From: Candidatus Bathyarchaeia archaeon
GTDB lineage: Archaea; Thermoproteota; Bathyarchaeia; 40CM-2-53-6
DNA length: 64,000 nt
Assembly (NCBI GenBank): GCA_049513715.1
Contig: JBEKVV010000007.1
Location: 1 to 64,000 of the forward strand
Reading direction: 5' to 3'
Positions 1 to 64,000 of the stretch are shown here, piece after piece (position 1 is the first letter of the stretch; every line of letters starts with the position of its first letter). The position numbers were made by a program, and so were the translations under genes. The notes under the pieces were generated by a model. The model did no database searches. It worked only from the letters and a program-made list of their open reading frames with translations, and was not told where the DNA came from.

Positions 1-352
1 AGATGCTTAGGTCTGGAATCTTGAGCGACTTGGCGATCGGCTCCTCTTGGCTAACCGGATTCAGCCCTCCGGTCTGTACAGCCAGGCTATCCAGGATTTG
101 GAAGAACCCATCGCCTTGGAGTTTTGTAAGATCTAATCCGAGCTTTTTCAAGTCATGTTCTACGTCGGCGGGAGGGTGCTGGAATGTATGGTACAACGCC
201 TTGTGGCCGCTTCTTAGTGCTTGGGCTGCTAACGTTAGGGAAGCTTCGTACCATGCGGAGTCTGGCTCGAATTCTACAAGTAAATTCGTGCCAAATTCAA
301 CGCCATCTGGAAGAATCCGTTCAAAGATGGGGAGGAACAGATTTGTCAGCAA
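1..352 (-). CDS. KaiC/RAD55-like ATPase-fold protein lacking Walker A (partial, runs off the window start)
   Basis: Not in the ORF track. Read manually from TTG at 352: MLTNLFLPIFERILPDGVEFGTNLLVEFEPDSAWYEAS...KSLKIPDLSI. Paralogous to 2509..3210 (GSNILVEFDPASQW...SLKVADLSI). Confidence 0.75.
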   Translation of the reverse strand, partial: MLTNLFLPIFERILPDGVEFGTNLLVEFEPDSAWYEASLTLAAQALRSGHKALYHTFQHPPADVEHDLKKLGLDLTKLQGDGFFQILDSLAVQTGGLNPVSQEEPIAKSLKIPDLSI

Positions 353-420
353 ATCGCTTATCCAGTATCTAAGAAACCTGAGTAGCTTGAATTTCTGTCT
401 TCCGATTACGCATCCCAGTT

Positions 421-452
421 GTGTGTGTGGTACTGATGGTGCGCACACACAC
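421..452 (-). repeat. Family A site, full inverted-arm copy
   Basis: Reverse complement GTGTGTGTG-CGCACCA-TCAGTAC-CACACACAC, matching the copies at 1885, 3810 and 32982. Confidence 0.85.
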
Positions 453-458
453 TAAAAC

Positions 459-502
459 GGCGGTTCAAATTCCGCTGCTCGCACCACTAGACCCACACAC
501 AC
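459..502 (+). repeat. Family A hybrid site: tRNA 3'-end-like segment plus right arm
   Basis: GGCGGTTCAAATTCCGCTGCT-CGCACCA-CTAGACC-CACACACAC; T-loop-like GGTTCAAAT and a CCA end. Confidence 0.75.
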
Positions 503-526
503 TTTCAAACGACGAACGACGACGGT

Positions 527-859
527 TCAAATTGTGCGTGACAACTTCTGACGAACCAACGCGCAGACTTCGTCATTCGATGCTTTTCGTAGGTCAATGT
601 ACCCGACTGTGGACGGTAATCCAGGTATCTCCGTATCATCCAAGCGGAGAGGCAGGATGTATTCTCTCCTCTCCTTTGCTCTCGCTTGAGCGTTCCTGCG
701 CTCATGATTTGTCCACAATCTCTCCGCGTAGTGCTTCCAAACCAACATCACACAATACTCCGCCGCATCTTTGTACACCCATGCTAGGTGTTCGTACAAG
801 TTCTTCCCCCAAAGCTCCGCCATTTCGTACCTATGATAGAACACGCGCACCCCATGCAT
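527..859 (-). pseudogene. TIR-domain protein, N-terminally degraded
   Basis: GVRVFY...LWGKNL...WTNHERRNAQARA...YILPLRLDDTEIPGL...GYID is typical TIR_2. The first strand (YDVALSFAGEDR-like) is not recognisable upstream. Confidence 0.7.
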
Positions 860-987
860 CCTAAGGCATGCAGCGAGACGGCTGTCAGCTTGGTGGGCGA
901 CGCCACAGCATACATCAGAGTCATTCGGACATTAAGAAGGCAGTAGCTTCATTGTCCACTGTCCTATGTGGGCCGGGATGGTTACTG

Positions 988-1003
988 TGGTGCGCACCCA
1001 CAC
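988..1003 (-). repeat. Family A half site (left arm plus core)
   Basis: Reverse complement GTGTGGGTG-CGCACCA, then diverges. Confidence 0.55.
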
Positions 1004-1120
1004 TTGGTTAGGCATCGGCGGTTCGGGATTCAGATTTTCATTGCCCGCATACCTGAATGGAAAATGTGAAATCGTAGTGAACCATTACTTGTAGCAATCA
1101 TCAAGCTGGTGAGCTGAGTT

Positions 1121-1828
1121 ATGGGAACCAAGGAAAGTCTAGAAACCAAGGAAGAAAAAGTGGAAGGCGAAGTGAAGGAAGTTAATGTAAACTACTATTC
1201 CGATCAGACGGCAGATACCCGGATTCTAACAGATAAGGACGAAATCTGGTTTAACGCAGTTGCGCCCGTCGCAGTAAAAGATAGGGTGACAGCTAGCGGG
1301 AAACGAGAGAAACTCAGCCACATTTTCGAACAAAGCCACACGAAATCAATCGTCGATGAAATAGCACGGATTAAGAGTCCAAGTATCCGACAGCTATACA
1401 CAAATCTGGACAGACTAGTATTGAGCGCTAACGAGATTTTTGACGAGAAGACAGGGGCAACGTACTCTATCCCCTACCAAGTGGAATTGCATTGGGATCT
1501 GAAACTGGCGAAACTGAGGCTTTTCTATCCGGGACTCGCTTTCGCGGGTGCAGTGATTCTGAATCTGTTTGCAGCCTGGTTGATTGGCTTTAGCGTTGAT
1601 AAGTTTTTTTCGGCATTCGCAGCTAGTTTTATTCTGGTTTCACTGATCAGTCTAGTCGGAGACCAAGAAATCTTGAATAGACTTGCTAAGGTTTCTAAAA
1701 TCGACCGGCATAACGCTGGCAATAAGAGTGCTCTGAAGGATGGCAAGTCAATCAACCTAGTTCTTACAGCCGTGCTCAGTCTTGCTGCAGCAATCATCAA
1801 CATCTTCCACATCGTCATCCACATCTGA
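1121..1828 (+). CDS. Hypothetical membrane protein (about 3 C-terminal TM segments)
   Basis: 235-aa ORF with hydrophobic C-terminal helices; lies between family A sites. Confidence 0.65.
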   Translation: MGTKESLETKEEKVEGEVKEVNVNYYSDQTADTRILTDKDEIWFNAVAPVAVKDRVTASGKREKLSHIFEQSHTKSIVDEIARIKSPSIRQLYTNLDRLVLSANEIFDEKTGATYSIPYQVELHWDLKLAKLRLFYPGLAFAGAVILNLFAAWLIGFSVDKFFSAFAASFILVSLISLVGDQEILNRLAKVSKIDRHNAGNKSALKDGKSINLVLTAVLSLAAAIINIFHIVIHI

Positions 1829-1884
1829 CCAGGAACCAAAGTCCCACGAGCATCACAATTTGAACCACAGGTTCAGGTGTTTTC

Positions 1885-1917
1885 GTGTGTGTGTGCGCAC
1901 TATTGGACCCACACACA
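1885..1917 (+). repeat. Family A site, full copy
   Basis: GTGTGTGTGTG-CGCACTA-TTGGACC-CACACACA, preceded by AATTTGAACC at 1857 and by GTTTTC. Confidence 0.8.
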
Positions 1918-1954
1918 GACTTTCATTTAAGCGGGAGGTTGGCTATCATTGACT

Positions 1955-2317
1955 ATGACTAACCAACTATCGAAAGCCAAATTCATTAGTCTTGAGACAT
2001 ACAAGAGAAACGGCGAAGCAGTTAGGACTCCCGTTTGGTTTGTAGAGGAAAGCGGCTTGCTTTATTTTCATTCGCCGGCAAAATCTTGGAAGGTGAAGAG
2101 GCTTCAAAGGAATCCTGTCGTTCGTTTAGCACCTTGTGCAAGATTCGGCAGAATAGAGGGGGACTGGCTCAAAGGAAAAGCTACTCGGATCGATGGAGAG
2201 GATGGCAAAAGAATCGTCAAGCTGGTAAACTCTAAGCAGGCGCTAGGAGATAGAATTATTGGGTTTTTCGAGAAGAAGAATAGAGTTGCTTTCTCAATCA
2301 AGTTGGATGCTAATTGA
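1955..2317 (+). CDS. PPOX-class F420-dependent oxidoreductase (pyridoxamine 5'-phosphate oxidase family)
   Basis: FISLETYKRNGEAVRTPVWF...KVKRLQRNPVVRLAPC motif. Confidence 0.85.
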   Translation: MTNQLSKAKFISLETYKRNGEAVRTPVWFVEESGLLYFHSPAKSWKVKRLQRNPVVRLAPCARFGRIEGDWLKGKATRIDGEDGKRIVKLVNSKQALGDRIIGFFEKKNRVAFSIKLDAN

Positions 2318-2421
2318 GCCATCAAAAAGAAATTCCGTAAGAGGAGAGACGCAAAGTTCTGTTAAGCAAACTTGAGACGATGGAAGCCGACTAGACATAA
2401 TCCATTTCTACGTATTTCCAT

Positions 2422-2469
2422 CGGTTCAAATTACGACGCCCGCACCACTGATATCACACGCACGAAAAC
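2422..2469 (+). repeat. Family A hybrid site: tRNA 3'-end-like segment plus right arm
   Basis: CGGTTCAAATTACGACGCC-CGCACCA-CTGATAT-CACACGCAC-GAAAAC. Confidence 0.75.
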
Positions 2470-2508
2470 TACAAATCTGCTAGAACAGAGGATTCTCGTG
2501 TGTTCTGA

Positions 2509-3210
2509 TTGCCGAGGATTCCGTTAATCGAAGACTTGACTAAGGGACCTGTTCCTCCGGGGTCCAATATTCTTGTTGAATTTGATCCTGCATCGCAATG
2601 GCATAATGCATCGGTCGCTGTTGCAGCCGGCTGGTTGAGAACTGGCGGAAGCGTTAGTTATCTTGCGTTCTCCCGGCCACCAGATAATGTCCGTTCTCAA
2701 CTCCGACAACTTGGACTTGACACTGAGGAGCTCGAACGGACCGATCGGTTATGGACTACCGATGTATACAGCGCGTCGATAGGACAGAAATCCAAAGAAA
2801 GGTTCGCCGTTGAGTCGCTAAAGGTCGCGGACCTGAGCATTTGGGTAGCAAGGGAGGCGATGGCTGATTCACCTGCCCCTGAATTTCTCATAATAGATGA
2901 TAACAATTCGGTTCTCGATAGATTTAACCCCGAGAGGAATTGGGTCGAATTCCTCCTATCGAGACCTATCCCGATGACCAAACGAAGGCAAATGACTAAT
3001 CTCCATGGCATCATCGGGGGAATTCACAGCAACTGGGCGTACAAACAACTCGAGGCTGCGGTTGAGGGTATCATCGATTTCAAGGTTGATGAAGTAAACG
3101 GAGAACGCAGAACTTTCGTTGGGATCCGAGGCATGCTGAATGTTTGTTTCGATTCGCGATGGCACCCATTGAAGATCGGAGAAGACTTTGAGATTACTCT
3201 GGAGAAGTAA
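2509..3210 (+). CDS. KaiC/RAD55-family ATPase-fold protein, degenerate P-loop
   Basis: IPLIEDLTKGPVPPGSNILVEFDPAS...EAAVEGIIDFK...GIRGM; KaiC-like layout without GKT. Confidence 0.75.
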   Translation: MPRIPLIEDLTKGPVPPGSNILVEFDPASQWHNASVAVAAGWLRTGGSVSYLAFSRPPDNVRSQLRQLGLDTEELERTDRLWTTDVYSASIGQKSKERFAVESLKVADLSIWVAREAMADSPAPEFLIIDDNNSVLDRFNPERNWVEFLLSRPIPMTKRRQMTNLHGIIGGIHSNWAYKQLEAAVEGIIDFKVDEVNGERRTFVGIRGMLNVCFDSRWHPLKIGEDFEITLEK

Positions 3211-3306
3211 GGAAGCGAAAACTGCAACTCGTACACGTACGAAACCTGCCTGCTGTAAAAGCGTCAGATACATATAGTGCTGAACTTGATTAGGGCGGGA
3301 TGCATC

Positions 3307-3600
3307 ATGTCTATTGTCATGATAATGAATTGGAAAGGCCTCACCCGCGAACAGTATGAGGCCATGAGGAAACCCATCAACTGGGAAGGAAACGTACCCA
3401 AAGGGCTGCGATTCCACGTAGCGGCGTTCGACGCGAACGGGGCACACGTCACCGATATCTGGGACACCGCCGATAACTTCAACGACTTCGTCAAGAGCAG
3501 GCTTATGCCAGGCGTGAAACAGCTCGGGTTTAAAGGCGAACCTCAGGTAGAAATCTACCCAACCCACGCCATCTTCACACCCGCCTACAACCCAAAGTAA
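3307..3600 (+). CDS. Small hypothetical protein (dimeric alpha-beta barrel-like)
   Basis: TREQYEAM...GLRFHVA...VTDIWDTADNF...RLMP pattern. Confidence 0.7.
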   Translation: MSIVMIMNWKGLTREQYEAMRKPINWEGNVPKGLRFHVAAFDANGAHVTDIWDTADNFNDFVKSRLMPGVKQLGFKGEPQVEIYPTHAIFTPAYNPK

Positions 3601-3809
3601 GACCCCGAAGCTTCAGTGGGCGCCGCTAGCGTCAAGCTAGTGGTCCTTCCGGGCGTACAGCTTCTGGCATCTCCTGAGATATCCAGAATATCCAATAGGA
3701 TTACCAGTTATCGTACTCTTCATGGTAATCGCACGGGGTTAATCAAACGCTGAACCACAAAATGTCTAAACTGAATCGATTCTTAGACAGTTGTGACGGT
3801 TCCGTTTTC

Positions 3810-3843
3810 GTGTGTGTGTGCGCACCACTGGTATCACACACAC
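3810..3843 (+). repeat. Family A site, full copy
   Basis: GTGTGTGTGTG-CGCACCA-CTGGTAT-CACACACAC, preceded by CCGTTTTC. Confidence 0.85.
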
Positions 3844-3948
3844 CTTAAGCCCCACCCCAACAAAGACCCCGAACCCCAGCAGAACAAAGCGATATGGAAC
3901 CAGGCTGGAAGCAATGCCGACTTCAAAAAGCAGTCCAGTAAGAGCAGA

Positions 3949-4287
3949 ATGCCTGCACTCTTGCTGGGAATCCTCACCAGTGTCTTGGCGGTCGGTGCAT
4001 TACTGATTGCGGAGGCTGATCCCTCTGGAATGTCCAGCCACTATCTTTCAGTATCTACTTTGTGGGCATTGAATGGTTGGTGTTGGGTGACGGTGTTGCT
4101 TGGTTTTGGGCGGAAGCATCTCTCATTGAATCACAAATTCCTGCAGCGGTCAAATGAATTCGTGTTGCCATTCTATATTCTTCACCAATCCGTCATTGTC
4201 GCAATCGCCTTCTACGTTGGCGGCATGGCTCGGAACATTCGATCGAAGTCCCGGCAATCGCGGGTGTCAAGAATGACACGCGCATGA
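3949..4287 (+). pseudogene. Fragment of acyltransferase-3 (OpgC-like) membrane protein
   Basis: WCWVTVLLGFGRKHL...LQRSNEFVLPFYILHQSVIVAIAFYV is the C-terminal part only. Confidence 0.6.
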
Positions 4288-4742
4288 GATTTGTTGGCTG
4301 GACCGGCTCTGTCTCTTCAGATTCGCCGGCGACTGCAATCGTCGCTAACGGGCCTACGTCGATCACAGGGATGTGGAAGCACCAATACCTCTTGACTGTC
4401 AAGTCAGAATTTGGATTTGTAAATGGTACAGGGTGGTACGACGAAGGGTCCACCGCTAGGATCTCCGTCGTCCCAAGTTCAATTTCGTCCTTTCCATTAC
4501 TTGTTCAGCAAGTATTCTATAGGTGGGACAGTCCTAGCGTGTCTTCTGCAACTTCTTCAGTTACGGATGTCGTTGTGACTGGCCCTTCTGTAATCACTGC
4601 CGAATGGGCGACGTCCTATCAAGAAACGGCCTTGATACTTGGTGTAATTGCCGTTTTCGCTCTGCTAGGATCGATGATCATCATTCGGAAAAGGCGTAAG
4701 TTGGAAGCCCTAAGAAATGGAATGACTAGGCGACTGCCTTAG
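4284..4742 (+). pseudogene. C-terminal fragment of a membrane-anchored surface protein
   Basis: QYLLTVKSEFG..NGTGWYDEGSTA domain plus TM and RKRRK tail, as in 7051..8367 and 8395..9519; no signal peptide. Confidence 0.6.
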
Positions 4743-4807
4743 GAATGGGGACCTTTCTTACAGGAAGAGTAACTTCGTCCTCACAAACCGCTGAACTCAG
4801 GTGTACC

Positions 4808-4878
4808 ATATGTAGCGGTAAGTTCGGGTCAAAATCCAAATCTAAATTGGGGTTGAAATCCCCTGCCCCACCTCTGAA
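4808..4878 (+). repeat. Family B direct repeat, copy 1 (internally duplicated, degenerate)
   Basis: ATATGTAGCGGTAAGTTCGGGTCAAAATCC...TAAATTGGGGTTGAAATCCCCTGCCCCACCTCTGAA. Confidence 0.8.
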
Positions 4879-4909
4879 TTCAATCTACATGTTTGCGCTT
4901 GTTGCAAAT

Positions 4910-5128
4910 TCAACTCTGGGTCTTATGCCTGAGGATCAAAAATAGAGCCGCACAGGCTCCGCCCACTAAAACCAGTACGACATACAACTGCCAGTCTACT
5001 GATGTTGGATTTTGAATTTAGCTTGCTGTAGTTGCACTTCTTGTTGATGCAATACACGAAGGAGTTGTTGTTGCCGTTGTAGTTGGAACTGAGGTTGTAG
5101 TGGTCATTGCTTGGGGGAGCAATATCAT
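4910..5128 (-). pseudogene. Remnant of a surface-protein C-terminus (Thr-rich linker, TM, basic tail) with an internal stop
   Basis: MILLPQAMTTTTSVPTTTATTTPSC...TAS*IQNPTSVDWQLYVVLVLVGGACAALFLILRHKTQS*. Confidence 0.5.
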
Positions 5129-5230
5129 GATTTAGCGGTTTCGGATACGTTCACCTAATACTCAGTACCTACCAAAAAACCTCAAACAAGTTATGACTAA
5201 TGAAAACCCACGCATGCCCTTTCGCGGGTC

Positions 5231-5268
5231 TATGTACCGGTAAATTGGTGCTGAAATCCCCTGAGCCC
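5231..5268 (+). repeat. Family B direct repeat, copy 2 (3'-degenerate)
   Basis: TATGTACCGGTAAATTGGTGCTGAAATCCCCTGAGCCC. Confidence 0.8.
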
Positions 5269-5330
5269 TTCGTGAGTTATCGAGAACGATGATGGGAGAA
5301 GGTAATCATGCTTATCAACGGTAGAATAGA

Positions 5331-5364
5331 ACAGTCGTAATGAGTAAACAGTCGTAATGAGTAA
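5331..5364. repeat. 17-bp tandem duplication
   Basis: ACAGTCGTAATGAGTAA occurs twice in tandem, just upstream of the MBL gene. Confidence 0.85.
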
Positions 5365-5379
5365 AAAGCTGGGCGAATC

Positions 5380-6774
5380 TTGAAGATTCGATTTCTGGGC
5401 GCAACGCATCAGGTAACCGGGTCAAGCTACCTTGTAGACGTGGCGGGCTTGAAGATCCTGGTGGATTGTGGATTGTTTCAGGAGCGGCACTATTCGTGCA
5501 GGAACTGGGAGGCCTTCCAGGTTCCCCCGTACCAGGTTGATTATCTCCTCCTAACGCACGTCCACTTGGATCATTCGGGGCTTATCCCCAAACTCTTGAG
5601 GGAGGGATTCGGTGGGGCCATTCTGTTGACGGCTCCGTCGAAGGAGATGCTTCCCATCGTGCTACTGGATTCTGCTAGGATCCAAGAGGAAGATGCGGCT
5701 TTCAAGAAGAGTCGTCACGAAAGAGAAAACCGGACTGGGCCGTTTCCGGAGATTCCTCTTTACACGGTAGAGGATGCTAGGGACTGTTTTCCGCTCCTCA
5801 AACCAGTCCCGTACAGAGAATATGTTCCGCTGAATGAACATGTGAAGGTCTGCTTCCATGATGCTGGACATATTCTTGGCTCAGCGATGATTGAGATGGA
5901 GATTCAGGACGAGAGAGGGGCGCGGAACATGGTTTTTTCGGGTGATATTGGCCAATGGAACAAGCCGCTTCTCAACGACCCTTCGGTTTTTGATCGTGCG
6001 GATTACGTTATCATGGAGTCAACTTACGGGAACCGCAACCATGACAATACACAGGATGTGGAAGAGAAGCTCTCCAGGGTAATCAACGATACGGTGGGTG
6101 CGGGTGGGAATGTAGTTATTCCAACCTTCGCCATCGAACGCGCCCAGGAACTACTGTACCACTTCAACTATCTGGCGCGTGCGAAACGGATCCCCTACGT
6201 TCCGATTATTCTTGACAGTCCCATGGCCGTCGAAATTACGAAAGTCTTCGAACATTACGAGAAGTATCTGGATGATGAAACACGGAAACTCTTCGAGGAT
6301 GGTCAGTCCCCGTTTGACTTTCCAGGCCTGAGACTCATCGAGTCCGCTGAAGCTTCTAGGGGGATCAACACGACCGGAGGGTCAACGGTCATCATGGCAG
6401 GCTCGGGGATGATCACTGGTGGACGCATCAAGCATCACCTAGTCAGCAATATTGCTCGTCCGGAATCCACGCTGCTCTTCGTTGGCTACCAGGCGGTTGG
6501 TACGTTGGGGCGCGAAATCCTCGAAGGGGCATCACCGGTCAGGATACTAGGACAATCCTATCCCGTCAAGATGAGGATCGAAAGGATCGACGCCTTCTCC
6601 GCGCACGCCGGCATGAACGACCTTATCCGCTGGATAGACAATTTCAAATCACCGCCTAAGCGTGTTTTCCTGACCCACGGCGAAGACGACTCGATCCTAC
6701 GCATGAGCGACTATGTCCATTCGAAGGGTTGGGAAGTGAGCGCTCCTACATACGGGGAGGAATTTGACTTATGA
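5380..6774 (+). CDS. MBL-fold beta-CASP ribonuclease (CPSF/YSH1-like)
   Basis: LTHVHLDHSG, AGHILGSA, FSGD, MESTYG, FSAHA, THGE motifs. Confidence 0.92.
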   Translation: MKIRFLGATHQVTGSSYLVDVAGLKILVDCGLFQERHYSCRNWEAFQVPPYQVDYLLLTHVHLDHSGLIPKLLREGFGGAILLTAPSKEMLPIVLLDSARIQEEDAAFKKSRHERENRTGPFPEIPLYTVEDARDCFPLLKPVPYREYVPLNEHVKVCFHDAGHILGSAMIEMEIQDERGARNMVFSGDIGQWNKPLLNDPSVFDRADYVIMESTYGNRNHDNTQDVEEKLSRVINDTVGAGGNVVIPTFAIERAQELLYHFNYLARAKRIPYVPIILDSPMAVEITKVFEHYEKYLDDETRKLFEDGQSPFDFPGLRLIESAEASRGINTTGGSTVIMAGSGMITGGRIKHHLVSNIARPESTLLFVGYQAVGTLGREILEGASPVRILGQSYPVKMRIERIDAFSAHAGMNDLIRWIDNFKSPPKRVFLTHGEDDSILRMSDYVHSKGWEVSAPTYGEEFDL

Positions 6775-6826
6775 CAACTTTCATACGACAAATGAAAATG
6801 TCCGAAAGAACAAATTACACTTGCTG

Positions 6827-6873
6827 ATATGTACCGGTAAATTGGGGTTGAAAACCCCTGCCCCATCTCTGAA
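6827..6873 (+). repeat. Family B direct repeat, copy 3
   Basis: ATATGTACCGGTAAATTGGGGTTGAAAACCCCTGCCCCATCTCTGAA. Confidence 0.9.
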
Positions 6874-7050
6874 GCGAAAGGATACAACTTAGCAGATTTC
6901 GATCAGGTGTGCGTAAAGATTCGGGTTCACAACCTGAATGATTCTGAAGAGTCAGAAAACAAAAAGAGGACTCAAAATGATCCCAAACATCACAAACAGG
7001 AGAGAACGACAGTAGTGGTCTTGTCAATCGACATGGAAACTGCTAAGTAA

Positions 7051-8367
7051 TTGCTTCCGAGCCTATCACCTATGGGTCGTTGCAGGGTTCTTGCGTTAAC
7101 ATGCCTCATGATGACGCTGGTTCTTCCATTTGGTTCGACCGTTGCAAAATCTGGGGCATCAGCGGGGCAGATTAATGCCTCGACTCAGAGCAGCTCCGGC
7201 CGCTGCCATACGTTCTCAACCGTTCTGGGATGTGGGATCTTCCCGAGCGATGACACATTCACAGATAACCTCTTGCCAACAGAGATTATGGAGGAAGAAG
7301 CTAGTTCCGTCCTTATTGTCCAGAATACGCCAAGTGTTCCGGTCTCTAGGAATTATGCGTTCTTGAGGTTTAACCTCACAAGTGTGCTTCCGCAAGCCAT
7401 CTTGACGTCTCACGCTAAGCCTTTCAATGCATCGCTTTGGTTGTACTCTCGGTATGTCAACGGTTTCCAGAACGCAAGCGTTAGCGTCTATCGTGTTCCC
7501 ACCAATGATTGGAACGAGTCTGCGCTAACGTGGGACAACATGCCATCCATCGACATGAGTCATTTTGAAACACAGCAAATTACCACAGCCAATGCTTGGT
7601 ATCGTTGGAACATTACGGATGATGTGGGCAGTTCGCTACAAACCGGTGGGACGGTCTCTTTTGCGTTAATCGCTGGCGACACATCGTGGAAGAACTATGC
7701 GTGGTTTGACTCAAAGGAACACCCACAAAATGTTACCACAACTCCTGAGCTTGATATGTACTTCCGCGAACCAACATTGACATTAATTGCACCCTTCCCT
7801 CACCTTTCGGTAACAGTAGACAACAGAACGCTAGAGACCGACGCTAATGGAACACTGCAGGCGACTCTTCTATGGGGAGTACACCATGTCTCTGCTCCTC
7901 AAGTAATCGCTGAGGGGAATGGTGTGAGGGAGTTTCTCATTAGTTGGAGTGACAATGTCAGCTCATCAGTGCGCGAAATCAACATCGGCAGTAATCAGAC
8001 AATTGGAATTAACTACCGACGTCAATACCACCTCAACGTAACATCGCCCTACGCTACAACTGGCGGCTCTGGGTGGTACTTCGTAGGTGAAACAGCAAAC
8101 GCGACAGTTCAACCCACAGTCTTCTTCCATGAAGGCCTCCTTGGTTTTCTGGGTGTTCGTCGAGTGTTTGACCGCTGGGCCGGGGACTGCTCTTCGAGCC
8201 AGCCTGAATGTGTGCTTACTATGACTGGTCCAATGCAGACGACAGCGACCTGGAAAGACGACTATGCCATAACTGTCGTCATCTTCGCCGTGGTCGCCAT
8301 TGGAGCAGCTTTAGCGATGCTAAACCGGAAGAAGTTAGGAAAGCGAAGGCAGCGCAGCTCCAAGTAA
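7051..8367 (+). CDS. Secreted, C-terminally anchored protein with a DNRLRE/CBM96-like domain
   Basis: Signal peptide; YAFLRFNL, WNESALTWDNMP, FDSKE...PEL; QYHLNVTSPY..GSGWY domain; TM plus basic tail. Confidence 0.75.
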   Translation: MLPSLSPMGRCRVLALTCLMMTLVLPFGSTVAKSGASAGQINASTQSSSGRCHTFSTVLGCGIFPSDDTFTDNLLPTEIMEEEASSVLIVQNTPSVPVSRNYAFLRFNLTSVLPQAILTSHAKPFNASLWLYSRYVNGFQNASVSVYRVPTNDWNESALTWDNMPSIDMSHFETQQITTANAWYRWNITDDVGSSLQTGGTVSFALIAGDTSWKNYAWFDSKEHPQNVTTTPELDMYFREPTLTLIAPFPHLSVTVDNRTLETDANGTLQATLLWGVHHVSAPQVIAEGNGVREFLISWSDNVSSSVREINIGSNQTIGINYRRQYHLNVTSPYATTGGSGWYFVGETANATVQPTVFFHEGLLGFLGVRRVFDRWAGDCSSSQPECVLTMTGPMQTTATWKDDYAITVVIFAVVAIGAALAMLNRKKLGKRRQRSSK

Positions 8368-8394
8368 GATCACGCCACCCCTAACATTCCAACC

Positions 8395-9519
8395 CTAGCT
8401 TCTTTCTCTCCCGCCTCGTCTTTTTCTGTGAGTTGCTCGCTTCTTTCTGTCCCCGGCTACTCGCCGTCTGGGCGTCTGTCGTTTTCTGAAGCGAACAATT
8501 GTGAGAATTGCAGCTGCGGAAACGAGTCCAATGATGGTCATAGGAAACGCGTAGTCTCCATGCCAATGCGTCACGAGTGCGTGGGCGGTATTCATTGTTA
8601 CTGAACCATCTTTTGTGATGGTGAGCAGTGTACCGTTTTCATACCAGCCTTGGAACTTCCACACGCCTCTAAGAATTCCGAGGAAGCCTGACATGGGTTC
8701 TTCAACAGAGGGGACGGAGAACGATGCTGTGGTTCCCTGATCATACCATCCCGTTCCTGTTGCGTTGACCGGATAGCCACTCACAGCAAGCAAGTATTGT
8801 GCCGTGTAATTGGCCGCCAGAATTACGTCATGGTTCAGTAGAACGGTTCTGTTAGGTTGATTGACGCCGTCCGACCACGCCTCAAACTTTAGTCTCGTAG
8901 TGTTGTCGATTTGGACCGTGTCCGGTACGGAGACTCGGTGCGTGCCTACGACAAGTTTCAAACGTACACTTCCCGCCGGTTGAATCTCACTGTCCACAGT
9001 AACTCGGACATTGCTTGGAACGTTCAATTGCAGTGTCAGGGCGCTGGTCAACCTTATTGTGAACTCGAAATCGGTTAGCGACGATTGAATTTGTTTTGTG
9101 TTATTGTCGAAGAGACCAGCGACAAGGGCCAAGTTCATGATCGGTTGCGGTTGACTGAGAGAGAAGCTGGCATATTCACTACCAGAAGTCTTGGTCAGTC
9201 GAACTATGCACCCTGCGTAGCCGTAACCAAGGGCGCAGACACCCGGCAGAGCGCTGCCTGAACCCGCTACCAAATTCCCAGTTGTTAAGTCGAATATTCC
9301 GACGCCAAGATAGTAGCCCGGTTTAGCGTCCGAATACATGACCGTTGCTTTCACACTGAGGGGAGGGTCGGCTGTTCGTTGTTCGAGGTCGAAGACCGCG
9401 TACCTGGGATATTCCACATTCGTGATGTTGGTAGTTTGAGCATGAACTTGGGGAAGCGCGATTGTTCCAATTAAAGAAGCAATTAACAGGAGCTTGAAGA
9501 TCCTTCGGCGTCGATTCAA
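8395..9519 (-). CDS. Membrane-anchored surface protein
   Basis: Signal peptide, FEAWSDG, QYLLAVS...GTGWYDQG domain, C-terminal TM and Arg/Lys tail. Confidence 0.75.
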   Translation of the reverse strand: MNRRRRIFKLLLIASLIGTIALPQVHAQTTNITNVEYPRYAVFDLEQRTADPPLSVKATVMYSDAKPGYYLGVGIFDLTTGNLVAGSGSALPGVCALGYGYAGCIVRLTKTSGSEYASFSLSQPQPIMNLALVAGLFDNNTKQIQSSLTDFEFTIRLTSALTLQLNVPSNVRVTVDSEIQPAGSVRLKLVVGTHRVSVPDTVQIDNTTRLKFEAWSDGVNQPNRTVLLNHDVILAANYTAQYLLAVSGYPVNATGTGWYDQGTTASFSVPSVEEPMSGFLGILRGVWKFQGWYENGTLLTITKDGSVTMNTAHALVTHWHGDYAFPMTIIGLVSAAAILTIVRFRKRQTPRRRVAGDRKKRATHRKRRGGRERS

Positions 9520-9593
9520 ACGAGTTCAGTATGTCATTATGTTTCGTTCCAGAAAGCTGTTTTTCAACTTCTTTACGATTCCCATCAAGGGCC

Positions 9594-9642
9594 TTATATG
9601 TACCGGTAAATTGGGGTCAAAATCCCCTGCCCCATCTCTGAA
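9594..9642 (+). repeat. Family B direct repeat, copy 4
   Basis: TTATATGTACCGGTAAATTGGGGTCAAAATCCCCTGCCCCATCTCTGAA. Confidence 0.9.
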
Positions 9643-9946
9643 CACGCGCAGATGAATTTCGAAAGTTCAAACGAGGGTTTTGTTTTAGAGGTATCGTTAT
9701 TATTAGGGTCAGACAGAATTGCCTATTGGAAGATGATCGATCGTTGGGATTCATCTATCCTCCTCAGCGACGCATACCATACGTGCCTGCAGCAGGTGCA
9801 TTTTGCCCACGATGCCTCGCACCGCAACAGTATGATTTTAGGTTCTGTTGGCGTTGCGGATTGTACCTCGGCCGTTAGTGTGAATCCACCCGCCACCGTA
9901 GTCTGCTGTGAGAGTCAAGAGACCGAGCCTAAGGCTTGAATGAACC

Positions 9947-10555
9947 ATGAAGATCGTGGCCCTCGGGGACAGTCTGACGGTTGGAGAAACCGGGTTCTCT
10001 GATTCTGATGAATCTGCCTCGTATACGCAATATCTTGAGACCCTTGCTAAACAACATCTGACTAGTCTCCGCTCGGACGTGAGGGTCAACGTTCTGAATA
10101 GGGGAATTAACGGTGATCTGACCTCGGGTATGCTTGAAAGGTTCTCGAGGGATGTGGTTGATGAGAAAGCGGATTACGTGGTCATACTTGGAGGAGCCAA
10201 TGACTTGGGTTGGGGTTTTGATCCGGCAATGATCGCCCACAGCTTGACCACCATGTATGACGCGGCTCTGAACAAGGGCATTGCGGCCGTGGCATGCTCG
10301 GTGCCATCAATTCTTGGATTCGACGAATTGATCCCTCCAAGACTCCACCTTAACAGAATGATCCGCACGGAAGCAGAGATGAGAAGCATAGCATTCGTGG
10401 ATCTTTTCACGGCAACTGCCGACCCAAGGAACAATAGGCTCTCAGAGGATTACTCTGCCGACGGACTTCACCTAAACACAAACGGTTACCAGCAAATGGG
10501 CAAATGCATATTCGACAAATGGTTGAGAGGGCTTCTGGACCAACATACAAAGTAG
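9947..10555 (+). CDS. SGNH/GDSL hydrolase
   Basis: ALGDSLT, NRGING, GGAND and DGLH blocks. Confidence 0.92.
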   Translation: MKIVALGDSLTVGETGFSDSDESASYTQYLETLAKQHLTSLRSDVRVNVLNRGINGDLTSGMLERFSRDVVDEKADYVVILGGANDLGWGFDPAMIAHSLTTMYDAALNKGIAAVACSVPSILGFDELIPPRLHLNRMIRTEAEMRSIAFVDLFTATADPRNNRLSEDYSADGLHLNTNGYQQMGKCIFDKWLRGLLDQHTK

Positions 10556-10614
10556 TTTCGCATTCTGCTGCTAACAGAATTGGTGGGACTATCCACCATC
10601 GGCCTACGAGCTCG

Positions 10615-10662
10615 TTATATGTACCGGTACATTAGGGTTAAAATCCCCTGCCCCATCTCTGA
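10615..10662 (+). repeat. Family B direct repeat, copy 5
   Basis: TTATATGTACCGGTACATTAGGGTTAAAATCCCCTGCCCCATCTCTGA; contains the perfect palindrome ATGTACCGGTACAT. Confidence 0.9.
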
Positions 10663-10844
10663 GGCACATTAGGCTGTTGAAAAGACATTGAGTTTTCCGC
10701 TTTATCCGTTTCCGCAGAACATAGAATACTGGACAACCTACCAACGAGGTTTCGGGTGATAGAAAGCAAGGTAGAAATAGTTATCCGGCGTGGGCCCAAT
10801 CACATCGATGTGGTGCGGAACGCTAGGAGACTTCAGTAATTTTC

Positions 10845-11765
10845 ATGACTTCTGTCGGCGTCTATTTACCACGAGCAATTGAAGTTGAGCGGTCAATAGA
10901 GACTGCTGGAGAAATCGAGAGACTCGGCTTTGAATCCTTGTGGGTAACGGATCATCTCTTCGATACTGATGGTCAGATTTTGAACCCTTTTCCGGAGTGT
11001 TGGACGATGTTGACTGCAATAGCCTGCGCAACCAAGAGCATTAGACTAGGCCCACTCGTACTCGGTAATTCTTTTAGAAGTCCTGCGTTGGTAGCCAAGA
11101 TGTCTTCGACTCTTGACTGCATTTGTAGAGGTAGGTTGAATCTCGGCATCGGAGCGGCTTGGTTCGAGGAAGAGCACACAAAATACGGTTTCACATTTCG
11201 AAAACCGCCTGAGAGAATCGAAGCGCTTTCGGAGGCTGTACAAATAATCCTCGGAATGTGGACTCAACCAGAGTATTCTTTCTCGGGCAAATACTACAAA
11301 TGTGTTAGGGCTGTAAATGAACCAAAGCCCTTCCAGAAGCCGCACCCCCCCGTTTGTATTGGAGGCAAAGGGGATCGGATGCTGTCCATTGCAGCTGCTT
11401 ATGCCGACATCTACAACGCAGCGGGGCCAGGTCCAAATCCTACGCCCGAGGAATACGTGACTCTGCTCAAGAAACTAAGAGACCATTGCCTTAAGACTGG
11501 TCGCGATTTTCACAAAATAAAGAAGACGTGGGGCGGGTACATCTGCGTTGCGCGAAATGAACGCGAGCTCAAAGAAATGGTGAAGCGGTTGCGGTTGGAT
11601 CCAACTCGGGCGGTAATAGGAACAATAGATAGCTGCATTTCAAAGATCAATGACTTTAAAGAAGCTGGCGTGGAAGGTATTATGGCAATCTTTCCCGATC
11701 TCTGGGATTCAGGGTCCTTGGAAATGGCAACTCTTTTCGCGGATGCAATTCTGAACAAAGTATAA
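10845..11765 (+). CDS. LLM-class (luciferase-like) flavin/F420-dependent oxidoreductase
   Basis: GFESLWVTDH, R.PALVAKM..TLD...GRLNLGIGA, PKPFQKPHPP..IGG. Confidence 0.9.
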   Translation: MTSVGVYLPRAIEVERSIETAGEIERLGFESLWVTDHLFDTDGQILNPFPECWTMLTAIACATKSIRLGPLVLGNSFRSPALVAKMSSTLDCICRGRLNLGIGAAWFEEEHTKYGFTFRKPPERIEALSEAVQIILGMWTQPEYSFSGKYYKCVRAVNEPKPFQKPHPPVCIGGKGDRMLSIAAAYADIYNAAGPGPNPTPEEYVTLLKKLRDHCLKTGRDFHKIKKTWGGYICVARNERELKEMVKRLRLDPTRAVIGTIDSCISKINDFKEAGVEGIMAIFPDLWDSGSLEMATLFADAILNKV

Positions 11766-11908
11766 ACATTTGTCCGCTTGCGATTCGGTTATGACGACTC
11801 CCTATGCTGCCCGGTCGACTACCCCTTGATATGGCAACGCAATTCTCAGGATTGAATTCCGTAAATAACACTTAATGCACGAGTCATCGTCGTCCTGCGA
11901 GGCTCAAG

Positions 11909-13033
11909 TTGAGCAAAGTTCTGGTCATTGGTCTGGGCAGTCTTGGCGGCTACGTTGTTGAGTTTCTAGCTAGGTCCTTCGGGCCGACCGAAATCATCGC
12001 CGCAGATGCGGATGAGCAACGTGGATTGCAGAAGATGAACAACGCAATGCTCGGCGCGGCAAACATGGGCTTCTACCCTCGGATGAAATTTCTGAAAATC
12101 GACTTGAACGACGTTGATGGGACTGCTGCCATCCTGCGAAGTGAACAGCCCAGGCTAGTGGTCAATGCGACGACGCTTCAGTCTTGGTGGGTGATCGGTA
12201 CTCAACTGATTGAGGACGCCTACCTGAGACTGCTGGATGCGGGGTTAGGACCATGGATACCCGTGCATCTTACCCTCACTCACAAACTGATGCAAGCTGT
12301 CCAGAAATCGGGAATAATGACGCACGTAGTCAACTGCTCGTTTCCTGATGCTGTGAACCCCATGCTGTCAAGAATAGGTTTGTCTCCTACGGTTGGAATT
12401 GGCAACTTCGATCTACTGATTCCTCGAATCAAGAAGGGAGTAAGTGACAAACTCGGTGTCCCTATGAAGGCCGTGACAGTTCTCATGTTGGGACATCACT
12501 ACCATGATGTCAGAGTGGAAGAGTTCGGTACCACAGGGGGAGCACCGTATTTCCTGCGAATCTGTGTCGATGGCGAGGATGTGACTGAGCGAGTAAATGC
12601 TGAGAAGATGTTGCTCACTTCGATTCCAACTCCCCCGCTTACTGGTAGCGATTCTCAAGTTGCGTCATCCGCGGTCAAGAACATACTGGCGATCATAAAT
12701 GACACCAAAGAATTGACTCATGCTCCGGGCCCGCGAGGACTGCCCGGCGGATATCCTGTGCGCCTGAGTTCTAAAGGAGCAGAGGTTGTAGTTCCAGCGG
12801 GGCTAACTCTCGAAGAGGCCGTACATATCAACGAGGAAGCCCAAAAATACGATGGAATAGAACGAATAGAGCACGATGGGACGGTTGTGCTCACTGACAA
12901 ATCGCACAAGATCATGAGCGAACTGTTACATTATGACCGCCAGCAAGTTAGGATTCTTGAGTGCGAGAGCGCAGCCCATGAACTACGTCAGCTCTACCAT
13001 GAGTATGCCTCAAAGCACCCAAAGAAAGGCTGA
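11909..13033 (+). CDS. NAD(P)-binding Rossmann protein, saccharopine-dehydrogenase-like
   Basis: IGLGSLGG nucleotide-binding motif; VVNCSFPDAVNP; HAPGPRGLPGGYPV. Confidence 0.7.
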   Translation: MSKVLVIGLGSLGGYVVEFLARSFGPTEIIAADADEQRGLQKMNNAMLGAANMGFYPRMKFLKIDLNDVDGTAAILRSEQPRLVVNATTLQSWWVIGTQLIEDAYLRLLDAGLGPWIPVHLTLTHKLMQAVQKSGIMTHVVNCSFPDAVNPMLSRIGLSPTVGIGNFDLLIPRIKKGVSDKLGVPMKAVTVLMLGHHYHDVRVEEFGTTGGAPYFLRICVDGEDVTERVNAEKMLLTSIPTPPLTGSDSQVASSAVKNILAIINDTKELTHAPGPRGLPGGYPVRLSSKGAEVVVPAGLTLEEAVHINEEAQKYDGIERIEHDGTVVLTDKSHKIMSELLHYDRQQVRILECESAAHELRQLYHEYASKHPKKG

Positions 13034-13331
13034 TTTCTCAGCCTTTGACCACTGCTAAGAGTGTACCGCCACAACGCCTTGCGATGTGTCTGGTCAGACC
13101 GAAAAGTACACACTAAGCTGATGTTTCCAGGACAGGCCGACGATGCAGCCGCGTTGGGAACCGAGAGCTTCAGCTTTTCCGAAACCGGTCGAATTGCTGA
13201 TTTCACAGGCCTATTTTGCGAAGTATATTCTACAGATACGTCGGGGAGTCAGGATTGTCTACTATATTATCTAAATAGATAGCAGTTAATTTCACAGCTA
13301 ACTGAAATGCTCGTCGGAGGTATTCTCGAAA

Positions 13332-14507
13332 ATGTCTGAAAAAGTCAGCAGGAGAGATGCTCTAAAGATCGCCGGCGCTTTGGTTGGTGGAGTTGCGATT
13401 GGCGGAGTGGGCGGTTACCTCGCTGGTCAGTCGCAAACCCAGGCTCCGGCCCAGCAACAAACTACGACAGTAACGGCTTCCAACTTGTCAATGCTCGAAC
13501 CTGCGCTAAGCGCCTACGCGTGGTCGGGTGAGATGGCTCCGGGTCTACCCCAACTCTTCGGCGAACAGTACGGAGTGACTGTGACCTACGATGAGTCGAT
13601 TGAGAGCAATGAGTCAATGGAAGCAAAAGTGGCCCCAGGCACGTCTGGCTACGATGTGGTTGTTCCGACCGATCATACAGTAGTCGACATGATCCAGAGG
13701 GGAATGCTTCAGGAACTCGACTTGAGCAAAATCCCCAACTACAAATATCTTCTGGATGAATTCAAGAGTCCCACCTATGATCCTAGCAACAAGTACAGTA
13801 TTCCTCTTGTAACAGGAACGACAGGCATCGGGTACAACACAGATGAAGTCAAGGACGACGTTGAGAAGGTTGGGTGGGGAATGATCTTCGACCCTAACTA
13901 TGCTCAGAAATATTCGAAGAAGATATCCCTCCTAAACTATGACCGCGCAGTGTTCAACATTGCATTATTGTACTTGGGCTACACTATTCAAGACACGGAT
14001 CGGTCACATTGGGAAGAGGCAAAGAACGCTATCATCAAGATTAAGCCGTATCTGGCGGCCTTCGATACTAACGGCGTCACAGACAATCTCGTGGCAGGAA
14101 ACTACGTTCTAGCAGAAACCTACAGCGGGAATCTTCACATCGCAAGGATGAAAGGCATGGCAACGAATCCGCCGGTTAATCTCACCTACGTCATCCCATC
14201 GCAGGGCGCATCTGTATGGGTCGACAACTTTGCCATCCTCAAAGAATCCAAGAAGGTAAATTCCGCCCATGCCCTCATCAACAACTTAATAGATCCACGC
14301 GGTGCGGGTCTGATTTGCAACTTCGTCGGCGAGAGGGACCCGAACAAGTACGCCCTTGACAACGGATACATAATGAAGGACATAGCGGATGATCCAGCAT
14401 TATTCCCGACCCCTGAGGCGACGAAGAGGCTTCAAATCAACGCTAACTACACGGATCAAGACGTCGCTGACATGGGCAAACTGTGGACTGAGATCCAAGC
14501 CGCATAG
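13332..14507 (+). CDS. potD: ABC transporter substrate-binding protein, PotD/PotF family, Tat signal
   Basis: SRRDALK twin-arginine motif; GYDVVVPTD, GTTGIGYN, P.QGA.VWVDNFAI. Confidence 0.85.
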   Translation: MSEKVSRRDALKIAGALVGGVAIGGVGGYLAGQSQTQAPAQQQTTTVTASNLSMLEPALSAYAWSGEMAPGLPQLFGEQYGVTVTYDESIESNESMEAKVAPGTSGYDVVVPTDHTVVDMIQRGMLQELDLSKIPNYKYLLDEFKSPTYDPSNKYSIPLVTGTTGIGYNTDEVKDDVEKVGWGMIFDPNYAQKYSKKISLLNYDRAVFNIALLYLGYTIQDTDRSHWEEAKNAIIKIKPYLAAFDTNGVTDNLVAGNYVLAETYSGNLHIARMKGMATNPPVNLTYVIPSQGASVWVDNFAILKESKKVNSAHALINNLIDPRGAGLICNFVGERDPNKYALDNGYIMKDIADDPALFPTPEATKRLQINANYTDQDVADMGKLWTEIQAA

Positions 14508-14522
14508 GAACACGCCGTTTCT

Positions 14523-14550
14523 GAGCCCGCCCGGGCTCCCTTTCTTTTTC
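14523..14550 (+). terminator. Hairpin plus pyrimidine tract between convergent genes
   Basis: GAGCCC-GCCC-GGGCTC followed by CCTTTCTTTTTC. Confidence 0.5.
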
Positions 14551-14585
14551 TATGGTTTTTCTTCTTCGCCGTGGGGATGCTCATC

Positions 14586-15389
14586 TTATCTTTTTGATCT
14601 CTGAGATAAGATCTGACTTACCAGAACCAACACTGTAGATATTGTGAGAGTAATAGTTGCTATTGCGTTGATGTCTGGGTTTACTCCAAACCGAATTCTC
14701 GCATAAATGAGCATAGGCAGAGTGTTGATTCCTGCACCGGATAGAAATGATGATATTACGAAATTGTCGAAGGAGAGTGTGAAAGCGAGCATCGATCCTG
14801 CTAGGATACCGGGCATTATGAGTGGAACAGTAACCGTTAGGAACGTTCTTACTTCATTTGCTCCAAGGCTGTAAGCAGCCTCTTCAATTGCTCGATCGTA
14901 GCCAGCGAACCTGGCCTTCATGACCAAATATGTGTAGGGAATAGCGAACGTCAGATGTCCCATTATGATGGTTTGCACACCATAGTTCACGCCAGCCAGC
15001 CGAAAGTATAGGAGCATTGCAAGTGCATGTGTAATCTCAGGAATAATGACAGGTACGAGCAAGAAGGCATCAAATCCATCTTTGCCACGAAATCGGTAAC
15101 GAGAATAAGAGTATGCGGCGAGTCCGCCGACTGCACCTGATACGATAGCAACGAGTAATGCTATCGAAGCACTTAGAGAAAACGCACGCAAGAGGTCCGG
15201 TTCCGCAAAAAGTGCCTGGTACCACTCCAAACTGAAACCTAACCATGTGACAGTGGAGCTAACCACTCTCCCCCCTACTGTTATGCCTTTGTTGAAAGAA
15301 AACGCGACGAGAAACGCGATCGGGGAATAAAGATAAGCGAAAATGGCGAGAATGCAGAGCGTCATTATCTTGCGTTTGAGATGCATCAA
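14586..15389 (-). CDS. potC: ABC permease, PotC family
   Basis: EEAAYSLGA EAA motif, FTLSFDNF, P.INAIAT. Confidence 0.88.
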   Translation of the reverse strand: MMHLKRKIMTLCILAIFAYLYSPIAFLVAFSFNKGITVGGRVVSSTVTWLGFSLEWYQALFAEPDLLRAFSLSASIALLVAIVSGAVGGLAAYSYSRYRFRGKDGFDAFLLVPVIIPEITHALAMLLYFRLAGVNYGVQTIIMGHLTFAIPYTYLVMKARFAGYDRAIEEAAYSLGANEVRTFLTVTVPLIMPGILAGSMLAFTLSFDNFVISSFLSGAGINTLPMLIYARIRFGVNPDINAIATITLTISTVLVLVSQILSQRSKR

Positions 15390-16258
15390 AACGCAACCGC
15401 ACCCTTCTTCGAGAGGAATTTCAGGTAGATGAGTAGCATTATCATTACTATGCCTATGAGTATCATGGAGAATGCCGAACCAAGAGAATACACGTGCGAA
15501 TCCAGAAACATTGTCCAGATCAGATTTCCAACCATGTAGGATTCAGTGCCTCCAAGAAGCTGGGGAATTAGGAAGGCTCCAAGACAGGGCACGAAGACAA
15601 GAATTGAGGCTGCAGCGATGCCAGGCATGCTAATGGGCAATGTAATCTTTAGAAACGTTTCAAGGTCGCCGGCGCCCAGACTTGAAGAGGCCTCCAATAA
15701 TGATACGTCAAACTTCTCCAGCGAGGCGTATAGCGGAAGTACCACCATCGGAAGAAAAACGTATACCAATCCGTAGATGGTCGCACGCCAGTTGTTAAGA
15801 AGTACAAGGGGCTCCTGAATGATGTGCAAGAAGAGCAGCATTTGATTGAGAAAACCATCGTGTGACAGCATGGAGATCATGGCGAAAGTCCTTGTCAGGA
15901 AGCTTGTCCAGAACGGTATGATTATCGCCATCAAGAGTAGGGTCCGATATTTCTTGACGACGATTGCTATGTAATAGGCCGTCGGATAACCGAGCAGTAG
16001 ACACATTGCCGTCACGCCGAGGGACCAGACCATCGTTCTCTGAATGAAACCTAGATAGAGTGGACTTAGGCTCTCCCGCAGGGGTTGTAGAGTGAACGCA
16101 AGAGGAATACGACCCAACGGGTCCAAGATCGAAAATGCGAAGACAAATACGATCGTGATTGGTGCAGCAAATAACAGGATCTCGTACCAGAACGCCGGGC
16201 TCGACAACAACCAAGCGCGAGGTTCCTCTTTCTCGCGCAACAAATCAAGCAGTTTCAC
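15386..16258 (-). CDS. potB: ABC permease, PotB family
   Basis: IPFWTSFLTR, LPLYASLEKFD.SLLEASSSLGA. Confidence 0.88.
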   Translation of the reverse strand: MKLLDLLREKEEPRAWLLSSPAFWYEILLFAAPITIVFVFAFSILDPLGRIPLAFTLQPLRESLSPLYLGFIQRTMVWSLGVTAMCLLLGYPTAYYIAIVVKKYRTLLLMAIIIPFWTSFLTRTFAMISMLSHDGFLNQMLLFLHIIQEPLVLLNNWRATIYGLVYVFLPMVVLPLYASLEKFDVSLLEASSSLGAGDLETFLKITLPISMPGIAAASILVFVPCLGAFLIPQLLGGTESYMVGNLIWTMFLDSHVYSLGSAFSMILIGIVMIMLLIYLKFLSKKGAVAF

Positions 16259-16280
16259 TAGTATTCACCAAACCCGGATG

Positions 16281-17015
16281 TCAACTTTTCTTGAACTCCT
16301 CGATGAATTTCCGCAAATAGTCGATGCTCATGGCGAGCACTTTCTTTCCCTGCTCTACCGAGGCCAGCTTGGGATCTCCAAGCACTCCAGAGCTTGTCAA
16401 TTCATGATATTCAGGGTACGTCTCGATCAATGCGAACGAAGCAAACCCTAGGTCACGAGCCTTCTCGGCAACCATTTCGTTCTCTTGGACCAGTTCTGGA
16501 CGAAGAACTTTCACGATGGATGTTCCAACCTCGCCTGCGTGGCCACCGTGTTCAATCATACCTGCGCATAATGCCTCAACCAGCCTCCACCAGTCTACCT
16601 GAGCGAAGCGCACATTCTCTCTTTTTGATTCTTCAACAGCTGCTGTGATTGGCCATACGTTTCCCAAATGACCGTTTAGAAAGATGATCTTGGTAAAGCC
16701 ATGTTCTATCAAGCTCGCGCACACATCTTTCAAAACCGACAGAACTGTTTCTGGCTTCAGAGAAATGGATCCAGTGAAGCCCATCATATCGCTCGAATCG
16801 CCAAATGGTAACACTGGGAGAACAAGCGTGTCCGTCATCTCTCCGAGACGTTTGGCGATCTCAGCAACTACCAAGAAATCTGTTCCCAGTGGGAGATGGC
16901 GTCCGTAAGATTCGGTCGCGCCTATAGGAACGATCACTGCTCTGTCCACTTTGAGTCTCTTCTCAACTTCAGGCCACGGGAGCTCGCCTAGGAGGACGTT
17001 TCCCATCAGCCACAC
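16281..17015 (-). CDS. Creatininase/MftE-family amidohydrolase
   Basis: PIGATESYGRHLPLGTD, NGHLGN, HAGEVGTS, GVLGDP. Confidence 0.85.
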   Translation of the reverse strand: MWLMGNVLLGELPWPEVEKRLKVDRAVIVPIGATESYGRHLPLGTDFLVVAEIAKRLGEMTDTLVLPVLPFGDSSDMMGFTGSISLKPETVLSVLKDVCASLIEHGFTKIIFLNGHLGNVWPITAAVEESKRENVRFAQVDWWRLVEALCAGMIEHGGHAGEVGTSIVKVLRPELVQENEMVAEKARDLGFASFALIETYPEYHELTSSGVLGDPKLASVEQGKKVLAMSIDYLRKFIEEFKKS

Positions 17016-17018
17016 TTC

Positions 17019-18077
17019 CTATGACGCAGGGAGAATTACAGCGTCTTCCTTCTTCCAATCCAAGTGAACGCGGTCTCCGGGATTCAGCCGTTCTCCGCGG
17101 CTCGGTCCGGATAAGTTGAGGAGTAGTTTTTCTCTAACGCGGACCCTGTAGGTGACGTATGACCCTCTATACATTGCTATCTCAATGACGCCTTCAAGTT
17201 TGGTCGGGATTGAGTTGTCTTCTGTCCGTCCCAAAGAGATGTCTTCTGGCCTAATGGAGACGAAGACCTTTTTCCCTACAAGCTCAGCATTCACTTCCGA
17301 CTCTATGACTATCCCGTCTATTTCTACTGTGTTTTCTGATGCAGCATGAGCCTCAAACAAGTTAGTTTCTCCAATGAAGTCGGCGACGAACTTGGTCTTA
17401 GGGTGCTCGTAGATTTCACGCGGGTCTCCGACTTGCTCGATCTTTCCCCCTGACATTATGGCCACCCTATCGGACATTGTAATGGCCTCGCCTTGGTCAT
17501 GTGTAACGTAAATGAAAGTGTTTTTCACTTTCTGTTGTAGGCGTTTTATCTCAACCTGCATCTGAAGCCTAAGTTTCAAATCAAGGGCTCCTAGGGGTTC
17601 GTCCAAGCATAGAACATTCGGTTCAGTTACTAGGGCCCTTGCAAGTGCAACTCTTTGGCGCTGACCTCCGCTGACTTGACTGATTCTCCTTTTTTCGAAA
17701 CCTGACAAACCAACCAGCTCCAGGGCGCCCTTTATTCGTGTTGTAATCTCGGATTTTGGAACTCTTTTTGTCTTTAGACCGTAAGCGATGTTTCCGTAAA
17801 CGTCCATGTGTGGAAAAAGAGCGAGATGTTGAAAGACCATTCCGACGTTTCTCTTAAAGGCAGGCATTGAATTTACGATCCTGTCCCCGATCTTGATTGT
17901 TCCATCATCAGGATGTTCGAATCCACCGATCATCCTTAATGTTGTTGTTTTGCCGCACCCACTAGGACCCAACATTGAGAAAAATTCGCCAGGCCTAATG
18001 AGAAGTGAGATTGAATCGACCGCTACGACTTCGTTGAAGCGTTTGGTGACGTTCGACAATTCGACTTGGTCAGCCAC
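17019..18077 (-). CDS. potA: ABC ATP-binding protein, PotA family
   Basis: GPSGCGKT, SGGQRQRVALARAL, LDEP, YVTHDQ, C-terminal TOBE domain. Confidence 0.92.
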   Translation of the reverse strand: MADQVELSNVTKRFNEVVAVDSISLLIRPGEFFSMLGPSGCGKTTTLRMIGGFEHPDDGTIKIGDRIVNSMPAFKRNVGMVFQHLALFPHMDVYGNIAYGLKTKRVPKSEITTRIKGALELVGLSGFEKRRISQVSGGQRQRVALARALVTEPNVLCLDEPLGALDLKLRLQMQVEIKRLQQKVKNTFIYVTHDQGEAITMSDRVAIMSGGKIEQVGDPREIYEHPKTKFVADFIGETNLFEAHAASENTVEIDGIVIESEVNAELVGKKVFVSIRPEDISLGRTEDNSIPTKLEGVIEIAMYRGSYVTYRVRVREKLLLNLSGPSRGERLNPGDRVHLDWKKEDAVILPAS

Positions 18078-18385
18078 TGCGTGAGGCTCCCTTCATTTCG
18101 TGCTAGAGGAATCATGGGTTAATATGTGTCATACCTCGACTTTTCACACGCGAGTTTCAGCAATCAAAGGCATGATTTGCGGGCACGAAAATACGAAATG
18201 CGAGATTGTCCAAAATCGGGGCGAGGAGTAAACAATATTATGCAGCGATCGTTTGAGAATCGCGGAGCGTTCTCCTAAGCGTGACGAATGAACGACAACA
18301 GGCAACATGAAAATCGAGGACGTAACATAATTACGCCGTCTCGTATAGATTCGAGATCGAGTTCTGCAGACTATAGATGCGGAGG

Positions 18386-20437
18386 ATGAATTTGCCTTAC
18401 AGAGTTGGAGTCGACGTAGGAGGGACATTTACTGATGTCGTGGTCGTGGACGAAGAGACAGGAGAATATTCAGTTACTAGAACCCCTTCCACTCCCAAAG
18501 ACCAATCGGTCGGCGTTGAGGAAGTTCTAAAGAAGATTTCACAAAAGTCAAAAATCAGCTACGGCGATATTACGAGGTTTGTCCATGGAACCACAGTGGC
18601 AACAAATGCCTTACTTGAGAGAAAAGGAGCGAAGTCGGCATTAATCACGACCAAAGGCTTCAGAGACATTTTTGAAATAGCAAGACAAACACGCCCGGAC
18701 CTGTACGATTTCTGGGCAAAAAGACCTAGGCCTCCAATCGAAAGGCATCTCGTCTTCGAAGTCTCCGAAAGGGTCCAGTTCGATGGCAAGGTTCTGAAGG
18801 AACTTGACCAAAACGAAGCAAAACAGATTGCTGAGAAGCTAAGGGAAAACAGCGTCGAATCCGTAGCCGTTTGTTTATTGCATTCCTATGCCAACCCCAC
18901 GCACGAAGAAACACTCAAGAGCATACTCTCCAGAGAGCTGCCAGACGTTCACCTATCGATTTCTTCAGAGATCTTGCCCGAAATAAGAGAGTATGAAAGG
19001 ACTTGTGTGACTGCGATTAATGCCTACGTTCTCCCGCGAGTAGAACGATATCTCATGAACTTGCTTGAGAGAAAGGATCGGCTCGGCATTAGACCAACGA
19101 TACACGTGATGGAATCCAATGGCGGCATAATGGATGCAAAGGTCGCTGGCAGGAGAAGCGTTCACACCCTGCTCTCTGGGCCCGCCGCTGGTGTGCTCGC
19201 GGCGAAGTATCTGAGTAGACTTACAGGAGAACGGAATCTAATCACTCTAGATATGGGCGGCACGAGCACAGATATCTGCTTGATGGAAGGTGGGGAATAC
19301 TATTTGACAACCGAACGTGAAATCGCCCAATTTCCGATAAGAGTACCGGTAATTGATATTCATACGATAGGTGCTGGCGGCGGCAGCATTGCATGGGTTG
19401 ACGAAGGAGGCGCGTTAATAGTTGGGCCACAAAGCGCTGGAGCTGACCCTGGCCCCGCATGTTACAACACCGGCGGTACTGAACCGACCGTCACAGATGG
19501 GAATCTTTTGGTCGGGCACCTAAATCAAGACAACTTCTTGGGCGGAGAAATCCGCCTATTCCCCGATAAGGCGAATTCCGCGATCAAGGAACACCTATCA
19601 ATCCTAGGAGGGGACGCAGTGGAAAATGCCGAGGGTATTCTGAGAGTCGTAAATTCGAACATGGTCAAAGGGATAATGGTAGTATCAGTACAAAGAGGAT
19701 ACGACCCGAGGAAATTCGACCTAGTCGCCTTCGGCGGTGCTGGGCCAATGCATGCAGCCTTCTTAGCAAGAGAACTAGGCATTCGAAGAATAATCGTACC
19801 ACCCAACCCTGGCAACTTCTGTGCGTTTGGAGCTGTCCTTGCCAACGTGCGATACGACTACGTCACAACTTGCCTGAAATCAGTGGACGATCTTGGTGTA
19901 GACGAATACAACTCGATATATGAAAGGATAAAGAACCGCGGCACAAAGGACATGGCTGTCGAAGGCTTCTCACAGGATAACGTGCTGTTTACTTCGACTG
20001 CAGATATGAGATATAGAGGACAAACGTGGGAACTGACGGTTCCCACGCCAGGTGTTGTTCGTTCTCCACAAGATCTTGAGAGAATCGCTCAGGATTTCCA
20101 CGCAATTCACAAACGGACTTACGGTTACGATATGAAAGACGAGCAAGTCGTAATCGTGAATCTGAGAACTGCAGCCATTGGTGAAGTTCCCAGCGTCAGG
20201 ATGAAGAAGAGGACTTCAGAAAGCGAGAATACTTCGAGCGCCGCGAGGACGGACTCCAGGCAGGTTTTCAGTGGGGGCCGTCACATCGAGTACCAAATAT
20301 TCGATAGGACAAGACTGGTTTCTGGAAACACAGTTGTAGGCCCTGCGATAGTTGAAGAATATGGATCAACAACCGTCATACCCCCCGACATGAGGGCTAG
20401 GGTAGACTCTTACGACAATATCATAATCGACAGGTGA
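18386..20437 (+). CDS. Hydantoinase A / 5-oxoprolinase alpha subunit
   Basis: GVDVGGTFTD, HGTTVATNALLER, SGPAAG, DMGGTSTD, GAGGGSIA, SAGADPGPACY. Confidence 0.93.
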   Translation: MNLPYRVGVDVGGTFTDVVVVDEETGEYSVTRTPSTPKDQSVGVEEVLKKISQKSKISYGDITRFVHGTTVATNALLERKGAKSALITTKGFRDIFEIARQTRPDLYDFWAKRPRPPIERHLVFEVSERVQFDGKVLKELDQNEAKQIAEKLRENSVESVAVCLLHSYANPTHEETLKSILSRELPDVHLSISSEILPEIREYERTCVTAINAYVLPRVERYLMNLLERKDRLGIRPTIHVMESNGGIMDAKVAGRRSVHTLLSGPAAGVLAAKYLSRLTGERNLITLDMGGTSTDICLMEGGEYYLTTEREIAQFPIRVPVIDIHTIGAGGGSIAWVDEGGALIVGPQSAGADPGPACYNTGGTEPTVTDGNLLVGHLNQDNFLGGEIRLFPDKANSAIKEHLSILGGDAVENAEGILRVVNSNMVKGIMVVSVQRGYDPRKFDLVAFGGAGPMHAAFLARELGIRRIIVPPNPGNFCAFGAVLANVRYDYVTTCLKSVDDLGVDEYNSIYERIKNRGTKDMAVEGFSQDNVLFTSTADMRYRGQTWELTVPTPGVVRSPQDLERIAQDFHAIHKRTYGYDMKDEQVVIVNLRTAAIGEVPSVRMKKRTSESENTSSAARTDSRQVFSGGRHIEYQIFDRTRLVSGNTVVGPAIVEEYGSTTVIPPDMRARVDSYDNIIIDR

Positions 20438-20448
20438 GAATTGGACAA

Positions 20449-22206
20449 ATGAGCGAAATCGATCCGGTCACGTTAAGCATACTGATGAACAAACTGACTT
20501 CGATCTCCGAAGAAATGAACCTGTATCTCGTCAAGGCGTCTTATTCCACGAATATCAAGGACAGAAGAGATTCCTCGACTGCGATCTACAAGGTAGACGG
20601 CGATATGTTAGCCCAAGGTGCGTTCGTTCCGGTCCACTTGGGGGTGATGCCGATTGCACTTAAGGAAGTGCTCCAGGAAGTACATCTGGACTCAATGAGA
20701 GCCGGCGACGTCATTATCCACAATGATGGGTACAAGGGGGGAACGCATCTAAATGACATCATACTCTACAAACCCATCTTCTACAAGAGCAAACCAATAG
20801 CTATAGCCGGAACTTGCGCCCATCACCCTGATGTCGGAGGAACACCTGACGCTCTTTCTGAGGGGTCGATTTTCTCCGAGGGAATACGACTCTCCGCCAT
20901 CAAACTTTTCAGAGCTGGGGAGCTCCAAGATGATGTCATGAGAATAATTTCTACAAACGTAAGGACGCCGCAAATAGTGAAAGGCGACATTCTAGCACAA
21001 TGCGCTGCGAACAATAGGTGCGAAGAAAGGATCTTGCAGTTGGCCGGCGAATATGGGGCCGAGATGACGCTGCAATACTTCGATGAACTTCTGGACTACT
21101 CGGAAAGGGGTATGAGGTCCGCGATAAGCAAACTACCCTCAATGGAAACTGAGTTTGAGGACTTCTCAGATTTTGATGGGGTCAACTTCAGGAAGGATCT
21201 GTTCAAGATCAGGCCCAAGATTAGAATTGTCGGAGACGAGGTCTATGTTAGCTTCGAAGACCCCCCGCCACCGGGTGCGGGAGGCGTCAACTCTCCTTGG
21301 TCACTGACACTCTCCGCCTGCTACTATGCCATCAAGGCGGTCGTGGGACCGACTGTTCCGACTAACGGGGGCGCATACAGACCAATACACGTGATTAAGC
21401 CTGAGAAGGAATCCATGCTTTGCGCCCAATTGCCACACGCCGTGAGAGGATGTACCAGTGAACCAGCCGAGAGAATAGTGGACGCGATAATTGGAGCATT
21501 CAGCAAGATATTGCCTGAGAGGGTCTGTGCCTGTGATGGGCACTGGCCTTCGGCCAGCTTCTTAGGCATTGATCCCAAGACGGGCGAGTTCTTCGCCTAC
21601 ATAGAAACATATGGTGGCGGGCGCGGCGCAAAATACAACGATGACGGTGCAGACGCACATCATACGCATATGACAAATACGAGGAATGCTGAAGTCGAAA
21701 TAATCGAAAGCGAGTATCCGCTGAGGGTGGATGCATACCGAATTGTCTCAGATACGGGTGGCCCCGGTCGCTTCAGAGGCGGGTGCGCTATGCGACGTGA
21801 GTTTACGATCTTAGCGAACGAAATTCAATCCAGTGCCGATGTGTACCGAACACTCACAGGCCCATACGGGCTTTTTGGTGGAAAACCTGGTGGAACGGCA
21901 AAATGCGGGATCATCTTCCCGGACGGGGAGGAGATATGCGGACACTACTTGAACAACAGTGTTCCAGCGAGTTCGAAGATGTACATTCAATCGAACGGAG
22001 GCGGCGGATATGGCGATCCACTAACGCGAGATTCCGAGAAAGTAATGTGGGACGTTCTGAACGAATATGTCAGCCTGAAGGCTGCAAAAGAAGAATATGG
22101 TGTGTTGATCGACTCTCGAAACTTTCAGGTAGACTTTGCGGCTACTGAAGCGGAAAGAAAAAGGCTGAGGGAACCCTCGGAAATCCTCACTCCAACGAAG
22201 ACGTAA
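20449..22206 (+). CDS. Hydantoinase B / oxoprolinase beta subunit
   Basis: IDPVTL, STNIKDRRD, GGTHLND, HHPDVGG, GGPGRFRGG, GGGGYGDP. Confidence 0.93.
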   Translation: MSEIDPVTLSILMNKLTSISEEMNLYLVKASYSTNIKDRRDSSTAIYKVDGDMLAQGAFVPVHLGVMPIALKEVLQEVHLDSMRAGDVIIHNDGYKGGTHLNDIILYKPIFYKSKPIAIAGTCAHHPDVGGTPDALSEGSIFSEGIRLSAIKLFRAGELQDDVMRIISTNVRTPQIVKGDILAQCAANNRCEERILQLAGEYGAEMTLQYFDELLDYSERGMRSAISKLPSMETEFEDFSDFDGVNFRKDLFKIRPKIRIVGDEVYVSFEDPPPPGAGGVNSPWSLTLSACYYAIKAVVGPTVPTNGGAYRPIHVIKPEKESMLCAQLPHAVRGCTSEPAERIVDAIIGAFSKILPERVCACDGHWPSASFLGIDPKTGEFFAYIETYGGGRGAKYNDDGADAHHTHMTNTRNAEVEIIESEYPLRVDAYRIVSDTGGPGRFRGGCAMRREFTILANEIQSSADVYRTLTGPYGLFGGKPGGTAKCGIIFPDGEEICGHYLNNSVPASSKMYIQSNGGGGYGDPLTRDSEKVMWDVLNEYVSLKAAKEEYGVLIDSRNFQVDFAATEAERKRLREPSEILTPTKT

Positions 22207-22467
22207 TTGCGATTTGCCGTGAACTGGTGAGTAGCAGACCACAATCTCGAGTGGGATAAGGGCTCGCTCGTGGTGCGCCGGATCTAGTCTTGTTTCCCTG
22301 CTAGGAATAATCGACTGAGCGCGCGGATGCCGCTTTCAGTCTTTCCAATTATCACATAGCGCACTTTCGCTTTCGCTTTCGGAAAAAGTCATGTTTGATA
22401 TTGCGCAACAACTCTTAACCTACGCATCATTTGTTGATTTCGCCGTTTTGAGGAAAAGGGATTCGAA

Positions 22468-23529
22468 ATGACTTCTCTCAGTTTTCTATTTCTTTCGCAG
22501 GAAGATGTCATTGAATGCGGAGGTCTTGACGCGCGCAAATGTGTGGAGACGATAGACAAAACTTTCAAGCTTCACGCGAAGGGCGAGACTCTAATGGGTG
22601 GGCCGAGCCGTCATGAACATGGAATATTGTTGAGTTGGCCAGGTGTCAACATTTCGACAGGCAAACGTATGATGGCCATGCCGGCCTGGGTTGGAGGAGA
22701 GTTCAACATGGCCGGCTGCAAATGGTATGGAGCCAACGTTCGAAACCCCACCGAACATAATCTGCCAAGGTCGTCACACATCATAACCCTGAACGATCCC
22801 GAGACAGGTATCCCTCTTGCGGTGATGGATGGTACGTTGATAAGTGCTATGAGGACCGGCGCTGCCGCCGCTGTGGGCGCCAAGTACCTGGCCAGAATTG
22901 ATTCAGAGATGGTGGCAATGCTGGGTGCAGGAGTAATTAATAGAACCACGCTCATGTGTGACATTCATGCGATGAAGAACTTGAAGAAAGTCAAGATCTT
23001 CGACATACGGAAGGAGAAGTCCAAAGCGTTTTCGCAGGAAATGAGCAGGAGGCTGGGGCTGGAGATTGAATGCACAGACAGCATGGAAGCGGCAATCAAG
23101 GATTCAGACGTATGCCACCTTGCCACCGCTGGGGAAAGTGATCCGACTCTTGAGTCCAGATGGTTCAGGGAAGGTTCAGTTCTTGATGCCGTTTCCGACT
23201 TCGTGGGATCGGATGACATTCTCCTGAGAGCAGACAGAGTTGTTGTCGATGACATAGAGATGCACCGAGCCATGGCACCCTACTCTCCAGAAAATCTCCT
23301 TTGCACGTTGATGATCCAAGGACGGATGAAATGGAATGATTTGGTTGAACTGGGAGCCGTAGCCATAGGCTCGAAACGAGGCAGACTGAGTGATGAAGAG
23401 AAGATAACCCTCTGTATAGAGGGGATGGCCATTGAAGACATAGCTTGGGCTTGCGCTGTGTACAAAGAGGCACTCAAGAGAGGATTCGGGAGAACCCTGG
23501 ATCTATACAAGGCGCCATTTGCAATTTAG
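22468..23529 (+). CDS. Ornithine cyclodeaminase / mu-crystallin family protein
   Basis: MAMPAWVGG, KWYG.N, ISAMRTGA, GAGVI, GMAIEDIA. Confidence 0.88.
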   Translation: MTSLSFLFLSQEDVIECGGLDARKCVETIDKTFKLHAKGETLMGGPSRHEHGILLSWPGVNISTGKRMMAMPAWVGGEFNMAGCKWYGANVRNPTEHNLPRSSHIITLNDPETGIPLAVMDGTLISAMRTGAAAAVGAKYLARIDSEMVAMLGAGVINRTTLMCDIHAMKNLKKVKIFDIRKEKSKAFSQEMSRRLGLEIECTDSMEAAIKDSDVCHLATAGESDPTLESRWFREGSVLDAVSDFVGSDDILLRADRVVVDDIEMHRAMAPYSPENLLCTLMIQGRMKWNDLVELGAVAIGSKRGRLSDEEKITLCIEGMAIEDIAWACAVYKEALKRGFGRTLDLYKAPFAI

Positions 23530-23743
23530 ACAAGAGAAATTGCACATCGTTACTCTAGGAAGGAATTCCCGACAGTTTGGGATCGACTTGGGTATGTTAG
23601 AAGTCCAGAACATAACTCCAGACCAAGTCATTCAGTACGCAACGGGCGTGTCAGACAACGGCGACACTGAATTTGCGAGCGTCTCAACCTAGGATATTCT
23701 TCAGTCTCAACATGCATTTAGAAAGACAATAGCGTGATACTAC

Positions 23744-24790
23744 ATGAAGCCCTTTCCGAGATTGACTAGGGATGAAGAAGAGAGGGCCACTGCTATTCAT
23801 CTTGAGGCTTTCGTGATAGACGGACTAACGGTGAGTTCACATTCAAGACAGCAATTCAGTAAGATGATTCAGGGCGGAGTTAACGCGGCGAATTGGACCA
23901 TCGCCGAACCAGAACACGACTTTAGACAATGTATCCACGACATCACAAGCTGGTATTCCCTTCTGAGGAGCAACGAAGACAAAACCACATTCGTCGTCAC
24001 CGCTCGCGATATACTACAAGCAAAGAAGGAGAAGAAGGTAGGGATAATCTTTGGGCTCCAAAATGCTAAGCCGATCGGAGACGAAATCGGCATCCTACAG
24101 GTTTTGCATCGGCTGGGCCTACGGATTATTCAGCTCACCTACAACGAGCGCAACTTCATTGGTGATGGTGCGGGCGAGAAGACAGACTGTGGACTGAGCT
24201 CTTTCGGAGAGAGAGTCGTTGAGGAGATGAATAGGCTAGGGATCCTCATCGATCTCTCTCACTGTGGAAGTAGAACGAGTATTGAGGCCATCGAGCTGTC
24301 AAAGGATCCGGTGGTTTTCTCGCATGCCGGCACAAGAAGACTCTGCAACAGCCCTCGCAATAAGGGCGATGAAGAATTGAAATCGATCGCTGAGAAAGGA
24401 GGTCTTGTTGGGGCGAACGCTTGGGGGCCTGTGATTTGGAGGAAGGAAAGGCAGCAGCCGACGATTGACGACTTCCTGAATCACATAGATTACCTCGTCC
24501 GCCTGATTGGGGTAGATCATGTTGGAATTGGGCTTGATCTGTCAGAGGGCACGGGAAGTCAACTCTCGGGCGCGGGAGAAGCGGAGTGGGAAGTCTACAA
24601 GGCGAAGTATCCGCAAATCATCCCACCTTGGCTTACAGTTGAAATGGAGTATGCTGCGGAACTCAAAAGCCATCTTCAAGTTCCAAACATAACGAGAGGA
24701 TTGGTGTGCCGAGGATATTCAGACAAGGAGATAAGGGGCATTTTGGGGGCCAACTTCTTGCGGATCTTCGAGAAGGTGTGGAAACAATGA
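23744..24790 (+). CDS. Membrane dipeptidase (peptidase M19) family protein
   Basis: QLTYNERN, MNRLGILIDLSH, SHAG, PRNK.DE, HVGIGLD. Confidence 0.88.
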   Translation: MKPFPRLTRDEEERATAIHLEAFVIDGLTVSSHSRQQFSKMIQGGVNAANWTIAEPEHDFRQCIHDITSWYSLLRSNEDKTTFVVTARDILQAKKEKKVGIIFGLQNAKPIGDEIGILQVLHRLGLRIIQLTYNERNFIGDGAGEKTDCGLSSFGERVVEEMNRLGILIDLSHCGSRTSIEAIELSKDPVVFSHAGTRRLCNSPRNKGDEELKSIAEKGGLVGANAWGPVIWRKERQQPTIDDFLNHIDYLVRLIGVDHVGIGLDLSEGTGSQLSGAGEAEWEVYKAKYPQIIPPWLTVEMEYAAELKSHLQVPNITRGLVCRGYSDKEIRGILGANFLRIFEKVWKQ

Positions 24791-24988
24791 CCCGGGCATT
24801 TGTGTTTTGAACGGAGTGTCATCCGACTCGTTATGCTGATTGTTAGAAGATAGACTACTTCCTGACGTGCGTCGATGATCAGTTTTTTCCAATGGAGAGG
24901 TGCTTCTAAGGGCTTCGTCTATGTTCGTGAATAAGAACGAATCGGAAGTCTGAAAAGCAAAACACCATCAGGGTGTTGCTGTTCGCTT

Positions 24989-25642
24989 ATGCTAAGGATC
25001 AACAGGAATTTCGAGCGGGTTGATGGAAAACTAGTTGAAGCATACAAGAGACTATCCGTCTCGACTTTGGGTCATTTTACAGATATGTTGTTCATTAAGA
25101 GCCTGCGACCGAACAGGGACAGAGTGAAATTAGTCGGCCCAGCTCTTACTGTCAAGATCCCACATCTGGACTCGACTGCCGTACATGTTGCGCTTGATTA
25201 CGTAAAACCTGGCGACGTCGTCGTGGTAAGCATGTCGGGTGACATAGAGAGAGCTTGTTGGGGTGGATTTGTGACATACGGTGCAGTCAAGAAAAAGGTG
25301 GCTGGCGCAATCATAGATGGCAGAATTTGCGACCTCAGAGAGATCGATTCCCTTAACTTTCCCGTGTTTAGCAGAGGGGCGAGTCCTATGACTACTAGGA
25401 TAATGGGACTGGAGGGCGAGATTGGCGGTACGATTGCGGTAGACCAGGTATCCATAAGGGCTGGAGACCTGATTTTTGCAGACGAAGATGGTATAGCAGT
25501 TTTAGACAAAAGGAACGCTGAGAGCTACCATAATATCATTGAAGAAGCGGAGAGATCTGAAATCGCAGAGAAAGCACGCATGGACAGGGGAGAATCGCCT
25601 GCAGCGATAAGCGGAGCAGACAAATACGTAACACGAACATGA
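24989..25642 (+). CDS. RraA/HMG-aldolase family protein
   Basis: VGPALTV, PGDVVVV, ACWGG, IDG.ICD, GDLIFADEDG. Confidence 0.88.
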   Translation: MLRINRNFERVDGKLVEAYKRLSVSTLGHFTDMLFIKSLRPNRDRVKLVGPALTVKIPHLDSTAVHVALDYVKPGDVVVVSMSGDIERACWGGFVTYGAVKKKVAGAIIDGRICDLREIDSLNFPVFSRGASPMTTRIMGLEGEIGGTIAVDQVSIRAGDLIFADEDGIAVLDKRNAESYHNIIEEAERSEIAEKARMDRGESPAAISGADKYVTRT

Positions 25643-25664
25643 TTAGAAATGCGGATGAGTTTGT

Positions 25665-26462
25665 ATGATAAGGTTAGCTGCTGTACAACTGGAATCCTCG
25701 AGGATTAAGGGCGAAAACCTAACCAAAATGAGGAAGTGGGTCGGAAAGATCAGCAAATTCGAACCCGACCTGATTGTTTTCCCGGAAGAGTACATGTTCT
25801 ACTCTGTCGACGAATCCCCTAAGGTCATATACCGAAAAGCAGAAAGTTTGGATGGCCCATGGGTCCGCTCAGTTGCGAGGATCGCGAAAGATCACAATAC
25901 CTCCATTATTGTGGGAACGTACGAGAGAGAGGAGAAGACGAGGCGTGTATTCAACACTACAGTGTATGTGGATTCCAATGGTGAGTTGCAGCACGTATAC
26001 AGGAAAACGCATCTGTATGACGCTTTTGATTACAAAGAATCTGACGAAATCGCGCCCGGCGATGGTCCCCTCAATCTTGTAACTCTCAAAGACATCAAGT
26101 TCGGCCTGTGCGTTTGTTACGAGGTAAGATTTCCGGAAGTGGCGCGAACATACGCTCTTGCCGGAGCCGACCTCCTAGTGATTCCGACGGCTTGGGTTAG
26201 AGGGCTTCTCAAAGAGGAGCACCTCTTGACAATGGCAAAGGCTAGAAGTATCGAGAATACGATGTACGTTGCAATATCGGCTTTGATTGGTGGTATTTAC
26301 ACGGGAATAAGCGTCATCTTTGATCCGATGGGTGTGCCAATCTGTCGAGCGACTGACACCGAATCGTTCATCATAGCCAACATAAACAGGCATAGAATCA
26401 ATGAAGTAAGAAACCGGCTCCCTCTACTGAACCAGAGAAGAAGCAATCTCTACAAACTCTGA
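25665..26462 (+). CDS. Carbon-nitrogen hydrolase (nitrilase family, Nit1-like)
   Basis: FPEE, YRKTHLYD and CYEVRFPE carry the E-K-C triad. Confidence 0.92.
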   Translation: MIRLAAVQLESSRIKGENLTKMRKWVGKISKFEPDLIVFPEEYMFYSVDESPKVIYRKAESLDGPWVRSVARIAKDHNTSIIVGTYEREEKTRRVFNTTVYVDSNGELQHVYRKTHLYDAFDYKESDEIAPGDGPLNLVTLKDIKFGLCVCYEVRFPEVARTYALAGADLLVIPTAWVRGLLKEEHLLTMAKARSIENTMYVAISALIGGIYTGISVIFDPMGVPICRATDTESFIIANINRHRINEVRNRLPLLNQRRSNLYKL

Positions 26463-26502
26463 AATAAACAAATCACGGCATTATTCATAAAGGGGTGAAA
26501 TC

Positions 26503-27282
26503 GTGTCGGATCTTGAGGGAGAAGTTACTGCCATAATTGATGGCTTGAAAGGAAAGATAGGAGTCGCCGTCGCCGAGTTGCCCGACGGGCCGGAAATCAT
26601 GATCGACGCCGAGGAGCCTTACCGGGCCGCAAGCGTCATCAAAGTTCCAATCCTTTACGAGTTGTACCGCAAGCATGAGAATGGAAATCTGAATCTTGCG
26701 GCCACGCACGACGTCAGCGAGAGTAACCTCTGCCTTGGGAGTGGCGTTATCAGGAGCCTGCACAGATCGCTGAACCTAACGCTGAAAGATCTTGCCACCT
26801 TGATGATAATCGTTAGCGACAACAGCGCGACCAACGAATTGATCGATCTCGTCTCCATGAAGGATGTCAACTCAACCATGCAAAGCATAGGTCTTCGGCA
26901 CACAACCCTCAAACGTAAGATGCTTGGCCTTGCAGGCGGCGATGTTCCTTATGATCAGGACAATCTCATGAGTCCATCTGATTCAATTCTGCTTCTCAAA
27001 GAAATTTACTCTGCAAAGCACTTGACCAAGAACTCATGCGACTCCATGTTGGATATTATGAAAGAGCAGCAGTTCACCGAAAACATCCCACGGTATTTGC
27101 CAGAGGATGTTGTCTTTGCAGCAAAGAGCGGAACAGTGAAAGGTGTATCGAATGATGTGGCTGTTATCTATCTAAGAAAGGCAATCGGAATTTCGGTTAT
27201 GTGTAATGACCTTAAACACTACGCTTATGGCTCGGACGCTATCGCCAAAATCGGCCGCGCTGTTTACAGATACTATTCATAA
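26503..27282 (+). CDS. Serine hydrolase, class A beta-lactamase-like fold, no signal peptide
   Basis: AASVIK (SxxK), SDN and KSG motifs. Confidence 0.88.
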   Translation: MSDLEGEVTAIIDGLKGKIGVAVAELPDGPEIMIDAEEPYRAASVIKVPILYELYRKHENGNLNLAATHDVSESNLCLGSGVIRSLHRSLNLTLKDLATLMIIVSDNSATNELIDLVSMKDVNSTMQSIGLRHTTLKRKMLGLAGGDVPYDQDNLMSPSDSILLLKEIYSAKHLTKNSCDSMLDIMKEQQFTENIPRYLPEDVVFAAKSGTVKGVSNDVAVIYLRKAIGISVMCNDLKHYAYGSDAIAKIGRAVYRYYS

Positions 27283-27415
27283 TTGATCCGAGACCTACGA
27301 GATCGTACCGATCCCTCCCGGAGAACCTTAGAATCAACAATATACTGTTCTTACAATATTCTTTTACTCCTCTGACACCGTTTTCAAGCGTGCGTGTAAC
27401 GCAGCGCTGATCGTC

Positions 27416-28621
27416 ATGAAAGTCGTTGTTCTGGGAGGGGCAGGATTGACCGGCAAATGCGCCGTCAGAGATTTGATTGAGAGTCCTGAAGTTTCTGAGG
27501 TCCTTGTAGGAGACGTAGACTCAGAACGGCTAGGGAAATTCGTCTCCATCCTCGGGAGCAGCAAGGTGACGGCGGAGGTTGTAGACGTGAGAAACCACGA
27601 CAGCTTGGTCTCACTGCTAAAGGGAGCGAATGTTACTGTGAATGCGGTTCAGTACTACTTCAATCTGGACGTTATGAAAGCTGCCTTGATGGCACGGACA
27701 CATTACGTCGACCTAGGCGGCCTGTACCACATGACCAAGAGACAGCTGGAACTGGACAAGGATTTCAGGAAAGCTGGTCTCACAGCCGTTGTGGGAATGG
27801 GGTGCGTACCAGGAATCTCCAATGCAATGGCGCGTTGGGCCGTAGATAGGCTTGACTCGGTCGATACGATTCGAATCAGGGACGGATGGAGAGATTTCAC
27901 TCCAAATGCTCCGAGATTTGTGGCGACTTGGTCGATACAGACGTTTACAGATGAGTTCACGCAGAATGCCGTAATATTCGAAAACGGGCAACTGAGAGAA
28001 ATACCTCCCCTAACTCTTGCGGAGAAGGTTGCTCTGCCTCCTCCTATTGGAGAAATAGAAGCTTTCACAACACTTCACTCCGAGCTCGCCACTTTTCCAA
28101 CCTCATTCAAGGAGAAGGGAATAAAGAACGTCAATTGGAAAGAAGGTGGCCCGAAAGGCTGGCATCTCGACTACGAACTGATAGTCGCACTTGGCTTAAT
28201 GAGAGATGAACCGTTGAGAGTAGCAGACCGAGTTTTTGTTTCTCCGAGGCAGTTTTTCTTGAAACAGCTGGCACATAACAATCTTCTAGGGCATCCTGAA
28301 GACGTTGTCCCAGATGATTGGGAATGTTCACGAGTAGAAGTGCTTGGCAAGAAAAACGGGAAAAGCGCGGAAATGCAACTTGAGGTGCTCTACTCGGCCA
28401 AGAAGGAATGGAAGGCTAGCTCTGCGCAGTATGGCGTGGGCATACCAGCATCCATTGTCTCACAGATGCTTTGCGAAGGCCAAATCCAGAAAGCAGGTGT
28501 TCTTCCACCAGAGAACTGTGTCGATCCGACCATTCTATTCAAGGAGTTAGAAAAACGAAACATGCCTATTATGATCCGAGGGCCGGCCGGCATGGTGAGC
28601 TGGTCGACTTCTGGAGCATGA
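27416..28621 (+). CDS. Saccharopine dehydrogenase / carboxynorspermidine synthase-like oxidoreductase
   Basis: LGGAGLTG, HYVDLGG, GMGCVPGISN, HSELAT, GVLPPE. Confidence 0.85.
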   Translation: MKVVVLGGAGLTGKCAVRDLIESPEVSEVLVGDVDSERLGKFVSILGSSKVTAEVVDVRNHDSLVSLLKGANVTVNAVQYYFNLDVMKAALMARTHYVDLGGLYHMTKRQLELDKDFRKAGLTAVVGMGCVPGISNAMARWAVDRLDSVDTIRIRDGWRDFTPNAPRFVATWSIQTFTDEFTQNAVIFENGQLREIPPLTLAEKVALPPPIGEIEAFTTLHSELATFPTSFKEKGIKNVNWKEGGPKGWHLDYELIVALGLMRDEPLRVADRVFVSPRQFFLKQLAHNNLLGHPEDVVPDDWECSRVEVLGKKNGKSAEMQLEVLYSAKKEWKASSAQYGVGIPASIVSQMLCEGQIQKAGVLPPENCVDPTILFKELEKRNMPIMIRGPAGMVSWSTSGA

Positions 28622-29514
28622 TGCGCGGGCGGTTTTTGTCTCTGGAACTCTGGTTCGTCCTTGCAATAGCAGTTGTCTTCTTGTGGGGCTGCGACGGGAT
28701 ACTTGCCAAAGTAAGCACTCCCAAACTTGGTGTGATGCGCGTTGCAATCCTCATGGCTGTCGTCAGCGGGACGACGTATCTGTTAGGTTTCCTTTGCTGG
28801 CGCAACAACCTACGCATAGGTCTCGAAGATGCTGGGTTGGCTGGAATTTCATGCGTTGTTGGCGCTGTTGCATATCTTTGCTTCTTCGAATCCATCTTGG
28901 ATGGTCAGGTCGCGACTGTAGGGACAATATCAGCGGGCTACCCTGCCCTGACCGTGCTCGGCGCAATTTTCTTCCTGTCGGAGACTCTGAAAATCTTCCA
29001 GTTAGCAGCTATAGTCGCCATTATTGGTGGTGTAGTAGGTTTGTCGTATGAGCCGAACCCTAGTTCAGAGCATTCTATGCCGAGGAGATCTCTGTTCTTT
29101 GCGTTGCTCGCGTTCGCGCTTTGGGGAGTCTGGGGATTAACATCCAAAATGGCGATCAGCGCGGTGGGTGCTGGGAACATCTTCGGATTCTACATCATCT
29201 CATCGCTCACCGCGCCATCCATCTATGCGATTTATCGATTGGCAAAGCCTCGAGAATCTGGAGACATCAAACCTCCACGAGCTGCTTGGATTTATGGTGC
29301 GGCCGGGCTTGCCCTCAATTCGTGCGGTGTTTTCGCTTTCTCATTTGCTCTGAAGGTGGGATCTGCATCGCTTGTAGGGCCGATTACCGGAGCCTACCCC
29401 CTTGTAACGGTAATACTGGCTGTAGTGTTGCTGCACGAGAAATTAGATCGGCTTCACATAATCCCGCTCGTCCTCGTCATTATCGGTCTCATAGCGCTTG
29501 GGATCACGAGTTGA
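28618..29514 (+). CDS. EamA/DMT family transporter
   Basis: Duplicated 5-TM repeats (LWG...YPALTV...LSE; LWG...YPLVTV...LHEK). Confidence 0.88.
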   Translation: MMRGRFLSLELWFVLAIAVVFLWGCDGILAKVSTPKLGVMRVAILMAVVSGTTYLLGFLCWRNNLRIGLEDAGLAGISCVVGAVAYLCFFESILDGQVATVGTISAGYPALTVLGAIFFLSETLKIFQLAAIVAIIGGVVGLSYEPNPSSEHSMPRRSLFFALLAFALWGVWGLTSKMAISAVGAGNIFGFYIISSLTAPSIYAIYRLAKPRESGDIKPPRAAWIYGAAGLALNSCGVFAFSFALKVGSASLVGPITGAYPLVTVILAVVLLHEKLDRLHIIPLVLVIIGLIALGITS

Positions 29515-29617
29515 AGTTCATGCAAACAAGTGGAGGAGGGAAAGATCTTCGTCCTCTTATTACCCCCCGCGGAGCCGAATTTCAATTTAGCACAGACACG
29601 GGGCGGGGCTGTTGGCC

Positions 29618-29667
29618 TTATATGTACCGGTAAATTGGGGTCAAAATCCCTTTGCCCCATCTCTGAA
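29618..29667 (+). repeat. Family B direct repeat, copy 6
   Basis: TTATATGTACCGGTAAATTGGGGTCAAAATCCCTTTGCCCCATCTCTGAA. Confidence 0.9.
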
Positions 29668-29762
29668 TACAAATTATGTGGGTTCAAAGGTGGGTGTAAA
29701 GCTGAACTCCCTGCACCGCAGATTCACTCCCGAAGATCTGCCACACAGCGAAAAACTAGTGG

Positions 29763-30734
29763 CTAGTTGTGTTTGGACAGAACTGTTCGTAGGGTGTTCA
29801 GAGAAATGTTGGCGCCGCTTACAATCACCACTACTTTCTCTCCCACTTTGAGCTTGGCCTTCTCAAGTAATGCAGCGATGGCGGCTGCTGCTGAGGGTTC
29901 GATTACCAAGTGGCACTCCTTCATTACTGTGAATACAGCGTTCTGAATTTGTTCCTCGCTGACGAGTAGGATTTCGTCGACGTTCTGTTTTGCGATTTGG
30001 AAGGTCAGTTGACCCGGCGCCCGAGTTGCCAACCCATCTGCGATTGAACTTGTATCAGCTAGGCGCGTGATTTTTCCTGTTTTGATTGATTGGTACATGG
30101 ATGATGCTTTCTCGGGTTCAACCCCGATAACCTTCGCTGCAGGCTTCAGGCTCTTGATAGCCGTGGAAATACCTGAGATGAGCCCACCACCCCCGATCGG
30201 TACGATGACTGTATTCACGCTTGGTAGGTCTTCAAGGATTTCCAGGCCAATTGTCCCTTGCCCAGCAATTATGTCCGGGTCATCGAACGGTGGAATCATC
30301 AGGGTGCCTGTGGCCTTCTGAATCTCCAGCGCCTTACTGAACCGCTCATCATGAAACAACCCATGCTTGATTACTTTGGCTCCGTACTCTTCAATGGCGT
30401 TTACTTTCTCCTGAACAGCGTTCGTTGGGACGACTATAGTCGCATTTGCACCAACCAGTTTCGCCATGTAGGACACGGCTAGCCCATGGTTGCCAGATGA
30501 CGCTGCAACAAACCCAAGCTTTCTTTCCTCTGGGCTAAGCTTGAGGATCTTGTTCGCTGCGCCGCGAATTTTGAAGACCCGTATGGGTTGGTAGTTTTCG
30601 AGTTTAAGGTACACGTTCGCTTTCGTTAACGCGCTTAGCCTAGGCGAATAGTACAATGGCGTCCTGTAGGCCACGTTTGCGATTCTGCGCCTTGCTTCTT
30701 GAATGGTGCTCAAAGTTACGGGAAGCTGACTCAT
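29763..30734 (-). CDS. PLP-dependent threonine/serine dehydratase
   Basis: LKLEN.Q...FKIRGA, SSGNHG, GQGTIGLE, PIGGGGLISG, SIADGL. Confidence 0.9.
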   Translation of the reverse strand: MSQLPVTLSTIQEARRRIANVAYRTPLYYSPRLSALTKANVYLKLENYQPIRVFKIRGAANKILKLSPEERKLGFVAASSGNHGLAVSYMAKLVGANATIVVPTNAVQEKVNAIEEYGAKVIKHGLFHDERFSKALEIQKATGTLMIPPFDDPDIIAGQGTIGLEILEDLPSVNTVIVPIGGGGLISGISTAIKSLKPAAKVIGVEPEKASSMYQSIKTGKITRLADTSSIADGLATRAPGQLTFQIAKQNVDEILLVSEEQIQNAVFTVMKECHLVIEPSAAAAIAALLEKAKLKVGEKVVVIVSGANISLNTLRTVLSKHN

Positions 30735-30742
30735 CGCCCTTG

Positions 30743-31180
30743 CTATCCCGTCGAAGCCGCAGCAGCCTTCAGCCCTTTCGGAAAATACGCTTGAACCTTG
30801 GGCTGCATCAAATAGTAAATTATCACCAAATCCAAGACCAGCGCAACCAGTTCACCTATCCCAGGCCTAACGAACAAGGAGAAGACTCCGAGCATTATGC
30901 CCAAAATGGCGCAAACCAAACCAGCAATCCATGCCCACCGCTTCCCAACCCACAAGCCTATGGCGAGAGCGAAATCAATCAGGGCGAAAACTAGCAGGGC
31001 GATTCCTCCGCCGATTATCCTAGTGGGAAACCATCTGACACGCGGAATCATGTCTGAAAGAATGAACCCCTCAATAACAATCGAGAGGCCACCCAGCAAA
31101 ACCATGACACCCAAGATAGCCTCGAGAACGGCAAGTATAGTGACCCCGATCGGGCGCTCCTTTGTCATCAACATGGCCAC
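30743..31180 (-). CDS. Hypothetical 4-TM membrane protein
   Basis: RPIGVTILAVL...GLW.GKRWAW...YYLMQPKVQAYF. Confidence 0.75.
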   Translation of the reverse strand: MAMLMTKERPIGVTILAVLEAILGVMVLLGGLSIVIEGFILSDMIPRVRWFPTRIIGGGIALLVFALIDFALAIGLWVGKRWAWIAGLVCAILGIMLGVFSLFVRPGIGELVALVLDLVIIYYLMQPKVQAYFPKGLKAAAASTG

Positions 31181-31193
31181 TTCTCTTGTTGTT

Positions 31194-31316
31194 TTAGCTC
31201 TTGCCTTTCTCGGCTAGTTCCTGCTTGATTTTCTCAGCCAGTTTCTTCTTTTCATCCTCATCCTTCGAAGAAATCCACTGTAGTTTGAGGTAGAAGACGT
31301 CTTTCCTTGAAGCCAT
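31194..31316 (-). CDS. Small charged hypothetical protein (40 aa)
   Basis: MASRKDVFYLKLQWISSKDEDEKKKLAEKIKQELAEKGKS*; below the ORF-track cutoff and co-oriented with the downstream gene. Confidence 0.45.
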   Translation of the reverse strand: MASRKDVFYLKLQWISSKDEDEKKKLAEKIKQELAEKGKS

Positions 31317-31502
31317 GGCAGGCGCCTGAATCTGTGTATTCGTTGCGCAGTCGCATCACACTGGAACCGAGAAATATAACCTTAGGCCGCCACAAATTGC
31401 AGCACCTATCGTAAGCGCGCAAAATCCTCCCACGTGACCGAGCGGAGTTTACTTGCCTTTTACTGTCGCTATGAACTCACTGAGCGGAATCGTTGGTAGT
31501 GT

Positions 31503-31554
31503 CGTACTCAAGACCAGGCTATCCGAACCGGATGGTTCTCTAGACTACGGCCGC
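31503..31554 (-). tRNA. tRNA 5'-end fragment (Gly-like) with a 21-nt BHB-type intron at 31519-31539
   Basis: GCGGCCGTAGTCTAG|AGAACCATCCGGTTCGGATAG|CCTGGTC-TTGAGTACG; TATA-like TTTTATA about 30 nt upstream; no anticodon or T arm follows. Confidence 0.6.
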
Positions 31555-31560
31555 AACCAA

Positions 31561-31582
31561 GCAATCTGATGCATCAGATCGC
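31561..31582. promoter_or_regulatory. Palindrome between the TATA-like box and the tRNA fragment
   Basis: Perfect 16-bp palindrome ATCTGATGCATCAGAT at 31564-31579. Confidence 0.45.
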
Positions 31583-31758
31583 ACTATAAAACTCTAGCCG
31601 GAATCCCAACAGTAGTATACTTCTACCTTCCCGCAACCTTTGATTGGAGACGCATCAACGTTAGAACTCCGAGAACACTCCCGACGTTTATTTCATTCTG
31701 AACAAATAGCCGTTCTTCTTCCGGTTCTTCGGTTTCGGTCGAAGTCAGGCAGGTTAAG

Positions 31759-32499
31759 TCAGTTCGCCACCGTCCCCAAATCGGCTTGTAGCTGATCGAA
31801 GTTGAACCCTGGCGCAAAGTCGGATTTCTTCGCTTCCGGAGGAAGAATTGCATACGCCTCGTCGACACATTCATCCCACCACGCCCAAGTCGCCTTTTGG
31901 GTATTCCCCCAAGTGAGGACGGTCACGCCAGTCGAATCGTATGCGACGACAAATACCGCGTGGCCATCCTGGGTCAGCGGACCCGGAGCCCAAGGCTGGC
32001 GAGCGTCAAACTCCTGAATGCAATTCTGTTGCACCTGAAACCCCAGGTAGACCCCGCCAAAAAGCTGAATTGCCTGTTGAATGTGCGTGTGATTCTTCCT
32101 GTCGATGCTGGCGTAAGCCAGGATCTTGTCTCCGGAAGCAGCGTGACTGCGCCAGTAGCTCAGCACATCGAGCTCGTTCAGGCCGGAGTCTATTCCGCCC
32201 GTCAGATGCATGTACAACTTGACCACATCCTGCTTAGACATGATCTTCTGCCGGCCGACCAAGCCACGATAGGTCGTGACCGCGTGGGCCAGAGCAGCGA
32301 TAGTGCAGTCTCCCAGGGTATCGTTACCGTCCAAAGGGAACAACTTTGTCGGGTCCGACGTATTCAGTTTCTGGTAGACCCTGGGTAGAACGTCGTAGGA
32401 AACAGGTGGCGCTGCAAGTGCAGGTGTCAGATAGTTCTCCAAGCGCAGCGTGCGATAGTCTTGCTTCGGTGGGTGCTTTCCAAATCTATATCCAGTCAT
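31759..32499 (-). CDS. Papain-like cysteine-protease-fold hypothetical protein
   Basis: GNDTLGDCTIAALAH (Cys), GHAVFVVAYD (His), TWG. Confidence 0.7.
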   Translation of the reverse strand: MTGYRFGKHPPKQDYRTLRLENYLTPALAAPPVSYDVLPRVYQKLNTSDPTKLFPLDGNDTLGDCTIAALAHAVTTYRGLVGRQKIMSKQDVVKLYMHLTGGIDSGLNELDVLSYWRSHAASGDKILAYASIDRKNHTHIQQAIQLFGGVYLGFQVQQNCIQEFDARQPWAPGPLTQDGHAVFVVAYDSTGVTVLTWGNTQKATWAWWDECVDEAYAILPPEAKKSDFAPGFNFDQLQADLGTVAN

Positions 32500-32981
32500 G
32501 AATGTGACCTCCTTTTGGTTGAAGTTATTTTCTTTCTGCTTCTTTCGGCACCTAACTGCAATTAGCGCGCACATCCTCCGTCCACTAATAGCTGAAACTA
32601 TCTATTTGGAGCTATCTATCTGTAGATACTTCTCTGCTCCACAATTCGTCCTTCCAAACCCAACGCCACCAGCCGGTCATGCCGTCAAAGTAAGTGCATT
32701 GATCAGCGTCCCGATCTCATACACTTGGAGGTCGATGGTGACTGAATCAGCTGGGATTGATTCCACCCATGCAGAATGGGTACTCAAGGAAAAGGAGATG
32801 GTTGGTGATATGCCTCTGATGACAGTGGTCATGGTGCGTAAAGGTTCCGGTGGTATACATGCAGATATCTTTGGTAATGTGAAACTTCAGCAGGGAGCGT
32901 TTGGTACCAGAGAAGTATTCGTATACGACCTGCCACCATTAGCCGCTGACATTTCGTTGCCACGGTGATGACATATGAATA

Positions 32982-33010
32982 TGTGTGTGGATCTTATGGT
33001 GCGCACACAC
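32982..33010 (-). repeat. Family A site, full copy
   Basis: Reverse complement GTGTGTG-CGCACCA-TAAGATC-CACACACA. Confidence 0.8.
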
Positions 33011-33012
33011 GA

Positions 33013-33285
33013 TTACCTACGAACGGAACCCCAAACCACTATTGTGACGCCAACAAGAGTAAGAGGAATTGGACAGAAGAATCCGAGAACGTAAACGTAG
33101 AGTCCAATGATTTGCAGTGTCTGACTAGCCTCAGCACTTGGTGGTAGGCAAGAAGCGGAGAGCACTATGCATGGACGTAACACGTAGAATGTGGCAACAT
33201 ACCAGATCACGCCTACAGCAGTCAGAACCAATCCAAACAGGATTCGTTCCCGAGGTTTCATGTCGATACTACCGCCTGTCGCCAT
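33013..33285 (-). CDS. Small 2-TM membrane protein bracketed by family A sites
   Basis: 90-aa hydrophobic ORF filling the interval between the sites at 32982 and 33329. Confidence 0.55.
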   Translation of the reverse strand: MATGGSIDMKPRERILFGLVLTAVGVIWYVATFYVLRPCIVLSASCLPPSAEASQTLQIIGLYVYVLGFFCPIPLTLVGVTIVVWGSVRR

Positions 33286-33328
33286 TGAAGCTGGTAGTTA
33301 GCCATAGTGCAGTTGCCTCCAGCGATTC

Positions 33329-33355
33329 GTGTATGTGGGTCCAGTGGTGCAGGCA
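33329..33355 (-). repeat. Family A hybrid site (core plus right arm)
   Basis: Reverse complement TGCC-TGCACCA-CTGGACC-CACATACAC. Confidence 0.7.
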
Positions 33356-33437
33356 ACACGAGTTTCGCTTACCCATTGCGCATCCGATACTATAGCGACA
33401 AGAAAGGAAACAATCGCACTCATAGATTGCGTTTAAA

Positions 33438-33468
33438 CGTACTCAAGACCAGGCTAGACTACGGTCGT
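33438..33468 (-). tRNA. Intron-less tRNA 5'-end fragment (degenerate)
   Basis: ACGACCGTAGTCTAGCCTGGTCTTGAGTACG; 29/31 identical to the spliced form of 31503..31554. Confidence 0.55.
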
Positions 33469-33607
33469 ATGGCTCGTCCTTTGGTTCCAGTGAAGTCGAA
33501 TTCAAATAAAAATTGAACCAGGAAAGACAAAGTAGAAATTACGCAGGTGTTCTTCACATTAGATTATACAGCGGCAGGGAATTTGGAGCTTTCCATAGGG
33601 GAACGGC

Positions 33608-34054
33608 TTACTCGAGGAACTTGCGCATCGCAACCGCAGACTCCGAGCACAACTCAACGAACTCAATCGAAGCCTTCACCGGCTCATCCACGTTTTCTCG
33701 ATCAATCGGTTGGAATCCGAGGCCCTCGAAGTAGGCTGTGGCAGTTGCAGTCAACAGGTAAGCCTTCTTTACCCCCTTGGCCCGTGCTTTTTCCAAGACC
33801 GTCCCGGTCAAGACTCTAGCGTATCCTTGGCCGCGAAATCGCTTGTCCACGGCAACAGACCTCAGCAAGCAGTTTTCGCCGTAGTGCTCGAATCCGGCAA
33901 CACCAATGATGCCTCCGCCCTGATCCAATGCAACAAGAAAATTCTCCAAATTCTCCCTGACTCCTTTCACCGGTAATTCACTCTCACTTAGAAGGCCAAT
34001 GATTCGCGGCAAATCGGCAGCCGTTGCTGCTCGCAACGTCATCGGCGCGGACAT
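33608..34054 (-). CDS. GNAT N-acetyltransferase (ArsN2-like)
   Basis: LLRSVAV...RGQG, AYLLT.TA..YF..LGF, EF..LC..SA..M. Confidence 0.85.
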   Translation of the reverse strand: MSAPMTLRAATAADLPRIIGLLSESELPVKGVRENLENFLVALDQGGGIIGVAGFEHYGENCLLRSVAVDKRFRGQGYARVLTGTVLEKARAKGVKKAYLLTATATAYFEGLGFQPIDRENVDEPVKASIEFVELCSESAVAMRKFLE

Positions 34055-34072
34055 TAGGATCGACTGAACGTT

Positions 34073-34393
34073 TCAGGTTGTAAGGTGGCCTTTGCCTGAG
34101 GCAAGCGATGATGAACCCAGACTCTCGTCAACGTCTTCTGGTTCCATGACAACTCGAGAGTTAGTACTCGACACGCCCGCTAACCTGGCAATTTCTCCGA
34201 GCGCCTTGTGGAATACTTTTCTATCCTTGTGTTCCAGTACGACTAAGACATCATAATCGCCAAGTATAACATCGAAGTCCTTCACAGCGCCATCTCGTTC
34301 CATGGCTTTCATATTTCGAATATCCCTGATCACGCTTCCTTGATAGCCGGCAACTGTTCTAATCTCGACGTATGCTTTCGGCACAGATTTCAC
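34073..34393 (-). CDS. Lrp/AsnC ligand-binding-domain protein
   Basis: KAYVEI...VILGDYDVLV...I.RLAGVSSTNS. Confidence 0.75.
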   Translation of the reverse strand: MKSVPKAYVEIRTVAGYQGSVIRDIRNMKAMERDGAVKDFDVILGDYDVLVVLEHKDRKVFHKALGEIARLAGVSSTNSRVVMEPEDVDESLGSSSLASGKGHLTT

Positions 34394-34588
34394 ATCCTAT
34401 GCTCATTGCAGCCCTGCAACTTGCACCCACCTATATTCGTAGTTTTCTGTTTCAAGCGAGACGTGGCGCTTTCCGCGCAGATAACCCTCGAAAACCTTCT
34501 CAACCGCTTTGCCATACGTCAGGTAACCAGTTATTGCGGCTTCAGGAACGTGCCCTAAAATGTTCAACTCGCTCTGGGGAATGAGGCC

Positions 34589-35125
34589 GTGAGAGGCCGT
34601 CTTCCGCGTCCCGTCCGAATAGTCTACAAGCGGTTGCCAAACGACATTCGCGAAATCCCAGGCGTGCTCCGCGCGGCGACGTCGCAGAGATTAGTTATCG
34701 AAAGTCCCATCGTGGTTTCCCGTCCAATGCGTGAATCCGGCAAAATTGTCGCAGATAACGGCTACCTGGCGATTTGGTTCGTTTACAGAAATAGGGGGTA
34801 TGATGTCGGCAAATTCTTCGACCGAGCGAGGAATTGCGTGGGCTACTACTGCGACATGGTAAAGCCAACCAAACAGTTGCTAAGGGGATCGTCAAGAACG
34901 GCGATTGTAACGGACCTCTTCCTCGACCTGTGGATATGGCCGGACGGGCGGTATACTGTTCTTGATGAGGACGAGTTCAAACATGGGCTGCGGAGAGGTG
35001 AAATCCCGAGGGCTCTTGCCTTCGAAGCCCAACGGCAGCTCGCCCGGTTGGTGAAGAGGACAAAAGCGAAACGATTCCCACCCGCATATGTTCGAAGAAT
35101 TGAACCGCTCGAAAGACCGCGGTAA
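34589..35125 (+). CDS. DUF402 family protein
   Basis: GYYCDM...DLFLDLWIWPDG...LDEDEF. Confidence 0.85.
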   Translation: MRGRLPRPVRIVYKRLPNDIREIPGVLRAATSQRLVIESPIVVSRPMRESGKIVADNGYLAIWFVYRNRGYDVGKFFDRARNCVGYYCDMVKPTKQLLRGSSRTAIVTDLFLDLWIWPDGRYTVLDEDEFKHGLRRGEIPRALAFEAQRQLARLVKRTKAKRFPPAYVRRIEPLERPR

Positions 35126-35159
35126 GAATGGTTAGATACGGAAAGACTCGGAAATTCGG

Positions 35160-35894
35160 TCAGGGTCTCTTCATTATGAAGGTCATGTAACCCACGAACT
35201 CCTCGCCAAATCTTCGAACGAGCTCATCCTCTTTGGCTGCCTCTGCAACACCTCTTTGCACGCCCTCATCGGAGACATTCTCCTTGGCAAGGGTTCGAAT
35301 CGTTTCATTTGTTAGGTTGTAGTATTCCAGCCAAGCTTTTCGGCTGCACTCTTCTTCTCTGAGAACCTTGAAGCCGCGTTCAGTGTACCAACGCCGCAGG
35401 TCCTCAAGGGTCAGCGGTTGCCCCTCTTCTTCGAAGAAAATGTCCATAACGGCTTTCGGGGCTGGAACTTTCTTGCAGTAGATATCGGAGATGGCCAAGT
35501 AACCTTCAAGTTTGACTGCGTCTGTTAGAACTCTCCAGCCTGCGTCTCTGAAAATATAGAGTGCACCCAAACACACGCCCAGATCGTATACATGACGGTC
35601 GACTCCTAAGCTGTTGACGTCATGGCAGCGAAAATTGAGTACTGAGTCTAATCCATGCTTCGTTGCCGTCTCAGTCGAATACTCCACGAATTCTGGGTTA
35701 GCGTCGAAGCCGTCGACCCTGCATGCAAAGTTCTCAGCTAGGAATCGAGCGAATGCTCCCTTTCCGGACGCTAATTCAATTACACGTGAGGACTCGGTCA
35801 GATTGCTTGTCTCTGCAATGACCTGCCAAGTCTCTCGATCTATCGGATTAAGAACAACTGTGTTTGCGTAGATCTGAGAGTATTTGATTATCAA
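35160..35894 (-). CDS. Class I SAM-dependent methyltransferase
   Basis: VIELASGKG motif I; TTG start with AGGAGG Shine-Dalgarno. Confidence 0.85.
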   Translation of the reverse strand: MIIKYSQIYANTVVLNPIDRETWQVIAETSNLTESSRVIELASGKGAFARFLAENFACRVDGFDANPEFVEYSTETATKHGLDSVLNFRCHDVNSLGVDRHVYDLGVCLGALYIFRDAGWRVLTDAVKLEGYLAISDIYCKKVPAPKAVMDIFFEEEGQPLTLEDLRRWYTERGFKVLREEECSRKAWLEYYNLTNETIRTLAKENVSDEGVQRGVAEAAKEDELVRRFGEEFVGYMTFIMKRP

Positions 35895-35908
35895 GATAAC
35901 TGTCCTCC

Positions 35909-36838
35909 TTAGCAGTTGAAGGTTCGCGTCGCCTTTGACGCTAAGGCCGCTAAGCGTTTTCCATCTGGGCTCCATGCAACTGCGTTGAAGAAGCAATCTG
36001 GGTTGGCGTAAATCTCCTTCGGGGAGTGGGTGTCCAACAAGTAGACTGAGCCGCGGCCGACCCCTGCTTCTGTTGTTGCCGTTACTATGGCCGCAACCGT
36101 TCCCGCGGGGTTCCAGGCGACCGCGACGGGGTAAACTCGTTTGTTTTCGAATTCAATCGGCGAAAGCGACCTTCCATCGAAGCTTGCGATGAATCCGTTA
36201 TGCCAGACCACATCATAACCAACCACTAAAGCTGATTCTCCGTTTGGTTTCCAATCGACCCCGATCAAATCAGCTCGCCCCTCATTGACGGCCTTCAGGA
36301 GCTCTGCTTTCAGGTCGTACTGGAACAATGTTGGTGATGGAATGAATTCTTCAGCGTAACAGTTCGAGGTCACCAATGCCTGTTCCGATGTGGGATGCCA
36401 AGCCACATGGCGTAGGTTGGCTCTGCCATCGTCAACAGTCTGCACAGACCCTCCGTCGTATTTCATTAGGTTGCCCTTGTTTCCTGCCACGAGGGCAACG
36501 GTTCCTTTCGCATTCCACTCCGCACTGCGGAGGTTTTCTGTTGTAGGGGAATTCAGCTTCTTTGAATGGCCTTTCTCATTGAGGAGAAGCATCGTCCCAG
36601 CGTTTCCGACAATGAGGGCCTCTCCTGTTGCATGGTTCGTTGCCACCGCCCGCAGGTTTTGTTGGGTTCCGGCGTCGATGCGGGTTTGCTTGCCCTCCGT
36701 AATTTTCAGAACTCGACCACGGTCACCCACGACAAGGAGATACGAGCCTGAAGGATCCCAAGCCAAAGAGCGAAGGTTGCCACCAAGCTTGATACTCCTA
36801 ATCTTCTGATCTTCGTAGTACAGTAGGAGTGATGGCAA
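35909..36838 (-). CDS. WD40-like beta-propeller protein
   Basis: Repeats of NLR.VAW.P.G..AL.VG..G. Confidence 0.8.
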   Translation of the reverse strand: MPSLLLYYEDQKIRSIKLGGNLRSLAWDPSGSYLLVVGDRGRVLKITEGKQTRIDAGTQQNLRAVATNHATGEALIVGNAGTMLLLNEKGHSKKLNSPTTENLRSAEWNAKGTVALVAGNKGNLMKYDGGSVQTVDDGRANLRHVAWHPTSEQALVTSNCYAEEFIPSPTLFQYDLKAELLKAVNEGRADLIGVDWKPNGESALVVGYDVVWHNGFIASFDGRSLSPIEFENKRVYPVAVAWNPAGTVAAIVTATTEAGVGRGSVYLLDTHSPKEIYANPDCFFNAVAWSPDGKRLAALASKATRTFNC

Positions 36839-36935
36839 TCATTCACGTTCCATAGAGCGCCCCACACGAGGATCCCTACGAGTGAACTTGACTACTGCCT
36901 CAAAAACTAGATTTGAGAGTTCTGTTAAGTAGGGC

Positions 36936-37292
36936 GTGAAGAGGTTACCCTTGCCCAAGGCGAAGCGCCACAGCCAACGCACCATCGAACTGTACTCGGA
37001 ACGGCCTATCAGGCGGCCGCGAGACATGCTGGATTTCATAAAAGCCCTGGACGAGGATGAGGGCATTAGGATAATTGGTGACGTGAAGAACCATGAGAAT
37101 GGCGGTTTCATTTTCGTGGGGTACTACCGAGGCAGTTACTGCGTCAACATCTGCGATAGAGTCTGGAATCCTAAACTACGGAAATACGTGGCTGGCGAGA
37201 AAGACGAATGGTACTACTTCGACACGTCGAGGGAAGCCTTCAACTTCGTTCAGAAAGAAGCAAAGAAGCCCCTACGAGCTTGGCTGTACTGA
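36936..37292 (+). CDS. Hypothetical protein
   Basis: 118-aa ORF occupying an intergenic slot. Confidence 0.55.
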   Translation: MKRLPLPKAKRHSQRTIELYSERPIRRPRDMLDFIKALDEDEGIRIIGDVKNHENGGFIFVGYYRGSYCVNICDRVWNPKLRKYVAGEKDEWYYFDTSREAFNFVQKEAKKPLRAWLY

Positions 37293-37327
37293 AAGGGCCC
37301 CTTTGACTACTTTCTTTAAGCGTAGAT

Positions 37328-37705
37328 CTACTGAGCGCGTTGGAAGAGTCCTACTACGTTCCCTTCGGAGTCCTTGAAGTACGCTGCAAAACCCATGTCA
37401 CCGATAGCCATTTTTGCTCTAACCATTTTGCCGCCGTTCTTCTCGATCATTGCGGCCGCTTGATCAATGTTTTGAACCATTATTGTGACGACGGGTACTT
37501 TGACTGGGTCCTGTCGTTCCAGCATTCCGCCATTAATGGACCCGGGTTCCTTTGGCATGCCGTTCTCGTCGGACGGCGCGGTTCCAACCATGACATACTC
37601 CATCTCGGGCATATCCATCATGTTCCAGCCGAACACAGTGCTGTAGAATTTCTTCGCTCGCGCCAAATTGTCAGCGGGTATTTCGAAGTGTACAACTTTG
37701 TCCAT
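37328..37705 (-). CDS. VOC/glyoxalase family protein
   Basis: VVHFEIPA...A.KFY..VFGW...INGG...FKDSEGN. Confidence 0.9.
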   Translation of the reverse strand: MDKVVHFEIPADNLARAKKFYSTVFGWNMMDMPEMEYVMVGTAPSDENGMPKEPGSINGGMLERQDPVKVPVVTIMVQNIDQAAAMIEKNGGKMVRAKMAIGDMGFAAYFKDSEGNVVGLFQRAQ

Positions 37706-37865
37706 ACGAAACTACCTTGTTCCGCCACCGTTACCAACTCTCGAATATAACTTGTGAGGATTACGTTTGAGCCACACAGGCTTTCGGGCGAATAGGGAAG
37801 GCCATCCAAATCAGGAAGGCACGATTGTACACAAAAAACTCACACTGAAATCTGAAGACAGAGGC

Positions 37866-38294
37866 CTATGTGTTTCGCTTCTTCTTGACTATCCTTGAGC
37901 CTAGTTCTATCCAGTTTCCGTTCGGATCCTTAACGTAGGCGAGCAGCCATTTTCCTTCCTTGAAAGGTGCGATGGTTCCTCTGCGATTCTTGGAGAGTCT
38001 ACCATAAGCCACGGCCGCATCCTTAACCTCAAACGCAAGATGATCCAAACCGGACTTTCCGCCATGCTTGTATTTTCTTGGGTACCAGTTCAGTTCAAGA
38101 ATCTGCTTAGACCCCTTCGACGTCAACCACGCCACCCGCCCTCCAGTCTCCACGATCTTCGTCTTGAACAGCAGCCTCATACCCAACTCCTTACGGTAGA
38201 ACTTGATTGACTTCTCAAGGTCCGTGACGTGGATTCCAGTGTAGATGAATTTAGTTCGCAAGAGTTCCACCTGTCCATCGTATTTTCGCAACAT
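37866..38294 (-). CDS. VOC family protein (lactoylglutathione lyase-like)
   Basis: V.DLEKSI.FY...LGM...LEL...LDHLAF...DPNGNWIEL; start uncertain. Confidence 0.85.
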   Translation of the reverse strand: MLRKYDGQVELLRTKFIYTGIHVTDLEKSIKFYRKELGMRLLFKTKIVETGGRVAWLTSKGSKQILELNWYPRKYKHGGKSGLDHLAFEVKDAAVAYGRLSKNRRGTIAPFKEGKWLLAYVKDPNGNWIELGSRIVKKKRNT

Positions 38295-38384
38295 GTTGCA
38301 TTGGGGTACGAATTGTTTGCGGTTCCCTGGGGTCGTGTCTGCGCAATCCTTAGTGCGGCATGGTTCATGAGAACTGCAAGGAGT

Positions 38385-38549
38385 CTAGAGCAATTCGGGT
38401 TTGAGGGCGGCCCTCCTCGTTAGCTGTGGCGAAGTTTTCCCATGAACTTTGCAGTACTCCTCGCATTCGTTCGCCGTCCCTTCATCCTCGTACCCGTGAG
38501 CGCATTCTTCACACAAGAAAACCCTCTTCCCCAGATAACTGATCTGCAT
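38385..38549 (-). CDS. Small zinc-finger protein
   Basis: FLCEECAHGY....A..CE.YC..H. Confidence 0.65.
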   Translation of the reverse strand: MQISYLGKRVFLCEECAHGYEDEGTANECEEYCKVHGKTSPQLTRRAALKPELL

Positions 38550-38947
38550 AACCAACCCCATTCTCCTCCAAGCCACTGAAGTCAGGGCGCCAGCGTCAGT
38601 TCAACGAACAATTTGGACTTTCTCGTTCAAGAAAAAACTCAATCTGCTTCTCCCTTCCCACCAAAACCAGGGCCGAAGAGTGACGCCTGTGAAAGGCTGC
38701 TGACCATTGGTCTGACCACGTATTTGAGGGCGGAGAACGCCTTGCTCCAAGCCATTCAACGTTTCCGCAGGCAGCCTGAAGGCCAGGCAGCACCACAAAC
38801 TCGAATGTAGAACCCTAGTAATACATTCGCATTGGCTTGCTTTCGCATTCAATCCCGTCTACTGTTCAAGATTCTTGGCATGAATTTCTCCACCGCGAGT
38901 CTCCATTGTCGGAGACACTTCAGACTCCTCACCGAATCCAAAGCCAA

Positions 38948-40375
38948 TTACGCAACGCCATCAAAACCCAAAACACTCCACAATAACCCGCCCATCCCCC
39001 TTTTCAAAGAGGAACTTGCGCGAGGATTTGGCGATTTGGCGAATATGGGGCACAAAACTGCCCCACTGCCCCCCACCCCCCACCTAACAATAATAGAAAG
39101 ACAAACAAGCACGCGCGCGCCCGCAAAAATCACACCACCCCCCCTATGGGGGGGTAGAACACCAAGCACCCCAGCCATGCTGCGAAACCGACTCTCCGCA
39201 TCGGCCTTCGCACCTTCATCCACCCATAATCCACGTTTGGCTAAACCCGACAGTGCCTTACTCAAGTTCACAAGCACGGTTAGGGCTCTGGGGGTATCAA
39301 AATCATCATCCATACAGCCCCGAAAATCCGACTCCGCTCTATGAACCAGAGCCGCAAGCTTCGCATTACCTTTGACTCCGGGGTTGAGTTTGGTTGTGGT
39401 GAAAACCTCGAAAGCCTTCGCCAGCGAGTTCGCCTTTCCTTTGGCCTTGTTGAGCCTAGCCGCCGAAACAACCACTGGCTCTCGGTAGTGGGCTGAGGCG
39501 AAATAGTACCTCAACTCATACGCCCTGTAGTCCTTCAAAGCGTCCCGAATTCGGATCATGTTTCCTAAGGATTTGCTCATCTTCTTCCCGTTAACACTCA
39601 GCAGGCCTGTGTGCAACCAAAGCCGAACAAACGGCGCCTTACCCGTCAACGCCTCCGCCTGAGCAATCTCAGCCTCATGGTGCGGAAACATCAGTTCAGA
39701 GGCGCCGCCGTGAATATCGTACGTGTCGCCGAACTTGGCCATGGATATGGCTGTGTCTTCCACATGCCACCCCGGTCGGCCGAACCCCCACGGGGAATCA
39801 TAGCCCCAACCACCCTCAAGCTTCCTCCACACCGAGAAATCCTCAGGGTGACGCTTAGACGAGCACAACTCAAGACGCTTCAACCCCAGGTCCTCTCGGC
39901 TCTGCTGGGACAGTTCACCAAACTTGGGAAACTTGCTAACCTCAAAGTAGACACCGGTATCCGTTTCGTAAGCGACTCCCCTGCCGACGAGGCCAGCAAC
40001 TTGCGCTTGAATCTCCGGCATGTGGTCAGACGCCCTCTCAAGGTCGTCAATGTTCCTTATTCCGAGATTTCTGATATCTTCCAGAAAGGCCACCTCGAAC
40101 TCGTGCGCGAGCTCCAAGGGTTCCCTGTGCAGTTGCCTCGCCCGCTGCGCAACCTTCTCGGCCACGTCGGTGATATTCATCAGGTAGTTGACTTTGAACC
40201 CTGAATACTCCAAATACCGAACAATCATGTCGAAGGCAAGATACGTGCGGGCGTGGCCTAAGTGAACGTAATCGTAAACCGTGGGCCCACAAACGAACAT
40301 TTTCAGCGTGCTGCCGGCGAGCATGGGAAAAACCTCCTTTCGCCGTGAAAGCGAATTGTAAACCTGTAAGGTCAG
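38948..40375 (-). CDS. cysS: Cysteine--tRNA ligase
   Basis: CGPTVYD..HLGH, GRPGWH, DIHGG, FPHHE, KMSKS. The conserved N-terminus (LQVYNSLSRRKE) extends to CTG at 40375; the C-terminal ~65 aa are atypical. Confidence 0.92.
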   Translation of the reverse strand: MTLQVYNSLSRRKEVFPMLAGSTLKMFVCGPTVYDYVHLGHARTYLAFDMIVRYLEYSGFKVNYLMNITDVAEKVAQRARQLHREPLELAHEFEVAFLEDIRNLGIRNIDDLERASDHMPEIQAQVAGLVGRGVAYETDTGVYFEVSKFPKFGELSQQSREDLGLKRLELCSSKRHPEDFSVWRKLEGGWGYDSPWGFGRPGWHVEDTAISMAKFGDTYDIHGGASELMFPHHEAEIAQAEALTGKAPFVRLWLHTGLLSVNGKKMSKSLGNMIRIRDALKDYRAYELRYYFASAHYREPVVVSAARLNKAKGKANSLAKAFEVFTTTKLNPGVKGNAKLAALVHRAESDFRGCMDDDFDTPRALTVLVNLSKALSGLAKRGLWVDEGAKADAESRFRSMAGVLGVLPPHRGGGVIFAGARVLVCLSIIVRWGVGGSGAVLCPIFAKSPNPRASSSLKRGMGGLLWSVLGFDGVA

Positions 40376-40604
40376 TTCCCGATCCCTCCCCTCAAGTTGT
40401 TTGGCAACCTCGCTACTCAGGTCTATATACCCCTAGGTTTCCAGAGGAAATAACAAATCGCCAGCGCATGCTCCCTCGTCCACTGGCATCGCGAGATCTC
40501 AGAACCCCTTCTCTCAATCGGTACAGTAACAGGGCACCAGCTATCCCTATGCCCCAAACCTAACCATGTGGGGCGAAACCGGCTCAAGTCAGTGGCTTTG
40601 TCGC

Positions 40605-40838
40605 TTAGGTGGTCGGTTTCTTTCTGCCTTGGACGATATAGTAATTCTCGTCCACGTCTATCTCAAGGTCCGGCACAAACGACAGGATAAATTCGATCAA
40701 TTCATCCATGCTACGCTTATGTTTCTCCTTGAGCTGCAGGAAGCCCTGTAGGCTGACCAGGCGTTCGTACATGTCAGAGCTTATCTTAACGCTACGACTC
40801 AGCCGCCTCTTCTTGCTCTGCTCAAAAGGCCTCGACAC
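40605..40838 (-). CDS. Small putative DNA-binding (ribbon-helix-helix-like) protein
   Basis: RSVKISSDMYERL...SMDELIEFIL pattern. Confidence 0.55.
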   Translation of the reverse strand: MSRPFEQSKKRRLSRSVKISSDMYERLVSLQGFLQLKEKHKRSMDELIEFILSFVPDLEIDVDENYYIVQGRKKPTT

Positions 40839-40989
40839 TATTTCTCCCTAGTAGAAATGTGGTGTTAATTCCTATTATTATTATTTCTCCTCTTATTACT
40901 ACAGCTCCAATCCACCTTAAATACAAAGACGTACTGCATGTCTTCTGTAAGTTCAGTGTAGATTTTGAACCTTGGAGGTGAAATGAAAA

Positions 40990-41073
40990 ATGGCAAAGAA
41001 ACGCAAGGTTAAGATGCGAGTTAACGCAGACGCTCCAAGATCCGAGAAGGGCAGCAGCGAATACGTAGCATAA
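40990..41073 (+). CDS. Small basic peptide (27 aa)
   Basis: GGAGGTGA SD then MAKKRKVKMRVNADAPRSEKGSSEYVA*; followed by two hairpins. Confidence 0.45.
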   Translation: MAKKRKVKMRVNADAPRSEKGSSEYVA

Positions 41074-41101
41074 GCCCAACGAGGCTAATGCTGCTTGAAC
41101 G

Positions 41102-41119
41102 AGGTTCCTTCGGGAACCT
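41102..41119 (+). terminator. Stable UUCG-tetraloop hairpin
   Basis: AGGTTCC-TTCG-GGAACCT with a CCCTTTTTCT tract downstream. Confidence 0.5.
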
Positions 41120-41246
41120 TCCCGATTTACCCTTTTTCTGGTAAGTTCCTAATTCCTCTGGCGATCGAGGCCACATCTTCCATATGGATAATGTCTTAAA
41201 CTAAATCACACATACGTAGCCGAACTCCCAGTAGTGTGCTCAACTC

Positions 41247-42017
41247 ATGATTGAGTTAATCGAAGGGCGCATAGCACAGCTCATACTCCTCATCATCGTG
41301 CTAGCCGCTATCTATGAGGTAACACGCATCGCCCGCGGACGAAAAATGAAGACACGGGGCATCCCAGGCCTGGAAAGGCTAGATGGGTGGATTAAGCAGG
41401 CAGGGACCCTAGATCGAAGTGTATTCTTCACTCCTGGGACTGGTGCAGTCACGTACCCGGACACGCTTGCCGCATTGGCGTTGCTTGAATATGTGGCAGA
41501 ACGTTGTGTCGAGCAGAACGTCAAATTAATCGTCGGTAACGCGGATTTGAACGTGCAACAAGTCGCAGAGGACATTGTAAAGACGGCGTACACCAAAGCA
41601 GGCAAAGCAAAGGAATACAATCCGGACATAGTCCGCTTTATCTCCGGAAGGCAATTCGCTTTTGCAGCGGGCGTAATGGGCATTCTGCGTCGTGAGAAAC
41701 CTGCCGTTAACATATTCGTTGGGGATTTTTCAGCAGAAGCATTGGCAATCGCTGAAGCGGGCCGATCCGATGCGATTGCGCAGTTCGGTGGCACAACGAA
41801 CGTGGACCAACTACCCTTCTTCATGGCCACCTGCGACCTGACGCTCATAGGTGAGGAGCTATTCACTGCACAGGGTTACTTGAAAAATGACCCGGATACC
41901 ATTTCGACATATGTTGGGCCCGATGCAGGAAAAATCATAGCGATTCTATTGATCCTCGTCGGGGCCATCCTCGTTACGTTCGGCAACCAAATTCTGGTTA
42001 GCCTACTGGACCTGTGA
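41247..42017 (+). CDS. DUF6754-like membrane protein
   Basis: R.IPGL, QFAFAAG, FSAEAL.IAEAG, QLPFFMATCD..LIGEELF...YL. Confidence 0.7.
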   Translation: MIELIEGRIAQLILLIIVLAAIYEVTRIARGRKMKTRGIPGLERLDGWIKQAGTLDRSVFFTPGTGAVTYPDTLAALALLEYVAERCVEQNVKLIVGNADLNVQQVAEDIVKTAYTKAGKAKEYNPDIVRFISGRQFAFAAGVMGILRREKPAVNIFVGDFSAEALAIAEAGRSDAIAQFGGTTNVDQLPFFMATCDLTLIGEELFTAQGYLKNDPDTISTYVGPDAGKIIAILLILVGAILVTFGNQILVSLLDL

Positions 42018-42027
42018 GGTTTGAAAA

Positions 42028-42720
42028 ATGGCTACAACTAAACGCAAAATGACCCGAGAGGAGCTAATTCTTCAAGTCATAATTTTCTCGTTAGGGTTTT
42101 TCTTCGCTTTTGTCTACTACGTTAGGGTATCAGAACCCATAGACTTGCAGGCAGTCTCACAACAACTGTTCGCCTACCTGACCGCAATGCTTACCGCCGC
42201 TTTCGCAATCGGCATGATTAACCTCACCCGCGTTCACTGGATCAACATCAAGCGGAAGCGAGCGACCTGGAAATTCAGCGTCATACTCATTGCTTCATTG
42301 TACGGAATGGCCATAGTTAGCTTGATTTCGTCGCCGTTCGCATTGGATCCACAAGCCGCAGTTATACCTCAAGGCGTCATCAATTTGTTCAACCCAATCT
42401 TCGATTTCTTGTACTACAAAGTCCTTGTCACAATTAACTCCAGCATCTTCTCACTCCTAGCCTTCTTCATCGCATCAGCCGCCTACAGGGCATTCAAAGC
42501 CCGATCACTAGAGTCAACTATTCTTCTACTCGCAGGGCTCTTAGTGGTCATAGGGCAAGCACCTGTTGCGGACGTTGCTTGGCCAGGTTTCGCCACAATA
42601 CGGGACTGGATCCTAGCATACCCAAACACAGCAGGGCAAAGGGGAATCCTGATTGGTGCAGCACTCGGTATTCTCGCGTTCAGTGTTCGGCGCATGATTC
42701 GCTATCCGTGGGGAAGATGA
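42028..42720 (+). CDS. Hypothetical membrane protein (operon member 2)
   Basis: FSLLAFFIASAAYRAFKARS.E...P.TAGQRGILIG. Confidence 0.75.
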   Translation: MATTKRKMTREELILQVIIFSLGFFFAFVYYVRVSEPIDLQAVSQQLFAYLTAMLTAAFAIGMINLTRVHWINIKRKRATWKFSVILIASLYGMAIVSLISSPFALDPQAAVIPQGVINLFNPIFDFLYYKVLVTINSSIFSLLAFFIASAAYRAFKARSLESTILLLAGLLVVIGQAPVADVAWPGFATIRDWILAYPNTAGQRGILIGAALGILAFSVRRMIRYPWGR

Positions 42721-43566
42721 ATGAACAAATACAAAGTCGCTTCTGATCCTCGAATGATCTATGTTCTCTTGGCACTGGTGGTTACTGTGCCGATACTCAC
42801 CCATTCGGTACTGCCAGTTCCTATTAGTGACACAACGCGGGCGGTCTTCGATTACATTGACAAATTACCTGCCAACAGTTTAGTTGTTCTGAGCTTCGAT
42901 TACTCTACCAGCGTAGTTCCAGAACTTCATCCGCAAGCAATAGTCGTGACCCAACATGTGTTCTTACGACCGCTGAAGGTACTGTTTGTGGCACAGTACA
43001 CTGACGGTCCAGCCCTCGCAGACGCGGTGCTTGACGCGATTAACAAAGGCAACAAGACATATGGCGTCGACTACGCCACTCTAGGGTATATTCCGAATTC
43101 TGCAACAGTCATAGGAATGACGACAAACCTCCAACAGTACTTCCCCGTGGACACCCGCGGCACCTCCACGAACGACCTCCCTATCATTCGAGAGTTTCCA
43201 GCCGCAAAGATGACGTCCCTACTCGTCTCGTTCTCGGCAGGAGATCCCGGTTTATTGACGTACCTTCAGTATTGGGAAACCCCCTATGGTATTCCGACTG
43301 CCGCCGGCTCCCCGGCTACCCTCGCGCCTGGGTATGAGCCGTTCTATAATTCTCATCAGATCGTTGGCATACTCATCAGCATGCGGGCGGCGGCAGAATA
43401 CGAACTCCTACTCACCGCTGAATACCACACACCTATTGGATTAAGTGGAGCTACGTCAGCAATGGTCGCCCAATCAAGCTCTCAAATGCTCATTGTTGCT
43501 ATGGTCATTGTGGGAAACGTAGCCTATTTTGTCGGAACCCGACGCACCAAGGGGGCCCCCAAGTAA
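42721..43566 (+). CDS. Hypothetical membrane-anchored protein (operon member 3)
   Basis: LSFDY....PEL.P, YGVDY..LGY, AAEYE motifs; TM segments at both ends. Confidence 0.75.
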   Translation: MNKYKVASDPRMIYVLLALVVTVPILTHSVLPVPISDTTRAVFDYIDKLPANSLVVLSFDYSTSVVPELHPQAIVVTQHVFLRPLKVLFVAQYTDGPALADAVLDAINKGNKTYGVDYATLGYIPNSATVIGMTTNLQQYFPVDTRGTSTNDLPIIREFPAAKMTSLLVSFSAGDPGLLTYLQYWETPYGIPTAAGSPATLAPGYEPFYNSHQIVGILISMRAAAEYELLLTAEYHTPIGLSGATSAMVAQSSSQMLIVAMVIVGNVAYFVGTRRTKGAPK

Positions 43567-44319
43567 ATGGTTAACATTTTCAACGTCATCGGGGTCTGGG
43601 TCGCAGTCTTCCTCACACTGATGGTCCTGAGCTTCCTTTACAAGGAGAATCCGTTCTTCCGCTTAACGGAGTACATTTTCATCGGATTAAGCAGCGGGTA
43701 TGCTTTCGCAGCTTCTATCAGGTTATTCATCAACCAAGCTTTGAACCCCATTTTCGTTAATGGCAGCTTCGATTTCATTATCCCAGTTATACTGGGCGCA
43801 CTGTGGTATACGCAGTTCAGCAAGAAGTACTCGTCCCTCTACCGCCTTCCCCTAAGCCTCGCCATTGGATACGGGCTGGGAATTACAATCTGGAGCATCA
43901 TGCAAACCTACTTCGTGCGACAAATCAGCGCAACCATGATCCCAATTTTCACCGGCGACATCGTTGGAACCATTGATGCCCTCGTCCTGGTTCTGGGAAC
44001 AATCCTCTCATTGTCATATTTCATTCTACACAGAGAACAGACGGGCGCGTGGGGTGGCGCCACGAAAATTGGAAAATACTTCGTTCTCGCGACACTTGGA
44101 GCTGTTTTCGGAAGCACTGTGCTCGGCCGCATGGCGCTTATCATACAACGCGTCCAATTTCTAGCCGGCGACCCGGCGTTTCCCTGGCCTGCCTTGAGAA
44201 TGGGAACGGCGCAGGATGGTAGTCTGGCTCCTGTTGCAATCGTCTTCTTTCTGATAGCTTTCGGTGTCTACCTATATCGGGAGCGCGGGAAACCACCCAA
44301 CAACGTCAAGAAAACATGA
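43567..44319 (+). CDS. Hypothetical polytopic membrane protein (operon member 4)
   Basis: SFLYKENPFFR..EYIFIG...LG..FG.TV.GR. Confidence 0.75.
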   Translation: MVNIFNVIGVWVAVFLTLMVLSFLYKENPFFRLTEYIFIGLSSGYAFAASIRLFINQALNPIFVNGSFDFIIPVILGALWYTQFSKKYSSLYRLPLSLAIGYGLGITIWSIMQTYFVRQISATMIPIFTGDIVGTIDALVLVLGTILSLSYFILHREQTGAWGGATKIGKYFVLATLGAVFGSTVLGRMALIIQRVQFLAGDPAFPWPALRMGTAQDGSLAPVAIVFFLIAFGVYLYRERGKPPNNVKKT

Positions 44320-44320
44320 A

Positions 44321-44599
44321 TTACAGTTTGCCTTTCGAAAGCTCCTCTATCCGCTCAATGATCCTGCCCACGTTCTCTTTCTTCATGAACAATCCCGTGT
44401 ACTTGGGTCCCTCTAGTTCGAATAACCACTGAAGCGGTCCCAAGGCGAGGATCGCGAACTGGGACGCAATGAAAGAGAATGGCCGCGTGGCTTCAAGGAA
44501 CATGATTGCGGGGGCTTCAAGCCCCTTATCTACAACGAGCCTTGCAATGTTGTTTATCAGTTTCCTTTCTTCTTCATCGGTCAAATCAAATTCCGACAA
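44321..44599 (-). CDS. Conserved small hypothetical protein
   Basis: GLEAPAIMFLE..RP.SFIASQ...ENV...IE.IE. Confidence 0.7.
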   Translation of the reverse strand: MSEFDLTDEEERKLINNIARLVVDKGLEAPAIMFLEATRPFSFIASQFAILALGPLQWLFELEGPKYTGLFMKKENVGRIIERIEELSKGKL

Positions 44600-44619
44600 C
44601 TTGCCAGAATCTTCCCGCC

Positions 44620-45381
44620 TTACACTGAGCGGAAGACGGTTTCTTCCGGGTAAACTTCGATGCCTTCAGACGTTATCCGGTACGGGCAGAGCCTATCAGT
44701 GTGTTTAGCGCCTCGCATCTTCCTGACTTCAAGTGCCTTAACATTCGACTCTTCTACACGGTACATATGCAGGACAATGACCCCTTGGGCAAGGAAAGCC
44801 TCGGCACCGAACCTAGTCACGTCCTGTCTATCCTCCGAGTTCTCCGCCAACATGAAAGTCGTGAGGTCCATCTCAGTGAGCTCTTTAATTAGGCGCAGCG
44901 TTTGCTGGCGAATATCAAAATCTTCTTTGTATTGCAAGGTAAGCGCTGAAATCGAATCTATTACACAACGCTTCGCGCCGATCTTCTTCTTTACTTCCGC
45001 GATCGCGTTGACAACGTTGTCGATGTTGAATTTGGCTGCACCAAGGAAACTTTGCTGAAGCGCGGTTGGAACGAACGTCCCCGTCCTCTCCCGCTTAATG
45101 GGGGAGACGTCAACAAATCCGAACTTTCCTGTCTTTTCCTCTTCGGAAATGTTCCAACCGTACCTCTGAGCGTTGCTCGCGATGGAATAGGGTGGTTCGT
45201 CAAAAGTAACGTACATTCCGTTCTCCCCAAACTCAGTCGCGCCCTTGTAGAGGTATTGAACACCGAAAGTTGTCTTACCAGTGCCAGGGCCGCCAAGTAG
45301 CAGGAAACTATAACCTCTGGGCAAACCGCCTTCAATCAGTTCATCCAACCCCTTGATCCCAGTCTTAACTCGCTCATCCAA
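44620..45381 (-). CDS. KaiC/RAD55-family ATPase
   Basis: TGIKGLDELIEGG.P, GGPGTGKT, VIDSIS, KMRG. Confidence 0.9.
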   Translation of the reverse strand: MDERVKTGIKGLDELIEGGLPRGYSFLLLGGPGTGKTTFGVQYLYKGATEFGENGMYVTFDEPPYSIASNAQRYGWNISEEEKTGKFGFVDVSPIKRERTGTFVPTALQQSFLGAAKFNIDNVVNAIAEVKKKIGAKRCVIDSISALTLQYKEDFDIRQQTLRLIKELTEMDLTTFMLAENSEDRQDVTRFGAEAFLAQGVIVLHMYRVEESNVKALEVRKMRGAKHTDRLCPYRITSEGIEVYPEETVFRSV

Positions 45382-45490
45382 AGCTAGAACCAGACCTCCG
45401 TGCCCAGAATGGACGGCCAACTCGATAATAAGCACTATCAATAACTTCGTGGACTCAATCTACCAAAGTTCAAGCAGAAGGGTTACGCTG

Positions 45491-46984
45491 ATGGAAAACC
45501 TGCGACGTTTCATCCAAAACCTTGCGTCCGCAGGATATCAGCTCGACCGCTCAGCTTTTGACTACATCAAGACCCTAGACGATCCCCAAGCCGACAAATT
45601 CGAGAAAACCCTACTTTCTAGAATCGGCGAAGAACCCAAGGCCAGCCGCATACTGACAAAAGAGAACTTAGTGGAATTCACCGCGCCAAGTCCCTTCGGT
45701 TCATCTCAAGTCTTAGCATCAGTCGCGCCCACAATACCAGCCAAACAAATCTCCCCTCGGCTTGAAATCCTCAAAGACCCATCGAAGCAAATCGGAACAG
45801 GCAGCGGCATCGAAGACTTCTCGCATTACTTCCGCGACAGATTTCACAAACTATCCTCAAGATTCCGCGAGCGCCCGGACTCACGTGACGCGGGCAGCAT
45901 CGCAATGGCAATGAAGGCCGCACAAAACGAAAGAGTCAAAATCCTTGCCATGGTCATGGAAAAACGCGAACGCCAACGCAGAATATTCCTGCAGGTCGAC
46001 GATTTGGAAGACAGCACAACCGTACTTGTTTCTCCCGAAGAGCGCAGTGCCTATGAAGTGGCACAAAAGACCCCCCTAGATCAGGTGGTCTGCATTTCCG
46101 GCGTCCGCGCAAAGGGTGACCTTATTGTCGCCAAGGAGATCCTGCTTCCCGACATCCCCGACCATAAGCCACACTTGGCTGACGAGGAAGTGTGGGCAGT
46201 CCTCCTGTCGGACCTGCATATTGGGAGCAAGAAGTTTCTAGGTGACGCCTTGAGCCGGGTTCTCGACTGGTTGAACATGAAAACCGGCGCACCAGATCAA
46301 AGGGCTATGGCTGAACGCACGAAATACGTTACGATCTGCGGCGATATAGTCGACGGTATCGGAATCTATCCTCGCCAAGAACACGAGCTGGAGATCATAG
46401 ACCTCTACGAACAGTACAAGGAAGCGGCGAAATATATCGGAAAGATTCCAGACCACATTGAAACCATAATATTGCCAGGTAACCACGACCCAGTTAGGCA
46501 GGCGCTCCCACAACCAGCCATACCGAAAGACTTCGGAGAGCCCTTGTACGAAAGCCGGGCGTTAATCTCCCTCGGTAACCCCTGCGAGGTCGCTCTCCAT
46601 GATGTCAAGCTACTTCTACACCATGGCAGAAGCCTAGACGACGTAATCACGAGTGTCCCAAACGTCGATTTCACGCAACCTGAAAAGGCGATGAGGCTTC
46701 AACTACAGTGCCGGCACCTTGCCTCAGAGTATGGCAACAGAACCTCAATTTCGCCAGAAAAAGTTGACCACCTCGTCATAGAGGACGTCCCAGACATATT
46801 CCAATCCGGCCACATTCATGTGGTCAAGTTCGAGAACTACCGGGGCACGCAAATTGTGAATTCCGGCGCTTGGCAAGCCCAGACCGACTACCAAAAACGA
46901 GTGGGGCTTGTGCCCACGCCTGGGATCCTAACTGCAGTTAATCTGAGCACCCTCGAGGTCCGTCCCATCAAGTTTCTAGATTAA
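45491..46984 (+). CDS. polB: DNA polymerase D small subunit DP1
   Basis: OB fold plus phosphoesterase motifs SDLHIGS, GDIVDG, PGNHD, HHGRS, GHIH. Confidence 0.93.
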   Translation: MENLRRFIQNLASAGYQLDRSAFDYIKTLDDPQADKFEKTLLSRIGEEPKASRILTKENLVEFTAPSPFGSSQVLASVAPTIPAKQISPRLEILKDPSKQIGTGSGIEDFSHYFRDRFHKLSSRFRERPDSRDAGSIAMAMKAAQNERVKILAMVMEKRERQRRIFLQVDDLEDSTTVLVSPEERSAYEVAQKTPLDQVVCISGVRAKGDLIVAKEILLPDIPDHKPHLADEEVWAVLLSDLHIGSKKFLGDALSRVLDWLNMKTGAPDQRAMAERTKYVTICGDIVDGIGIYPRQEHELEIIDLYEQYKEAAKYIGKIPDHIETIILPGNHDPVRQALPQPAIPKDFGEPLYESRALISLGNPCEVALHDVKLLLHHGRSLDDVITSVPNVDFTQPEKAMRLQLQCRHLASEYGNRTSISPEKVDHLVIEDVPDIFQSGHIHVVKFENYRGTQIVNSGAWQAQTDYQKRVGLVPTPGILTAVNLSTLEVRPIKFLD

Positions 46985-47538
46985 TCAAGGCAGCTCAATG
47001 TCCGAGCGAGGATTCTTGCTACCCTGATTGGCTCGGGTAGGCGTGAGATTGTGGCTGTGGAGCGAATTATGCTCCTCGCATGGGCAGGAGATGCTCCCTT
47101 CACCTCGAAGAAGAGTTTTGGTTCGTTTCGCAGGGGTTTACATGAGTAAAGTGGCCCTGCGTTTTGCACGGCTTCCCAGCGTTCCTTCCAATCCTTGAAG
47201 TGCTTACGTAGTGCCCTGTAGACTGCCGCATTGTGTGGTTTTTCACCACTTACCGCGATAACAGGCCTCTTCGTGACCCGCGCAAGTTTGGCAATGTCCA
47301 CAACGTTGAACCCCCCAAACGAAACTCCTGACAACATGGCAACATTATGTGGCACAGTCTTCAAGAGCGCCACCATCTTAGCATTGGAATCTCGACCGTC
47401 AACTTCTATGCGACTCGTTTTAACACTCTGTACGCGTAGGCCTTGGAATAGAACGGCCACTAGAAGCGTATGTTGTATCGTTTGTTTGTTCGGACGGAAG
47501 GCGCCATCGTCGACTCCGACAATGCGCAAGTCATGCAT
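46981..47538 (-). CDS. DUF99 family (endonuclease V-like) protein
   Basis: VGVDDGAF, EVDG.D, GVSFGGFNVVD, PEPIRVA. Confidence 0.88.
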   Translation of the reverse strand: MHDLRIVGVDDGAFRPNKQTIQHTLLVAVLFQGLRVQSVKTSRIEVDGRDSNAKMVALLKTVPHNVAMLSGVSFGGFNVVDIAKLARVTKRPVIAVSGEKPHNAAVYRALRKHFKDWKERWEAVQNAGPLYSCKPLRNEPKLFFEVKGASPAHARSIIRSTATISRLPEPIRVARILARTLSCLD

Positions 47539-48784
47539 GGTGTTTCTGTAACGATTTCGGGACGTAACCAAACAATCTGCCAGCAAGATTATCCTCGGCG
47601 TATGTGTCGGCGATTACGCGAGGAGCGACCCCGATTCTGATCTTCTTGGTTCTCCCGTAACGGCCGAAACTCACGACCCGTGCGTTGAGTATGCCCATCA
47701 CGTCCAATTCGTTGATTAACCCACTAACCCTCCGTTGTGTTAACGGTTCCAAGTCACTCATTGAGCAGAGTTCATGGTAAACCTCGTAAACGTCTCCCGT
47801 TATCGCCCCGCCCGGGGCCGGCAAATGGTTGTTCAGGAGATATGCCCCAACAAGCAAGATCTTTGAGTGGGCAGGCAGAGATTTCAACACCTCCGAAACG
47901 CGGTCGTGCTCAATCTTTTGCTGCGCCAAGCGAACGTGCTGCTCTTGCACATGGGCACCCCCTTCTCGCTCCGCTAGTTCCCCAGCAACCCGCAGAAGAT
48001 CCAAGGCGCGCCTAGCGTCACCATGCTCGCCCGCTGCTAGGGCCGCACATAGCCTGACAGAGTTCTCCTCAACGCTTCCCTTCAAGAACGCAACACTAGC
48101 TCTCTCTTGAAGAATATCGAACAGTTCATCTGCGAGGTACGGGCGAAAGACAACCTCTTCCTCACTGAGCGAACTTAGAACCCGCGGATCCAAGAATTCT
48201 TTGAAGTGAAGGTCGTTAGATATTCCGACGACACTAATCCAGGACGAGTTGAGGTTCTCGTTTATCCTGGTCAGCTCGTATAGTAGAGAATCATCAGCAT
48301 TATGCTTTATGAGAGCATCAATCTCGTCCAAGGTAACCAACAGCGCTGTTCTATCTGCGTTGATTCCATTCGAAAAACGGTCCAACAGCTCCCCAACAGC
48401 AATCCCTGTAAATGGAACGTCGACGCCAATGGCTCGACAGATTTCTGCCAGAACGCGGTAGTTCGTTCCAGCCAAACGACAGTTAATGTAGGCAAGCTTC
48501 ACTGGTGCCCCTAGTTCATTCGCCTTCTTCTCCAGCTTGTCGAGAACGAACTTCGTGACGATCGTCTTTCCGGTCCCAGTCTTGCCGTAAACGAAAACGT
48601 TCGATATCTTAGATTGGTGAAGTGCTGGCGCAAGTATACCCGCAAGACGCTGAATATGCTCGTCTCTATGCGGCAGGTGCGGAGGCATGTAATCATGCCT
48701 AAGAACATCTCTTTCTGCGAAAATCCTCGCTGGCGAGAGATATTTGTCGAATATACTTTCTAGGGCGTCCGTTGTGGTTGTGAT
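47531..48784 (-). CDS. cdc6: Orc1/Cdc6 replication initiator
   Basis: GKTGTGKT, LDEID, GDARRALDLL and winged helix with GRYGRT. The conserved N-terminus IF.ERDVL..DY extends to an ATC at 48784. Confidence 0.95.
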   Translation of the reverse strand: MTTTTDALESIFDKYLSPARIFAERDVLRHDYMPPHLPHRDEHIQRLAGILAPALHQSKISNVFVYGKTGTGKTIVTKFVLDKLEKKANELGAPVKLAYINCRLAGTNYRVLAEICRAIGVDVPFTGIAVGELLDRFSNGINADRTALLVTLDEIDALIKHNADDSLLYELTRINENLNSSWISVVGISNDLHFKEFLDPRVLSSLSEEEVVFRPYLADELFDILQERASVAFLKGSVEENSVRLCAALAAGEHGDARRALDLLRVAGELAEREGGAHVQEQHVRLAQQKIEHDRVSEVLKSLPAHSKILLVGAYLLNNHLPAPGGAITGDVYEVYHELCSMSDLEPLTQRRVSGLINELDVMGILNARVVSFGRYGRTKKIRIGVAPRVIADTYAEDNLAGRLFGYVPKSLQKHHA

Positions 48785-48859
48785 TTAGTCCACCTCCAAT
48801 GGTAATGCCACCATTGCATGTTGAAACATTGCTAACCATTCTTGTACAAGAAAACCAAC

Positions 48860-49275
48860 TAAAACCACTGGAATGACGTGCTATGAACCGTGGGTACTAC
48901 TCTCAAAAATTGTTGTAAACCATTAACAAGAGCAATGAAAGAACCCCCGCACCCCTACGCTTCCACTCCAAACACGATATGTCATTTGGTGGATGGGAGT
49001 AGGGGAAAGAAAATGTCATTAGTAGCTGCGCAGAAGATGCCTAAAGTACAATGTGTCAGTTTCTGTATACAACATACTCAATTTTTCCAGTGCTGAATGA
49101 ATCAAGTGCATTGATAGAATTTATTGAATAGTCCAGTTGAAACAGAGGGGTTAGGCTTCTCTATACACCCTTAATCAGTAAGTACTTGTTCGCAAAACAT
49201 GTGGACAACAGTTGAACAGCACAATTACCCCTTCATTTCCAGTGCACGGTCTATTTTACCGATGGAAATGACCAT
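48860..49275. promoter_or_regulatory. Replication origin (oriC) with ORB elements
   Basis: Upstream of cdc6: TCCAGTTGAAACAGAGGGGT (49132-49151,+), TGCACTGGAAATGAAGGGGT (49246-49227,-), TGGAGTGGAAGCGTAGGGGT (48970-48951,-), plus mini-ORB-like CCACTGGAATG (48865). Confidence 0.85.
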
Positions 49276-49340
49276 ACTTATGGATCAACAACTATGTTCA
49301 ACTTATTACATGTGGACAGCTACTATTCAGTTGGTCTTCC

Positions 49341-49733
49341 ATGAAAAAAAAGATCAAACTCGAATTTTTCGATCGCGCCGGCGTTAAGCACAGCGTCGCG
49401 ATTGAGGGAGACCTTACGATAGACAAAGTGAACCGGCTCTTGGAATACGCTGAGATTGTTGCTGAGTCAAACCCAACCACGACTCTTCCTCATACCCCAC
49501 ACGAAAGCAAAATGAACCGGCTCTTGGACGTAATTAACACAAAACTCTCGGACCATAGCTTCGACTCGAAGGAGCTCTGGCAAACCTACAGTGAAACTTG
49601 GGGAGACGATTTCAGCTTCGGAGCTGTCTCAACATACCTTTCACGCCTAGTGGATCGGGGAACTCTTGAGAGAAGTGGGTCTACATCACACTGGCTGTAC
49701 AGGCTCAAGCCTTCTCCGACACTTTCGCAGTGA
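49341..49733 (+). CDS. Origin-adjacent winged-helix protein
   Basis: F.SKELW..Y...W......AVSTYLSRLVDRG.LER.G wHTH pattern. Confidence 0.75.
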   Translation: MKKKIKLEFFDRAGVKHSVAIEGDLTIDKVNRLLEYAEIVAESNPTTTLPHTPHESKMNRLLDVINTKLSDHSFDSKELWQTYSETWGDDFSFGAVSTYLSRLVDRGTLERSGSTSHWLYRLKPSPTLSQ

Positions 49734-50403
49734 GTGTTTTCTCGGCAGACTCAATCGCCGACCGTGCCGTATCAGTCACCTTATACCTAAAGGGAGCATG
49801 ATTCGACTCCCTGTCGACATACCCCTCTTGGTACAGTTTCTTCATTAGCCGTGATGTGTGTTCCCGAGATTTCTCAAGTCGCCGTCCCAATTCAGGCGCT
49901 GCCTTCGGGCCTTCCAGGCTAAGGATTTCAAGCGTTTGTCGCTCAGTCGATGTCAAGGAACTCAGAATATCACCGCCACCGATGAATGTTCCAGTCCTTT
50001 CACGTTGAGATGTACTTGCTGGAACGGGGGGCGCCTGTTGAGCTGCTGCGACCTTCGTCTTCAACTGCTCAAGCTCCGAAATCAGTTTCTTGTCATTGGA
50101 CAGGATCTCCTCAAGCCGGTCCAAGAGCTGCAAATATCCAGTCCGGAGCTTGGCTTGGTCTTCCTCCAAGTTGCCGTTGCGCTGGTTTAGCGCCTCAAAC
50201 CCTGATTTGACCTCGTTCACAATCGATTCAGAGACCTCAACCCGCGATGATAACGCGTCCACAACTACACTGATCAGAGAGGCTGATTCTGTAACCGCTT
50301 GCTTGCTCTGCTTGAAATAACGTACCGTCTTTCTGCCCACGGCCAAGACGAAAATCAGCACTACAATTGAAGCGGCGTCAACAGCAACAGCGAATGGATC
50401 CAA
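49705..50403 (-). CDS. Protein with N-terminal TM, coiled coil and C-terminal winged HTH
   Basis: Hydrophobic residues ~4-22, a heptad-rich middle, and LT.TE...LE.L...G....PEL...L.KSREHTSRLMKKLYQEGYVDR. Confidence 0.8.
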   Translation of the reverse strand: MDPFAVAVDAASIVVLIFVLAVGRKTVRYFKQSKQAVTESASLISVVVDALSSRVEVSESIVNEVKSGFEALNQRNGNLEEDQAKLRTGYLQLLDRLEEILSNDKKLISELEQLKTKVAAAQQAPPVPASTSQRERTGTFIGGGDILSSLTSTERQTLEILSLEGPKAAPELGRRLEKSREHTSRLMKKLYQEGYVDRESNHAPFRYKVTDTARSAIESAEKTLTAKVSEKA

Positions 50404-50410
50404 GGCTCAA

Positions 50411-50710
50411 TGACATCACGTCACCCTGAGTGTTTTAACCTCTTCGCACAACGTGACATCACACGGCATCAATGACATCACCGTGATGGTGATGTGACGA
50501 AGCGATGATGAAGCGTAATCTCACAGTGATGTCACAGAACCCAACTGCCAGGAGTTTCGCAGCACAGAAACGCCTTGTTTTGAGGTTTCTCGTTGAAATC
50601 GGTGGCTGAAAACCTTTCCACCATTCAAAGCAGTGAGTTGCCATGTCACGTGATGTCACACCTGGGTTCATGATCGGGAAAGCGGAGCTCACATGTCAAT
50701 GTGATGTCAC
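50411..50710. repeat. Array of pseudo-palindromic GTGAYRTCAC motifs
   Basis: TGACATCAC at 50411, 50454 and 50473; GTGATGTCAC at 50526, 50650 and 50701; near-match at 50489. Confidence 0.85.
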
Positions 50711-51153
50711 AGGATGTCTTTGAAGCTTTGTCGATTGGCGAGGGCTGAGATGCCTTCCAGAAGTCTATGATTGAGTTGCTCCACGGCGGTTCGATCTGTG
50801 GGAGTGTTCTTACGCAATTCTTGGGCGTAGCTTTGGATTGTGTCGGATAACTCAATGAATGGCTGAAGGGCCGCGTTGTCGAACAAACCAACGTACCCCA
50901 GCAGTAAAACGGTGTATATTGAGCGAATTACGTTATTTTGGGCTTGCAATAGGCTTCGATTATAGGCGCCACGGCTAATTCTCGTCTTTGACGGCCTGAA
51001 AAGGGGTCTCTTACTTTTTTTGGCGTCGGTTGATAGGGACTCAGCCAGTAAGGTTTCCAGTTGGGCGCTGGTCAGTTGACTGTTCGTCAGAAGGAGCTTC
51101 GTCACGGGGTCACGTAGCTGGTCGCGAATTGATTCGCGGGCATCTGAAGCCAT
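50707..51153 (-). CDS. Hypothetical protein, putative HTH
   Basis: LL..S.LT..QLETL...ISRGAYNRSL.QA..N...SIYT.LLLGY.G. Confidence 0.75.
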   Translation of the reverse strand: MASDARESIRDQLRDPVTKLLLTNSQLTSAQLETLLAESLSTDAKKSKRPLFRPSKTRISRGAYNRSLLQAQNNVIRSIYTVLLLGYVGLFDNAALQPFIELSDTIQSYAQELRKNTPTDRTAVEQLNHRLLEGISALANRQSFKDIL

Positions 51154-51416
51154 GTCTGGTTGTTCCGAGGTTGGTACTCCCCAGTGGATACGCTTTTGTA
51201 TTCATTTAAGGCCTTTTCCGCCACCCAAGTTGCAGGCATGACCTGTTGGTTCCGGTTCGCGCGACGAGGGCTCCCAACATTCGATCGATCGTCAACGTCC
51301 CATCACGGATTTTCTCGCGGCCAAATCACCAGTAAGAAGATTGATGTCTACAATATGGAAGCTTGAAATAACCCGCTCCATCATCACACTCTGCAACTAG
51401 AGAAGTGGAAGTTAAG

Positions 51417-51683
51417 TTGGGTCGACGGCGAAGAAGGGTAGTCAAAGTAGTCAAGAAGAAGCTTCCAACAGTATTCACTTGCCCTTCATGCGGCGAAGAG
51501 TCGATCCGCGTGAAGCTTCCCCCGGGTGCCGGTATGGCAACTGTGCAGTGCGGGTCGTGTGGCTTGAAGCAAGAATTTGAGGCGACACCATCGAGCCAGA
51601 TTGTGGACATATACTGCAAGTTCACTGACACCTTCTATGGAAAAGATAGGTCTCCTGCGGAGAATCCCCAGCAAACTGCTTAG
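51417..51683 (+). CDS. elf1: Transcription elongation factor Elf1
   Basis: MGRRRRRVVK..KKKLPTVFTCPSCG...CGSCG...VDIYCKFTD. Confidence 0.9.
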   Translation: MGRRRRRVVKVVKKKLPTVFTCPSCGEESIRVKLPPGAGMATVQCGSCGLKQEFEATPSSQIVDIYCKFTDTFYGKDRSPAENPQQTA

Positions 51684-51758
51684 TATCAGTTTGGCCCTTA
51701 CGAAATGGCCTCTCAGTGTTAAATCGGGGCAGGGCATCTTCTAGACTAGGCCACTTCA

Positions 51759-54700
51759 ATGGGGGAAACGGTTCTCAGTGGAAATGATGCTTATTTCCAA
51801 CTATTGAAGAGCCAATTCGATGAAATATACGACCTTGCGCGACAGGCACGTGCGAAAGGGTTCGACCCTTCACGTGAACCGGAATCACTCGTCACACATG
51901 ATGTGGCGGAGCGGGTTGAGAAGGCAGTAGGACCAGCGGGAATCGCGGCCAGGATCCGCGAGCTCTCACTTCTCATGCAACGAGAGCTTGTGGCGCTGAA
52001 AATCGCGGAGGAAATCTCTCTTGGAGGCTATGCTGTTGATGGGGAGAGAGCCGCTGAACAAGCTGTGAGAACCGCCTCCGCGATATTGGACGAAGGTATA
52101 ACCGCCGCGCCGATTGAAGGCATCTCGAGTGTCAGAATAAAGCAGAATCAAGACGGATCAAAGTACTTAGCCGTTTACTTTGCCGGCCCCATCCGGTCTG
52201 CCGGCGGAACCGACATGGCTCTCATTCTGGTAATCGCAGACTTCGTTCGACACGAGTTGGGTTTGGGAAAGTACAAGGCCACTGAGCTGGAGGCCAAGCG
52301 TTTCGTAGAAGAGTTGCGTCTCTATGAACGAGAGGTTGCACGGTTCCAGTTCAAAGTATCAGACGAGGAGCTATTCAACGCTATCATGCGTCTGCCTGTT
52401 GAAGTAAACGGCGTTGAAACCGACCCGTTTGAGGTTAGCGCCTACCGCAATGTTCCAAGAATAGACACAAACAGAGTGAGAGGCGGGGCTCTGAGGGTTG
52501 TTCATGATGGACTGATTGGGAGGAGCCACAAGGTCCTCAAAGTTGTGGAAGGCCTGAGCATTGAAGGATGGGGCTGGCTGAGGGAAATCAAACCACCAGT
52601 ACAGGAGGCCGATGAAGCACGTGAATTCATGTTCATGGAAGATGTCTTGGGAGGGCGGCCCATCTTCTCATTCCCCCAGTTTCCAGGCGGTTTCCGTCTC
52701 AGATATGGCAGGGCACGAAACACTGGACTAGCCGCCATTGGATTACACCCATCAACCATGATCGCCCTAGGCAAGTTCATCGCAGTTGGAACGCAATTAC
52801 GATTGGAGAAACCAGGAAAAGCGGGCATAGCGGCATCGGTTGATACAATAGAGCCCCCCATTGTCAAGCTCAAAGATGGCTCCGTTGTCAGACTTTCAGA
52901 CCCACATGAGGCAGAGGAGGCAATTGATTCCATTGAGATGATTCTATTTCTCGGTGACCTGCTGGTGGGCTTTGGAGAATTTCTTGAAAACAACCGTCCA
53001 CTCCTACCATCAGGTTTTGTTGAGGAATGGTGGGCTGAACTAGTCAAGCTGCGTTCGACCGCACCCTACGGCGGGGTAAAGGATTTGTCAGAACACGTAG
53101 GAATCGACCGGGAGCGATTATCGGGATTCATGGAAAACCCGGCGGACTTCGCACCCACTGTGGAAGAGGCGCTGCGGTTCGCGAAGGGTTCAGAGGTACC
53201 TTTGCACCCCAAGTACACTTGGTTCTGGGATAATATCGACCCCGCCGATTTTGACTACCTACGGGCCCGATTTGCGGATTCAAACTTGACCAATCTATCA
53301 CGGGAACACATCTCCACAAAGAACGAGTCACGAGTGAAGGCGATTCTGGAAAACCTGTGCGTACCGCACAAAGTCAAAGACGGCAGTATTCACCTTGACG
53401 ACGAGTCTCCGATTATGCACGATTGCCTGGGGCTATCTTCCCCTCTAGGAGCTATAGAGGGTAAGGATGTCTTCGAGAAAATACTGCATGCAAGCGGCAT
53501 GCGAGTAATGCGGAAAGCCCCTGTATACGTAGGCGCCAGAATGGGTAGGCCAGAAAAAGCGAAAAGGCGCGACATGCGCCCCGTCGTTCATTGCCTATTC
53601 CCGTTGGGCTTGGCTGGAGGGGTTAGGCGGAACGTAATCGAAGCCGCAAATGCGCACTCATTGATTTCGGTTGACATTGCATTCCGAAAATGCGCCAAAT
53701 GCGGCAACGTGACCCACTTGGGACTCTGCGAAAAATGCGGGGAACCCACCAATCAGGCATTTTGGTGTCAGAGGTGTGGGGCTGAGAGTAAGGAGAAAAC
53801 CTGCCCATCGTGCAAGGGCAAGGCCCAAGCTTATGATCGACGGAGTGTCGCGCTTCGGGACCTCTTGACCTCGGCCGAACGAAGGTTGGCGCTCACAGTC
53901 GTTCCGGAAGCAGTAAAAGGAGTGCGGGGCCTCACAAACGACACGAAGACCCCAGAGGCCCTAGAGAAAGGGCTGCTGCGAGCAAAGCATGATGTGTCAG
54001 TTTTCAAGGATGGGACAATTCGGTTCGACGCGACGAACGCGCCGCTCACCCATTTCAATTCGAAAGAAGTGGGAGTTCCAGTAGACAGGCTAAGGCACCT
54101 AGGTTACACCCACGACATAACTGGCAGACCCTTGGAATCTGAATCACAATGTGTTAACCTCAAAGTTCACGACATAATCGTCCCTGGACAGTGCGGAGAC
54201 TATTTCGTCAGCGTAGCAAAATTCCTCGATGAAATGCTTCAAACATTCTACGGCGTGCAACCTTTCTACCGAGCAAAAAGTAGGCAGGACATGGTAGGTC
54301 AGCTTGTTGTCGGGCTTTCTCCCCACACCTCAGTTGGGGTAATCGGCCGAATAGTGGGGTTCACACAGGCAAGCGTCTGTTTCGCCCACCCGTTTTGGCA
54401 TGCTGCCAAGAGAAGAGATTGTGATGGCGACGAAGATTCAGTTAGCCTCGCCCTTGACGTACTTCTCAATTTCTCGAAGCATTTCCTTCCATCAAGGATT
54501 GGGGGAATCATGGATGCACCTATCCTTCTCACGGTGGCGATGAAACCGAGGGAAATTGCGCGCCAAGCCTTCAATATTGAAACCCAAGAACGCTTACCTC
54601 TTAGGTTCTACGAAGAAGCATCGCGACGGGCCGACCCAAAGGGTTTGGCCGCACTCATTGAGACCGTTCAGGCCCGCCTCGGAACCGAAGGAGTGTTGGA

Positions 54701-55178
54701 GTCACTTGGCTTCACGCATGGCGTGAACGATGTTAACAGTGGGAACCTGGAAAGCGTGTACAAGAAGCTGGGTTCAATGCTGGACAAAGTTACATTGCAG
54801 CTGAAGTTGGCGGAGTCCATCAAAGCCGTAGAAGCCGGGGAGGTTGCGAAACGAGTTCTTTCGACGCATTTCATGAGAGATCTGGCAGGGAACCTGAAAG
54901 CTTTCGCAGGGCAAAAGTTTCGTTGCACCAAATGCAACTCGAAATTTAGGCGCGTCCCACTAAAGGGAATATGCACTAGGTGCGGTGGAAAACTCTCACT
55001 CACGGTCTACAGGGGCGGTGTGGAGAAATACTTGACCGTAGCCCAAGACTTGATCAAACGATACAACATCGGAAAATACCACGAGCAACGCGTGCTTCTC
55101 CTTCGGGAGGAAATCAAATCCCTCTTTAGCCAGCAGGAGGAAAAGAGGAAACAGCCATCTTTGGCGCAGTTCGTCTGA
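51759..55178 (+). CDS. polC: DNA polymerase D large subunit DP2
   Basis: YFAGPIRSAGGT, GGFRLRYGRARNTG, RMGRPEKA, KRRDCDGDED, Zn fingers and a C-terminal PIP box; no intein apparent. Confidence 0.96.
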   Translation: MGETVLSGNDAYFQLLKSQFDEIYDLARQARAKGFDPSREPESLVTHDVAERVEKAVGPAGIAARIRELSLLMQRELVALKIAEEISLGGYAVDGERAAEQAVRTASAILDEGITAAPIEGISSVRIKQNQDGSKYLAVYFAGPIRSAGGTDMALILVIADFVRHELGLGKYKATELEAKRFVEELRLYEREVARFQFKVSDEELFNAIMRLPVEVNGVETDPFEVSAYRNVPRIDTNRVRGGALRVVHDGLIGRSHKVLKVVEGLSIEGWGWLREIKPPVQEADEAREFMFMEDVLGGRPIFSFPQFPGGFRLRYGRARNTGLAAIGLHPSTMIALGKFIAVGTQLRLEKPGKAGIAASVDTIEPPIVKLKDGSVVRLSDPHEAEEAIDSIEMILFLGDLLVGFGEFLENNRPLLPSGFVEEWWAELVKLRSTAPYGGVKDLSEHVGIDRERLSGFMENPADFAPTVEEALRFAKGSEVPLHPKYTWFWDNIDPADFDYLRARFADSNLTNLSREHISTKNESRVKAILENLCVPHKVKDGSIHLDDESPIMHDCLGLSSPLGAIEGKDVFEKILHASGMRVMRKAPVYVGARMGRPEKAKRRDMRPVVHCLFPLGLAGGVRRNVIEAANAHSLISVDIAFRKCAKCGNVTHLGLCEKCGEPTNQAFWCQRCGAESKEKTCPSCKGKAQAYDRRSVALRDLLTSAERRLALTVVPEAVKGVRGLTNDTKTPEALEKGLLRAKHDVSVFKDGTIRFDATNAPLTHFNSKEVGVPVDRLRHLGYTHDITGRPLESESQCVNLKVHDIIVPGQCGDYFVSVAKFLDEMLQTFYGVQPFYRAKSRQDMVGQLVVGLSPHTSVGVIGRIVGFTQASVCFAHPFWHAAKRRDCDGDEDSVSLALDVLLNFSKHFLPSRIGGIMDAPILLTVAMKPREIARQAFNIETQERLPLRFYEEASRRADPKGLAALIETVQARLGTEGVLESLGFTHGVNDVNSGNLESVYKKLGSMLDKVTLQLKLAESIKAVEAGEVAKRVLSTHFMRDLAGNLKAFAGQKFRCTKCNSKFRRVPLKGICTRCGGKLSLTVYRGGVEKYLTVAQDLIKRYNIGKYHEQRVLLLREEIKSLFSQQEEKRKQPSLAQFV

Positions 55179-55187
55179 GTTGGTGCA

Positions 55188-55463
55188 ATGTCCAAACGAT
55201 CTGGAGTTAATCCGAAGGCTTACTTGACTTCAAAGCGCAATGTTAAAGCGGGTTTGGTTTCGCGGTCAAAGATTCTGTCCGCGCTCGAGCGGGGACGCAT
55301 GACTACACCTGAAATAGCAAAGGAAACCACGCTATCATACAACTGCGTGGCTTATCATCTCAAAAGTATGAAAAAAGACCGTTTGGTGGAAAGAGGATCG
55401 AAGACGAGGCCATTTACTTGGAGCCTGACCCCGTACGGACAACAAAGACTGCCCACACAATGA
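55188..55463 (+). CDS. Small winged-helix (ArsR-like) protein
   Basis: RSKILSAL...T.EIAKE..LSY..V.YHL..M....LVER. Confidence 0.75.
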   Translation: MSKRSGVNPKAYLTSKRNVKAGLVSRSKILSALERGRMTTPEIAKETTLSYNCVAYHLKSMKKDRLVERGSKTRPFTWSLTPYGQQRLPTQ

Positions 55464-55557
55464 ATGATTGAATCTGGGCAGATCCACAAACATACTAATT
55501 ACCCGCCCCGTTCTATTCCTCAATTTGGTATGCAGGTCCAAACGTGAGCGATGCCTG

Positions 55558-56325
55558 ATGCAAACAGAGGTTCGGTATTACCAGGAGCCCCAACTCAGCA
55601 AACCAGTAATGATCTGTGGGCTTCCGGGGATCGGCTCGGTCGCTTGGTTGGCGGTTAACCACCTCCAGAAGGAACTCAAGGCGGAGCTTTTCGCCGAGAT
55701 TTTCTCTCCCATGTTTTCGCCTAAGGTTTGGTTAACAGACGATGGTATCGTCAAGTTGATGAAAGGTGAGTTCTACTTCTGGAAGAACAAAAGTCCTGCA
55801 CCAGACCTGCTGCTCTTCACCGCGGATGAGCAGCCGTATTCGCCTGAAGGGCAATATGAGTTGGCGGACGTGGTTCTGCAGCTCGCCAACAAGTTCCAAG
55901 TCGCGAGGGTGATTACGATGGGTGGAATGGCAACGGATAAGTTCACTGAAGAACCGAAAGTGTACGTTGGAGCAACCGATGCTGACCTCGTGAAGGAGTT
56001 GGAAGGTTATGGTGCAGTGAAACTTGCAGGTGGAGCAATCACTGGAAGCAACGGCTTGATTTTCGGGTTAGCAAAAACGCGCAATCTGCCTGCGATTTGC
56101 CTTCTTGCCGAGACACCTGGCTATCTCACGCTTGACGCCAATGCAGCGAAAGCCGCTCTGCGATTGTCGATGAAACTATTCAACACGTCGATTGACTTAA
56201 CCGCACTCGACAAACAAGCAAAGGAGAATAATGAAGCGGTGCGGCGCGCGAAGGACATGTCTCGGGGAACGTTCCCGCACGAGGGCAAAAAAGGTGGAGA
56301 CAGGGAACTCCACTACGTGAGCTAG
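55558..56325 (+). CDS. PAC2 (proteasome assembly chaperone) family protein
   Basis: GLPGIGSV, D.QP...GQYE, ITMGG, CLLAETPG...DA.AA. Confidence 0.88.
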   Translation: MQTEVRYYQEPQLSKPVMICGLPGIGSVAWLAVNHLQKELKAELFAEIFSPMFSPKVWLTDDGIVKLMKGEFYFWKNKSPAPDLLLFTADEQPYSPEGQYELADVVLQLANKFQVARVITMGGMATDKFTEEPKVYVGATDADLVKELEGYGAVKLAGGAITGSNGLIFGLAKTRNLPAICLLAETPGYLTLDANAAKAALRLSMKLFNTSIDLTALDKQAKENNEAVRRAKDMSRGTFPHEGKKGGDRELHYVS

Positions 56326-56347
56326 AGTTTCCCCCGTAGGGTTGAGC

Positions 56348-56503
56348 ATGAAGGTAATGTGCAACCAGTGCGGCAAGATACTCAACCTTATGCAGTCGCA
56401 ATCTTTAGCCATTCAAGAAGATGGGCAGCTGAAGACCTTCCACTTCTGTTCCGAAGAGCACATGAAAGAATACTCAGTGAGAAAGGGCTTAGGGAAGGAT
56501 TAA
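56348..56503 (+). CDS. Small TRASH/YHS-like metal-binding protein (51 aa)
   Basis: MKVMCNQCGK...FHFCSEEHMKEY; below the ORF-track cutoff. Confidence 0.65.
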   Translation: MKVMCNQCGKILNLMQSQSLAIQEDGQLKTFHFCSEEHMKEYSVRKGLGKD

Positions 56504-56550
56504 CTGTTGACAATCCTAATAGCAAGCCCCGGTTAAGCTGGATTATTCAA

Positions 56551-56847
56551 ATGTCTACCACCGAAGACCTGAAGTCTGCGTCCGCGATTTTCGGGGCACT
56601 CGGAAACCCGGTTAGGCTTCGAATTCTGTTGATGCTCATGGACAGTAAGAAGCCTCTGCACATAACCGCAGTCGCCAGCAACCTGAAGATGGATTACGGA
56701 GGCGTGTACAGGCATGTTGAAGTCCTCAGGGACGCGGGTTTGCTTCAAGTATACGAAGTGGGAAGGTCTCGTGTCCTTTCACCTATGAACGTGGAGTTGC
56801 TTCGCGATATGATTGCGAGAGCGAAAACTTTCACAAAGAAACATTGA
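56551..56847 (+). CDS. ArsR-family transcriptional regulator
   Basis: IFGALGNPVRLRIL...VYRHVEVL.DAGLL. Confidence 0.85.
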   Translation: MSTTEDLKSASAIFGALGNPVRLRILLMLMDSKKPLHITAVASNLKMDYGGVYRHVEVLRDAGLLQVYEVGRSRVLSPMNVELLRDMIARAKTFTKKH

Positions 56848-56875
56848 TGGTATAATAAATAACTCATAATACCAT
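56847..56875. promoter_or_regulatory. Inverted-repeat operator candidate upstream of the ECF-S/cof genes
   Basis: ATGGTATAAT-N9-ATAATACCAT (9/10 match) in an AT-rich intergenic region. Confidence 0.4.
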
Positions 56876-56948
56876 GTTTATTTCGTAAGTTTGTCATAAT
56901 GGAAAGGTTAAGTAGTTGAGGCCTTTTGTGCGCATTTTTGTGGTTTAG

Positions 56949-57638
56949 ATGGCGGAGGGGTTGTTTGCAAAGCGCAGTGTCGGCCTTACAGGAGCTGCGA
57001 TCTTAGGAAGCCTAGCCGCAATTTCGGAAATTATCATTCCAGCCAATATCCAACCATTCTTCCCGATACTGCCATTCTTGCGCTTTGACCCAGCCGAACT
57101 GTTCTCAGTATTGGCCTTCCTGATATTTGGTCCGATAGCGGCCTTGATTTCGGCCACAGTCCAATGGATATTCCTTATGGCTACAGGAATCGACACGCCG
57201 CTAGGCCCGACTGTAAAGTTCGCGGCAGTCTTGTCAACTTTAATTGGACTTTGGGTAGGCAGCGCGCTGTACCGTCAGTTTGGCGGGCGTTTTCGGCGTG
57301 TATCCTTAGCCTTGGGTTTCATGCTCGGGTTGGCAACTGTGGCTCGAGTTGGGGTGTTGCTGATTGTGAACTATTTCGTTTTCACGTTTATCGGGCCAGT
57401 AATCTTTGGAATAGACTACCTTGGCTTTAGCCAACGTACACTCCAAGCGACTCTAGGCTTGCGGTTCGCAGGACCGTGGCAGGTTCTGATGTCGATGCTC
57501 TTCTTCACGAGTATATTCAACGCGATGCACGCTGTATTTTCGGTCGTTGTTCCGTACACAATCTTCACACCGTTGACATTGAGGGTTCCTGAGATTGCTT
57601 CAGAGCACCCATGGATTAGCAGATTTTCCAGAAAGTAG
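56949..57638 (+). CDS. ECF transporter S component (RibU-like)
   Basis: AILGSLA...FP.LPFLRFDPAEL...FGP; about 6 TM segments. Confidence 0.75.
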   Translation: MAEGLFAKRSVGLTGAAILGSLAAISEIIIPANIQPFFPILPFLRFDPAELFSVLAFLIFGPIAALISATVQWIFLMATGIDTPLGPTVKFAAVLSTLIGLWVGSALYRQFGGRFRRVSLALGFMLGLATVARVGVLLIVNYFVFTFIGPVIFGIDYLGFSQRTLQATLGLRFAGPWQVLMSMLFFTSIFNAMHAVFSVVVPYTIFTPLTLRVPEIASEHPWISRFSRK

Positions 57639-57665
57639 CTGTAACCAATCGAACAGGGCCAATTC

Positions 57666-58592
57666 TTGATCGTAGCGTTAGCCGGGGGAGTTGGAGCGGC
57701 AAGGTTCCTCGAGGGCTTTGTCCGCGTGGTTCCGCAAGAAAAAGTCACAATCATAGGCAATGTCGGAGACGACATTGAGATTTACGGGCTTCATGTTTCA
57801 CCAGACTTGGACATAGTTGCGTACACATTGGCCGGGTTAGTGGATCCAAACAAAGGATGGGGATTTCGCGGAGACACTTTTCATTGTCAGGAAATTCTTT
57901 GCAAATATGGATACGAGACTTGGTTCCACATTGGCGACCGGGACATGGCCACACACCTGTATAGGACCCAACAACTTCGCAGAGGAAGTCGGCTCTCGAA
58001 AGTAACACATGACCTCGTCCGAAGCCTTGGGCTTCGAGTGAAGTTGTTGCCTGCCACGGACGATCAATTAACGACATACGTAACTTCGCGGGGAAGGCGC
58101 ATGCATTTTCAGGAATATATGGTCAAACGAGGAACGAGGCCAAGGATCGATAGGGTGATCTTCGAGGGCGCAAAATCAACCGAACCTGCTGATGGGGTTC
58201 TTGAATCAATTACCAGGGCAAAAGGTGTCCTTGTTTGTCCAAGCAATCCAATCGTCAGCATTGGCGCGGTTCTCGCAGTTCCAAAAATCAGGGCCGCTCT
58301 ACAACGTGCCAAAACGAAAGTGGTGGCGGTTAGTCCGATCATTGGTGGGAAAACTGTGAAGGGACCTGCTGACAAATTGATGAAATCACTTGGTGTTGAA
58401 CCGAGCGCGTTTGGTGTAGCTGAATGCTACCGCGACTTTCTTGACACAATCATCATAGACCGTGTTGACAGAAAGCTCGCGCCAAAGATAGAGGCTCTCG
58501 GAATCAAAGCTACCGTCACACAGGCACTCATGAAAACAATGGCTGACAAAGTCAGATTGGCTAGGCTGGCATTAAGTGAAATAGAAAGTTGA
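57666..58592 (+). CDS. cofD: 2-phospho-L-lactate transferase
   Basis: LAGGVGAARF, PDLD, GD.D.ATH, HFQEY, PSNP.VSIG, VSPIIGG..V.GPA. Confidence 0.95.
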   Translation: MIVALAGGVGAARFLEGFVRVVPQEKVTIIGNVGDDIEIYGLHVSPDLDIVAYTLAGLVDPNKGWGFRGDTFHCQEILCKYGYETWFHIGDRDMATHLYRTQQLRRGSRLSKVTHDLVRSLGLRVKLLPATDDQLTTYVTSRGRRMHFQEYMVKRGTRPRIDRVIFEGAKSTEPADGVLESITRAKGVLVCPSNPIVSIGAVLAVPKIRAALQRAKTKVVAVSPIIGGKTVKGPADKLMKSLGVEPSAFGVAECYRDFLDTIIIDRVDRKLAPKIEALGIKATVTQALMKTMADKVRLARLALSEIES

Positions 58593-59254
58593 CTTCCCAG
58601 TCACCCCAACGCCGGGCCGTGCACGCAATCGTCCCGGTAAAAGTCCTAAGCAAATCAAAGGTTCGCCTCTCGTCTCTGCTCGATTCCAAGGGGAGAGCAG
58701 ACCTAACGGTTGCCATGCTCAAAGACGTACTCTTTGCTTTGGGTAAGGCTCGGAGAGTTGGGTCCGTCACTGTTGTAAGCGCAGATAGGAAACTGCGAGC
58801 AATCACGGAGAAGTTTGGCGCAGGGTTCGTCTGGGAGGCGAGGAGGCGCGGTCTAAACAAGGCACTGATACTCGCAATCATGCAGACAGACAGAGGAGAC
58901 ACATCGGCAACTCTGATCGTGCACGCGGACCTGCCTCTGATTACGGGCAGAGATGTTGATGAATTCCTGAAACAGTCCAGTGGTTACGCGGTCACACTGA
59001 ACCCATCAAAGGATGGAGCTGGGACCAATGCTCTGCTCTTGGAAAGAGCCAGAATGATTCGGCCTGCTTTCGGCAAGAACAGTTGCGAAAGGCACATGTT
59101 GCTCGCCAAAAGGAAAGGTCTGAGTTGCAAAGTCGTGCGGTTGGAAGGGATTGGGTTCGATATAGATGAGCCAATGGATCTCCTCCAACTTATGGGGCGC
59201 GAAAGGGGTCGGAATACAGGACGGTTCTTGCAGAGCTTGCTTGGCTGGATTTGA
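58589..59254 (+). CDS. cofC: 2-phospho-L-lactate guanylyltransferase
   Basis: IVPVK....K.RLS, AML.DV, GLN.A, ADLP, GTNAL, DIDEP.DL. Confidence 0.92.
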   Translation: MTSQSPQRRAVHAIVPVKVLSKSKVRLSSLLDSKGRADLTVAMLKDVLFALGKARRVGSVTVVSADRKLRAITEKFGAGFVWEARRRGLNKALILAIMQTDRGDTSATLIVHADLPLITGRDVDEFLKQSSGYAVTLNPSKDGAGTNALLLERARMIRPAFGKNSCERHMLLAKRKGLSCKVVRLEGIGFDIDEPMDLLQLMGRERGRNTGRFLQSLLGWI

Positions 59255-59412
59255 TTCACATTGAAGCGCACTTGCTTGCTCTACGCCCGTCTAGGTCACT
59301 CGGTTCATTTTCAACCTCAACTAGCTAGTTCATGGTTCCTTGGGCTTGTTAATCTCAGTGCGTGTAATCGGGGCAAAGAAATTAAGAGATAATGCGTTTC
59401 TGATTGGGTTGG

Positions 59413-60774
59413 GTGTCTGAATTAGCCTCACCAAAGGAGTCCCACGATAAGGTGCTGCAGCTCCTGGAACAGCACCATAAGTGGTTCTCCGAATCAATCC
59501 CGTTGATAGCATCGGAGAACGTTCCCAGCCCCGCGGTTCGCGAAGCCATCGTTTCAGACTTCGGGAACCGGTACGCGGAAAAGGCCTAGGCACAAACGCC
59601 TAAGCCTCCGTATGGATGGGTCGGGGAGCGCGTCTACGCGGGCTGCGTATACATAGACCAAGTTGAGCAACTCTGCATAGACTTGGCGAAGCAACTTTTC
59701 CGCGCCGAATTTGTTGACGTCAGGCCAGTTTCAGGTGTCTGCTCGAACTTGGTCATTTACACGGTTTTCACAAACCCCGGTGACCGAATGCTCGCGTTGG
59801 CCATACCTAACGGCGGCCATATCTCCACAGGCCGTAAGGACTTCTCCGGAACCGCAGGTGCAGTCCGCGGTTTAGATGTGGACTACTTTGTATTTGACCG
59901 GAAAGAGATGAACATCGATGTCGACAAGACGAAACAGAAGATCCAGAAGATGGCTGTGGAGGAAAAGAAACCACCCAAGCTAGCTATGTTTGGTGGCAGC
60001 TTGTTCCTGTTTCCGCAACCTATCAGAGAATTGGTTGAGGCATTGCACAGCGTTGGGGCAAGCGTCGCCTACGACGCAGCCCACGTTGCTGGGTTGATTG
60101 CTGGAGGCCATTTCCAAGACCCCCTAAGAGAAGGCGCGGACGCCGTATCGTTGAGTACTCACAAGACGCTGTTCGGCCCCCAAGGAGGAGCGGTCATCTC
60201 ATTCGAAAAATACGCTGAACAGATCAAGAAAGCAACGTTTCCATCAAACACAAGCAACCACCACCTTAACAACCTCGCTGGGAAAGCCGTTGCCTTCGCT
60301 GAAATGCTCGAATTCGGGAAACAATACGGAGAACAAGTCATCACAAACGCCAAGGCGCTCGGCCAAGCATTGAACGATATAGGATTGACCGGTCTTGCGG
60401 AGCACAAGGGTTTCACGGAATCCCACCAGATCGCCGTCGATGTGACGAAATATGGTTTGGGCGGAGACATGGAGCGAGCCCTTGAGAACGCAAACATAAT
60501 CGTTAACCGACAACTGCTACCAGGTGACATCCAAGCCGGAAGGCACTACCAAAACCCCGGCGGCATTCGCATTGGAACCTCAGAGGTCACTCGCCTAGGA
60601 ATGAAGAAAAGCGATATGGTCGAAGTGGCGCGGTTCATCAAACGCGTCGTAGTAGACAAAGAGGAGCCAAAGAAGGTCAAACAGAGTGTTGCAGAGTTCA
60701 GGAAAAACTTCCAGAATGTTCACTACTGCTTCGAGAGCGCCAGGAACGCATACGAATACATCAAGATTAGCTGA
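59413..60774 (+). CDS. glyA: Serine hydroxymethyltransferase, join(59413..59580,59614..60774)
   Basis: LIASEN, RYAE|GW...YAGC, GGHIS, DAAHVAGLIAG, STHKT (PLP Lys), GIRIGT; spliced length 442 aa. Confidence 0.93.
59581..59613 (+). other. 33-nt bulge-helix-bulge intron in glyA
   Basis: 4-bp helix GCGG/CCGT, 3-nt bulges AAA and ATG, intron stem AGGCCTAGGC/GCCTAAGCCT; contains an in-frame TAG. Confidence 0.85.
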
Positions 60775-60850
60775 GGCTTCCACAAGCACTCTGGAAATGA
60801 AAGTTTAATTGCCTCAGCAAAGGCCAAATAGATACAGTGAACGCTGAACC

Positions 60851-61027
60851 TTGTCGAAACGTGAAAAAAGGCGTAAGCGGGAAGCGCCAATGCCCGCTGC
60901 GAGCGCAGGCTTACTCCGGTTCTTCGAGGAAGAGACGCCAGGGGTAAAAGTCCGCCCTGAAGTCGTCATTATGATGTCCATCGGCATCATCGCTGTAAGC
61001 CTCTTCATGTACTTGACGTTCAAGTAA
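60851..61027 (+). CDS. secG: Preprotein translocase subunit Sec61beta
   Basis: MSKREKRRKREAPMPAASAGLLRFFEEETPGVKVRPEVV plus TM; below the ORF-track cutoff. Confidence 0.9.
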   Translation: MSKREKRRKREAPMPAASAGLLRFFEEETPGVKVRPEVVIMMSIGIIAVSLFMYLTFK

Positions 61028-62045
61028 CCGTCTCTTTGAAATCCAATAGTTTAGTTTGGGCGATCACTGGCAGAGGAGCCGCTCTGATTCCTAGCTTTCG
61101 TTCGATCTGGGACGCTAGGATGTCCGTGTACCCCGTGAAGATGTAGACCTTCTTCGGGTTAACCTCCTTCACGAATTGCATCAGCTGATCGTAATCAGCG
61201 TGGCTGCTGAGAGGAAAAGAAGTGGATCTTCTGAACGCCTGCCGAAGCGCCCAACCGGTCGTGACTGCGCGCGAGGCGTTCTTCGGGGTATCGTCCCCTC
61301 TGCCGGTGGTGATGTAAACGCATCCGCCTTTCTTCATCATGCGTTTTCCTTCAGTCGTCGATGAATCATGGTAGTCCAACTTGACACCGTTCTCATCGTG
61401 GACTTGGTTGGCGCGGGTGATAGTTGGGCTGCAAAGAACGGGGATCTTGGTGTAAACGTTGAAGAGCCTCACTAGTTCTTGGGGTTTCCCGGATGAGTAT
61501 ACTTGGAATGTGGGGGTCTTTCCTTCCTCAATCTCTGTCACAGACCACCTGACAATGTCCGCATACATGGTGCTCCTTCTTGGAAAGAGATAGGAAGGGT
61601 GCCCGTAGGTCGCTTCAACAACCAGGTAATCGCATGACTTGTGCTCAGCAGCCTGTGTTGTAAGGGTGTCTACGCAGTTAATGTCGCCAGTATAGATCGC
61701 TGTGAAGTTCGGGGCGACGACTTCATACTGACATGACCCGAGCATGTGTCCCGCGTTCAAAACTTTCACTTCGGTTTGATCGAACCGGAGCGTTTCCCCT
61801 ACTTTGACAGGCTGAGTGTTCTTGACGGTCTTCTCTTTCAGTGATTCGTAGATTCTCAGTGTTTCCTGAGTTGAGTACTTCTTTGCTGATGTGGCGAAGC
61901 CATAGGTGTGGTCGGAGTGAGCGTGAGTGACGAAGGCATGCCAATCGCCACGCAAGGGCCTGCCCGAAGTCGGATCAAAGATTAGGCGAGGGCCTCCAGT
62001 ATCAAACACTACTCCGTCAGCCCATCCAACTCTCTCTTGGCGCAA
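61020..62045 (-). CDS. MBL-fold exonuclease (beta-CASP-like, short)
   Basis: THAHSDH, AGHMLGS, YTGD, EATYG, LSSHAD. Confidence 0.88.
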   Translation of the reverse strand: MRQERVGWADGVVFDTGGPRLIFDPTSGRPLRGDWHAFVTHAHSDHTYGFATSAKKYSTQETLRIYESLKEKTVKNTQPVKVGETLRFDQTEVKVLNAGHMLGSCQYEVVAPNFTAIYTGDINCVDTLTTQAAEHKSCDYLVVEATYGHPSYLFPRRSTMYADIVRWSVTEIEEGKTPTFQVYSSGKPQELVRLFNVYTKIPVLCSPTITRANQVHDENGVKLDYHDSSTTEGKRMMKKGGCVYITTGRGDDTPKNASRAVTTGWALRQAFRRSTSFPLSSHADYDQLMQFVKEVNPKKVYIFTGYTDILASQIERKLGIRAAPLPVIAQTKLLDFKETVT

Positions 62046-62084
62046 CGACAGGCCTTCTCTCGAAGATGTCCTAGGACCACTTGG

Positions 62085-62657
62085 TCATTGCTGTATGGTT
62101 CTGTGGTCTACCACATATTGCCCGTATTTTGTCTTGAGTAGTTCTTGCTCTGTGAGCCTGCGTTTCTGAATCTTCGTGGGATCAGGAGAAACAAGCGCAC
62201 TGTTCCCGAATGGGTCTTTGATTACAAGTGTGAATTTTCTCGGTTTCTCTTTCATCATTTCTAGTTGCTTTAGCATTTTCTCACCTTTTGCTAATCGTTT
62301 TCCAGTCGTTGATGTGAGCATGAATGTAAGTGCGTCTTCGATTCTTTCGAGGATTCCTTCCACGTTCGTTATGAAACCTTCACTGTATGGGCCGGGTGTA
62401 ATTGTGGCACCGAATTCTGGTATACTGACGGTTGCTGTACCTGATTTGATTACGCGTATGTTCAGGTCGTCGACGGTGGTGATTTTTGCGGAGAGCGCTG
62501 CCGGTTCTCGTGTTGTAAGAGTCATGACGTCAGTGTGCCTGTATCCGCATTTTTGGCATGTGGATACTATGATTAGTACTGAGCCGAAGTGTTCAACCTT
62601 GTATTCGCTCTGGCTCGATACGATAGGTTCGGCGTCGCAGCTTGGGCAACGCAGCAT
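62085..62657 (-). CDS. ZPR1 zinc-finger protein
   Basis: CPSC...HFG.V.....C.KCGYR..D, DL..RVIKS, EGFITNVEG, DPFGNS; start placed at MLRCPSC. Confidence 0.9.
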   Translation of the reverse strand: MLRCPSCDAEPIVSSQSEYKVEHFGSVLIIVSTCQKCGYRHTDVMTLTTREPAALSAKITTVDDLNIRVIKSGTATVSIPEFGATITPGPYSEGFITNVEGILERIEDALTFMLTSTTGKRLAKGEKMLKQLEMMKEKPRKFTLVIKDPFGNSALVSPDPTKIQKRRLTEQELLKTKYGQYVVDHRTIQQ

Positions 62658-63156
62658 GTCATTGGTTTCTTTGGGCGAAGCCAAGGCGAGCGTTTCCCGA
62701 ACTTCCGTTAGGAACTGGTCGGATATGAAGTTTGGAGGATGCAGGAAGAAATCAGCTTGCGATGCGCTAGCAAACCCTTCGGCCCCACCATCGAGCGAAT
62801 CTGAAAGTGGCTCCTCCATCACATGATGGGGAGTCCCTTCGGACTCTTGAAATCCAACGGAATCTTATCGGAATCTGCTCGGAAATGTGGAAACGCCGCG
62901 ATCGTAGCTCCTGATATGGGTGGCAAGCTCAGCGATCGTGTTTGCGTAGTTTTCGTTGTGCACTTTCGCGGTGGTGATAGCGAATAATGACTTTACTCAG
63001 AGGGGTTACTTTCGCTTGGTGGGGTAGTATTGACCGCGGTAGGCCTTGCGTCCGGGAGGTAAATTCCCCCGGTGGCAGCCGATAGGCAGGTTTATGTCAT
63101 TTTCACCCACCTCTCAAGCCTATATGGCGGTGTATGTGTTTAGTACGTGGTAACTG

Positions 63157-63318
63157 ATGGATACAACGAACGGCGACCTCTGTCCAAGATGTGGTCTAAG
63201 AACCCTAACTATATACTACGAGGACGGCTCGGACTTGCAGCTTGGGGCCCATTGCGAGGAATGTGGGCTTAAGGGGTTCTTTATGAAAGACAAACTAATG
63301 CCGCTCGCCACAACCTGA
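63157..63318 (+). CDS. Small zinc-ribbon protein (53 aa)
   Basis: MDTTNGDLCPRCG...AHCEECGLKGF; two CxxC pairs. Confidence 0.65.
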   Translation: MDTTNGDLCPRCGLRTLTIYYEDGSDLQLGAHCEECGLKGFFMKDKLMPLATT

Positions 63319-63436
63319 CAACATGCCCCTCGTCTCGAACAGCAATTCCAATTCTCCGAAGGTAAGGTGAACGATTGATGCATAACACTGAAAAGTATGC
63401 CCCAGGTTGGTAGCAAATTCGTGGAGCTGAAACTTC

Positions 63437-64000
63437 TTGCCTACTCCGGCGTGGTTTTTTGGATTCGATTCCTTGATGGAGTTTATCGCTTTCACGATCG
63501 CCATCGCGGTTGCGTACCAGGCGTTGAAGGGCTACCGCCTGTCGAAGGAGAGAACGCTTCTATATCTCAACCTCAGCTTCGTTTTGCTTGGCGCGGGTCT
63601 GCTGATTGAGGGCCTTTCGAACCTTGTAGTCGTGCTAGCAAGGTTCCATAGAGGATTTCTGATCCTTGCGCCGATAGGATACACGATCAATTTCATCACC
63701 CAGGTCTTGGCGTACGGGGTTCTCATATTCACATACGTCCAACAAACTAGGAAGATGGGGGTGGAGGTGGCGATGGCTGCTGTTCCCCTTCTTTTATTTG
63801 AACGTAACGCGTTCACAGAATTGATTCTGATTTTTCTATTGGCCTACATTGCGATTCAAACGTTGATTAACTATAGCATTAACAAAACGACTACGTCACT
63901 GCTGGTCTTAGGTGCTTTTGTTTCCCTTGTCCTCAGCCATATGTTCTTTCTACTCTTCACTCTAGCTCCCCTGTTCTTTGCGTTTGCTCATATTGCGCAA
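63437..64000 (+). CDS. Polytopic membrane protein (partial, runs off the window end)
   Basis: Read from TTG at 63437: MPTPAWFFGFDSLMEFIAFTIAIAVAYQALKGYRLSKERTLLYL...; hydrophobic. Confidence 0.65.
   Translation, partial: MPTPAWFFGFDSLMEFIAFTIAIAVAYQALKGYRLSKERTLLYLNLSFVLLGAGLLIEGLSNLVVVLARFHRGFLILAPIGYTINFITQVLAYGVLIFTYVQQTRKMGVEVAMAAVPLLLFERNAFTELILIFLLAYIAIQTLINYSINKTTTSLLVLGAFVSLVLSHMFFLLFTLAPLFFAFAHIAQ

Follow-up and report, generated by a model that had tools for sequence, protein, structure and literature searches.

Probable attachment-site copies, derived from the 3' part of a serine tRNA gene, mark the joints of accessory gene blocks in variable regions of an uncultured peat archaeon

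The window, a stretch of 64,000 nucleotides of archaeal DNA, contains six copies of a short repeat, all on the + strand, that border discrete gene blocks, the last copy adjoining the first core gene past the array. A copy is made up of three parts, namely a motif termed M(inv) (TTATATGTACCGGTAAA), a T-arm look-alike (GGGG-N7-CCCC), and either a segment termed X (TGCCCCATCTCTGA) or a true tRNA-Ser acceptor end (CCCCCGCACCA). The features of the array are the following:

4808..4837, +, copy 1a: left half, with degenerate M(inv) (ATATGTAGCGGTAAG) and the first part of the T-arm look-alike (repeat family D2; nhmmer E 7e-4, model positions 4-33)
4843..4884, +, copy 1b: T-arm look-alike and X (GGGGTTGAAATCCCCTGCCCCACCTCTGA) (nhmmer E 6e-10, model positions 15-56; alignment)
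5227..5276 (5231 in the preliminary description), +, copy 2: M(inv) and T-arm kept, right side degenerate (TGAGCCCTTCGTGAG); class 'other'
5380..6774, +, block between copies 2 and 3: beta-CASP/RMMBL RNase (PF10996 1e-37, PF07521 8e-17)
6824..6880, +, copy 3: canonical M(inv), T-arm and X (nhmmer E 1e-18; alignment A2)
7051..9519, block between copies 3 and 4: convergent pair, 7051-8367 (+, CBM96 domain) and 8395-9519 (-, without Pfam family)
9593..9649, +, copy 4: canonical, top match to the family model (nhmmer E 6e-19; model R1, 69.8 bits)
9947..10555, +, block between copies 4 and 5: SGNH/GDSL hydrolase (PF13472 1e-27)
10615..10672 (10614-10663 by repeat finding), +, copy 5: canonical, with extended palindrome ATGTACCGGTACAT (repeat finding, nhmmer, A2)
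10845..29514, block between copies 5 and 6: cluster of ~19 kb with luciferase-like monooxygenase, saccharopine dehydrogenases, solute-binding protein, EamA transporter and other ORFs (Pfam scan of 5 ORFs)
29617..29717, +, copy 6 with module C: class X+C, last site of the array
29763..30734, -, right-hand anchor: core gene for a PALP-family enzyme (PF00291 7e-84)

The preliminary description had reported six + strand repeats outside the called genes, and all of them were recovered by repeat finding and nhmmer; gene calls and Pfam likewise bore out the contents it had given for the intervals, from the RNase to the ~19-kb cluster. Copy 1 is a compound of a left half (4808-4837) and a right part (4843-4884), and the six copies correspond to seven nhmmer pieces. 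Repeat finding delimited a family, D1, at 4829-4878, 5227-5276, 6824-6873, 9593-9642, 10614-10663 and 29617-29666, with 70-100% identity to the reference copy, and a 36-nt core pattern had three matches in the window at ≤3 mismatches, as against none in 100 shuffles. In copy 6, an extra shared module C of ~50 nt reaches about position 29717 and ends in a decayed acceptor-like CTCCCTGCACCGCAG; four other X+C copies of the genome have ~100 nt in common with this copy.

A family profile, whose construction had been proposed in the preliminary description, gave 48 nhmmer matches (E<1e-3) in the whole 2.79-Mb genome (G000) and detected the repeat in 21 of the 22 other genomes of the genus, with 31 copies in G017 and 20-22 in G004. 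The conserved unit spans ~51 bp, from CTTATATG to CTCTGA (31-sequence alignment A2), and the composite of M(inv), T-arm and X holds ~90% identity across up to 48 copies; the whole 51 bp, including X, is kept across species whose core genes are only ~70% identical. None of the 48 genome copies lies within a long ORF, all being intergenic relative to such ORFs, and 11 overlap crude short ORF calls (70-216 aa). Co-oriented runs contain up to 13 copies (7/7 + in contig C7, 4/4 + in C10, 6/6 + in C4, 13/13 - in C5 and 4/5 - in C6), with strands independent of gene direction and a median spacing of 1.7 kb. The copies are bunched in a few regions of the genome and not dispersed (nhmmer, 48 copies). 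Nearby there is also another dispersed family of repeats, which carries (GT)n/(CA)n hairpins.

Regarding structure, the palindrome TACCGGTA and the GGGG-N7-CCCC arrangement noted previously are both present, but the folding of single-stranded DNA revealed no extra stability over shuffles (z from +0.89 to -0.67 in five folds). By composition, 27 of the 48 copies carry X, five X plus module C, and seven the T-arm, acceptor and CCA after M(inv), the nine others being degenerate. The terminal sequence of four multi-intron tRNA-Ser genes is GGGGTTC[AG]AATCCCC[GT][CT]CCCCGCACCA, which is what those seven copies carry; the repeats are probably copies of an attachment site for recombination that derives from the end of a tRNA-Ser gene. 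X was found inside copies in 25 of 25 matches, never alone, and is conserved in every canonical copy, which mere degeneration of a tRNA end would not account for.

The preliminary description had placed the recombinase outside the window and had proposed looking for a linked tyrosine or serine recombinase, and a candidate was located at the head of the largest array. This array begins at an intact tRNA-Ser with its 3' end at C5:220117(-), followed 3 nt later by TTTACCGGTACACATAATAG, the sole solo inverted M among 41 M matches, then by a 182-aa ORF and by a 319-aa XerA-like tyrosine recombinase (G000:C5:218588-219544; PF00589 96.5 bits, NF040815 181.6 bits), downstream of which lie 13 co-oriented copies, the final one of CCA type. 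The same order of tRNA 3' end, M or M variant, small ORF and integrase (63-66% identical) was found in three sister species (G003:C1, G008:C10 and G002:C2), whose elements differ in M (TACCGGTA, TACTAGTA, TACTGGTA). One of these three elements, that of G002, measures 12.2 kb and has a repeat-like right end consisting of M(inv) and the T-arm look-alike. Close orthologues of the recombinase are present in 5 of the 22 other genus genomes (G002, G003, G008, G010 and, as a 141-aa piece, G015); G017 and G004, with their 31 and 20-22 copies, have no close orthologue, and no integrase families were detected among the 92 + 31 ORFs scanned in relatives' repeat regions.

Association with tRNA genes was also observed at other loci. 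In G000, contig C9 has a tRNA at 7145(-) followed by copies at 4646(-) and 2301(-), and contig C1 a tRNA-Ser at 124728(+) followed by a copy at 124888(+). Among the 12 clusters of three near-complete relatives, six have a same-strand tRNA-Ser 3' end ≤15 kb upstream (3/5 in G014, 2/4 in G016 and 1/3 in G018), the other six having no tRNA-Ser within 15 kb. Four of the tRNA-anchored clusters are simple islands of 2.2, 2.5, 6.4 and 13.5 kb running from a tRNA-Ser to a CCA-type copy, and there are integrase-less ones among the simple islands.

The window array itself amounts to an insertion, 41.6 kb or longer, that is missing from one relative, G014. There, just 25 bp lie between the orthologues of two genes, C3:516194-516475 of G000 and 29763-30734 of the window; in G000 the interval between the two measures no less than 41.6 kb and contains nine copies or more, all +. 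Neither tRNA nor repeat was found at the empty site of G014, and no tRNA-Ser fragment was found at the C3 end expected to head the window's island. In addition, the copy at C6:4965 shares its left flank with the C5:175061 copy (784 bp, 97.6%) and its right flank with the C5:182644 copy (129 bp, 93%), the switch falling inside the repeat; this recombinant joint could be a product of strain mixture or assembly, given a bin contamination estimate of 8.79%. Window 3798-9619 is unbroken in the contigs of four DNA runs and the stretch is present almost verbatim in 24 runs, cross-mapping of other copies accounting for the joints that were reported at the repeats.

Most block genes of the window diverge as core genes do, with identities to relatives of 71% (nucleotide level) for the beta-CASP RNase, 66% for the surface gene and ~70% for a saccharopine dehydrogenase; orthologues of the PALP gene are 70-73% identical. 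On the other hand, the SGNH gene recurs with its trailing repeat in G000 C3, G013 and G002, and has 85-88% nucleotide identity across the genus in other contexts and species; for a TFB block, identity to G013 is 89.5%, whereas array-flanking core genes are 66-73% identical to the same genomes, a pattern that would fit an exchange of blocks.

On the most likely reading, the repeats are attachment-site junctions between cargo modules that were stacked one after another at tRNA targets. We put at roughly two in three the probability that they are att junctions of tyrosine-recombinase integrative elements which, in this archaeal genus, integrate at the T-arm and 3' end of genes for tRNA-Ser and for one or more other tRNAs and stack cargo blocks. 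The observations that count against it are the restricted distribution of the recombinase, the lack of integrase families in the scanned repeat regions of relatives, the G014 site and C3 end without tRNA, the six clusters without a tRNA-Ser nearby, the conservation of X, the unbroken runs, the core-like divergence of most block genes and the possible artefact at C6. M(inv) would be the right-end recombinase-binding motif of the element, the tRNA T-arm copy the shared core where strands are exchanged, and X the left terminus of the older block next to it, its place being taken in some copies by the displaced acceptor end. A canonical copy would then be an internal joint between stacked blocks (P-O-P'), and a CCA-type copy the outermost joint (P-O-B'). 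Site-specific recombination would bring in new DNA, either at the tRNA or at a site already present, and older blocks would be pushed outward; entry of this kind would leave sites co-oriented with the tRNA, indifferent to gene direction and bounding self-contained blocks. Most blocks lack a recombinase; they may have been left behind after loss of the integrase module, or the XerA-like enzyme, which belongs to a small helper element beside tRNA-Ser, may mobilise them in trans. While the anatomy of the copies, their link to tRNA, the insertion polymorphism and one recombinant joint were observed, a catalytic role for this enzyme, the precise position of the crossover and mobility today are inferred.

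Other explanations account for part of these observations. The repeat might act in gene expression, as a portable promoter (a TTATAT TATA box with leader), terminator or insulator, small RNA gene or tRNA-like processing signal. Its TATA-like motif, a T-arm-like hairpin that tRNA-processing enzymes might recognise, the cross-species conservation of the 51 bp and the position of G017 copies 253-358 nt upstream of four tandem molybdopterin-oxidoreductase operons would fit such a role. However, downstream genes are co-oriented with the copy in 26 cases and opposite in 21 (22 and 25 for upstream genes), which counts against the promoter alternative of the preliminary description, and start codons lie anywhere between 0 and >500 nt away. 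The Rfam search yielded no family at gathering score for the window and, for 54 kb from other arrays at E≤1, a single tmRNA-model match, on a neighbouring tRNA-like piece, and the stem is invariant in A2 and therefore offers no covariation in support of an RNA fold. As the tRNA-Ser acceptor variants and the link to the integrase element are also left unexplained, we regard this role as unlikely. Quite improbable, too, is a self-spreading short repeat, MITE- or REP-like or the solo ends of a HUH (IS200/IS605-type) transposon, which would settle between genes with a strand bias, so that the delimiting of blocks would be only apparent. The 48 copies between long ORFs, uniform in length and sequence, and the nearby hairpin family agree with it, and co-orientation could follow replication direction; nevertheless, Y1 (HUH) transposase matches in the genome are zero, against the HUH ends and the TnpA considered previously, there is no inverted partner (1 solo M among 41), hairpin stability equals that of shuffles, and the copies are bunched. 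Moreover, they are part tRNA-Ser end, arrays begin at tRNA-Ser genes, and the integrase element bears the same motifs at both ends.

Exchange of dif-like sites by the cell's own chromosome-resolution recombinase, in the manner of pdif modules on Acinetobacter plasmids or of Xer-exploiting elements, appears very unlikely. The top family match of the recombinase is archaeal XerA, as is the nearest solved structure (5hxy, E 2e-16), but its 181.6 bits remain below the XerA equivalog cut-off of 220, and it is missing from 17 of the 22 sister genomes and thus not a housekeeping gene. The site contains tRNA sequence, and its consensus, by reading, lacks the paired 11-bp inverted arms around a 6-bp spacer that PMC2958812 gives as the archaeal dif layout. 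Least probable, to the point of being nearly negligible, is a true integron or CALIN with attC-type folded sites recombined by an IntI-type integrase. Sites are co-oriented between gene blocks and one tyrosine recombinase heads the largest array, as in integrons, yet this enzyme scores 42.5 bits on the integron-integrase model TIGR02249 (cut-off 265) and 24.2 on NF011946 (cut-off 435), RYYYAAC/GTTRRRY ends are not visible in alignment A2, no folded hairpin was found, gene orientation within the often multi-gene blocks is mixed, and several loci per genome are occupied instead of one platform. The integron reading is thus already contradicted on its defining features. From the integron-like capture proposed in the preliminary description, recombination or element-end sites bordering accessory blocks stand, while IntI, R''/R' ends and folded hairpin are absent; its statement that the repeats are neither CRISPR nor attC is upheld.

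Since the sites derive from tRNA-Ser, their nearest known parallel is the serial integration of elements into a tRNA gene and not integron capture. Gene capture by integrases at the tRNA genes of archaeal chromosomes was reportedly described by She et al. in 2001, and the 'suicidal' integrases of SSV type have the att site within their own gene, which is split on integration. Integration into 3' tRNA parts, direct repeats and captured genes that outlast a decayed element are shared with the arrays described here, which differ from SSV-type integration in an intact integrase ORF of 319 aa with the att site outside the gene, and from both in having far more sites per genome. Tandem accretion of integrative elements is known from Streptococcus thermophilus, where integrase-less CIMEs are flanked by att sites. 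As here, integrase-less DNA lies between att sites from an integrase-bearing element, whose integrase may move it in trans; CIMEs, however, are bacterial and form one or two units at one locus. CALINs are clusters of attC sites without integrase; with them and with integrons the arrays share co-oriented recombination sites between self-contained, exchangeable blocks and a recombinase located elsewhere or at the array head, but they are without IntI and without attC sequence or fold, and have mixed gene orientation, multi-gene blocks, several loci and tRNA-derived sites. In the genomic islands of Prochlorococcus, tycheposons (Hackl et al., bioRxiv 10.1101/2020.12.28.424599) are elements with a tyrosine recombinase that insert into tRNA genes, among them a tRNA-Ser; newcomers push older elements into the island, and islands strewn with partial tRNA copies and integrase-less cargo persist although functional elements are rare. 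These traits have observed or proposed counterparts in our arrays, which differ in that they belong to an archaeon with a XerA-like recombinase, have small blocks (median spacing 1.7 kb) with no replication module seen, and are joined by the uniform composite of M(inv), T-arm and X instead of plain partial tRNAs. The arrays are an integron-like layout assembled from different, largely familiar parts.

Repeat finding in the window confirmed the six repeats of family B between positions 4808 and 29717, all on the + strand, and a 36-nt core pattern was matched three times in the window at three or fewer mismatches vs none in 100 shuffles. A profile scan, suggested in the preliminary description and run with a profile from the window copies, revealed 48 matches at E<1e-3 in a genome bin of 2.79 Mb and 11 contigs (completeness 99.4, contamination 8.79; contigs are cited as C1, C3 and so on, the window being C7:1-64000), with rRNA genes recognized by the archaeal SSU and LSU models. 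Alignment of 31 copies defined a unit of about 51 bp, G-CTTATATGTACCGGTAAATT-GGGG-N7-CCCC-TGCCCCATCTCTGA. Its left half, M(inv) (TTATATGTACCGGTAAA), was recognized in 41/48 copies, and its right half resembles a tRNA T-arm, a look-alike found in all canonical copies, that is, those with the order M(inv)-T-arm-X, where X is a conserved 14-nt tail (TGCCCCATCTCTGA). X ends 27/48 copies and is followed by module C (about 45 nt, ending CTCCCCGCACCA) in another 5/48; 9/48 are degenerate, and 7/48 run on as ...CCCCTCCCCCGCACCA, corresponding to the T-arm, acceptor and CCA of a tRNA-Ser (CCA-type copies). The possibility of X being a free-standing motif was rejected, as no solo X occurs in the genome and 25/25 matches lie inside copies. 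The GGGG/CCCC stem is invariant across the 31-copy alignment and therefore offers no covariation, and single-strand DNA folding of five copies was no better than that of shuffled sequences (z from +0.89 to -0.67). The first three bases of the loop of the T-arm look-alike take four forms in this alignment (TCA, TTG, CTG and CCA), with positions 2-3 always CA or TG, and no column covarying with the loop positions was found in it; these forms could correspond to sub-lineages of sites. In metagenome contigs, a variant of copy 4 with one inserted base (window 9629) also occurs.

The tRNA genes of this genome are intron-rich: ARAGORN called 9 without introns and 33 with introns allowed, and the Rfam tRNA model gave 18 above cut-off. 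ARAGORN found none in the window and, owing to the introns, few across the genome, so that tRNA genes were located with the Rfam tRNA model and by searching directly for motifs. The multi-intron tRNA-Ser genes at C1:124728, C4:128288, C5:220135 and C9:7145 have 3' ends identical to the CCCCTCCCCCGCACCA end of the CCA-type copies, and a tRNA-Ser lies upstream of, and co-oriented with, arrays or copies on C5, on C9 and at C1:124.7k. On contig C33 of the sister genome G004, an intact tRNA-Ser is followed 300 nt later by a copy with module C that ends in the acceptor. A genus-wide pattern search revealed, as a single case on contig C16 of the sister genome G002, a tRNA-Ser-like variable arm and T-arm with an X-like tail, which would be the type of junction expected at the head of an array. 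The same search found no intact tRNA-Ser gene ending in an X-like tail, and the reading of X as part of a live intron-bearing tRNA-Ser was rejected on this result.

Other tRNA-like sequences were observed close to the copies. A duplicated cluster of tRNA-like 3' pieces (gaagggttcgaatcccttcgggctcc, then cgtgggttcaaatcccaccRgccccac) is located 7-8 nt upstream of a B copy at C5:206485-206620 and C1:892200-892345; ARAGORN calls part of it tRNA-Phe, with an unpaired acceptor stem. Ahead of the B-like copies at C3:306851 and C4:217459 lies a tRNA-type end of a third kind (..CCGGACCCGCCA). Another repeat family, A, occurs in the window at 422-501, 1879-1917, 3804-3842 and 32982-33010, and elsewhere, e.g. 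at C1:544861-544950 and C3:516510-516625, in dozens of dispersed copies that are often directly upstream of B copies. It takes the form GTGTGTGGGTCTAGTGGTGCG...AATTTGAACCG or a short hairpin, GTGTGTG-CGCACCACTAGACC-CACACAC, and on the opposite strand it resembles a tRNA 3' end (GGTTCAAAT...GCTCGCACCA) with CTAGACCCACACAC behind it, a trailer that also follows a genuine tRNA-Val (C3:86166-86290, - strand).

None of the 48 B copies lies inside a long ORF, and 11 overlap crude short ORF calls of 70-216 aa. They are clustered in few regions, mostly near contig ends, at intervals ranging from 35 bp to 23.8 kb (median 1.7 kb, 34 intervals), and share strand within contigs (7/7 on C7, 4/4 on C10, 6/6 on C4, 13/13 on C5 and 4/5 on C6). 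Distances to genes vary widely, and the orientation of the neighbouring genes is mixed, same-strand and opposite-strand genes numbering 26 and 21 downstream and 22 and 25 upstream, with one gene absent on either side. These counts led us to reject a promoter or terminator function, including the portable promoter put forward in the preliminary description as an alternative; the B copies are not expression signals. No Rfam family reached its gathering score in the window, and over 54 kb of other arrays the only match at E<=1 was one to the tmRNA model, on a tRNA-like piece adjoining a copy. Four contig ends (C6:283-726, C5:221602-222045, C4:3-446 and C8:1-727) have in common a sequence of 450-730 bp with 92-96% identity, which probably causes the assembly breaks beside arrays.

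The preliminary description had also proposed looking for a linked tyrosine or serine recombinase, and a tyrosine recombinase, the only strong one near an array of this genome, was found outside the window at the head of the C5 array. The tRNA-Ser is intact there, and three bases past its CCA lies TTTACCGGTACACATAATAG, which is M in inverted orientation. Of the 41 M matches in the genome no other is solo, and with one solo inverted M only, a reading of the blocks as TIR-bounded cassettes was rejected. This M is followed by a 182-aa ORF and by the 319-aa recombinase (PF00589, 96.5 bits), whose best NCBIfam match is archaeal XerA (NF040815, 181.6 bits, below the cut-off of 220) and whose closest solved relative is XerA 5hxy. 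Three opposite-strand ORFs come next, then the first canonical copy (C5:215925) and twelve further same-strand copies, the last of which (C5:160078) is CCA-type. Orthologues with 63-66% identity are encoded in the sister genomes G003 (contig C1), G008 (C10) and G002 (C2), and all four loci contain a common module of tRNA 3' end, M, small ORF and integrase. The G002 element is 12.2 kb long and its far end is formed by M(inv) and a T-arm look-alike, resembling a family-B site. M differs among the sister-species elements (TACCGGTA, TACTAGTA and TACTGGTA), a variation that is expected if M is the binding site of the enzyme; these variants from three species are only suggestive of such a role. Close orthologues are present in 5/22 sister genomes, and copy number does not track the recombinase: the sister genome G017 has 31 copies and no close orthologue, and G003 has two integrases and one copy.

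We consider, with a probability of about two in three, that the B copies are att-site junctions of serially stacked cargo modules targeted to tRNA-Ser. The anatomy of the copies and the organization of the C5 element appear to fit ordinary site-specific integration. The site of the element would start with M(inv) followed by a core copied from the T-arm region of the tRNA. Insertion at a tRNA would leave on one side the tRNA joined to the element, and on the far side M(inv)-core-acceptor-CCA, i.e. a CCA-type copy. A later integration would then generate internal joints composed of the right end of the newer block, the core and the left end of the older block, and the canonical M(inv)-T-arm-X could be read as such a joint between stacked blocks. 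Deletion joints and the reciprocal circle joints would switch inside GGTAAATT|GGGG. Serial integration at the tRNA would also be the reason why all sites of an array point the way of the tRNA, ignoring gene direction.

With the family model, the repeat was found in 21/22 other genomes of the genus, with 1 to 31 copies, and a shorter form, mostly M(inv) and T-arm, in 18/81 genomes of the other genera sampled in the order. In the near-complete genomes G014, G016 and G018 (four, five and four tRNA-Ser ends, respectively, in about 2.5 Mb), a same-strand tRNA-Ser 3' end was located within 15 kb upstream of 3/5, 2/4 and 1/3 clusters, in comparison with an estimated chance expectation of roughly 1-3% per cluster; none was found within 15 kb of the other 6/12 clusters. 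Four of the six clusters with such a tRNA-Ser, some of them in G014 and G016, are simple islands between a tRNA-Ser and one CCA-type copy, with no integrase in any of the four:

Island of 2.2 kb: two glycosyltransferases
Island of 2.5 kb: arginine decarboxylase and a DUF5818 protein
Island of 6.4 kb: DpnII-like nuclease and unknowns
Island of 13.5 kb: peptide ABC transporter and amidohydrolases

Integrase families were likewise absent from 92 further ORFs of twelve repeat regions in relatives, which hold ordinary genes including those for TFB, a DEAD-box helicase, ArgG/ArgH and MscL, as well as tandem molybdopterin-oxidoreductase operons with a B copy between each. The paralogous operons in G017 (C4:226000-238000 and C4:1000000-1012000, loci L036 and L038) consist of a TAT-signal molybdopterin oxidoreductase and a 4Fe-4S subunit and are separated by B copies, which suggests that B sites also take part in block amplification. 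Paralogues of TFB (TFIIB-like) were observed in repeat-bounded blocks of the genome under study (C9:1-909, C1:828652-829657 and C5:204408-205402) and of relatives (G013, locus L045:6956-7894; G017, locus L039:9503-10441).

In G014, the orthologues of a small gene (C3:516194-516475) and of the PALP gene (window 29763-30734), the first core gene beyond the window blocks, are 25 bp apart, and neither a tRNA nor a B copy was found in this empty site. The same two genes are separated here by at least 41.6 kb, made up of the last 11.9 kb of C3 and the first 29.8 kb of C7, and this stretch carries at least nine copies, all on the + strand. Judged from this gene order, the window array is an insertion relative to G014. 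No tRNA-Ser fragment was found in the C3 end or near the window island, and the head of the island may be on another contig. Scaffolding of C9 to C7 through a split TFB gene was rejected, both ORFs leaving the contig by the same end. At the position of the window array, G013 carries another insertion, 10.7 kb long and bordered by a direct repeat of 14-16 bp, which looks like a second, distinct integrative element exploiting this hotspot. This insertion (G013:C18, L055:740-760 and 11515-11545) is located in the 3' end of the small gene neighbouring PALP, with the repeat TAGACCACATGTTC, and the gene end is restored.

Some blocks also bear signs of exchange. The SGNH gene and its copy (window 9925-10672) recur together in G013:C4 and G002:C88, both with 88% identity, and, in a form with an internal deletion, at the C3 end; the SGNH gene alone is 69-87% identical to those of other genus genomes. 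A TFB block is 89.5% identical between C9 and G013. Core genes beside the array show 66-73% to the same genomes, so the SGNH and TFB blocks, by sequence identity, look recently shared between species; the remaining blocks of the window are unremarkable in this respect (beta-CASP 71%, surface gene 66%, saccharopine dehydrogenase about 70%). The copy at C6:4965 is chimeric: on its left it shares 784 bp (97.6%) with the left flank of the C5:175061 copy, and on its right 129 bp (93%) with the right flank of the C5:182644 copy, the change-over lying between GGTAAATTGG and GCTGAAATCC. This is the combination expected of a circle junction or of an exchange between two B copies, and could also reflect a strain mixture in the bin. 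A 369-bp SGNH deletion form (window 10141-10511) occurs in metagenome contigs and corresponds to the decayed paralogue at the C3 end.

A more far-reaching reading is that the canonical copy is not only a scar but a functional site of an integron analogue, archaeal and based on a tRNA, in which small integrase-less one-site cassettes from a pool common to the genus would be excised as circles and re-inserted at any copy or tRNA-Ser by a XerA-like recombinase acting in trans, encoded on a 4-kb helper element gained and lost among species. We regard this as unlikely. Present activity is argued against by the presence of recombinase orthologues in 5/22 genomes, the unbroken contigs, and the near-identity of the window stretch in 24 runs, where it is found almost word for word in peat and wetland habitats. 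In the contigs of four DNA runs, window 3798-9619 is continuous, and no clean excision or circle joint was found in them, the joints listed at copies being cross-mapping of other copies; RNA runs are absent from the listed holders of the stretch. The arrays may be largely fossil, built in episodes with the helper element present.

Uncultured archaea of peat and sediment have very variable gene content, and the machinery underlying it is poorly described; for integrated elements of this group we found, in the literature searched, only reports on viruses, proviruses and general genomic islands. One recognizable 51-bp signature marks entry points of accessory genes across a genus, and can thus be used to map flexible regions, explain assembly breaks and single out cargo genes exchanged between species. 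If the sites were still active with a recombinase in trans, cassette shuffling of the integron type would have arisen a second time, independently and with a tRNA T-arm as its basis, and the sites would provide a small, testable archaeal recombinase-and-site pair.

Integrons and CALINs are recognized by an IntI with its integron-specific insertion, by attC sites with R''/L''-L'/R' boxes, RYYYAAC...GTTRRRY ends and a single-strand hairpin, and by mostly single, promoterless, co-oriented ORFs. The C5 recombinase scores 42.5 bits on the integron-integrase model TIGR02249 (cut-off 265) and 24.2 on NF011946 (cut-off 435), and reading of the 31-copy alignment revealed no attC ends, in agreement with the preliminary description. 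The integron-like gene capture inferred there stands as regards recombination or att sites bordering blocks, and falls as regards IntI, attC and cassette orientation; classification as integron or CALIN was rejected on the IntI score, attC sequence and fold, and gene orientation. CRISPR arrays are made of short repeats at regular intervals, their spacers being similar in length, and their earlier dismissal holds with a window spacing of 388 to 19,002 bp (leaving out a 35-bp step within compound copy 1). IS200/IS605 or REP/RAYT elements have a Y1 HUH transposase and stable subterminal hairpins. HUH-transposon ends, the other alternative of the preliminary description, find no support in the genome, with 0 matches to PF01797 (three candidates scored) and folds no better than shuffles. 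The archaeal dif site, as described in PMC2958812, is 28 bp long, with 11-bp inverted arms and a 6-bp spacer, and reading of the B consensus revealed no 11-6-11 layout. Xer/dif modules were rejected on this lack, the NF040815 score (181.6, below 220) and the enzyme being in 5/22 sisters.

Islands targeted to tRNA genes have att sites that are direct repeats of the tRNA 3' part, a recombinase beside the target tRNA, and occupied and empty sites. Direct repeats of the tRNA 3' part, a recombinase beside the tRNA and occupied/empty polymorphism are all present here. Gene capture at tRNA genes is known from archaea, as are att-flanked elements that lack an integrase (CIMEs) from other systems. Among described systems, the nearest is the additive island anchored at a tRNA gene, e.g. 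one built by tycheposons, which, according to bioRxiv 10.1101/2020.12.28.424599, integrate at tRNA genes, push older elements inward, and leave partial tRNAs and integrase-less cargo. In comparison with tycheposon-type islands, the B family has as its own features a uniform composite joint, M(inv)-T-arm-X, a high copy number in one archaeal genus, and small, mostly integrase-less blocks.

Follow-up and report, generated by a model that had tools for sequence, protein, structure and literature searches.

Why should a stretch of archaeal DNA carry the 5′ end of one kind of tRNA gene twice, in direct repeat, once with and once without what looks like an intron? The stretch analysed here (the window, 64,000 nt) holds such a tRNA 5′ repeat pair, described in an initial annotation, and the pair proved to be real. 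Copy A, on the minus strand at 31554-31503, reads GCGGCCGTAGTCTAG, then 21 nt, AGAACCATCCGGTTCGGATAG, and then CCTGGTCTTGAGTACG; copy B, also on the minus strand, at 33468-33438, reads ACGACCGTAGTCTAGCCTGGTCTTGAGTACG. The two have 11 nt and 16 nt in common, with the 21-nt insert present in A only, and the cuts predicted in that annotation do give the junction seen in B: without its 21 nt, A is the same as B in every base from tRNA position 5 on. In the window the 16-mer tail is present twice against an expectation of 0 (0 of 100 shuffles reached 2), and across the 2.79-Mb genome, at up to two mismatches on either strand, there are only three copies: A, B and one at C5:168121. Exact searches for the 19-mer junction gave 0 matches in viral contigs and 0 in genome contigs. 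No tRNA was found in the window by ARAGORN or by Rfam at the gathering threshold, and a permissive Rfam scan of 31000-34000 returned just two snoRNA-like matches, both with E >1. In the reading that we favour, with a probability of about 0.78, A and B would bound a single small cassette with cargo, one of a family whose target for recombination is an 8-bp core, CCTGGTCT, within tRNA-Gly genes. The host of this family is an uncultured peat archaeon and its relatives.

Each copy can be divided into parts that recur elsewhere. Reading A on the minus strand, exon 1 (tRNA positions 1-15) occupies 31540..31554, the D-loop intron of 21 nt, at position 15/16 and of the relaxed bulge-helix-bulge (BHB) type, occupies 31519..31539, and the remaining 16 nt (31503..31518) consist of the core at 31518-31511 and a tail, TGAGTACG, at 31510-31503. 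The TATA-like box proposed for A is TTTTATAG, at 31584..31591 on the same strand, 29 nt upstream of G1; it is conserved in functional homologues, and the box and its spacing are also found upstream of full-length tRNA-Gly(GCC) genes in G015, G016, G004, G013, G014, L042 and L044. The box proposed for B is a putative one. Copy B (33438..33468, minus strand) has the form of an attL-type border, made up of a tRNA-Gly 5′ fragment, ACGACCGTAGTCTAG, the core at 33453-33446, and the 8 nt with which the left end of the cassette starts, again TGAGTACG, at 33445-33438. Its first four bases, ACGA, differ at two places from the tRNA-Gly 5′ end GCGG; the closest match to this start is the L041/L043 junction, which begins GCGACCG, and over 46 nt (33467-33422) the B junction is 100% identical to these metagenome contigs.

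Archaeal non-canonical BHB introns, known from the Thermoproteales and related lineages, are short and lie outside position 37/38. The 21 nt in A is like them in its length and in its position outside 37/38, as well as in its inner stem and in a removal that restores the uninterrupted sequence, and the proposed fold would add a 4-bp helix flanked by 3-nt bulges; set against the typical class it is an ordinary intron, with an outer helix that is weak or absent, that is, the relaxed form. The identical 21 nt stands in the same place in the full-length tRNA-Gly(GCC) gene of L042 (40.4 bits over the full RF00005 model, positions 1-71; anticodon loop CUGCCAC), and homologous introns of 26-28 nt, with compensatory stem changes, are found in full-length genes of the congeners G015, G016, G019 and G012. 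By eye, the inner stems across these homologues, which make five variants besides that of A, are compensatory, reading GAACC/GGUUC, AGGCC/GGCCU and ACCGA/UCGGU plus a G-U pair extension. There is no intron in the G004 gene, in the C3 gene of this genome or in the L044 gene, and A without its 21 nt also equals these three genes through CCTGGTCT. The proposed fold combines a helix GUCU/GGAU(C) with an inner stem and a bulge of 3 nt; five of the six intron variants have it as their minimum-energy structure, but A's own does not, and there the inner stem is kept, the outer pairing is shifted and the outer helix is weak. Judged by these homologues, the 21 nt in A is a real D-loop intron.

The initial annotation had offered, as one of two explanations, that the copies are att relics flanking a 1.9-kb insert, and this is supported both at the locus itself and at the ends of the block. 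By comparison with related genomes the block is an insert, because G014 and G001 lack it at the syntenic locus. The G014 locus has the gene order of the window from a PALP-domain gene (window 29763-30734) through DUF2127, a small ORF and GNAT to DUF402 (about window 29.8-37.3 kb), and it contains no tRNA fragment and no 1.9-kb block; at the block's place stands a gene for a GYD-domain protein. The block is likewise absent from G001 between the GNAT gene and the small ORF. The GYD gene is intact in G001, G007, G020, G013 and G014, and its position next to GNAT was read directly in G001 and G014. What the window retains of it is a remnant at 31449..31505 (minus strand), in which the final 18 codons, TTLPTIPLSEFIATVKGK, survive together with the stop; a tblastn search with the G001 GYD protein found it at E 2.4e-7 in a 26-aa alignment, with identity in the last 18 aa. 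The remnant starts inside the tail of A, whose last 3 nt (ACG) are its first retained codon.

No tRNA remainder follows A: after its core come the 8 nt that it shares with the left end of the cassette, and after these the GYD codons, and the unit therefore lies outside any tRNA-Gly gene. No functional tRNA is rebuilt at this border, and as far as can be read from their layout neither A nor B is able to give one. The ~105 nt upstream of B match nothing. The possibility that this DNA is the 5′ part of the GYD gene, as expected of a clean insertion at a pseudo-site, was considered and rejected, as alignment scores of 8-10 were reached by 59 to 252 of 300 shuffles and tblastn gave nothing there either. 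Since the block lies outside a tRNA-Gly gene and the relatives examined have no tRNA at the locus, at least one non-canonical step is needed to account for its position.

Elsewhere, judged by its borders, the cassette family sits in tRNA-Gly genes at the same 8-bp core, which is the part of the D-loop at tRNA positions 16 to about 21; the conserved left end of the cassette, TGAGTACGTTTAA..., is what is fused to the tRNA-Gly 5′ fragment in B. An empty and an occupied site can be compared directly. Positions 1-630 of L042o match C3 86898-86268 of this genome at 95.6%, and positions 2644-2774 match C3 86278-86148 at 98.5%, while the 2.0 kb between these two flanks is missing from C3, the intact tRNA-Gly(GCC) locus. 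The upstream copy in L042 reads GCGGCCGTAGTCTAGCCTGGTCT|TGAGTACGTTTAAC and is an intron-less, displaced 5′ fragment; the downstream copy has a promoter, exon 1, the identical 21-nt intron, the core, and AGGAC... through CCA. The intron is thus on the cassette-borne copy and not on the displaced one. L044 is a second occupied variant, in which the replacement 5′ end has no intron and the rebuilt gene scores 42.4 bits. The RF00005 genes in L042 and L023 were found in E-value mode, the gathering cut-off having returned nothing. Copy A matches the right end of the L042 insert at 84% over 88 nt, and because both ends of the window block match the ends of inserts inside tRNA-Gly genes of related contigs, the block is best read as bounded by att-type relics.

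The left junction was found at eight distinct metagenome loci (15 matches, less two that are this DNA, two that are the C5 copy and three near-duplicates). Members with a replacement 5′ exon have 23 nt of tRNA duplicated, and the right borders in L039 and L043 have only CCTGGTCT in common. We considered whether the inserts in L039 and L043 might be giant introns or mark split genes, and rejected this, since the tRNA remainder breaks off in the T-loop as well and gives no RF00005 match. Within the genus, the 46 exact matches to exon 1 comprise 37 full genes, eight truncated fragments and one match at a contig end; the truncated fragments come from 6 of the 23 genomes, and all of their breaks fall within or next to a 10-nt D-loop stretch, CCTGGTCTAG. 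An A-like structure is seen at L051 of G010, and the C5 copy of the tail has the same-sense border layout as the G017 junctions, namely a right-end arm, the core and a left module.

Between its borders the window block shows the parts of a small cassette. The left module, TGAGTACGTTTAAACGCAATCTAT..., spans 33330..33445 on the minus strand and is homologous to L042o 609-673, L039o 365-429, L037o and L044o at 75-92%. The GCACCA that had been noted about 90 nt after B is present at 33350-33345, but it does not pair with the 5′ end of B and belongs to this module, where it forms a 3′-end-like relic from another tRNA, followed by GACCCACATACA at 33341-33330; in L039, L042 and C5 the corresponding modules terminate with GCTCGCACCA..ACACACA. 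Next come a cargo ORF of 90 aa (33013..33285, minus strand), a predicted membrane protein with no Pfam match, and a hairpin-like motif, GTGTGTGCGCACCATAAGATCCACACACA (32982..33010, minus strand), with 29-nt matches at 93% in many congeners. This motif is a member of a dispersed family of the form GCACCA-NNN-GAnCCACACACA and may mark an inner cassette boundary. The second cargo ORF (31759..32499, minus strand) encodes a conserved hypothetical protein of 246 aa, also with no Pfam match; it has 1797 homologues, and the best 120 of the 1797 are 77-89% identical, none of them named. Only 2 of the 23 genomes of the genus, G000 and G010, have this gene, and the surroundings of the G010 copy contain no tRNA fragments. 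Across the family, cargo is unrelated from locus to locus and is often of a defence type (TIR-SLFN, Mrr, HNH and NB-ARC/TPR were seen), while the single ORF of L044 is a Thr/Asn-rich protein of secreted type. As a separate observation, a 50-nt repeat derived from a tRNA 3′ end is present in 41 copies, in same-strand clusters.

A canonical event, modelled on L042, would leave the resident promoter and 5′ fragment upstream, where they meet the left end of the cassette at the core. The right end of the cassette would bring its own promoter and exon 1, and some members would add the 21-nt D-loop intron; this end would join the tRNA remainder at the core, so that a working gene is rebuilt with a newly gained intron. 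Applied to the window, B would be the left border and A the right border with the replacement promoter, exon 1 and D-loop intron. The suggestion that the pair is a side-by-side record of intron gain or loss needs to be recast in these terms: B would be a displaced resident fragment and A a replacement end with its intron, but the two are not one gene before and after. To reach a locus other than a tRNA gene, the block could have integrated into an older relic in which the core survived; alternatively, a tandem array could have been trimmed by a deletion.

The anatomy of the borders points to site-specific recombination, and because the cassettes carry no recombinase, it would have to be catalysed in trans. 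Pfam searches revealed no recombinase gene in the window block, in the D-to-tRNA-Gly(UCC) island (C2), in the G017 loci or in the L039, L042 and L044 cassettes, and among 40 ORFs of related loci none except one IS110 transposase, in L032. The genome has two tyrosine-recombinase matches above the cut-off, neither of them near a tRNA-Gly fragment. Next to a tRNA whose acceptor end is of the Ser type, at C5:218.6 kb, a XerA-like recombinase is encoded, which scores 181.6 bits against a cut-off of 220. In contigs of four DNA runs, which drop rare variants, no excised, empty or joined form of the window locus was present.

The other explanation offered at the outset was that one or both of the copies encode the 5′ half of a split tRNA-Gly, transcribed from a promoter of its own and trans-spliced to a separate 3′ half as in Nanoarchaeum and Caldivirga. 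The conserved promoter of A and an intron that looks spliceable would fit such a role, as would the heavy interruption of tRNA genes in this genome, where 18 of 37 RF00005 matches are above the cut-off; we nevertheless consider it very improbable. The 3′ half that it calls for, with an acceptor strand to pair with the 5′ half or a leader complementary to TGAGTACGACAC... or TGAGTACGTTTAAAC..., was sought in the genome and not found, and the sole further copy of the tail, at C5, is not a complementary leader. The tail itself is the conserved end of an inserted element, and A is cut off by the GYD remnant into which it runs. Nor is a Gly isoacceptor missing, a point that had been proposed as a check, since intact genes exist for GCC (C3:86166-86290, 42.4 bits with RF00005, loop CUGCCAC), UCC (C2:419820-419913, 47.9 bits) and CCC (C1:573337 to about 573516); the last was read by eye and scores only 21.5 bits because of its several introns. 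Of 15 genomic CGGCCGC-N-CCA sites, three belong to the intact Gly genes, three to decayed relics with no anticodon arm, and nine have no T-arm; among the 59 matches of a custom T-arm scan, CGGCCGC-A-CCA is found only in the three intact genes. There is no orphan CCTGGTCTAGGAC remainder, the six matches at up to one mismatch being the three intact genes and three sites with no tRNA context, and none of 116 loose matches is a convincing partner for ACGACCG of B. ARAGORN with introns allowed made many implausible calls in the genome (the C3 gene as Val(cac), the C2 gene as Pyl) and was not relied on.

A different objection accepts the cassette borders and attributes the movement to a transposase, with an IS110-type RNA-guided DEDD recombinase as the candidate, or to homologous recombination between strains, in place of a tyrosine integrase acting on an att core. 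The cassettes are indeed without integrases, an IS110-family transposase is encoded in L032 (PF01548 2.3e-28; PF02371 7e-28) ~60 nt beyond a left module of ~125 nt, and the 8 nt duplicated in L039 and L043 look like a target-site duplication. Yet this transposase is beside only one of the eight distinct junction loci, and the present genome, which has A, B, D and the C5 copy, gives 0 matches to PF01548. By eye the ends of L039 lack terminal inverted repeats, and the 23-nt duplication of tRNA in members with a replacement exon is as in attP/attB recombination, so that we regard this route as unlikely. An artefact of assembly, or similarity by chance, is scarcely credible as the origin of the repeat. 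For the metagenome-assembled genome from which the window comes, contamination is estimated at 8.79%, but contigs of all four public DNA runs (which may include the source sample) cover the stretch with 0 differences and no joints or loose ends, three of them spanning it whole and the fourth in overlapping pieces; the JGI contig L030 also has both copies, 1935 nt apart, and the number of copies expected by chance is 0.

The origin of archaeal non-canonical tRNA introns and of split tRNA genes is an old open question. Two borders of a tRNA-Gly cassette, as we read A and B, would provide an independent case, from another archaeon, for a mobile-element model. The case supplies an occupied site together with an empty counterpart whose flanks are 95-98% identical, and one 21-nt intron that stands both in a working gene and in a fragment left stranded; several variants of the cassette use a single 8-bp core, and fragments have been scattered into a gene that codes for protein. 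That introns protect tRNA genes from integration is an idea on which the case also has a bearing, as here the intron would travel with the invader, and it carries a warning for annotation, in that promoter-bearing 5′ pieces of tRNA genes in intron-rich archaea need not be split-tRNA halves. More tentatively, and with the odds against it, the window pair may have been left behind by a wider system of this lineage, in which recombinase-less cassettes, often with defence cargo, are mobilised in trans to the tRNA-Gly D-loop core, some of them overwriting the promoter and first exon and installing an intron; the 41-copy site family and the XerA-like recombinase, if they belong to it, would make it an integron-like, tRNA-anchored network of cassettes. 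If so, tRNA introns and promoters would spread horizontally between species, and displaced fragments would be raw material for split tRNA genes.

Three known systems invite comparison. Split and tri-split tRNA genes, as outlined by Chan et al. 2011 (PMC3218864) for Nanoarchaeum equitans, Caldivirga maquilingensis and Desulfurococcales, resemble the window in that a 5′ piece stands free, under a promoter of its own, in an archaeon where non-canonical introns abound; unlike those genes, the window copies have no partner half and no complementary leader or trailer, and the isoacceptor is present. Integrated archaeal plasmids and viruses with SSV-type or pNOB8-type integrases leave partial tRNA duplications at their borders, in the accounts given in PMC3293823 and PMC3218864. 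The present inserts are like these in the direct repeat of a partial tRNA around foreign DNA, in the use of tRNA genes as hot spots and in the fragments that stay after decay. They differ in that there is no integrase gene, whole or partitioned, in that the inserts are only 0.8-2.7 kb long, and in that the 5′ end and promoter are duplicated and not the usual 3′ end.

The third is the mobile-element model of Sugahara et al. 2012 (PMC3293823), under which the tRNA-Thr(GGU) gene of Caldiarchaeum subterraneum was disrupted and gained an intron; the model rested on a single locus in one Caldiarchaeum population, and its authors called for further metagenomic examples. Measured against what is described there, our system has a different target, tRNA-Gly (GCC and UCC genes), with the core in the D-loop and the intron at 15/16 and not 24/25; its cargo is variable and the inserts examined here hold no recombinase candidate, whereas the Caldiarchaeum element encodes a putative one. 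A left module of ~125-150 nt takes the place of their 545-bp region 'a', and the right border in the window is joined to the remnant of a protein gene. The likenesses concern the architecture. Both have a 5′ fragment ~1.8-2 kb upstream of a full gene with one extra intron, an insert missing from a nearly identical 'empty' variant, an intron that arrives on the att copy of the element, and one fragment scattered far from the intact gene. In the types laid out in that report, L042 corresponds to C, the C3 locus to B, and A and B of the window to the scattered fragment of type A. By this analogy the tRNA-Gly cassettes match the Caldiarchaeum tRNA-Thr model and would be a further case of its kind.

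The two tRNA-Gly 5' fragments bordering the 1.9-kb block lie on the minus strand, copy A (31554-31503) reading GCGGCCGTAGTCTAG, a 21-nt insert (AGAACCATCCGGTTCGGATAG) and CCTGGTCTTGAGTACG, and copy B (33468-33438) reading ACGACCGTAGTCTAGCCTGGTCTTGAGTACG. That the fragment is repeated, with the insert in one copy, had been proposed in the initial annotation and is borne out by the window sequence (C7:1-64000, in an assembly of 11 contigs), where the 16-nt tail common to A and B occurs twice against zero expected. At up to 2 mismatches, the whole 2.79-Mb genome holds three copies of this tail, the third at C5:168121. ARAGORN and Rfam called no tRNA across the entire window. Window DNA was found in peat and wetland metagenomes, and the block was present, unchanged, in contigs of four of four DNA runs.

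One reading put forward for A and B was that they are split-tRNA 5' halves for trans-splicing, with a Gly isoacceptor perhaps missing and a 3' half with a complementary leader elsewhere. We rejected this reading. Searching the studied genome with RF00005 and a custom T-arm/acceptor scan, we found intact genes for tRNA-Gly(UCC) (C2:419820-419913, 47.9 bits), tRNA-Gly(GCC) (C3:86166-86290, 42.4 bits, anticodon loop CUGCCAC) and tRNA-Gly(CCC) (C1:573337 to about 573516, minus strand, read by eye), the last scoring only 21.5 bits because it has several introns. By eye, these appear to lie at acceptor stem 4/5 (between GCGG and CCG), at D-loop 15/16 and 3' of the anticodon arm. The 15 CGGCCGC-N-CCA sites in the genome comprise 3 intact Gly genes, 3 decayed relics and 9 sites without a T-arm. 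Neither an orphan 'CCTGGTCTAGGAC...' remainder nor a sequence complementary to the trailer of A or B was found in the genome, and the C5 copy of the tail has the layout of a border, in the same sense, as in the junctions of congener G017.

Comparison with other genomes of the genus indicates that the 1.9-kb block is an insertion. The locus of G014 that is syntenic with window 29.8-37.3 kb (PALP-domain gene, DUF2127, small ORF, GNAT gene, DUF402) has neither tRNA fragment nor block, and carries an intact GYD-domain gene flanked by the GNAT gene and the small ORF; the interval bounded by these two is arranged in the same empty way in G001. The GYD gene is intact in G001, G007, G020, G013 and G014. 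From 31505 onward, the window codes for TTLPTIPLSEFIATVKGK and a stop, the C-terminus of this gene, and therefore the 8-nt tail of A leads directly into a gene remnant. For the ~105 nt preceding B no match was found; a GYD 5' remnant was suspected there, with similarity that was not significant. The small conserved ORF (31198-31389, minus strand) begins MASRK... in the window and MASKEKDVFYLKLQW... in relatives, has a conserved promoter (TAAGGTTATATTTC) and is found, at 71-79% identity on the DNA level, in at least 9 congeners.

The other suggestion, that A and B are att relics, could be made specific through related loci. A metagenome scan with the 19-mer TAGCCTGGTCTTGAGTACG returned 15 loci, of which 2 were window DNA, 2 were the C5 copy and the other 11 reduced to 8 distinct loci. 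In all eight, a conserved left module (TGAGTACGTTTAARCGCAATCTAT...) comes after the core CCTGGTCT; it is ~125-150 nt long in L032, L035, L039 and L042, where it terminates with a tRNA-3'-like GCTCGCACCA and the motif ...ACACACA. Seven of the eight have a tRNA-Gly 5' fragment ahead of the core, the exception being L040, where the upstream sequence is not tRNA-like. We consider contig L042 decisive for the identity of the borders. Its flanks match the C3 locus of the studied genome at 95.6% and 98.5%, and the intervening 2.0 kb are missing from C3. On the upstream side, the resident promoter and an intron-less 5' fragment are joined to the left module; on the downstream side, exon 1 stands behind a different promoter (CAGTTTTATAGAG) and is followed by the 21-nt intron, identical to that of A, then by CCTGGTCT and the remaining tRNA-Gly(GCC) to CCA, a gene that scores 40.4 bits across the full model. 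L044 is a second occupied variant, with a replacement 5' end that lacks the intron. The right border of L039 and L043 has only CCTGGTCT in common with the tRNA, and what remains of their tRNA-Gly(UCC) also breaks off in the T-loop. Copy B matches the left junction of L041/L043 at 100% over 46 nt, copy A matches the right end of L042 at 84% over 88 nt, and the block is absent from G014 and G001. These junctions show that A and B are borders of one cassette family, recombined at the 8-bp D-loop core, and that some members deliver a replacement promoter together with exon 1 and an intron.

On comparative evidence, the 21-nt insert of A is a true intron of the D-loop. In the congeners G015, G016, G019 and G012, an insert of 26-28 nt occupies the very same position in full-length tRNA-Gly(GCC) genes, behind a promoter resembling that of A; it is absent from tRNA-Gly(GCC) of G004 and of the studied genome itself (C3:86290-86166), where tRNA-Gly(CCC) on C1 also has an intron at this position. 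Compensatory changes keep the inner stem (GAACC/GGUUC, AGGCC/GGCCU, and ACCGA/UCGGU plus a G-U pair) among the homologous introns. In the minimum-energy fold of 5 of 6 variants, exon GUCU pairs with intron GGAU or GGAC in a 4-bp helix accompanied by a 3-nt bulge; in A's own variant the inner stem is kept and the outer pairing is shifted.

Exact matches to the 15-mer GCGGCCGTAGTCTAG number 46, in 22 of the 23 genomes of the genus: 37 full genes, 1 at a contig end and 8 truncated fragments, located in six genomes (G000, the studied one, G002, G004, G010, G012 and G014). All eight fragments break inside or adjoining a 10-nt D-loop stretch (CCTGGTCTAG). The G010 fragment is A-like, with promoter, exon 1, a 37-nt D-loop intron, core and left-module-like sequence. 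Fragment D (C2:426068; L021) and the intact tRNA-Gly(UCC) at C2:419820, which is 6.1 kb downstream of it, enclose genes for a 990-aa NB-ARC/TPR (STAND-type) NTPase and an 810-aa protein with a Flg_new_2 domain, with no integrase. Fragments in G014 and G004 resemble D and share a different sequence after the core, TTAGTCCTyGTT.... L028 (G017:C4) has a perfect 301-bp inverted repeat (6120-6420 and 14069-14369) around 7.6 kb, which may be an invertible or composite element; each arm holds a right-end-type junction, CCTGGTTT and left-module-like sequence, and among the cargo is a 905-aa protein bearing domains of the Flg_new_2 and BNR-like types. In metagenome contig L035 (oriented 1107-3501), the promoter and 5' fragment of tRNA-Gly(GCC) are linked, by way of a left module and a gene for Mrr, to a complete tRNA-Gly(UCC) in inverted orientation together with its upstream restriction-modification genes, which looks like a rearrangement between the two tRNA-Gly loci.

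Cargo is unrelated from locus to locus: SnoaL-like, DUF116 and one weak HEPN/AbiV-like ORF (L039), a zinc-ribbon (L042), a Thr/Asn-rich secreted-type protein (L044), ACT and TIR-SLFN (L037), HNH (L040) and Mrr (L035). In the window block are a 90-aa membrane ORF, a doubtful ORF on the plus strand and the gene of a 246-aa protein (31759-32499, minus strand). This protein has no Pfam match. Its 1797 metagenome homologues are unnamed; the best 120 of them share 77-89% identity with it, and almost all of these measure 246 aa. The family is highly conserved and unnamed, and probably native to another lineage. Within the genus, the gene is restricted to 2 of the 23 genomes, consistent with acquired cargo.

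No integrase was found in the window block or the related cassettes (L032, L035, L037, L039, L040, L042, L044). Recombination would be site-specific, with the enzyme acting in trans. Of the two tyrosine-recombinase matches that exceed the cut-off in the studied genome, both distant from tRNA-Gly border sites, one is XerA-like (C5:218.6 kb). Movement of the IS110 type, instead of trans-acting site-specific recombination, could draw on the sole mobility gene observed beside any junction, an IS110-family transposase (PF01548 + PF02371) in L032 (5785-6900, minus strand), ~60 nt past the left module; PF01548 has no match in the studied genome, and we regard this alternative as unlikely.

A dispersed repeat of ~50 nt, (G)CTTATATGTACCGGTAAATTGGGGTCAAAATCCCCTGCCCCATCTCTGAA, has 41 copies genome-wide, in same-strand clusters at contig ends, with 1-5 kb between copies; the window copies are on the plus strand at 4843-4879, 6824-6873, 9586-9650, 10611-10663 and 29614-29670. 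A TATA-like box and the palindrome TACCGGTA are combined in it with a piece resembling the T-arm and 3' end of a tRNA. Some copies finish with CCCCCGCACCA, and the repeat may represent att-type sites of a second cassette system aimed at tRNA 3' ends. At C5:168087-168141 (L022), a third copy of core and left module, with 25 nt identical to B, directly adjoins a reversed repeat within a 60-kb region (C5:160-216 kb) dense in these repeats. At the edge of this region are the XerA-like tyrosine recombinase (C5:218633-219133, 181.6 bits against a cut-off of 220) and a tRNA whose acceptor end is of Ser type (C5:220120-220144), a candidate integron-like layout. The motif GCACCA-NNN-GAnCCACACACA occurs in the window at 32982-33010 and 33330-33350 (minus strand), and 3' of the real tRNA-Gly(GCC), tRNA-Gly(CCC) and many tRNA-3'-end relics; at 33010-32982 it has a GTGTGTG/CACACAC hairpin and 29-nt matches at 93% identity in many congeners.

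The window copy of the cassette departs from the canonical form in that 8 nt of left-end sequence and the GYD remnant come after its right border. A cassette might have integrated into an older relic that had kept the core plus 8 nt from a previous left end, or a tandem array might later have been trimmed by a deletion extending into the GYD gene; both routes fit. The related contigs provide a clean before-and-after record of a mobile cassette delivering an intron, of which the full-text literature searched held no earlier description for this lineage, yielding only a general review of archaeal tyrosine recombinases.

The same pattern is known for tRNA-Thr(GGU) of Caldiarchaeum. Sugahara et al. 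(2012; PMC3293823) described a gene that carries an additional intron and has a 5' fragment 1.8 kb upstream of it, together with an empty variant and a scattered fragment >500 kb away; integration via an intron-bearing attP, then homologous recombination, was proposed. Relative to Caldiarchaeum, the present case differs in the tRNA, the core, the intron position and the lack of a recombinase in the cassettes, and it is a second instance of the Caldiarchaeum-type pattern, in another lineage.

Follow-up and report, generated by a model that had tools for sequence, protein, structure and literature searches.

The window, by which we mean the whole 64,000-nt stretch of DNA analysed here, carries an SHMT gene (glyA) on the forward strand at positions 59404-60774. 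Translation of this interval gave a single reading frame interrupted by one stop codon, the TAG at 59587..59589. The ORF list, Pfam and tblastn together delimit exon 1 (59404..59580, +; 59 codons as read from TTG 59404), and Pfam and NCBIfam delimit exon 2 (59614..60774, +; 386 codons plus stop), leaving 33 nt between them (59581..59613, +). The frame thus reads ...FGNRYAE, with GAA at 59578-80, then KA*AQTPKPPY over 59581-59613, and then GWVGERVYAGC from 59614. Exon 1 covers positions 4-50 of the Pfam SHMT model and exon 2 positions 51-399 (193 bits). Because model positions 50 and 51 are contiguous, excision of the 33 nt restores the protein exactly, with neither a gap nor an extra residue. 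Against the NCBIfam SHMT model NF000586, exon 2 alone scored 375 bits (cut-off 335). Directly upstream of glyA lie cofD and cofC of F420 biosynthesis (window 57666-59254), and downstream of it (60851-62045) a Sec61-beta gene is followed by a minus-strand gene of a metallo-beta-lactamase/RMMBL nuclease.

The sequence-only reading had proposed that the 33 nt form a bulge-helix-bulge (BHB) intron within the SHMT coding sequence, and inspection of the sequence showed that its coordinates for the insert, the helix, the bulges and the hairpin were correct to the base. The 4-bp central helix is formed by GCGG in exon 1 (59575..59578, +) and CCGT in the intron (59608..59611, +), with one G-U pair. It is flanked by two opposed 3-nt bulges, AAA (59579..59581, +) and ATG (59612..59614, +). 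The intron hairpin, or inner helix h' (59582..59607, +), has 10 bp with one mismatch and the loop ACAAAC; its strands are 59582-91 and 59598-607, the mismatch is a C.A at 59586/59603, and the in-frame TAG (59587..59589, +), the sole stop that breaks glyA, lies within it. The outer exon helix, already described as imperfect, consists in the window allele of the single pair C59574:G59615 with mismatches beyond. In the nomenclature for BHB motifs with flanking helices (hBHBh'), the inner helix is strong (10 bp) and the outer one has 1-2 bp, so that the element matches the relaxed form only and not the strict one. Cutting each bulge behind its second base puts the 5' splice site at 59580/59581 and the 3' splice site at 59613/59614 and yields a continuous product. 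It had also been claimed that such cuts rejoin GAA|GGA and restore the YAEG motif, which is borne out by the continuity of the Pfam match and by the joint of a contig described below. The minimum free energy fold of 59555-59640 contains both the central helix and the hairpin. Its energy is unexceptional (z = -1.20; 21 of 200 shuffles were as stable), and therefore the fold by itself is not beyond chance. What does exceed chance is the exact restoration of the protein across the Pfam match, together with the covarying hairpins found at this one site in 20 genomes. Searching 59300-59900 against Rfam yielded nothing at E values up to 1, and blastn-short of the intron against its own genome found no second copy.

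Same-site inserts were then sought in relatives. Exon 2 was searched against 40 related genomes and the own genome, which gave matches in 37 of the 41 and returned 30 loci. Both exons were placed by tblastn, and 29 orthologous loci were kept; L002 and L031 were left out as paralogous or distant. An insert was present exactly at the NRYAE|GW boundary in 16 of the 29 loci and absent from the remaining 13, which include two species of the window's own genus (G015 and G019). Within the genus, the exon 2 proteins of relatives are 80-85% identical. A second search with one genome per species gave 80 loci, whose titles without exception name Bathyarchaeia/Bathyarchaeota, Thermoproteota or an 'uncultured archaeon'. 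Both exons were found in 79 of these, and eight loci had an insert, seven of them in genomes already seen and one new (L042). A class-wide sample of 401 genomes gave 177 matches at E <= 1e-100, and the best 150 of the 177 were inspected. Among the matches listed, an open frame ending just 5' of exon 2 occurred only in four genera, all of the window's own order; four such genomes were fetched and showed inserts of 34, 32, 25 and 25 nt (one of them, G299, is the genome of L042). A phylum-wide sample, likewise of 401 genomes, gave no further insert case among the 150 matches listed.

In total, 20 Bathyarchaeia genomes carry the insert and 84 loci are precisely without it. The inserts measure 25-34 nt and represent 19 distinct sequences among the 20. 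Their length is not a multiple of three in 14 cases, and all 20 contain an in-frame stop in the frame of exon 1; 13 start with TAG, and eight end in a TAG that lies in the exon 2 frame. Given these frame-breaking lengths and stops, a readable protein needs removal of the insert at the RNA level. None of the 84 orthologous loci without the intron has a break in NRYAE|GW. Among the motif's exon-side codons, TAC and GAA are each found in 20/20 intron-bearing alleles, compared with 53/84 and 55/84 of the intron-less ones, although related genomes are not independent observations. The invariance would fit a constraint from the helix and bulge in the intron-bearing alleles.

Seventeen distinct alleles were compared with a BHB template that has a helix of 4 bp, bulges of 3 nt and cleavage behind the second base of the bulge. 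The central helix has 4 bp in 15 of them and 3 bp in G012 and G016, at least 4 contiguous pairs of the inner helix adjoin the bulge in 17/17, and the outer helix has 1-2 pairs throughout. In an alignment of 16 sequences, 90.2% of the cells are standard pairs, compared with 33-45% (maximum 44.6%) when the partners are slid by 1-3 columns. Double-sided changes occur in 11 of the 15 pairs, and all 10 pairs of the intron hairpin have changed on both sides among the aligned sequences. On four of five measures the real alignment was matched by none of 500 shuffles; on the fifth, further pair types, 10 of 500 matched it. One pair of the central helix went from GC to AU and to CG among the alleles, and whole compensated helices were also seen, namely GCCG in the exon opposite CGGU in the intron in genus g9, and likewise GCAG opposite CUGC in G299. 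The helices are thus kept by compensatory change. An alignment of the relatives' glyA had been put forward as a check of the intron, and it yielded both the presence/absence pattern (20 versus 84) and these compensatory changes.

Decay of this glyA beside an intact second copy had been named as an observation that would speak against splicing, and as to decay, what we found is the opposite. Compared with nine intron-bearing orthologues, pN was 0.095-0.117 and pS 0.70-0.84, the latter being saturated; L009 was omitted, since an ungapped comparison fails at its indel. No stop occurs in exon 2 of any of the 10 full-length copies with the intron that were read, one of which is the window's. glyA is therefore under strong purifying selection. 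The relaxed constraint of a pseudogene was not seen, as pN is far below pS and extra frameshifts are restricted to G012, G018 and G019. These 3 of 15 same-genus orthologues (L027, L029 and L030, respectively) have further lesions in glyA: a TGA and a split in G012, a 2-nt deletion in G018, and a 1-nt deletion in a G run in G019. The mid-gene splits of G018 and G019 were considered as second introns and rejected, since they are deletions at different places without any insert. Assembly indels or local decay would account for the lesions, and the fact that cbf5 of G012 is also split suggests assembly indels.

An SHMT-like paralogue is encoded at C1:353337-354365 (-). It shares 41% identity, scores 318.7 bits and so stays under the NCBIfam SHMT cut-off of 335, and has NRYTSHEGFYMG in place of NRYAEGW. 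An intron in this paralogue was considered because a search flag reported '1 TAA' inside it, and was discarded because translation gave an unbroken ORF. The flag '1 TAA' or '1 TAG' was raised inside the SHMT-like paralogue of many relatives as well. In G016, a genome 96% complete, the exon 2 query found no other SHMT homologue.

Sequencing runs were inspected for the joined form. Among the runs listed as containing the stretch, none is recorded as RNA; they comprise two with small shares (0.10 and 0.07) and additions from the same study. Four runs, X1 to X4, were compared with the junction, and X1 and X2 are marked 'RNA? (probably DNA)'. Record 4 of X2, whose library source is given as METATRANSCRIPTOMIC, is a 229-nt contig that covers 59540-59580 and continues at 59614-59801. 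Exactly 33 nt are skipped, with 0 and 1 other letters on the two parts, and the joint 59580|59614 is free of positional ambiguity. Run X4 is a Nanopore metatranscriptome from another study. Its record 7 matches from 59614 on, and the 24 letters before that point are identical to the exon 1 end of G018, which has a 30-nt intron; the congeneric species without the intron have other letters here. X1 and X3 had nothing at the junction, and no contig of the unspliced form was present in the four runs, so that no precursor/product pair was seen in them. A junction in metatranscriptome data had been proposed as a check, and this expectation is answered in part: the joined contig exists, but its run is marked as probably DNA. 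The X2 contig is either spliced RNA or, if X2 is DNA, a recently intron-less allele, and this is the main residual doubt. As judged by its letters, record 7 of X4 would represent the junction in an RNA contig of a relative.

The splicing machinery was examined by profile search. Two genes carry the EndA domain PF01974 (84.4 and 54.6 bits), each together with the N-terminal domain; they lie at C1:841585-842226 (-) and C4:134756-135433 (-). One is nearest to the PDB chains 3p1z_B, 3ajv_B, 2cv8_A and 2zyz_B (E 2.5e-41, for 3p1z_B, to 8.8e-28), which we take to be crenarchaeal enzymes. The other is divergent, with its best match to 5x89_A at 1e-18, and by eye it seemingly lacks the catalytic His. 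Together, the pair suggests a two-subunit endonuclease of the (alpha-beta)2 type. Relaxed motifs are assigned to (alpha-beta)2 and epsilon2 enzymes in PMC5829648. RtcB (PF01139) is encoded by one uninterrupted gene at C2:140350-141660 (578 bits), and at gene level the host hence possesses both EndA and an RtcB-type ligase. ARAGORN reported an intron in 27 of its 33 tRNA calls, several at non-canonical positions or implausibly long, and is unreliable for such genes; the calls would suit a lineage with many BHB introns. One call, a 97-nt 'tRNA-Pyl(cta)' at C2:419817-419913 (-), has mismatches in its anticodon stem, and its extra arm is long. It therefore looks miscalled and is probably a class II tRNA with an unrecognised intron. 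As to the gene content, the best hit for PylS in the genome was 19.1 bits (cut-off 178) and that for carB 44.8 bits (cut-off 1027).

We consider 59581-59613 to be a genuine splicing-endonuclease (BHB) intron of relaxed form in the SHMT pre-mRNA, with a probability of about 0.9. The proposal made from the sequence thus holds up on the presence, absence and lengths of the insert in relatives, on covariation, on the joined contig and on the genes for EndA and RtcB. In the pre-mRNA, exon GCGG would pair with intron CCGU, so that two 3-nt bulges flank a 4-bp helix; the intron hairpin would stabilise this structure, in which an outer helix is almost absent. A two-subunit EndA would presumably cut after the second base of each bulge, and RtcB would presumably ligate ...GCG GAA to GGA UGG.... 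The full SHMT of 445 codons should be translatable only after this ligation, and on unspliced RNA translation would end at UAG after 61 codons. We infer the end chemistry as well as the fate of the excised intron, which is probably a 33-nt circle.

Three other explanations were weighed, and they were rejected because each fails a defining test. It could be argued that the insert simply stays in the RNA, that glyA is a pseudogene or has been disrupted by a small palindromic insertion, and that the joined contig is DNA of an insert-free conspecific strain; the flag on X2, the intron-less alleles of G015 and G019, the SHMT-like paralogue and the additional frameshifts in three same-genus orthologues would all suit this account. 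However, inserts that carry stops or break the frame persist in 20 genomes, synonymous sites are saturated while pN stays near 0.10, exon 2 has remained stop-free in 10 full-length intron-bearing copies, and the helices of the insert covary. The paralogue falls under the family cut-off that exon 2 alone exceeds, and in the 96% complete G016 no other SHMT homologue was found with the exon 2 query. We therefore regard this account as highly improbable.

Translation of the 33 nt, with UAG read as pyrrolysine or by a suppressor tRNA to give SHMT with 11 additional residues, is even harder to sustain. The length of the window insert is indeed divisible by three, with one TAG inside, and a 'tRNA-Pyl(cta)' was called (C2 c[419817-419913]), but that call is doubtful, PylS stays far below its cut-off, and division by three fails for 14 of the 20 homologous inserts; moreover, the extra residues would fall inside the invariant YAEG motif, and a contig without the 33 nt exists. 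A third possibility is that ribosomes bypass the insert without any RNA processing in the manner of phage T4 gene 60. In 13 of the 20 alleles a stop follows right after the last sense codon and a hairpin starts there, an arrangement that presumably resembles the T4 gene 60 gap. Bypassing would nevertheless take off from GAA and land at ...CCGTAT/GGA or ...CCGTAG/GGA, where the alleles compared have no matching GAA; the geometry and the covariation fit a BHB central helix, for which bypassing has no need; and the joined form is present as nucleic acid. Its likelihood is next to negligible.

With BHB splicing as the preferred reading, the origin of the intron can be considered. In an SHMT tree of 96 sequences, the intron-bearing genes fall into four groups, namely genus g1, one g14 member, g10 and g9, with intron-less lineages between them; L009 is nested in the g1 clade. 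The separation of the four groups implies either a single ancient gain with several exact losses later on or more than one gain at this site. For cbf5, one gain followed by losses has been proposed (PMC2738675). A further idea gives the intron more than a passive role and combines two options, either that SHMT synthesis is gated by tRNA-splicing capacity or that the intron was gained repeatedly at one codon boundary, and we hold it to be rather unlikely. A TAG that opens the intron (13/20) and one that, in the exon 2 frame, closes it (8/20) would halt translation of unspliced RNA. That splicing might regulate one-carbon metabolism is speculative. Repeated gain, if true, would mean a site-specific mechanism of BHB intron gain in protein genes.

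BHB introns of archaeal tRNA and rRNA were reportedly described by Marck and Grosjean in 2003, and a cbf5 pre-mRNA intron of Crenarchaeota is said to have been described by Watanabe in 2002 and Yoshinari in 2006. The glyA intron is like the tRNA and rRNA introns in its 3-nt bulges flanking a 4-bp helix, in the cut after the second bulge base and in the presumed EndA/RtcB pathway. It is unlike them in its nearly missing outer helix and its mRNA substrate, which means that no tRNA body aids recognition. With the cbf5 intron it shares more features: it is short, of BHB type with a relaxed motif, situated inside the coding sequence at a strongly conserved motif, associated with an endonuclease that is hetero-oligomeric, and apparently lost precisely in particular lineages. 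In contrast to cbf5, its host is a metabolic enzyme (SHMT) and not an RNA-modification enzyme, and its lineage is Bathyarchaeia and not Sulfolobales or Desulfurococcales; among the matches listed in the genomes sampled, it occurs in no more than four genera, which belong to one order. The sequence-only reading had named cbf5 as the known precedent, in agreement with PMC7714728 and PMC2738675, the latter of which (Yokobori 2009) gives cbf5 introns a length of 16-44 bp. Another mRNA target of the splicing endonuclease is the 5'-UTR BHB intron of HVO_1309 in Haloferax volcanii, as reported in PMC7714728. That intron lies in an untranslated leader, whereas the glyA intron interrupts the reading frame, and splicing is therefore obligatory for the protein.

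The same 2020 paper names cbf5 as the only other mRNA case besides its own 5'-UTR example (PMC7714728). We found no BHB intron of SHMT or glyA in the literature that could be searched, most subscription journals lying outside the search, which is in line with the earlier statement that none was known. SHMT is thus, in the searchable literature, the second protein-coding host gene after cbf5. This second host encodes an enzyme of core metabolism, comes from a lineage that is mesophilic and uncultured, shows natural presence/absence variation of its intron, and has a contig that spans the junction; this suggests that endonuclease-type mRNA splicing is broader than thought. The 20-versus-84 pattern offers a tractable case for archaeal intron gain and precise loss. 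The element is also a compact natural substrate of about 60 nt for a relaxed-specificity EndA acting on mRNA without a tRNA body. For annotation, it should be pointed out that gene callers will shorten such genes or call them pseudogenes.

The same genome has a BHB insert in cbf5 too, which lies outside the window and is split into two frames by 19 nt at C1:415527-415545. This insert has a CCCU:GGGG central helix, a 4-bp hairpin (GACA/TGTC) and 3-nt bulges, and it sits in the catalytic GTL-D-PK motif, where excision restores GTL-D-PKVTG. A genome-wide scan for BHB motifs at split ORFs had been suggested, and an ab initio version was run that asked for 4 central and 4 inner pairs, with ORF-abutment filters and a decoy pairing rule. 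It recovered glyA and missed cbf5, and its candidates were not enriched over the decoy: 4314 versus 6811 overall, 2975 versus 4289 when stops in the insert were required, 79 versus 142 with longer hairpins, and 26 versus 64 with the codon-usage filter. The top 51 candidates resemble normal neighbouring genes whose 'intron' contains the start codon and ribosome-binding site of the second gene. As there was no enrichment and cbf5 was missed, the scan gives no count of further introns. Among the relatives, 30/30 cbf5 loci examined carry 17-21 extra nt at the same place, and at least two of these alleles (L129 and L131) show compensating exon and intron changes in the central helix. Since all 30 loci carry the insert, BHB-type mRNA splicing, as judged from these alleles, appears fixed in the lineage.
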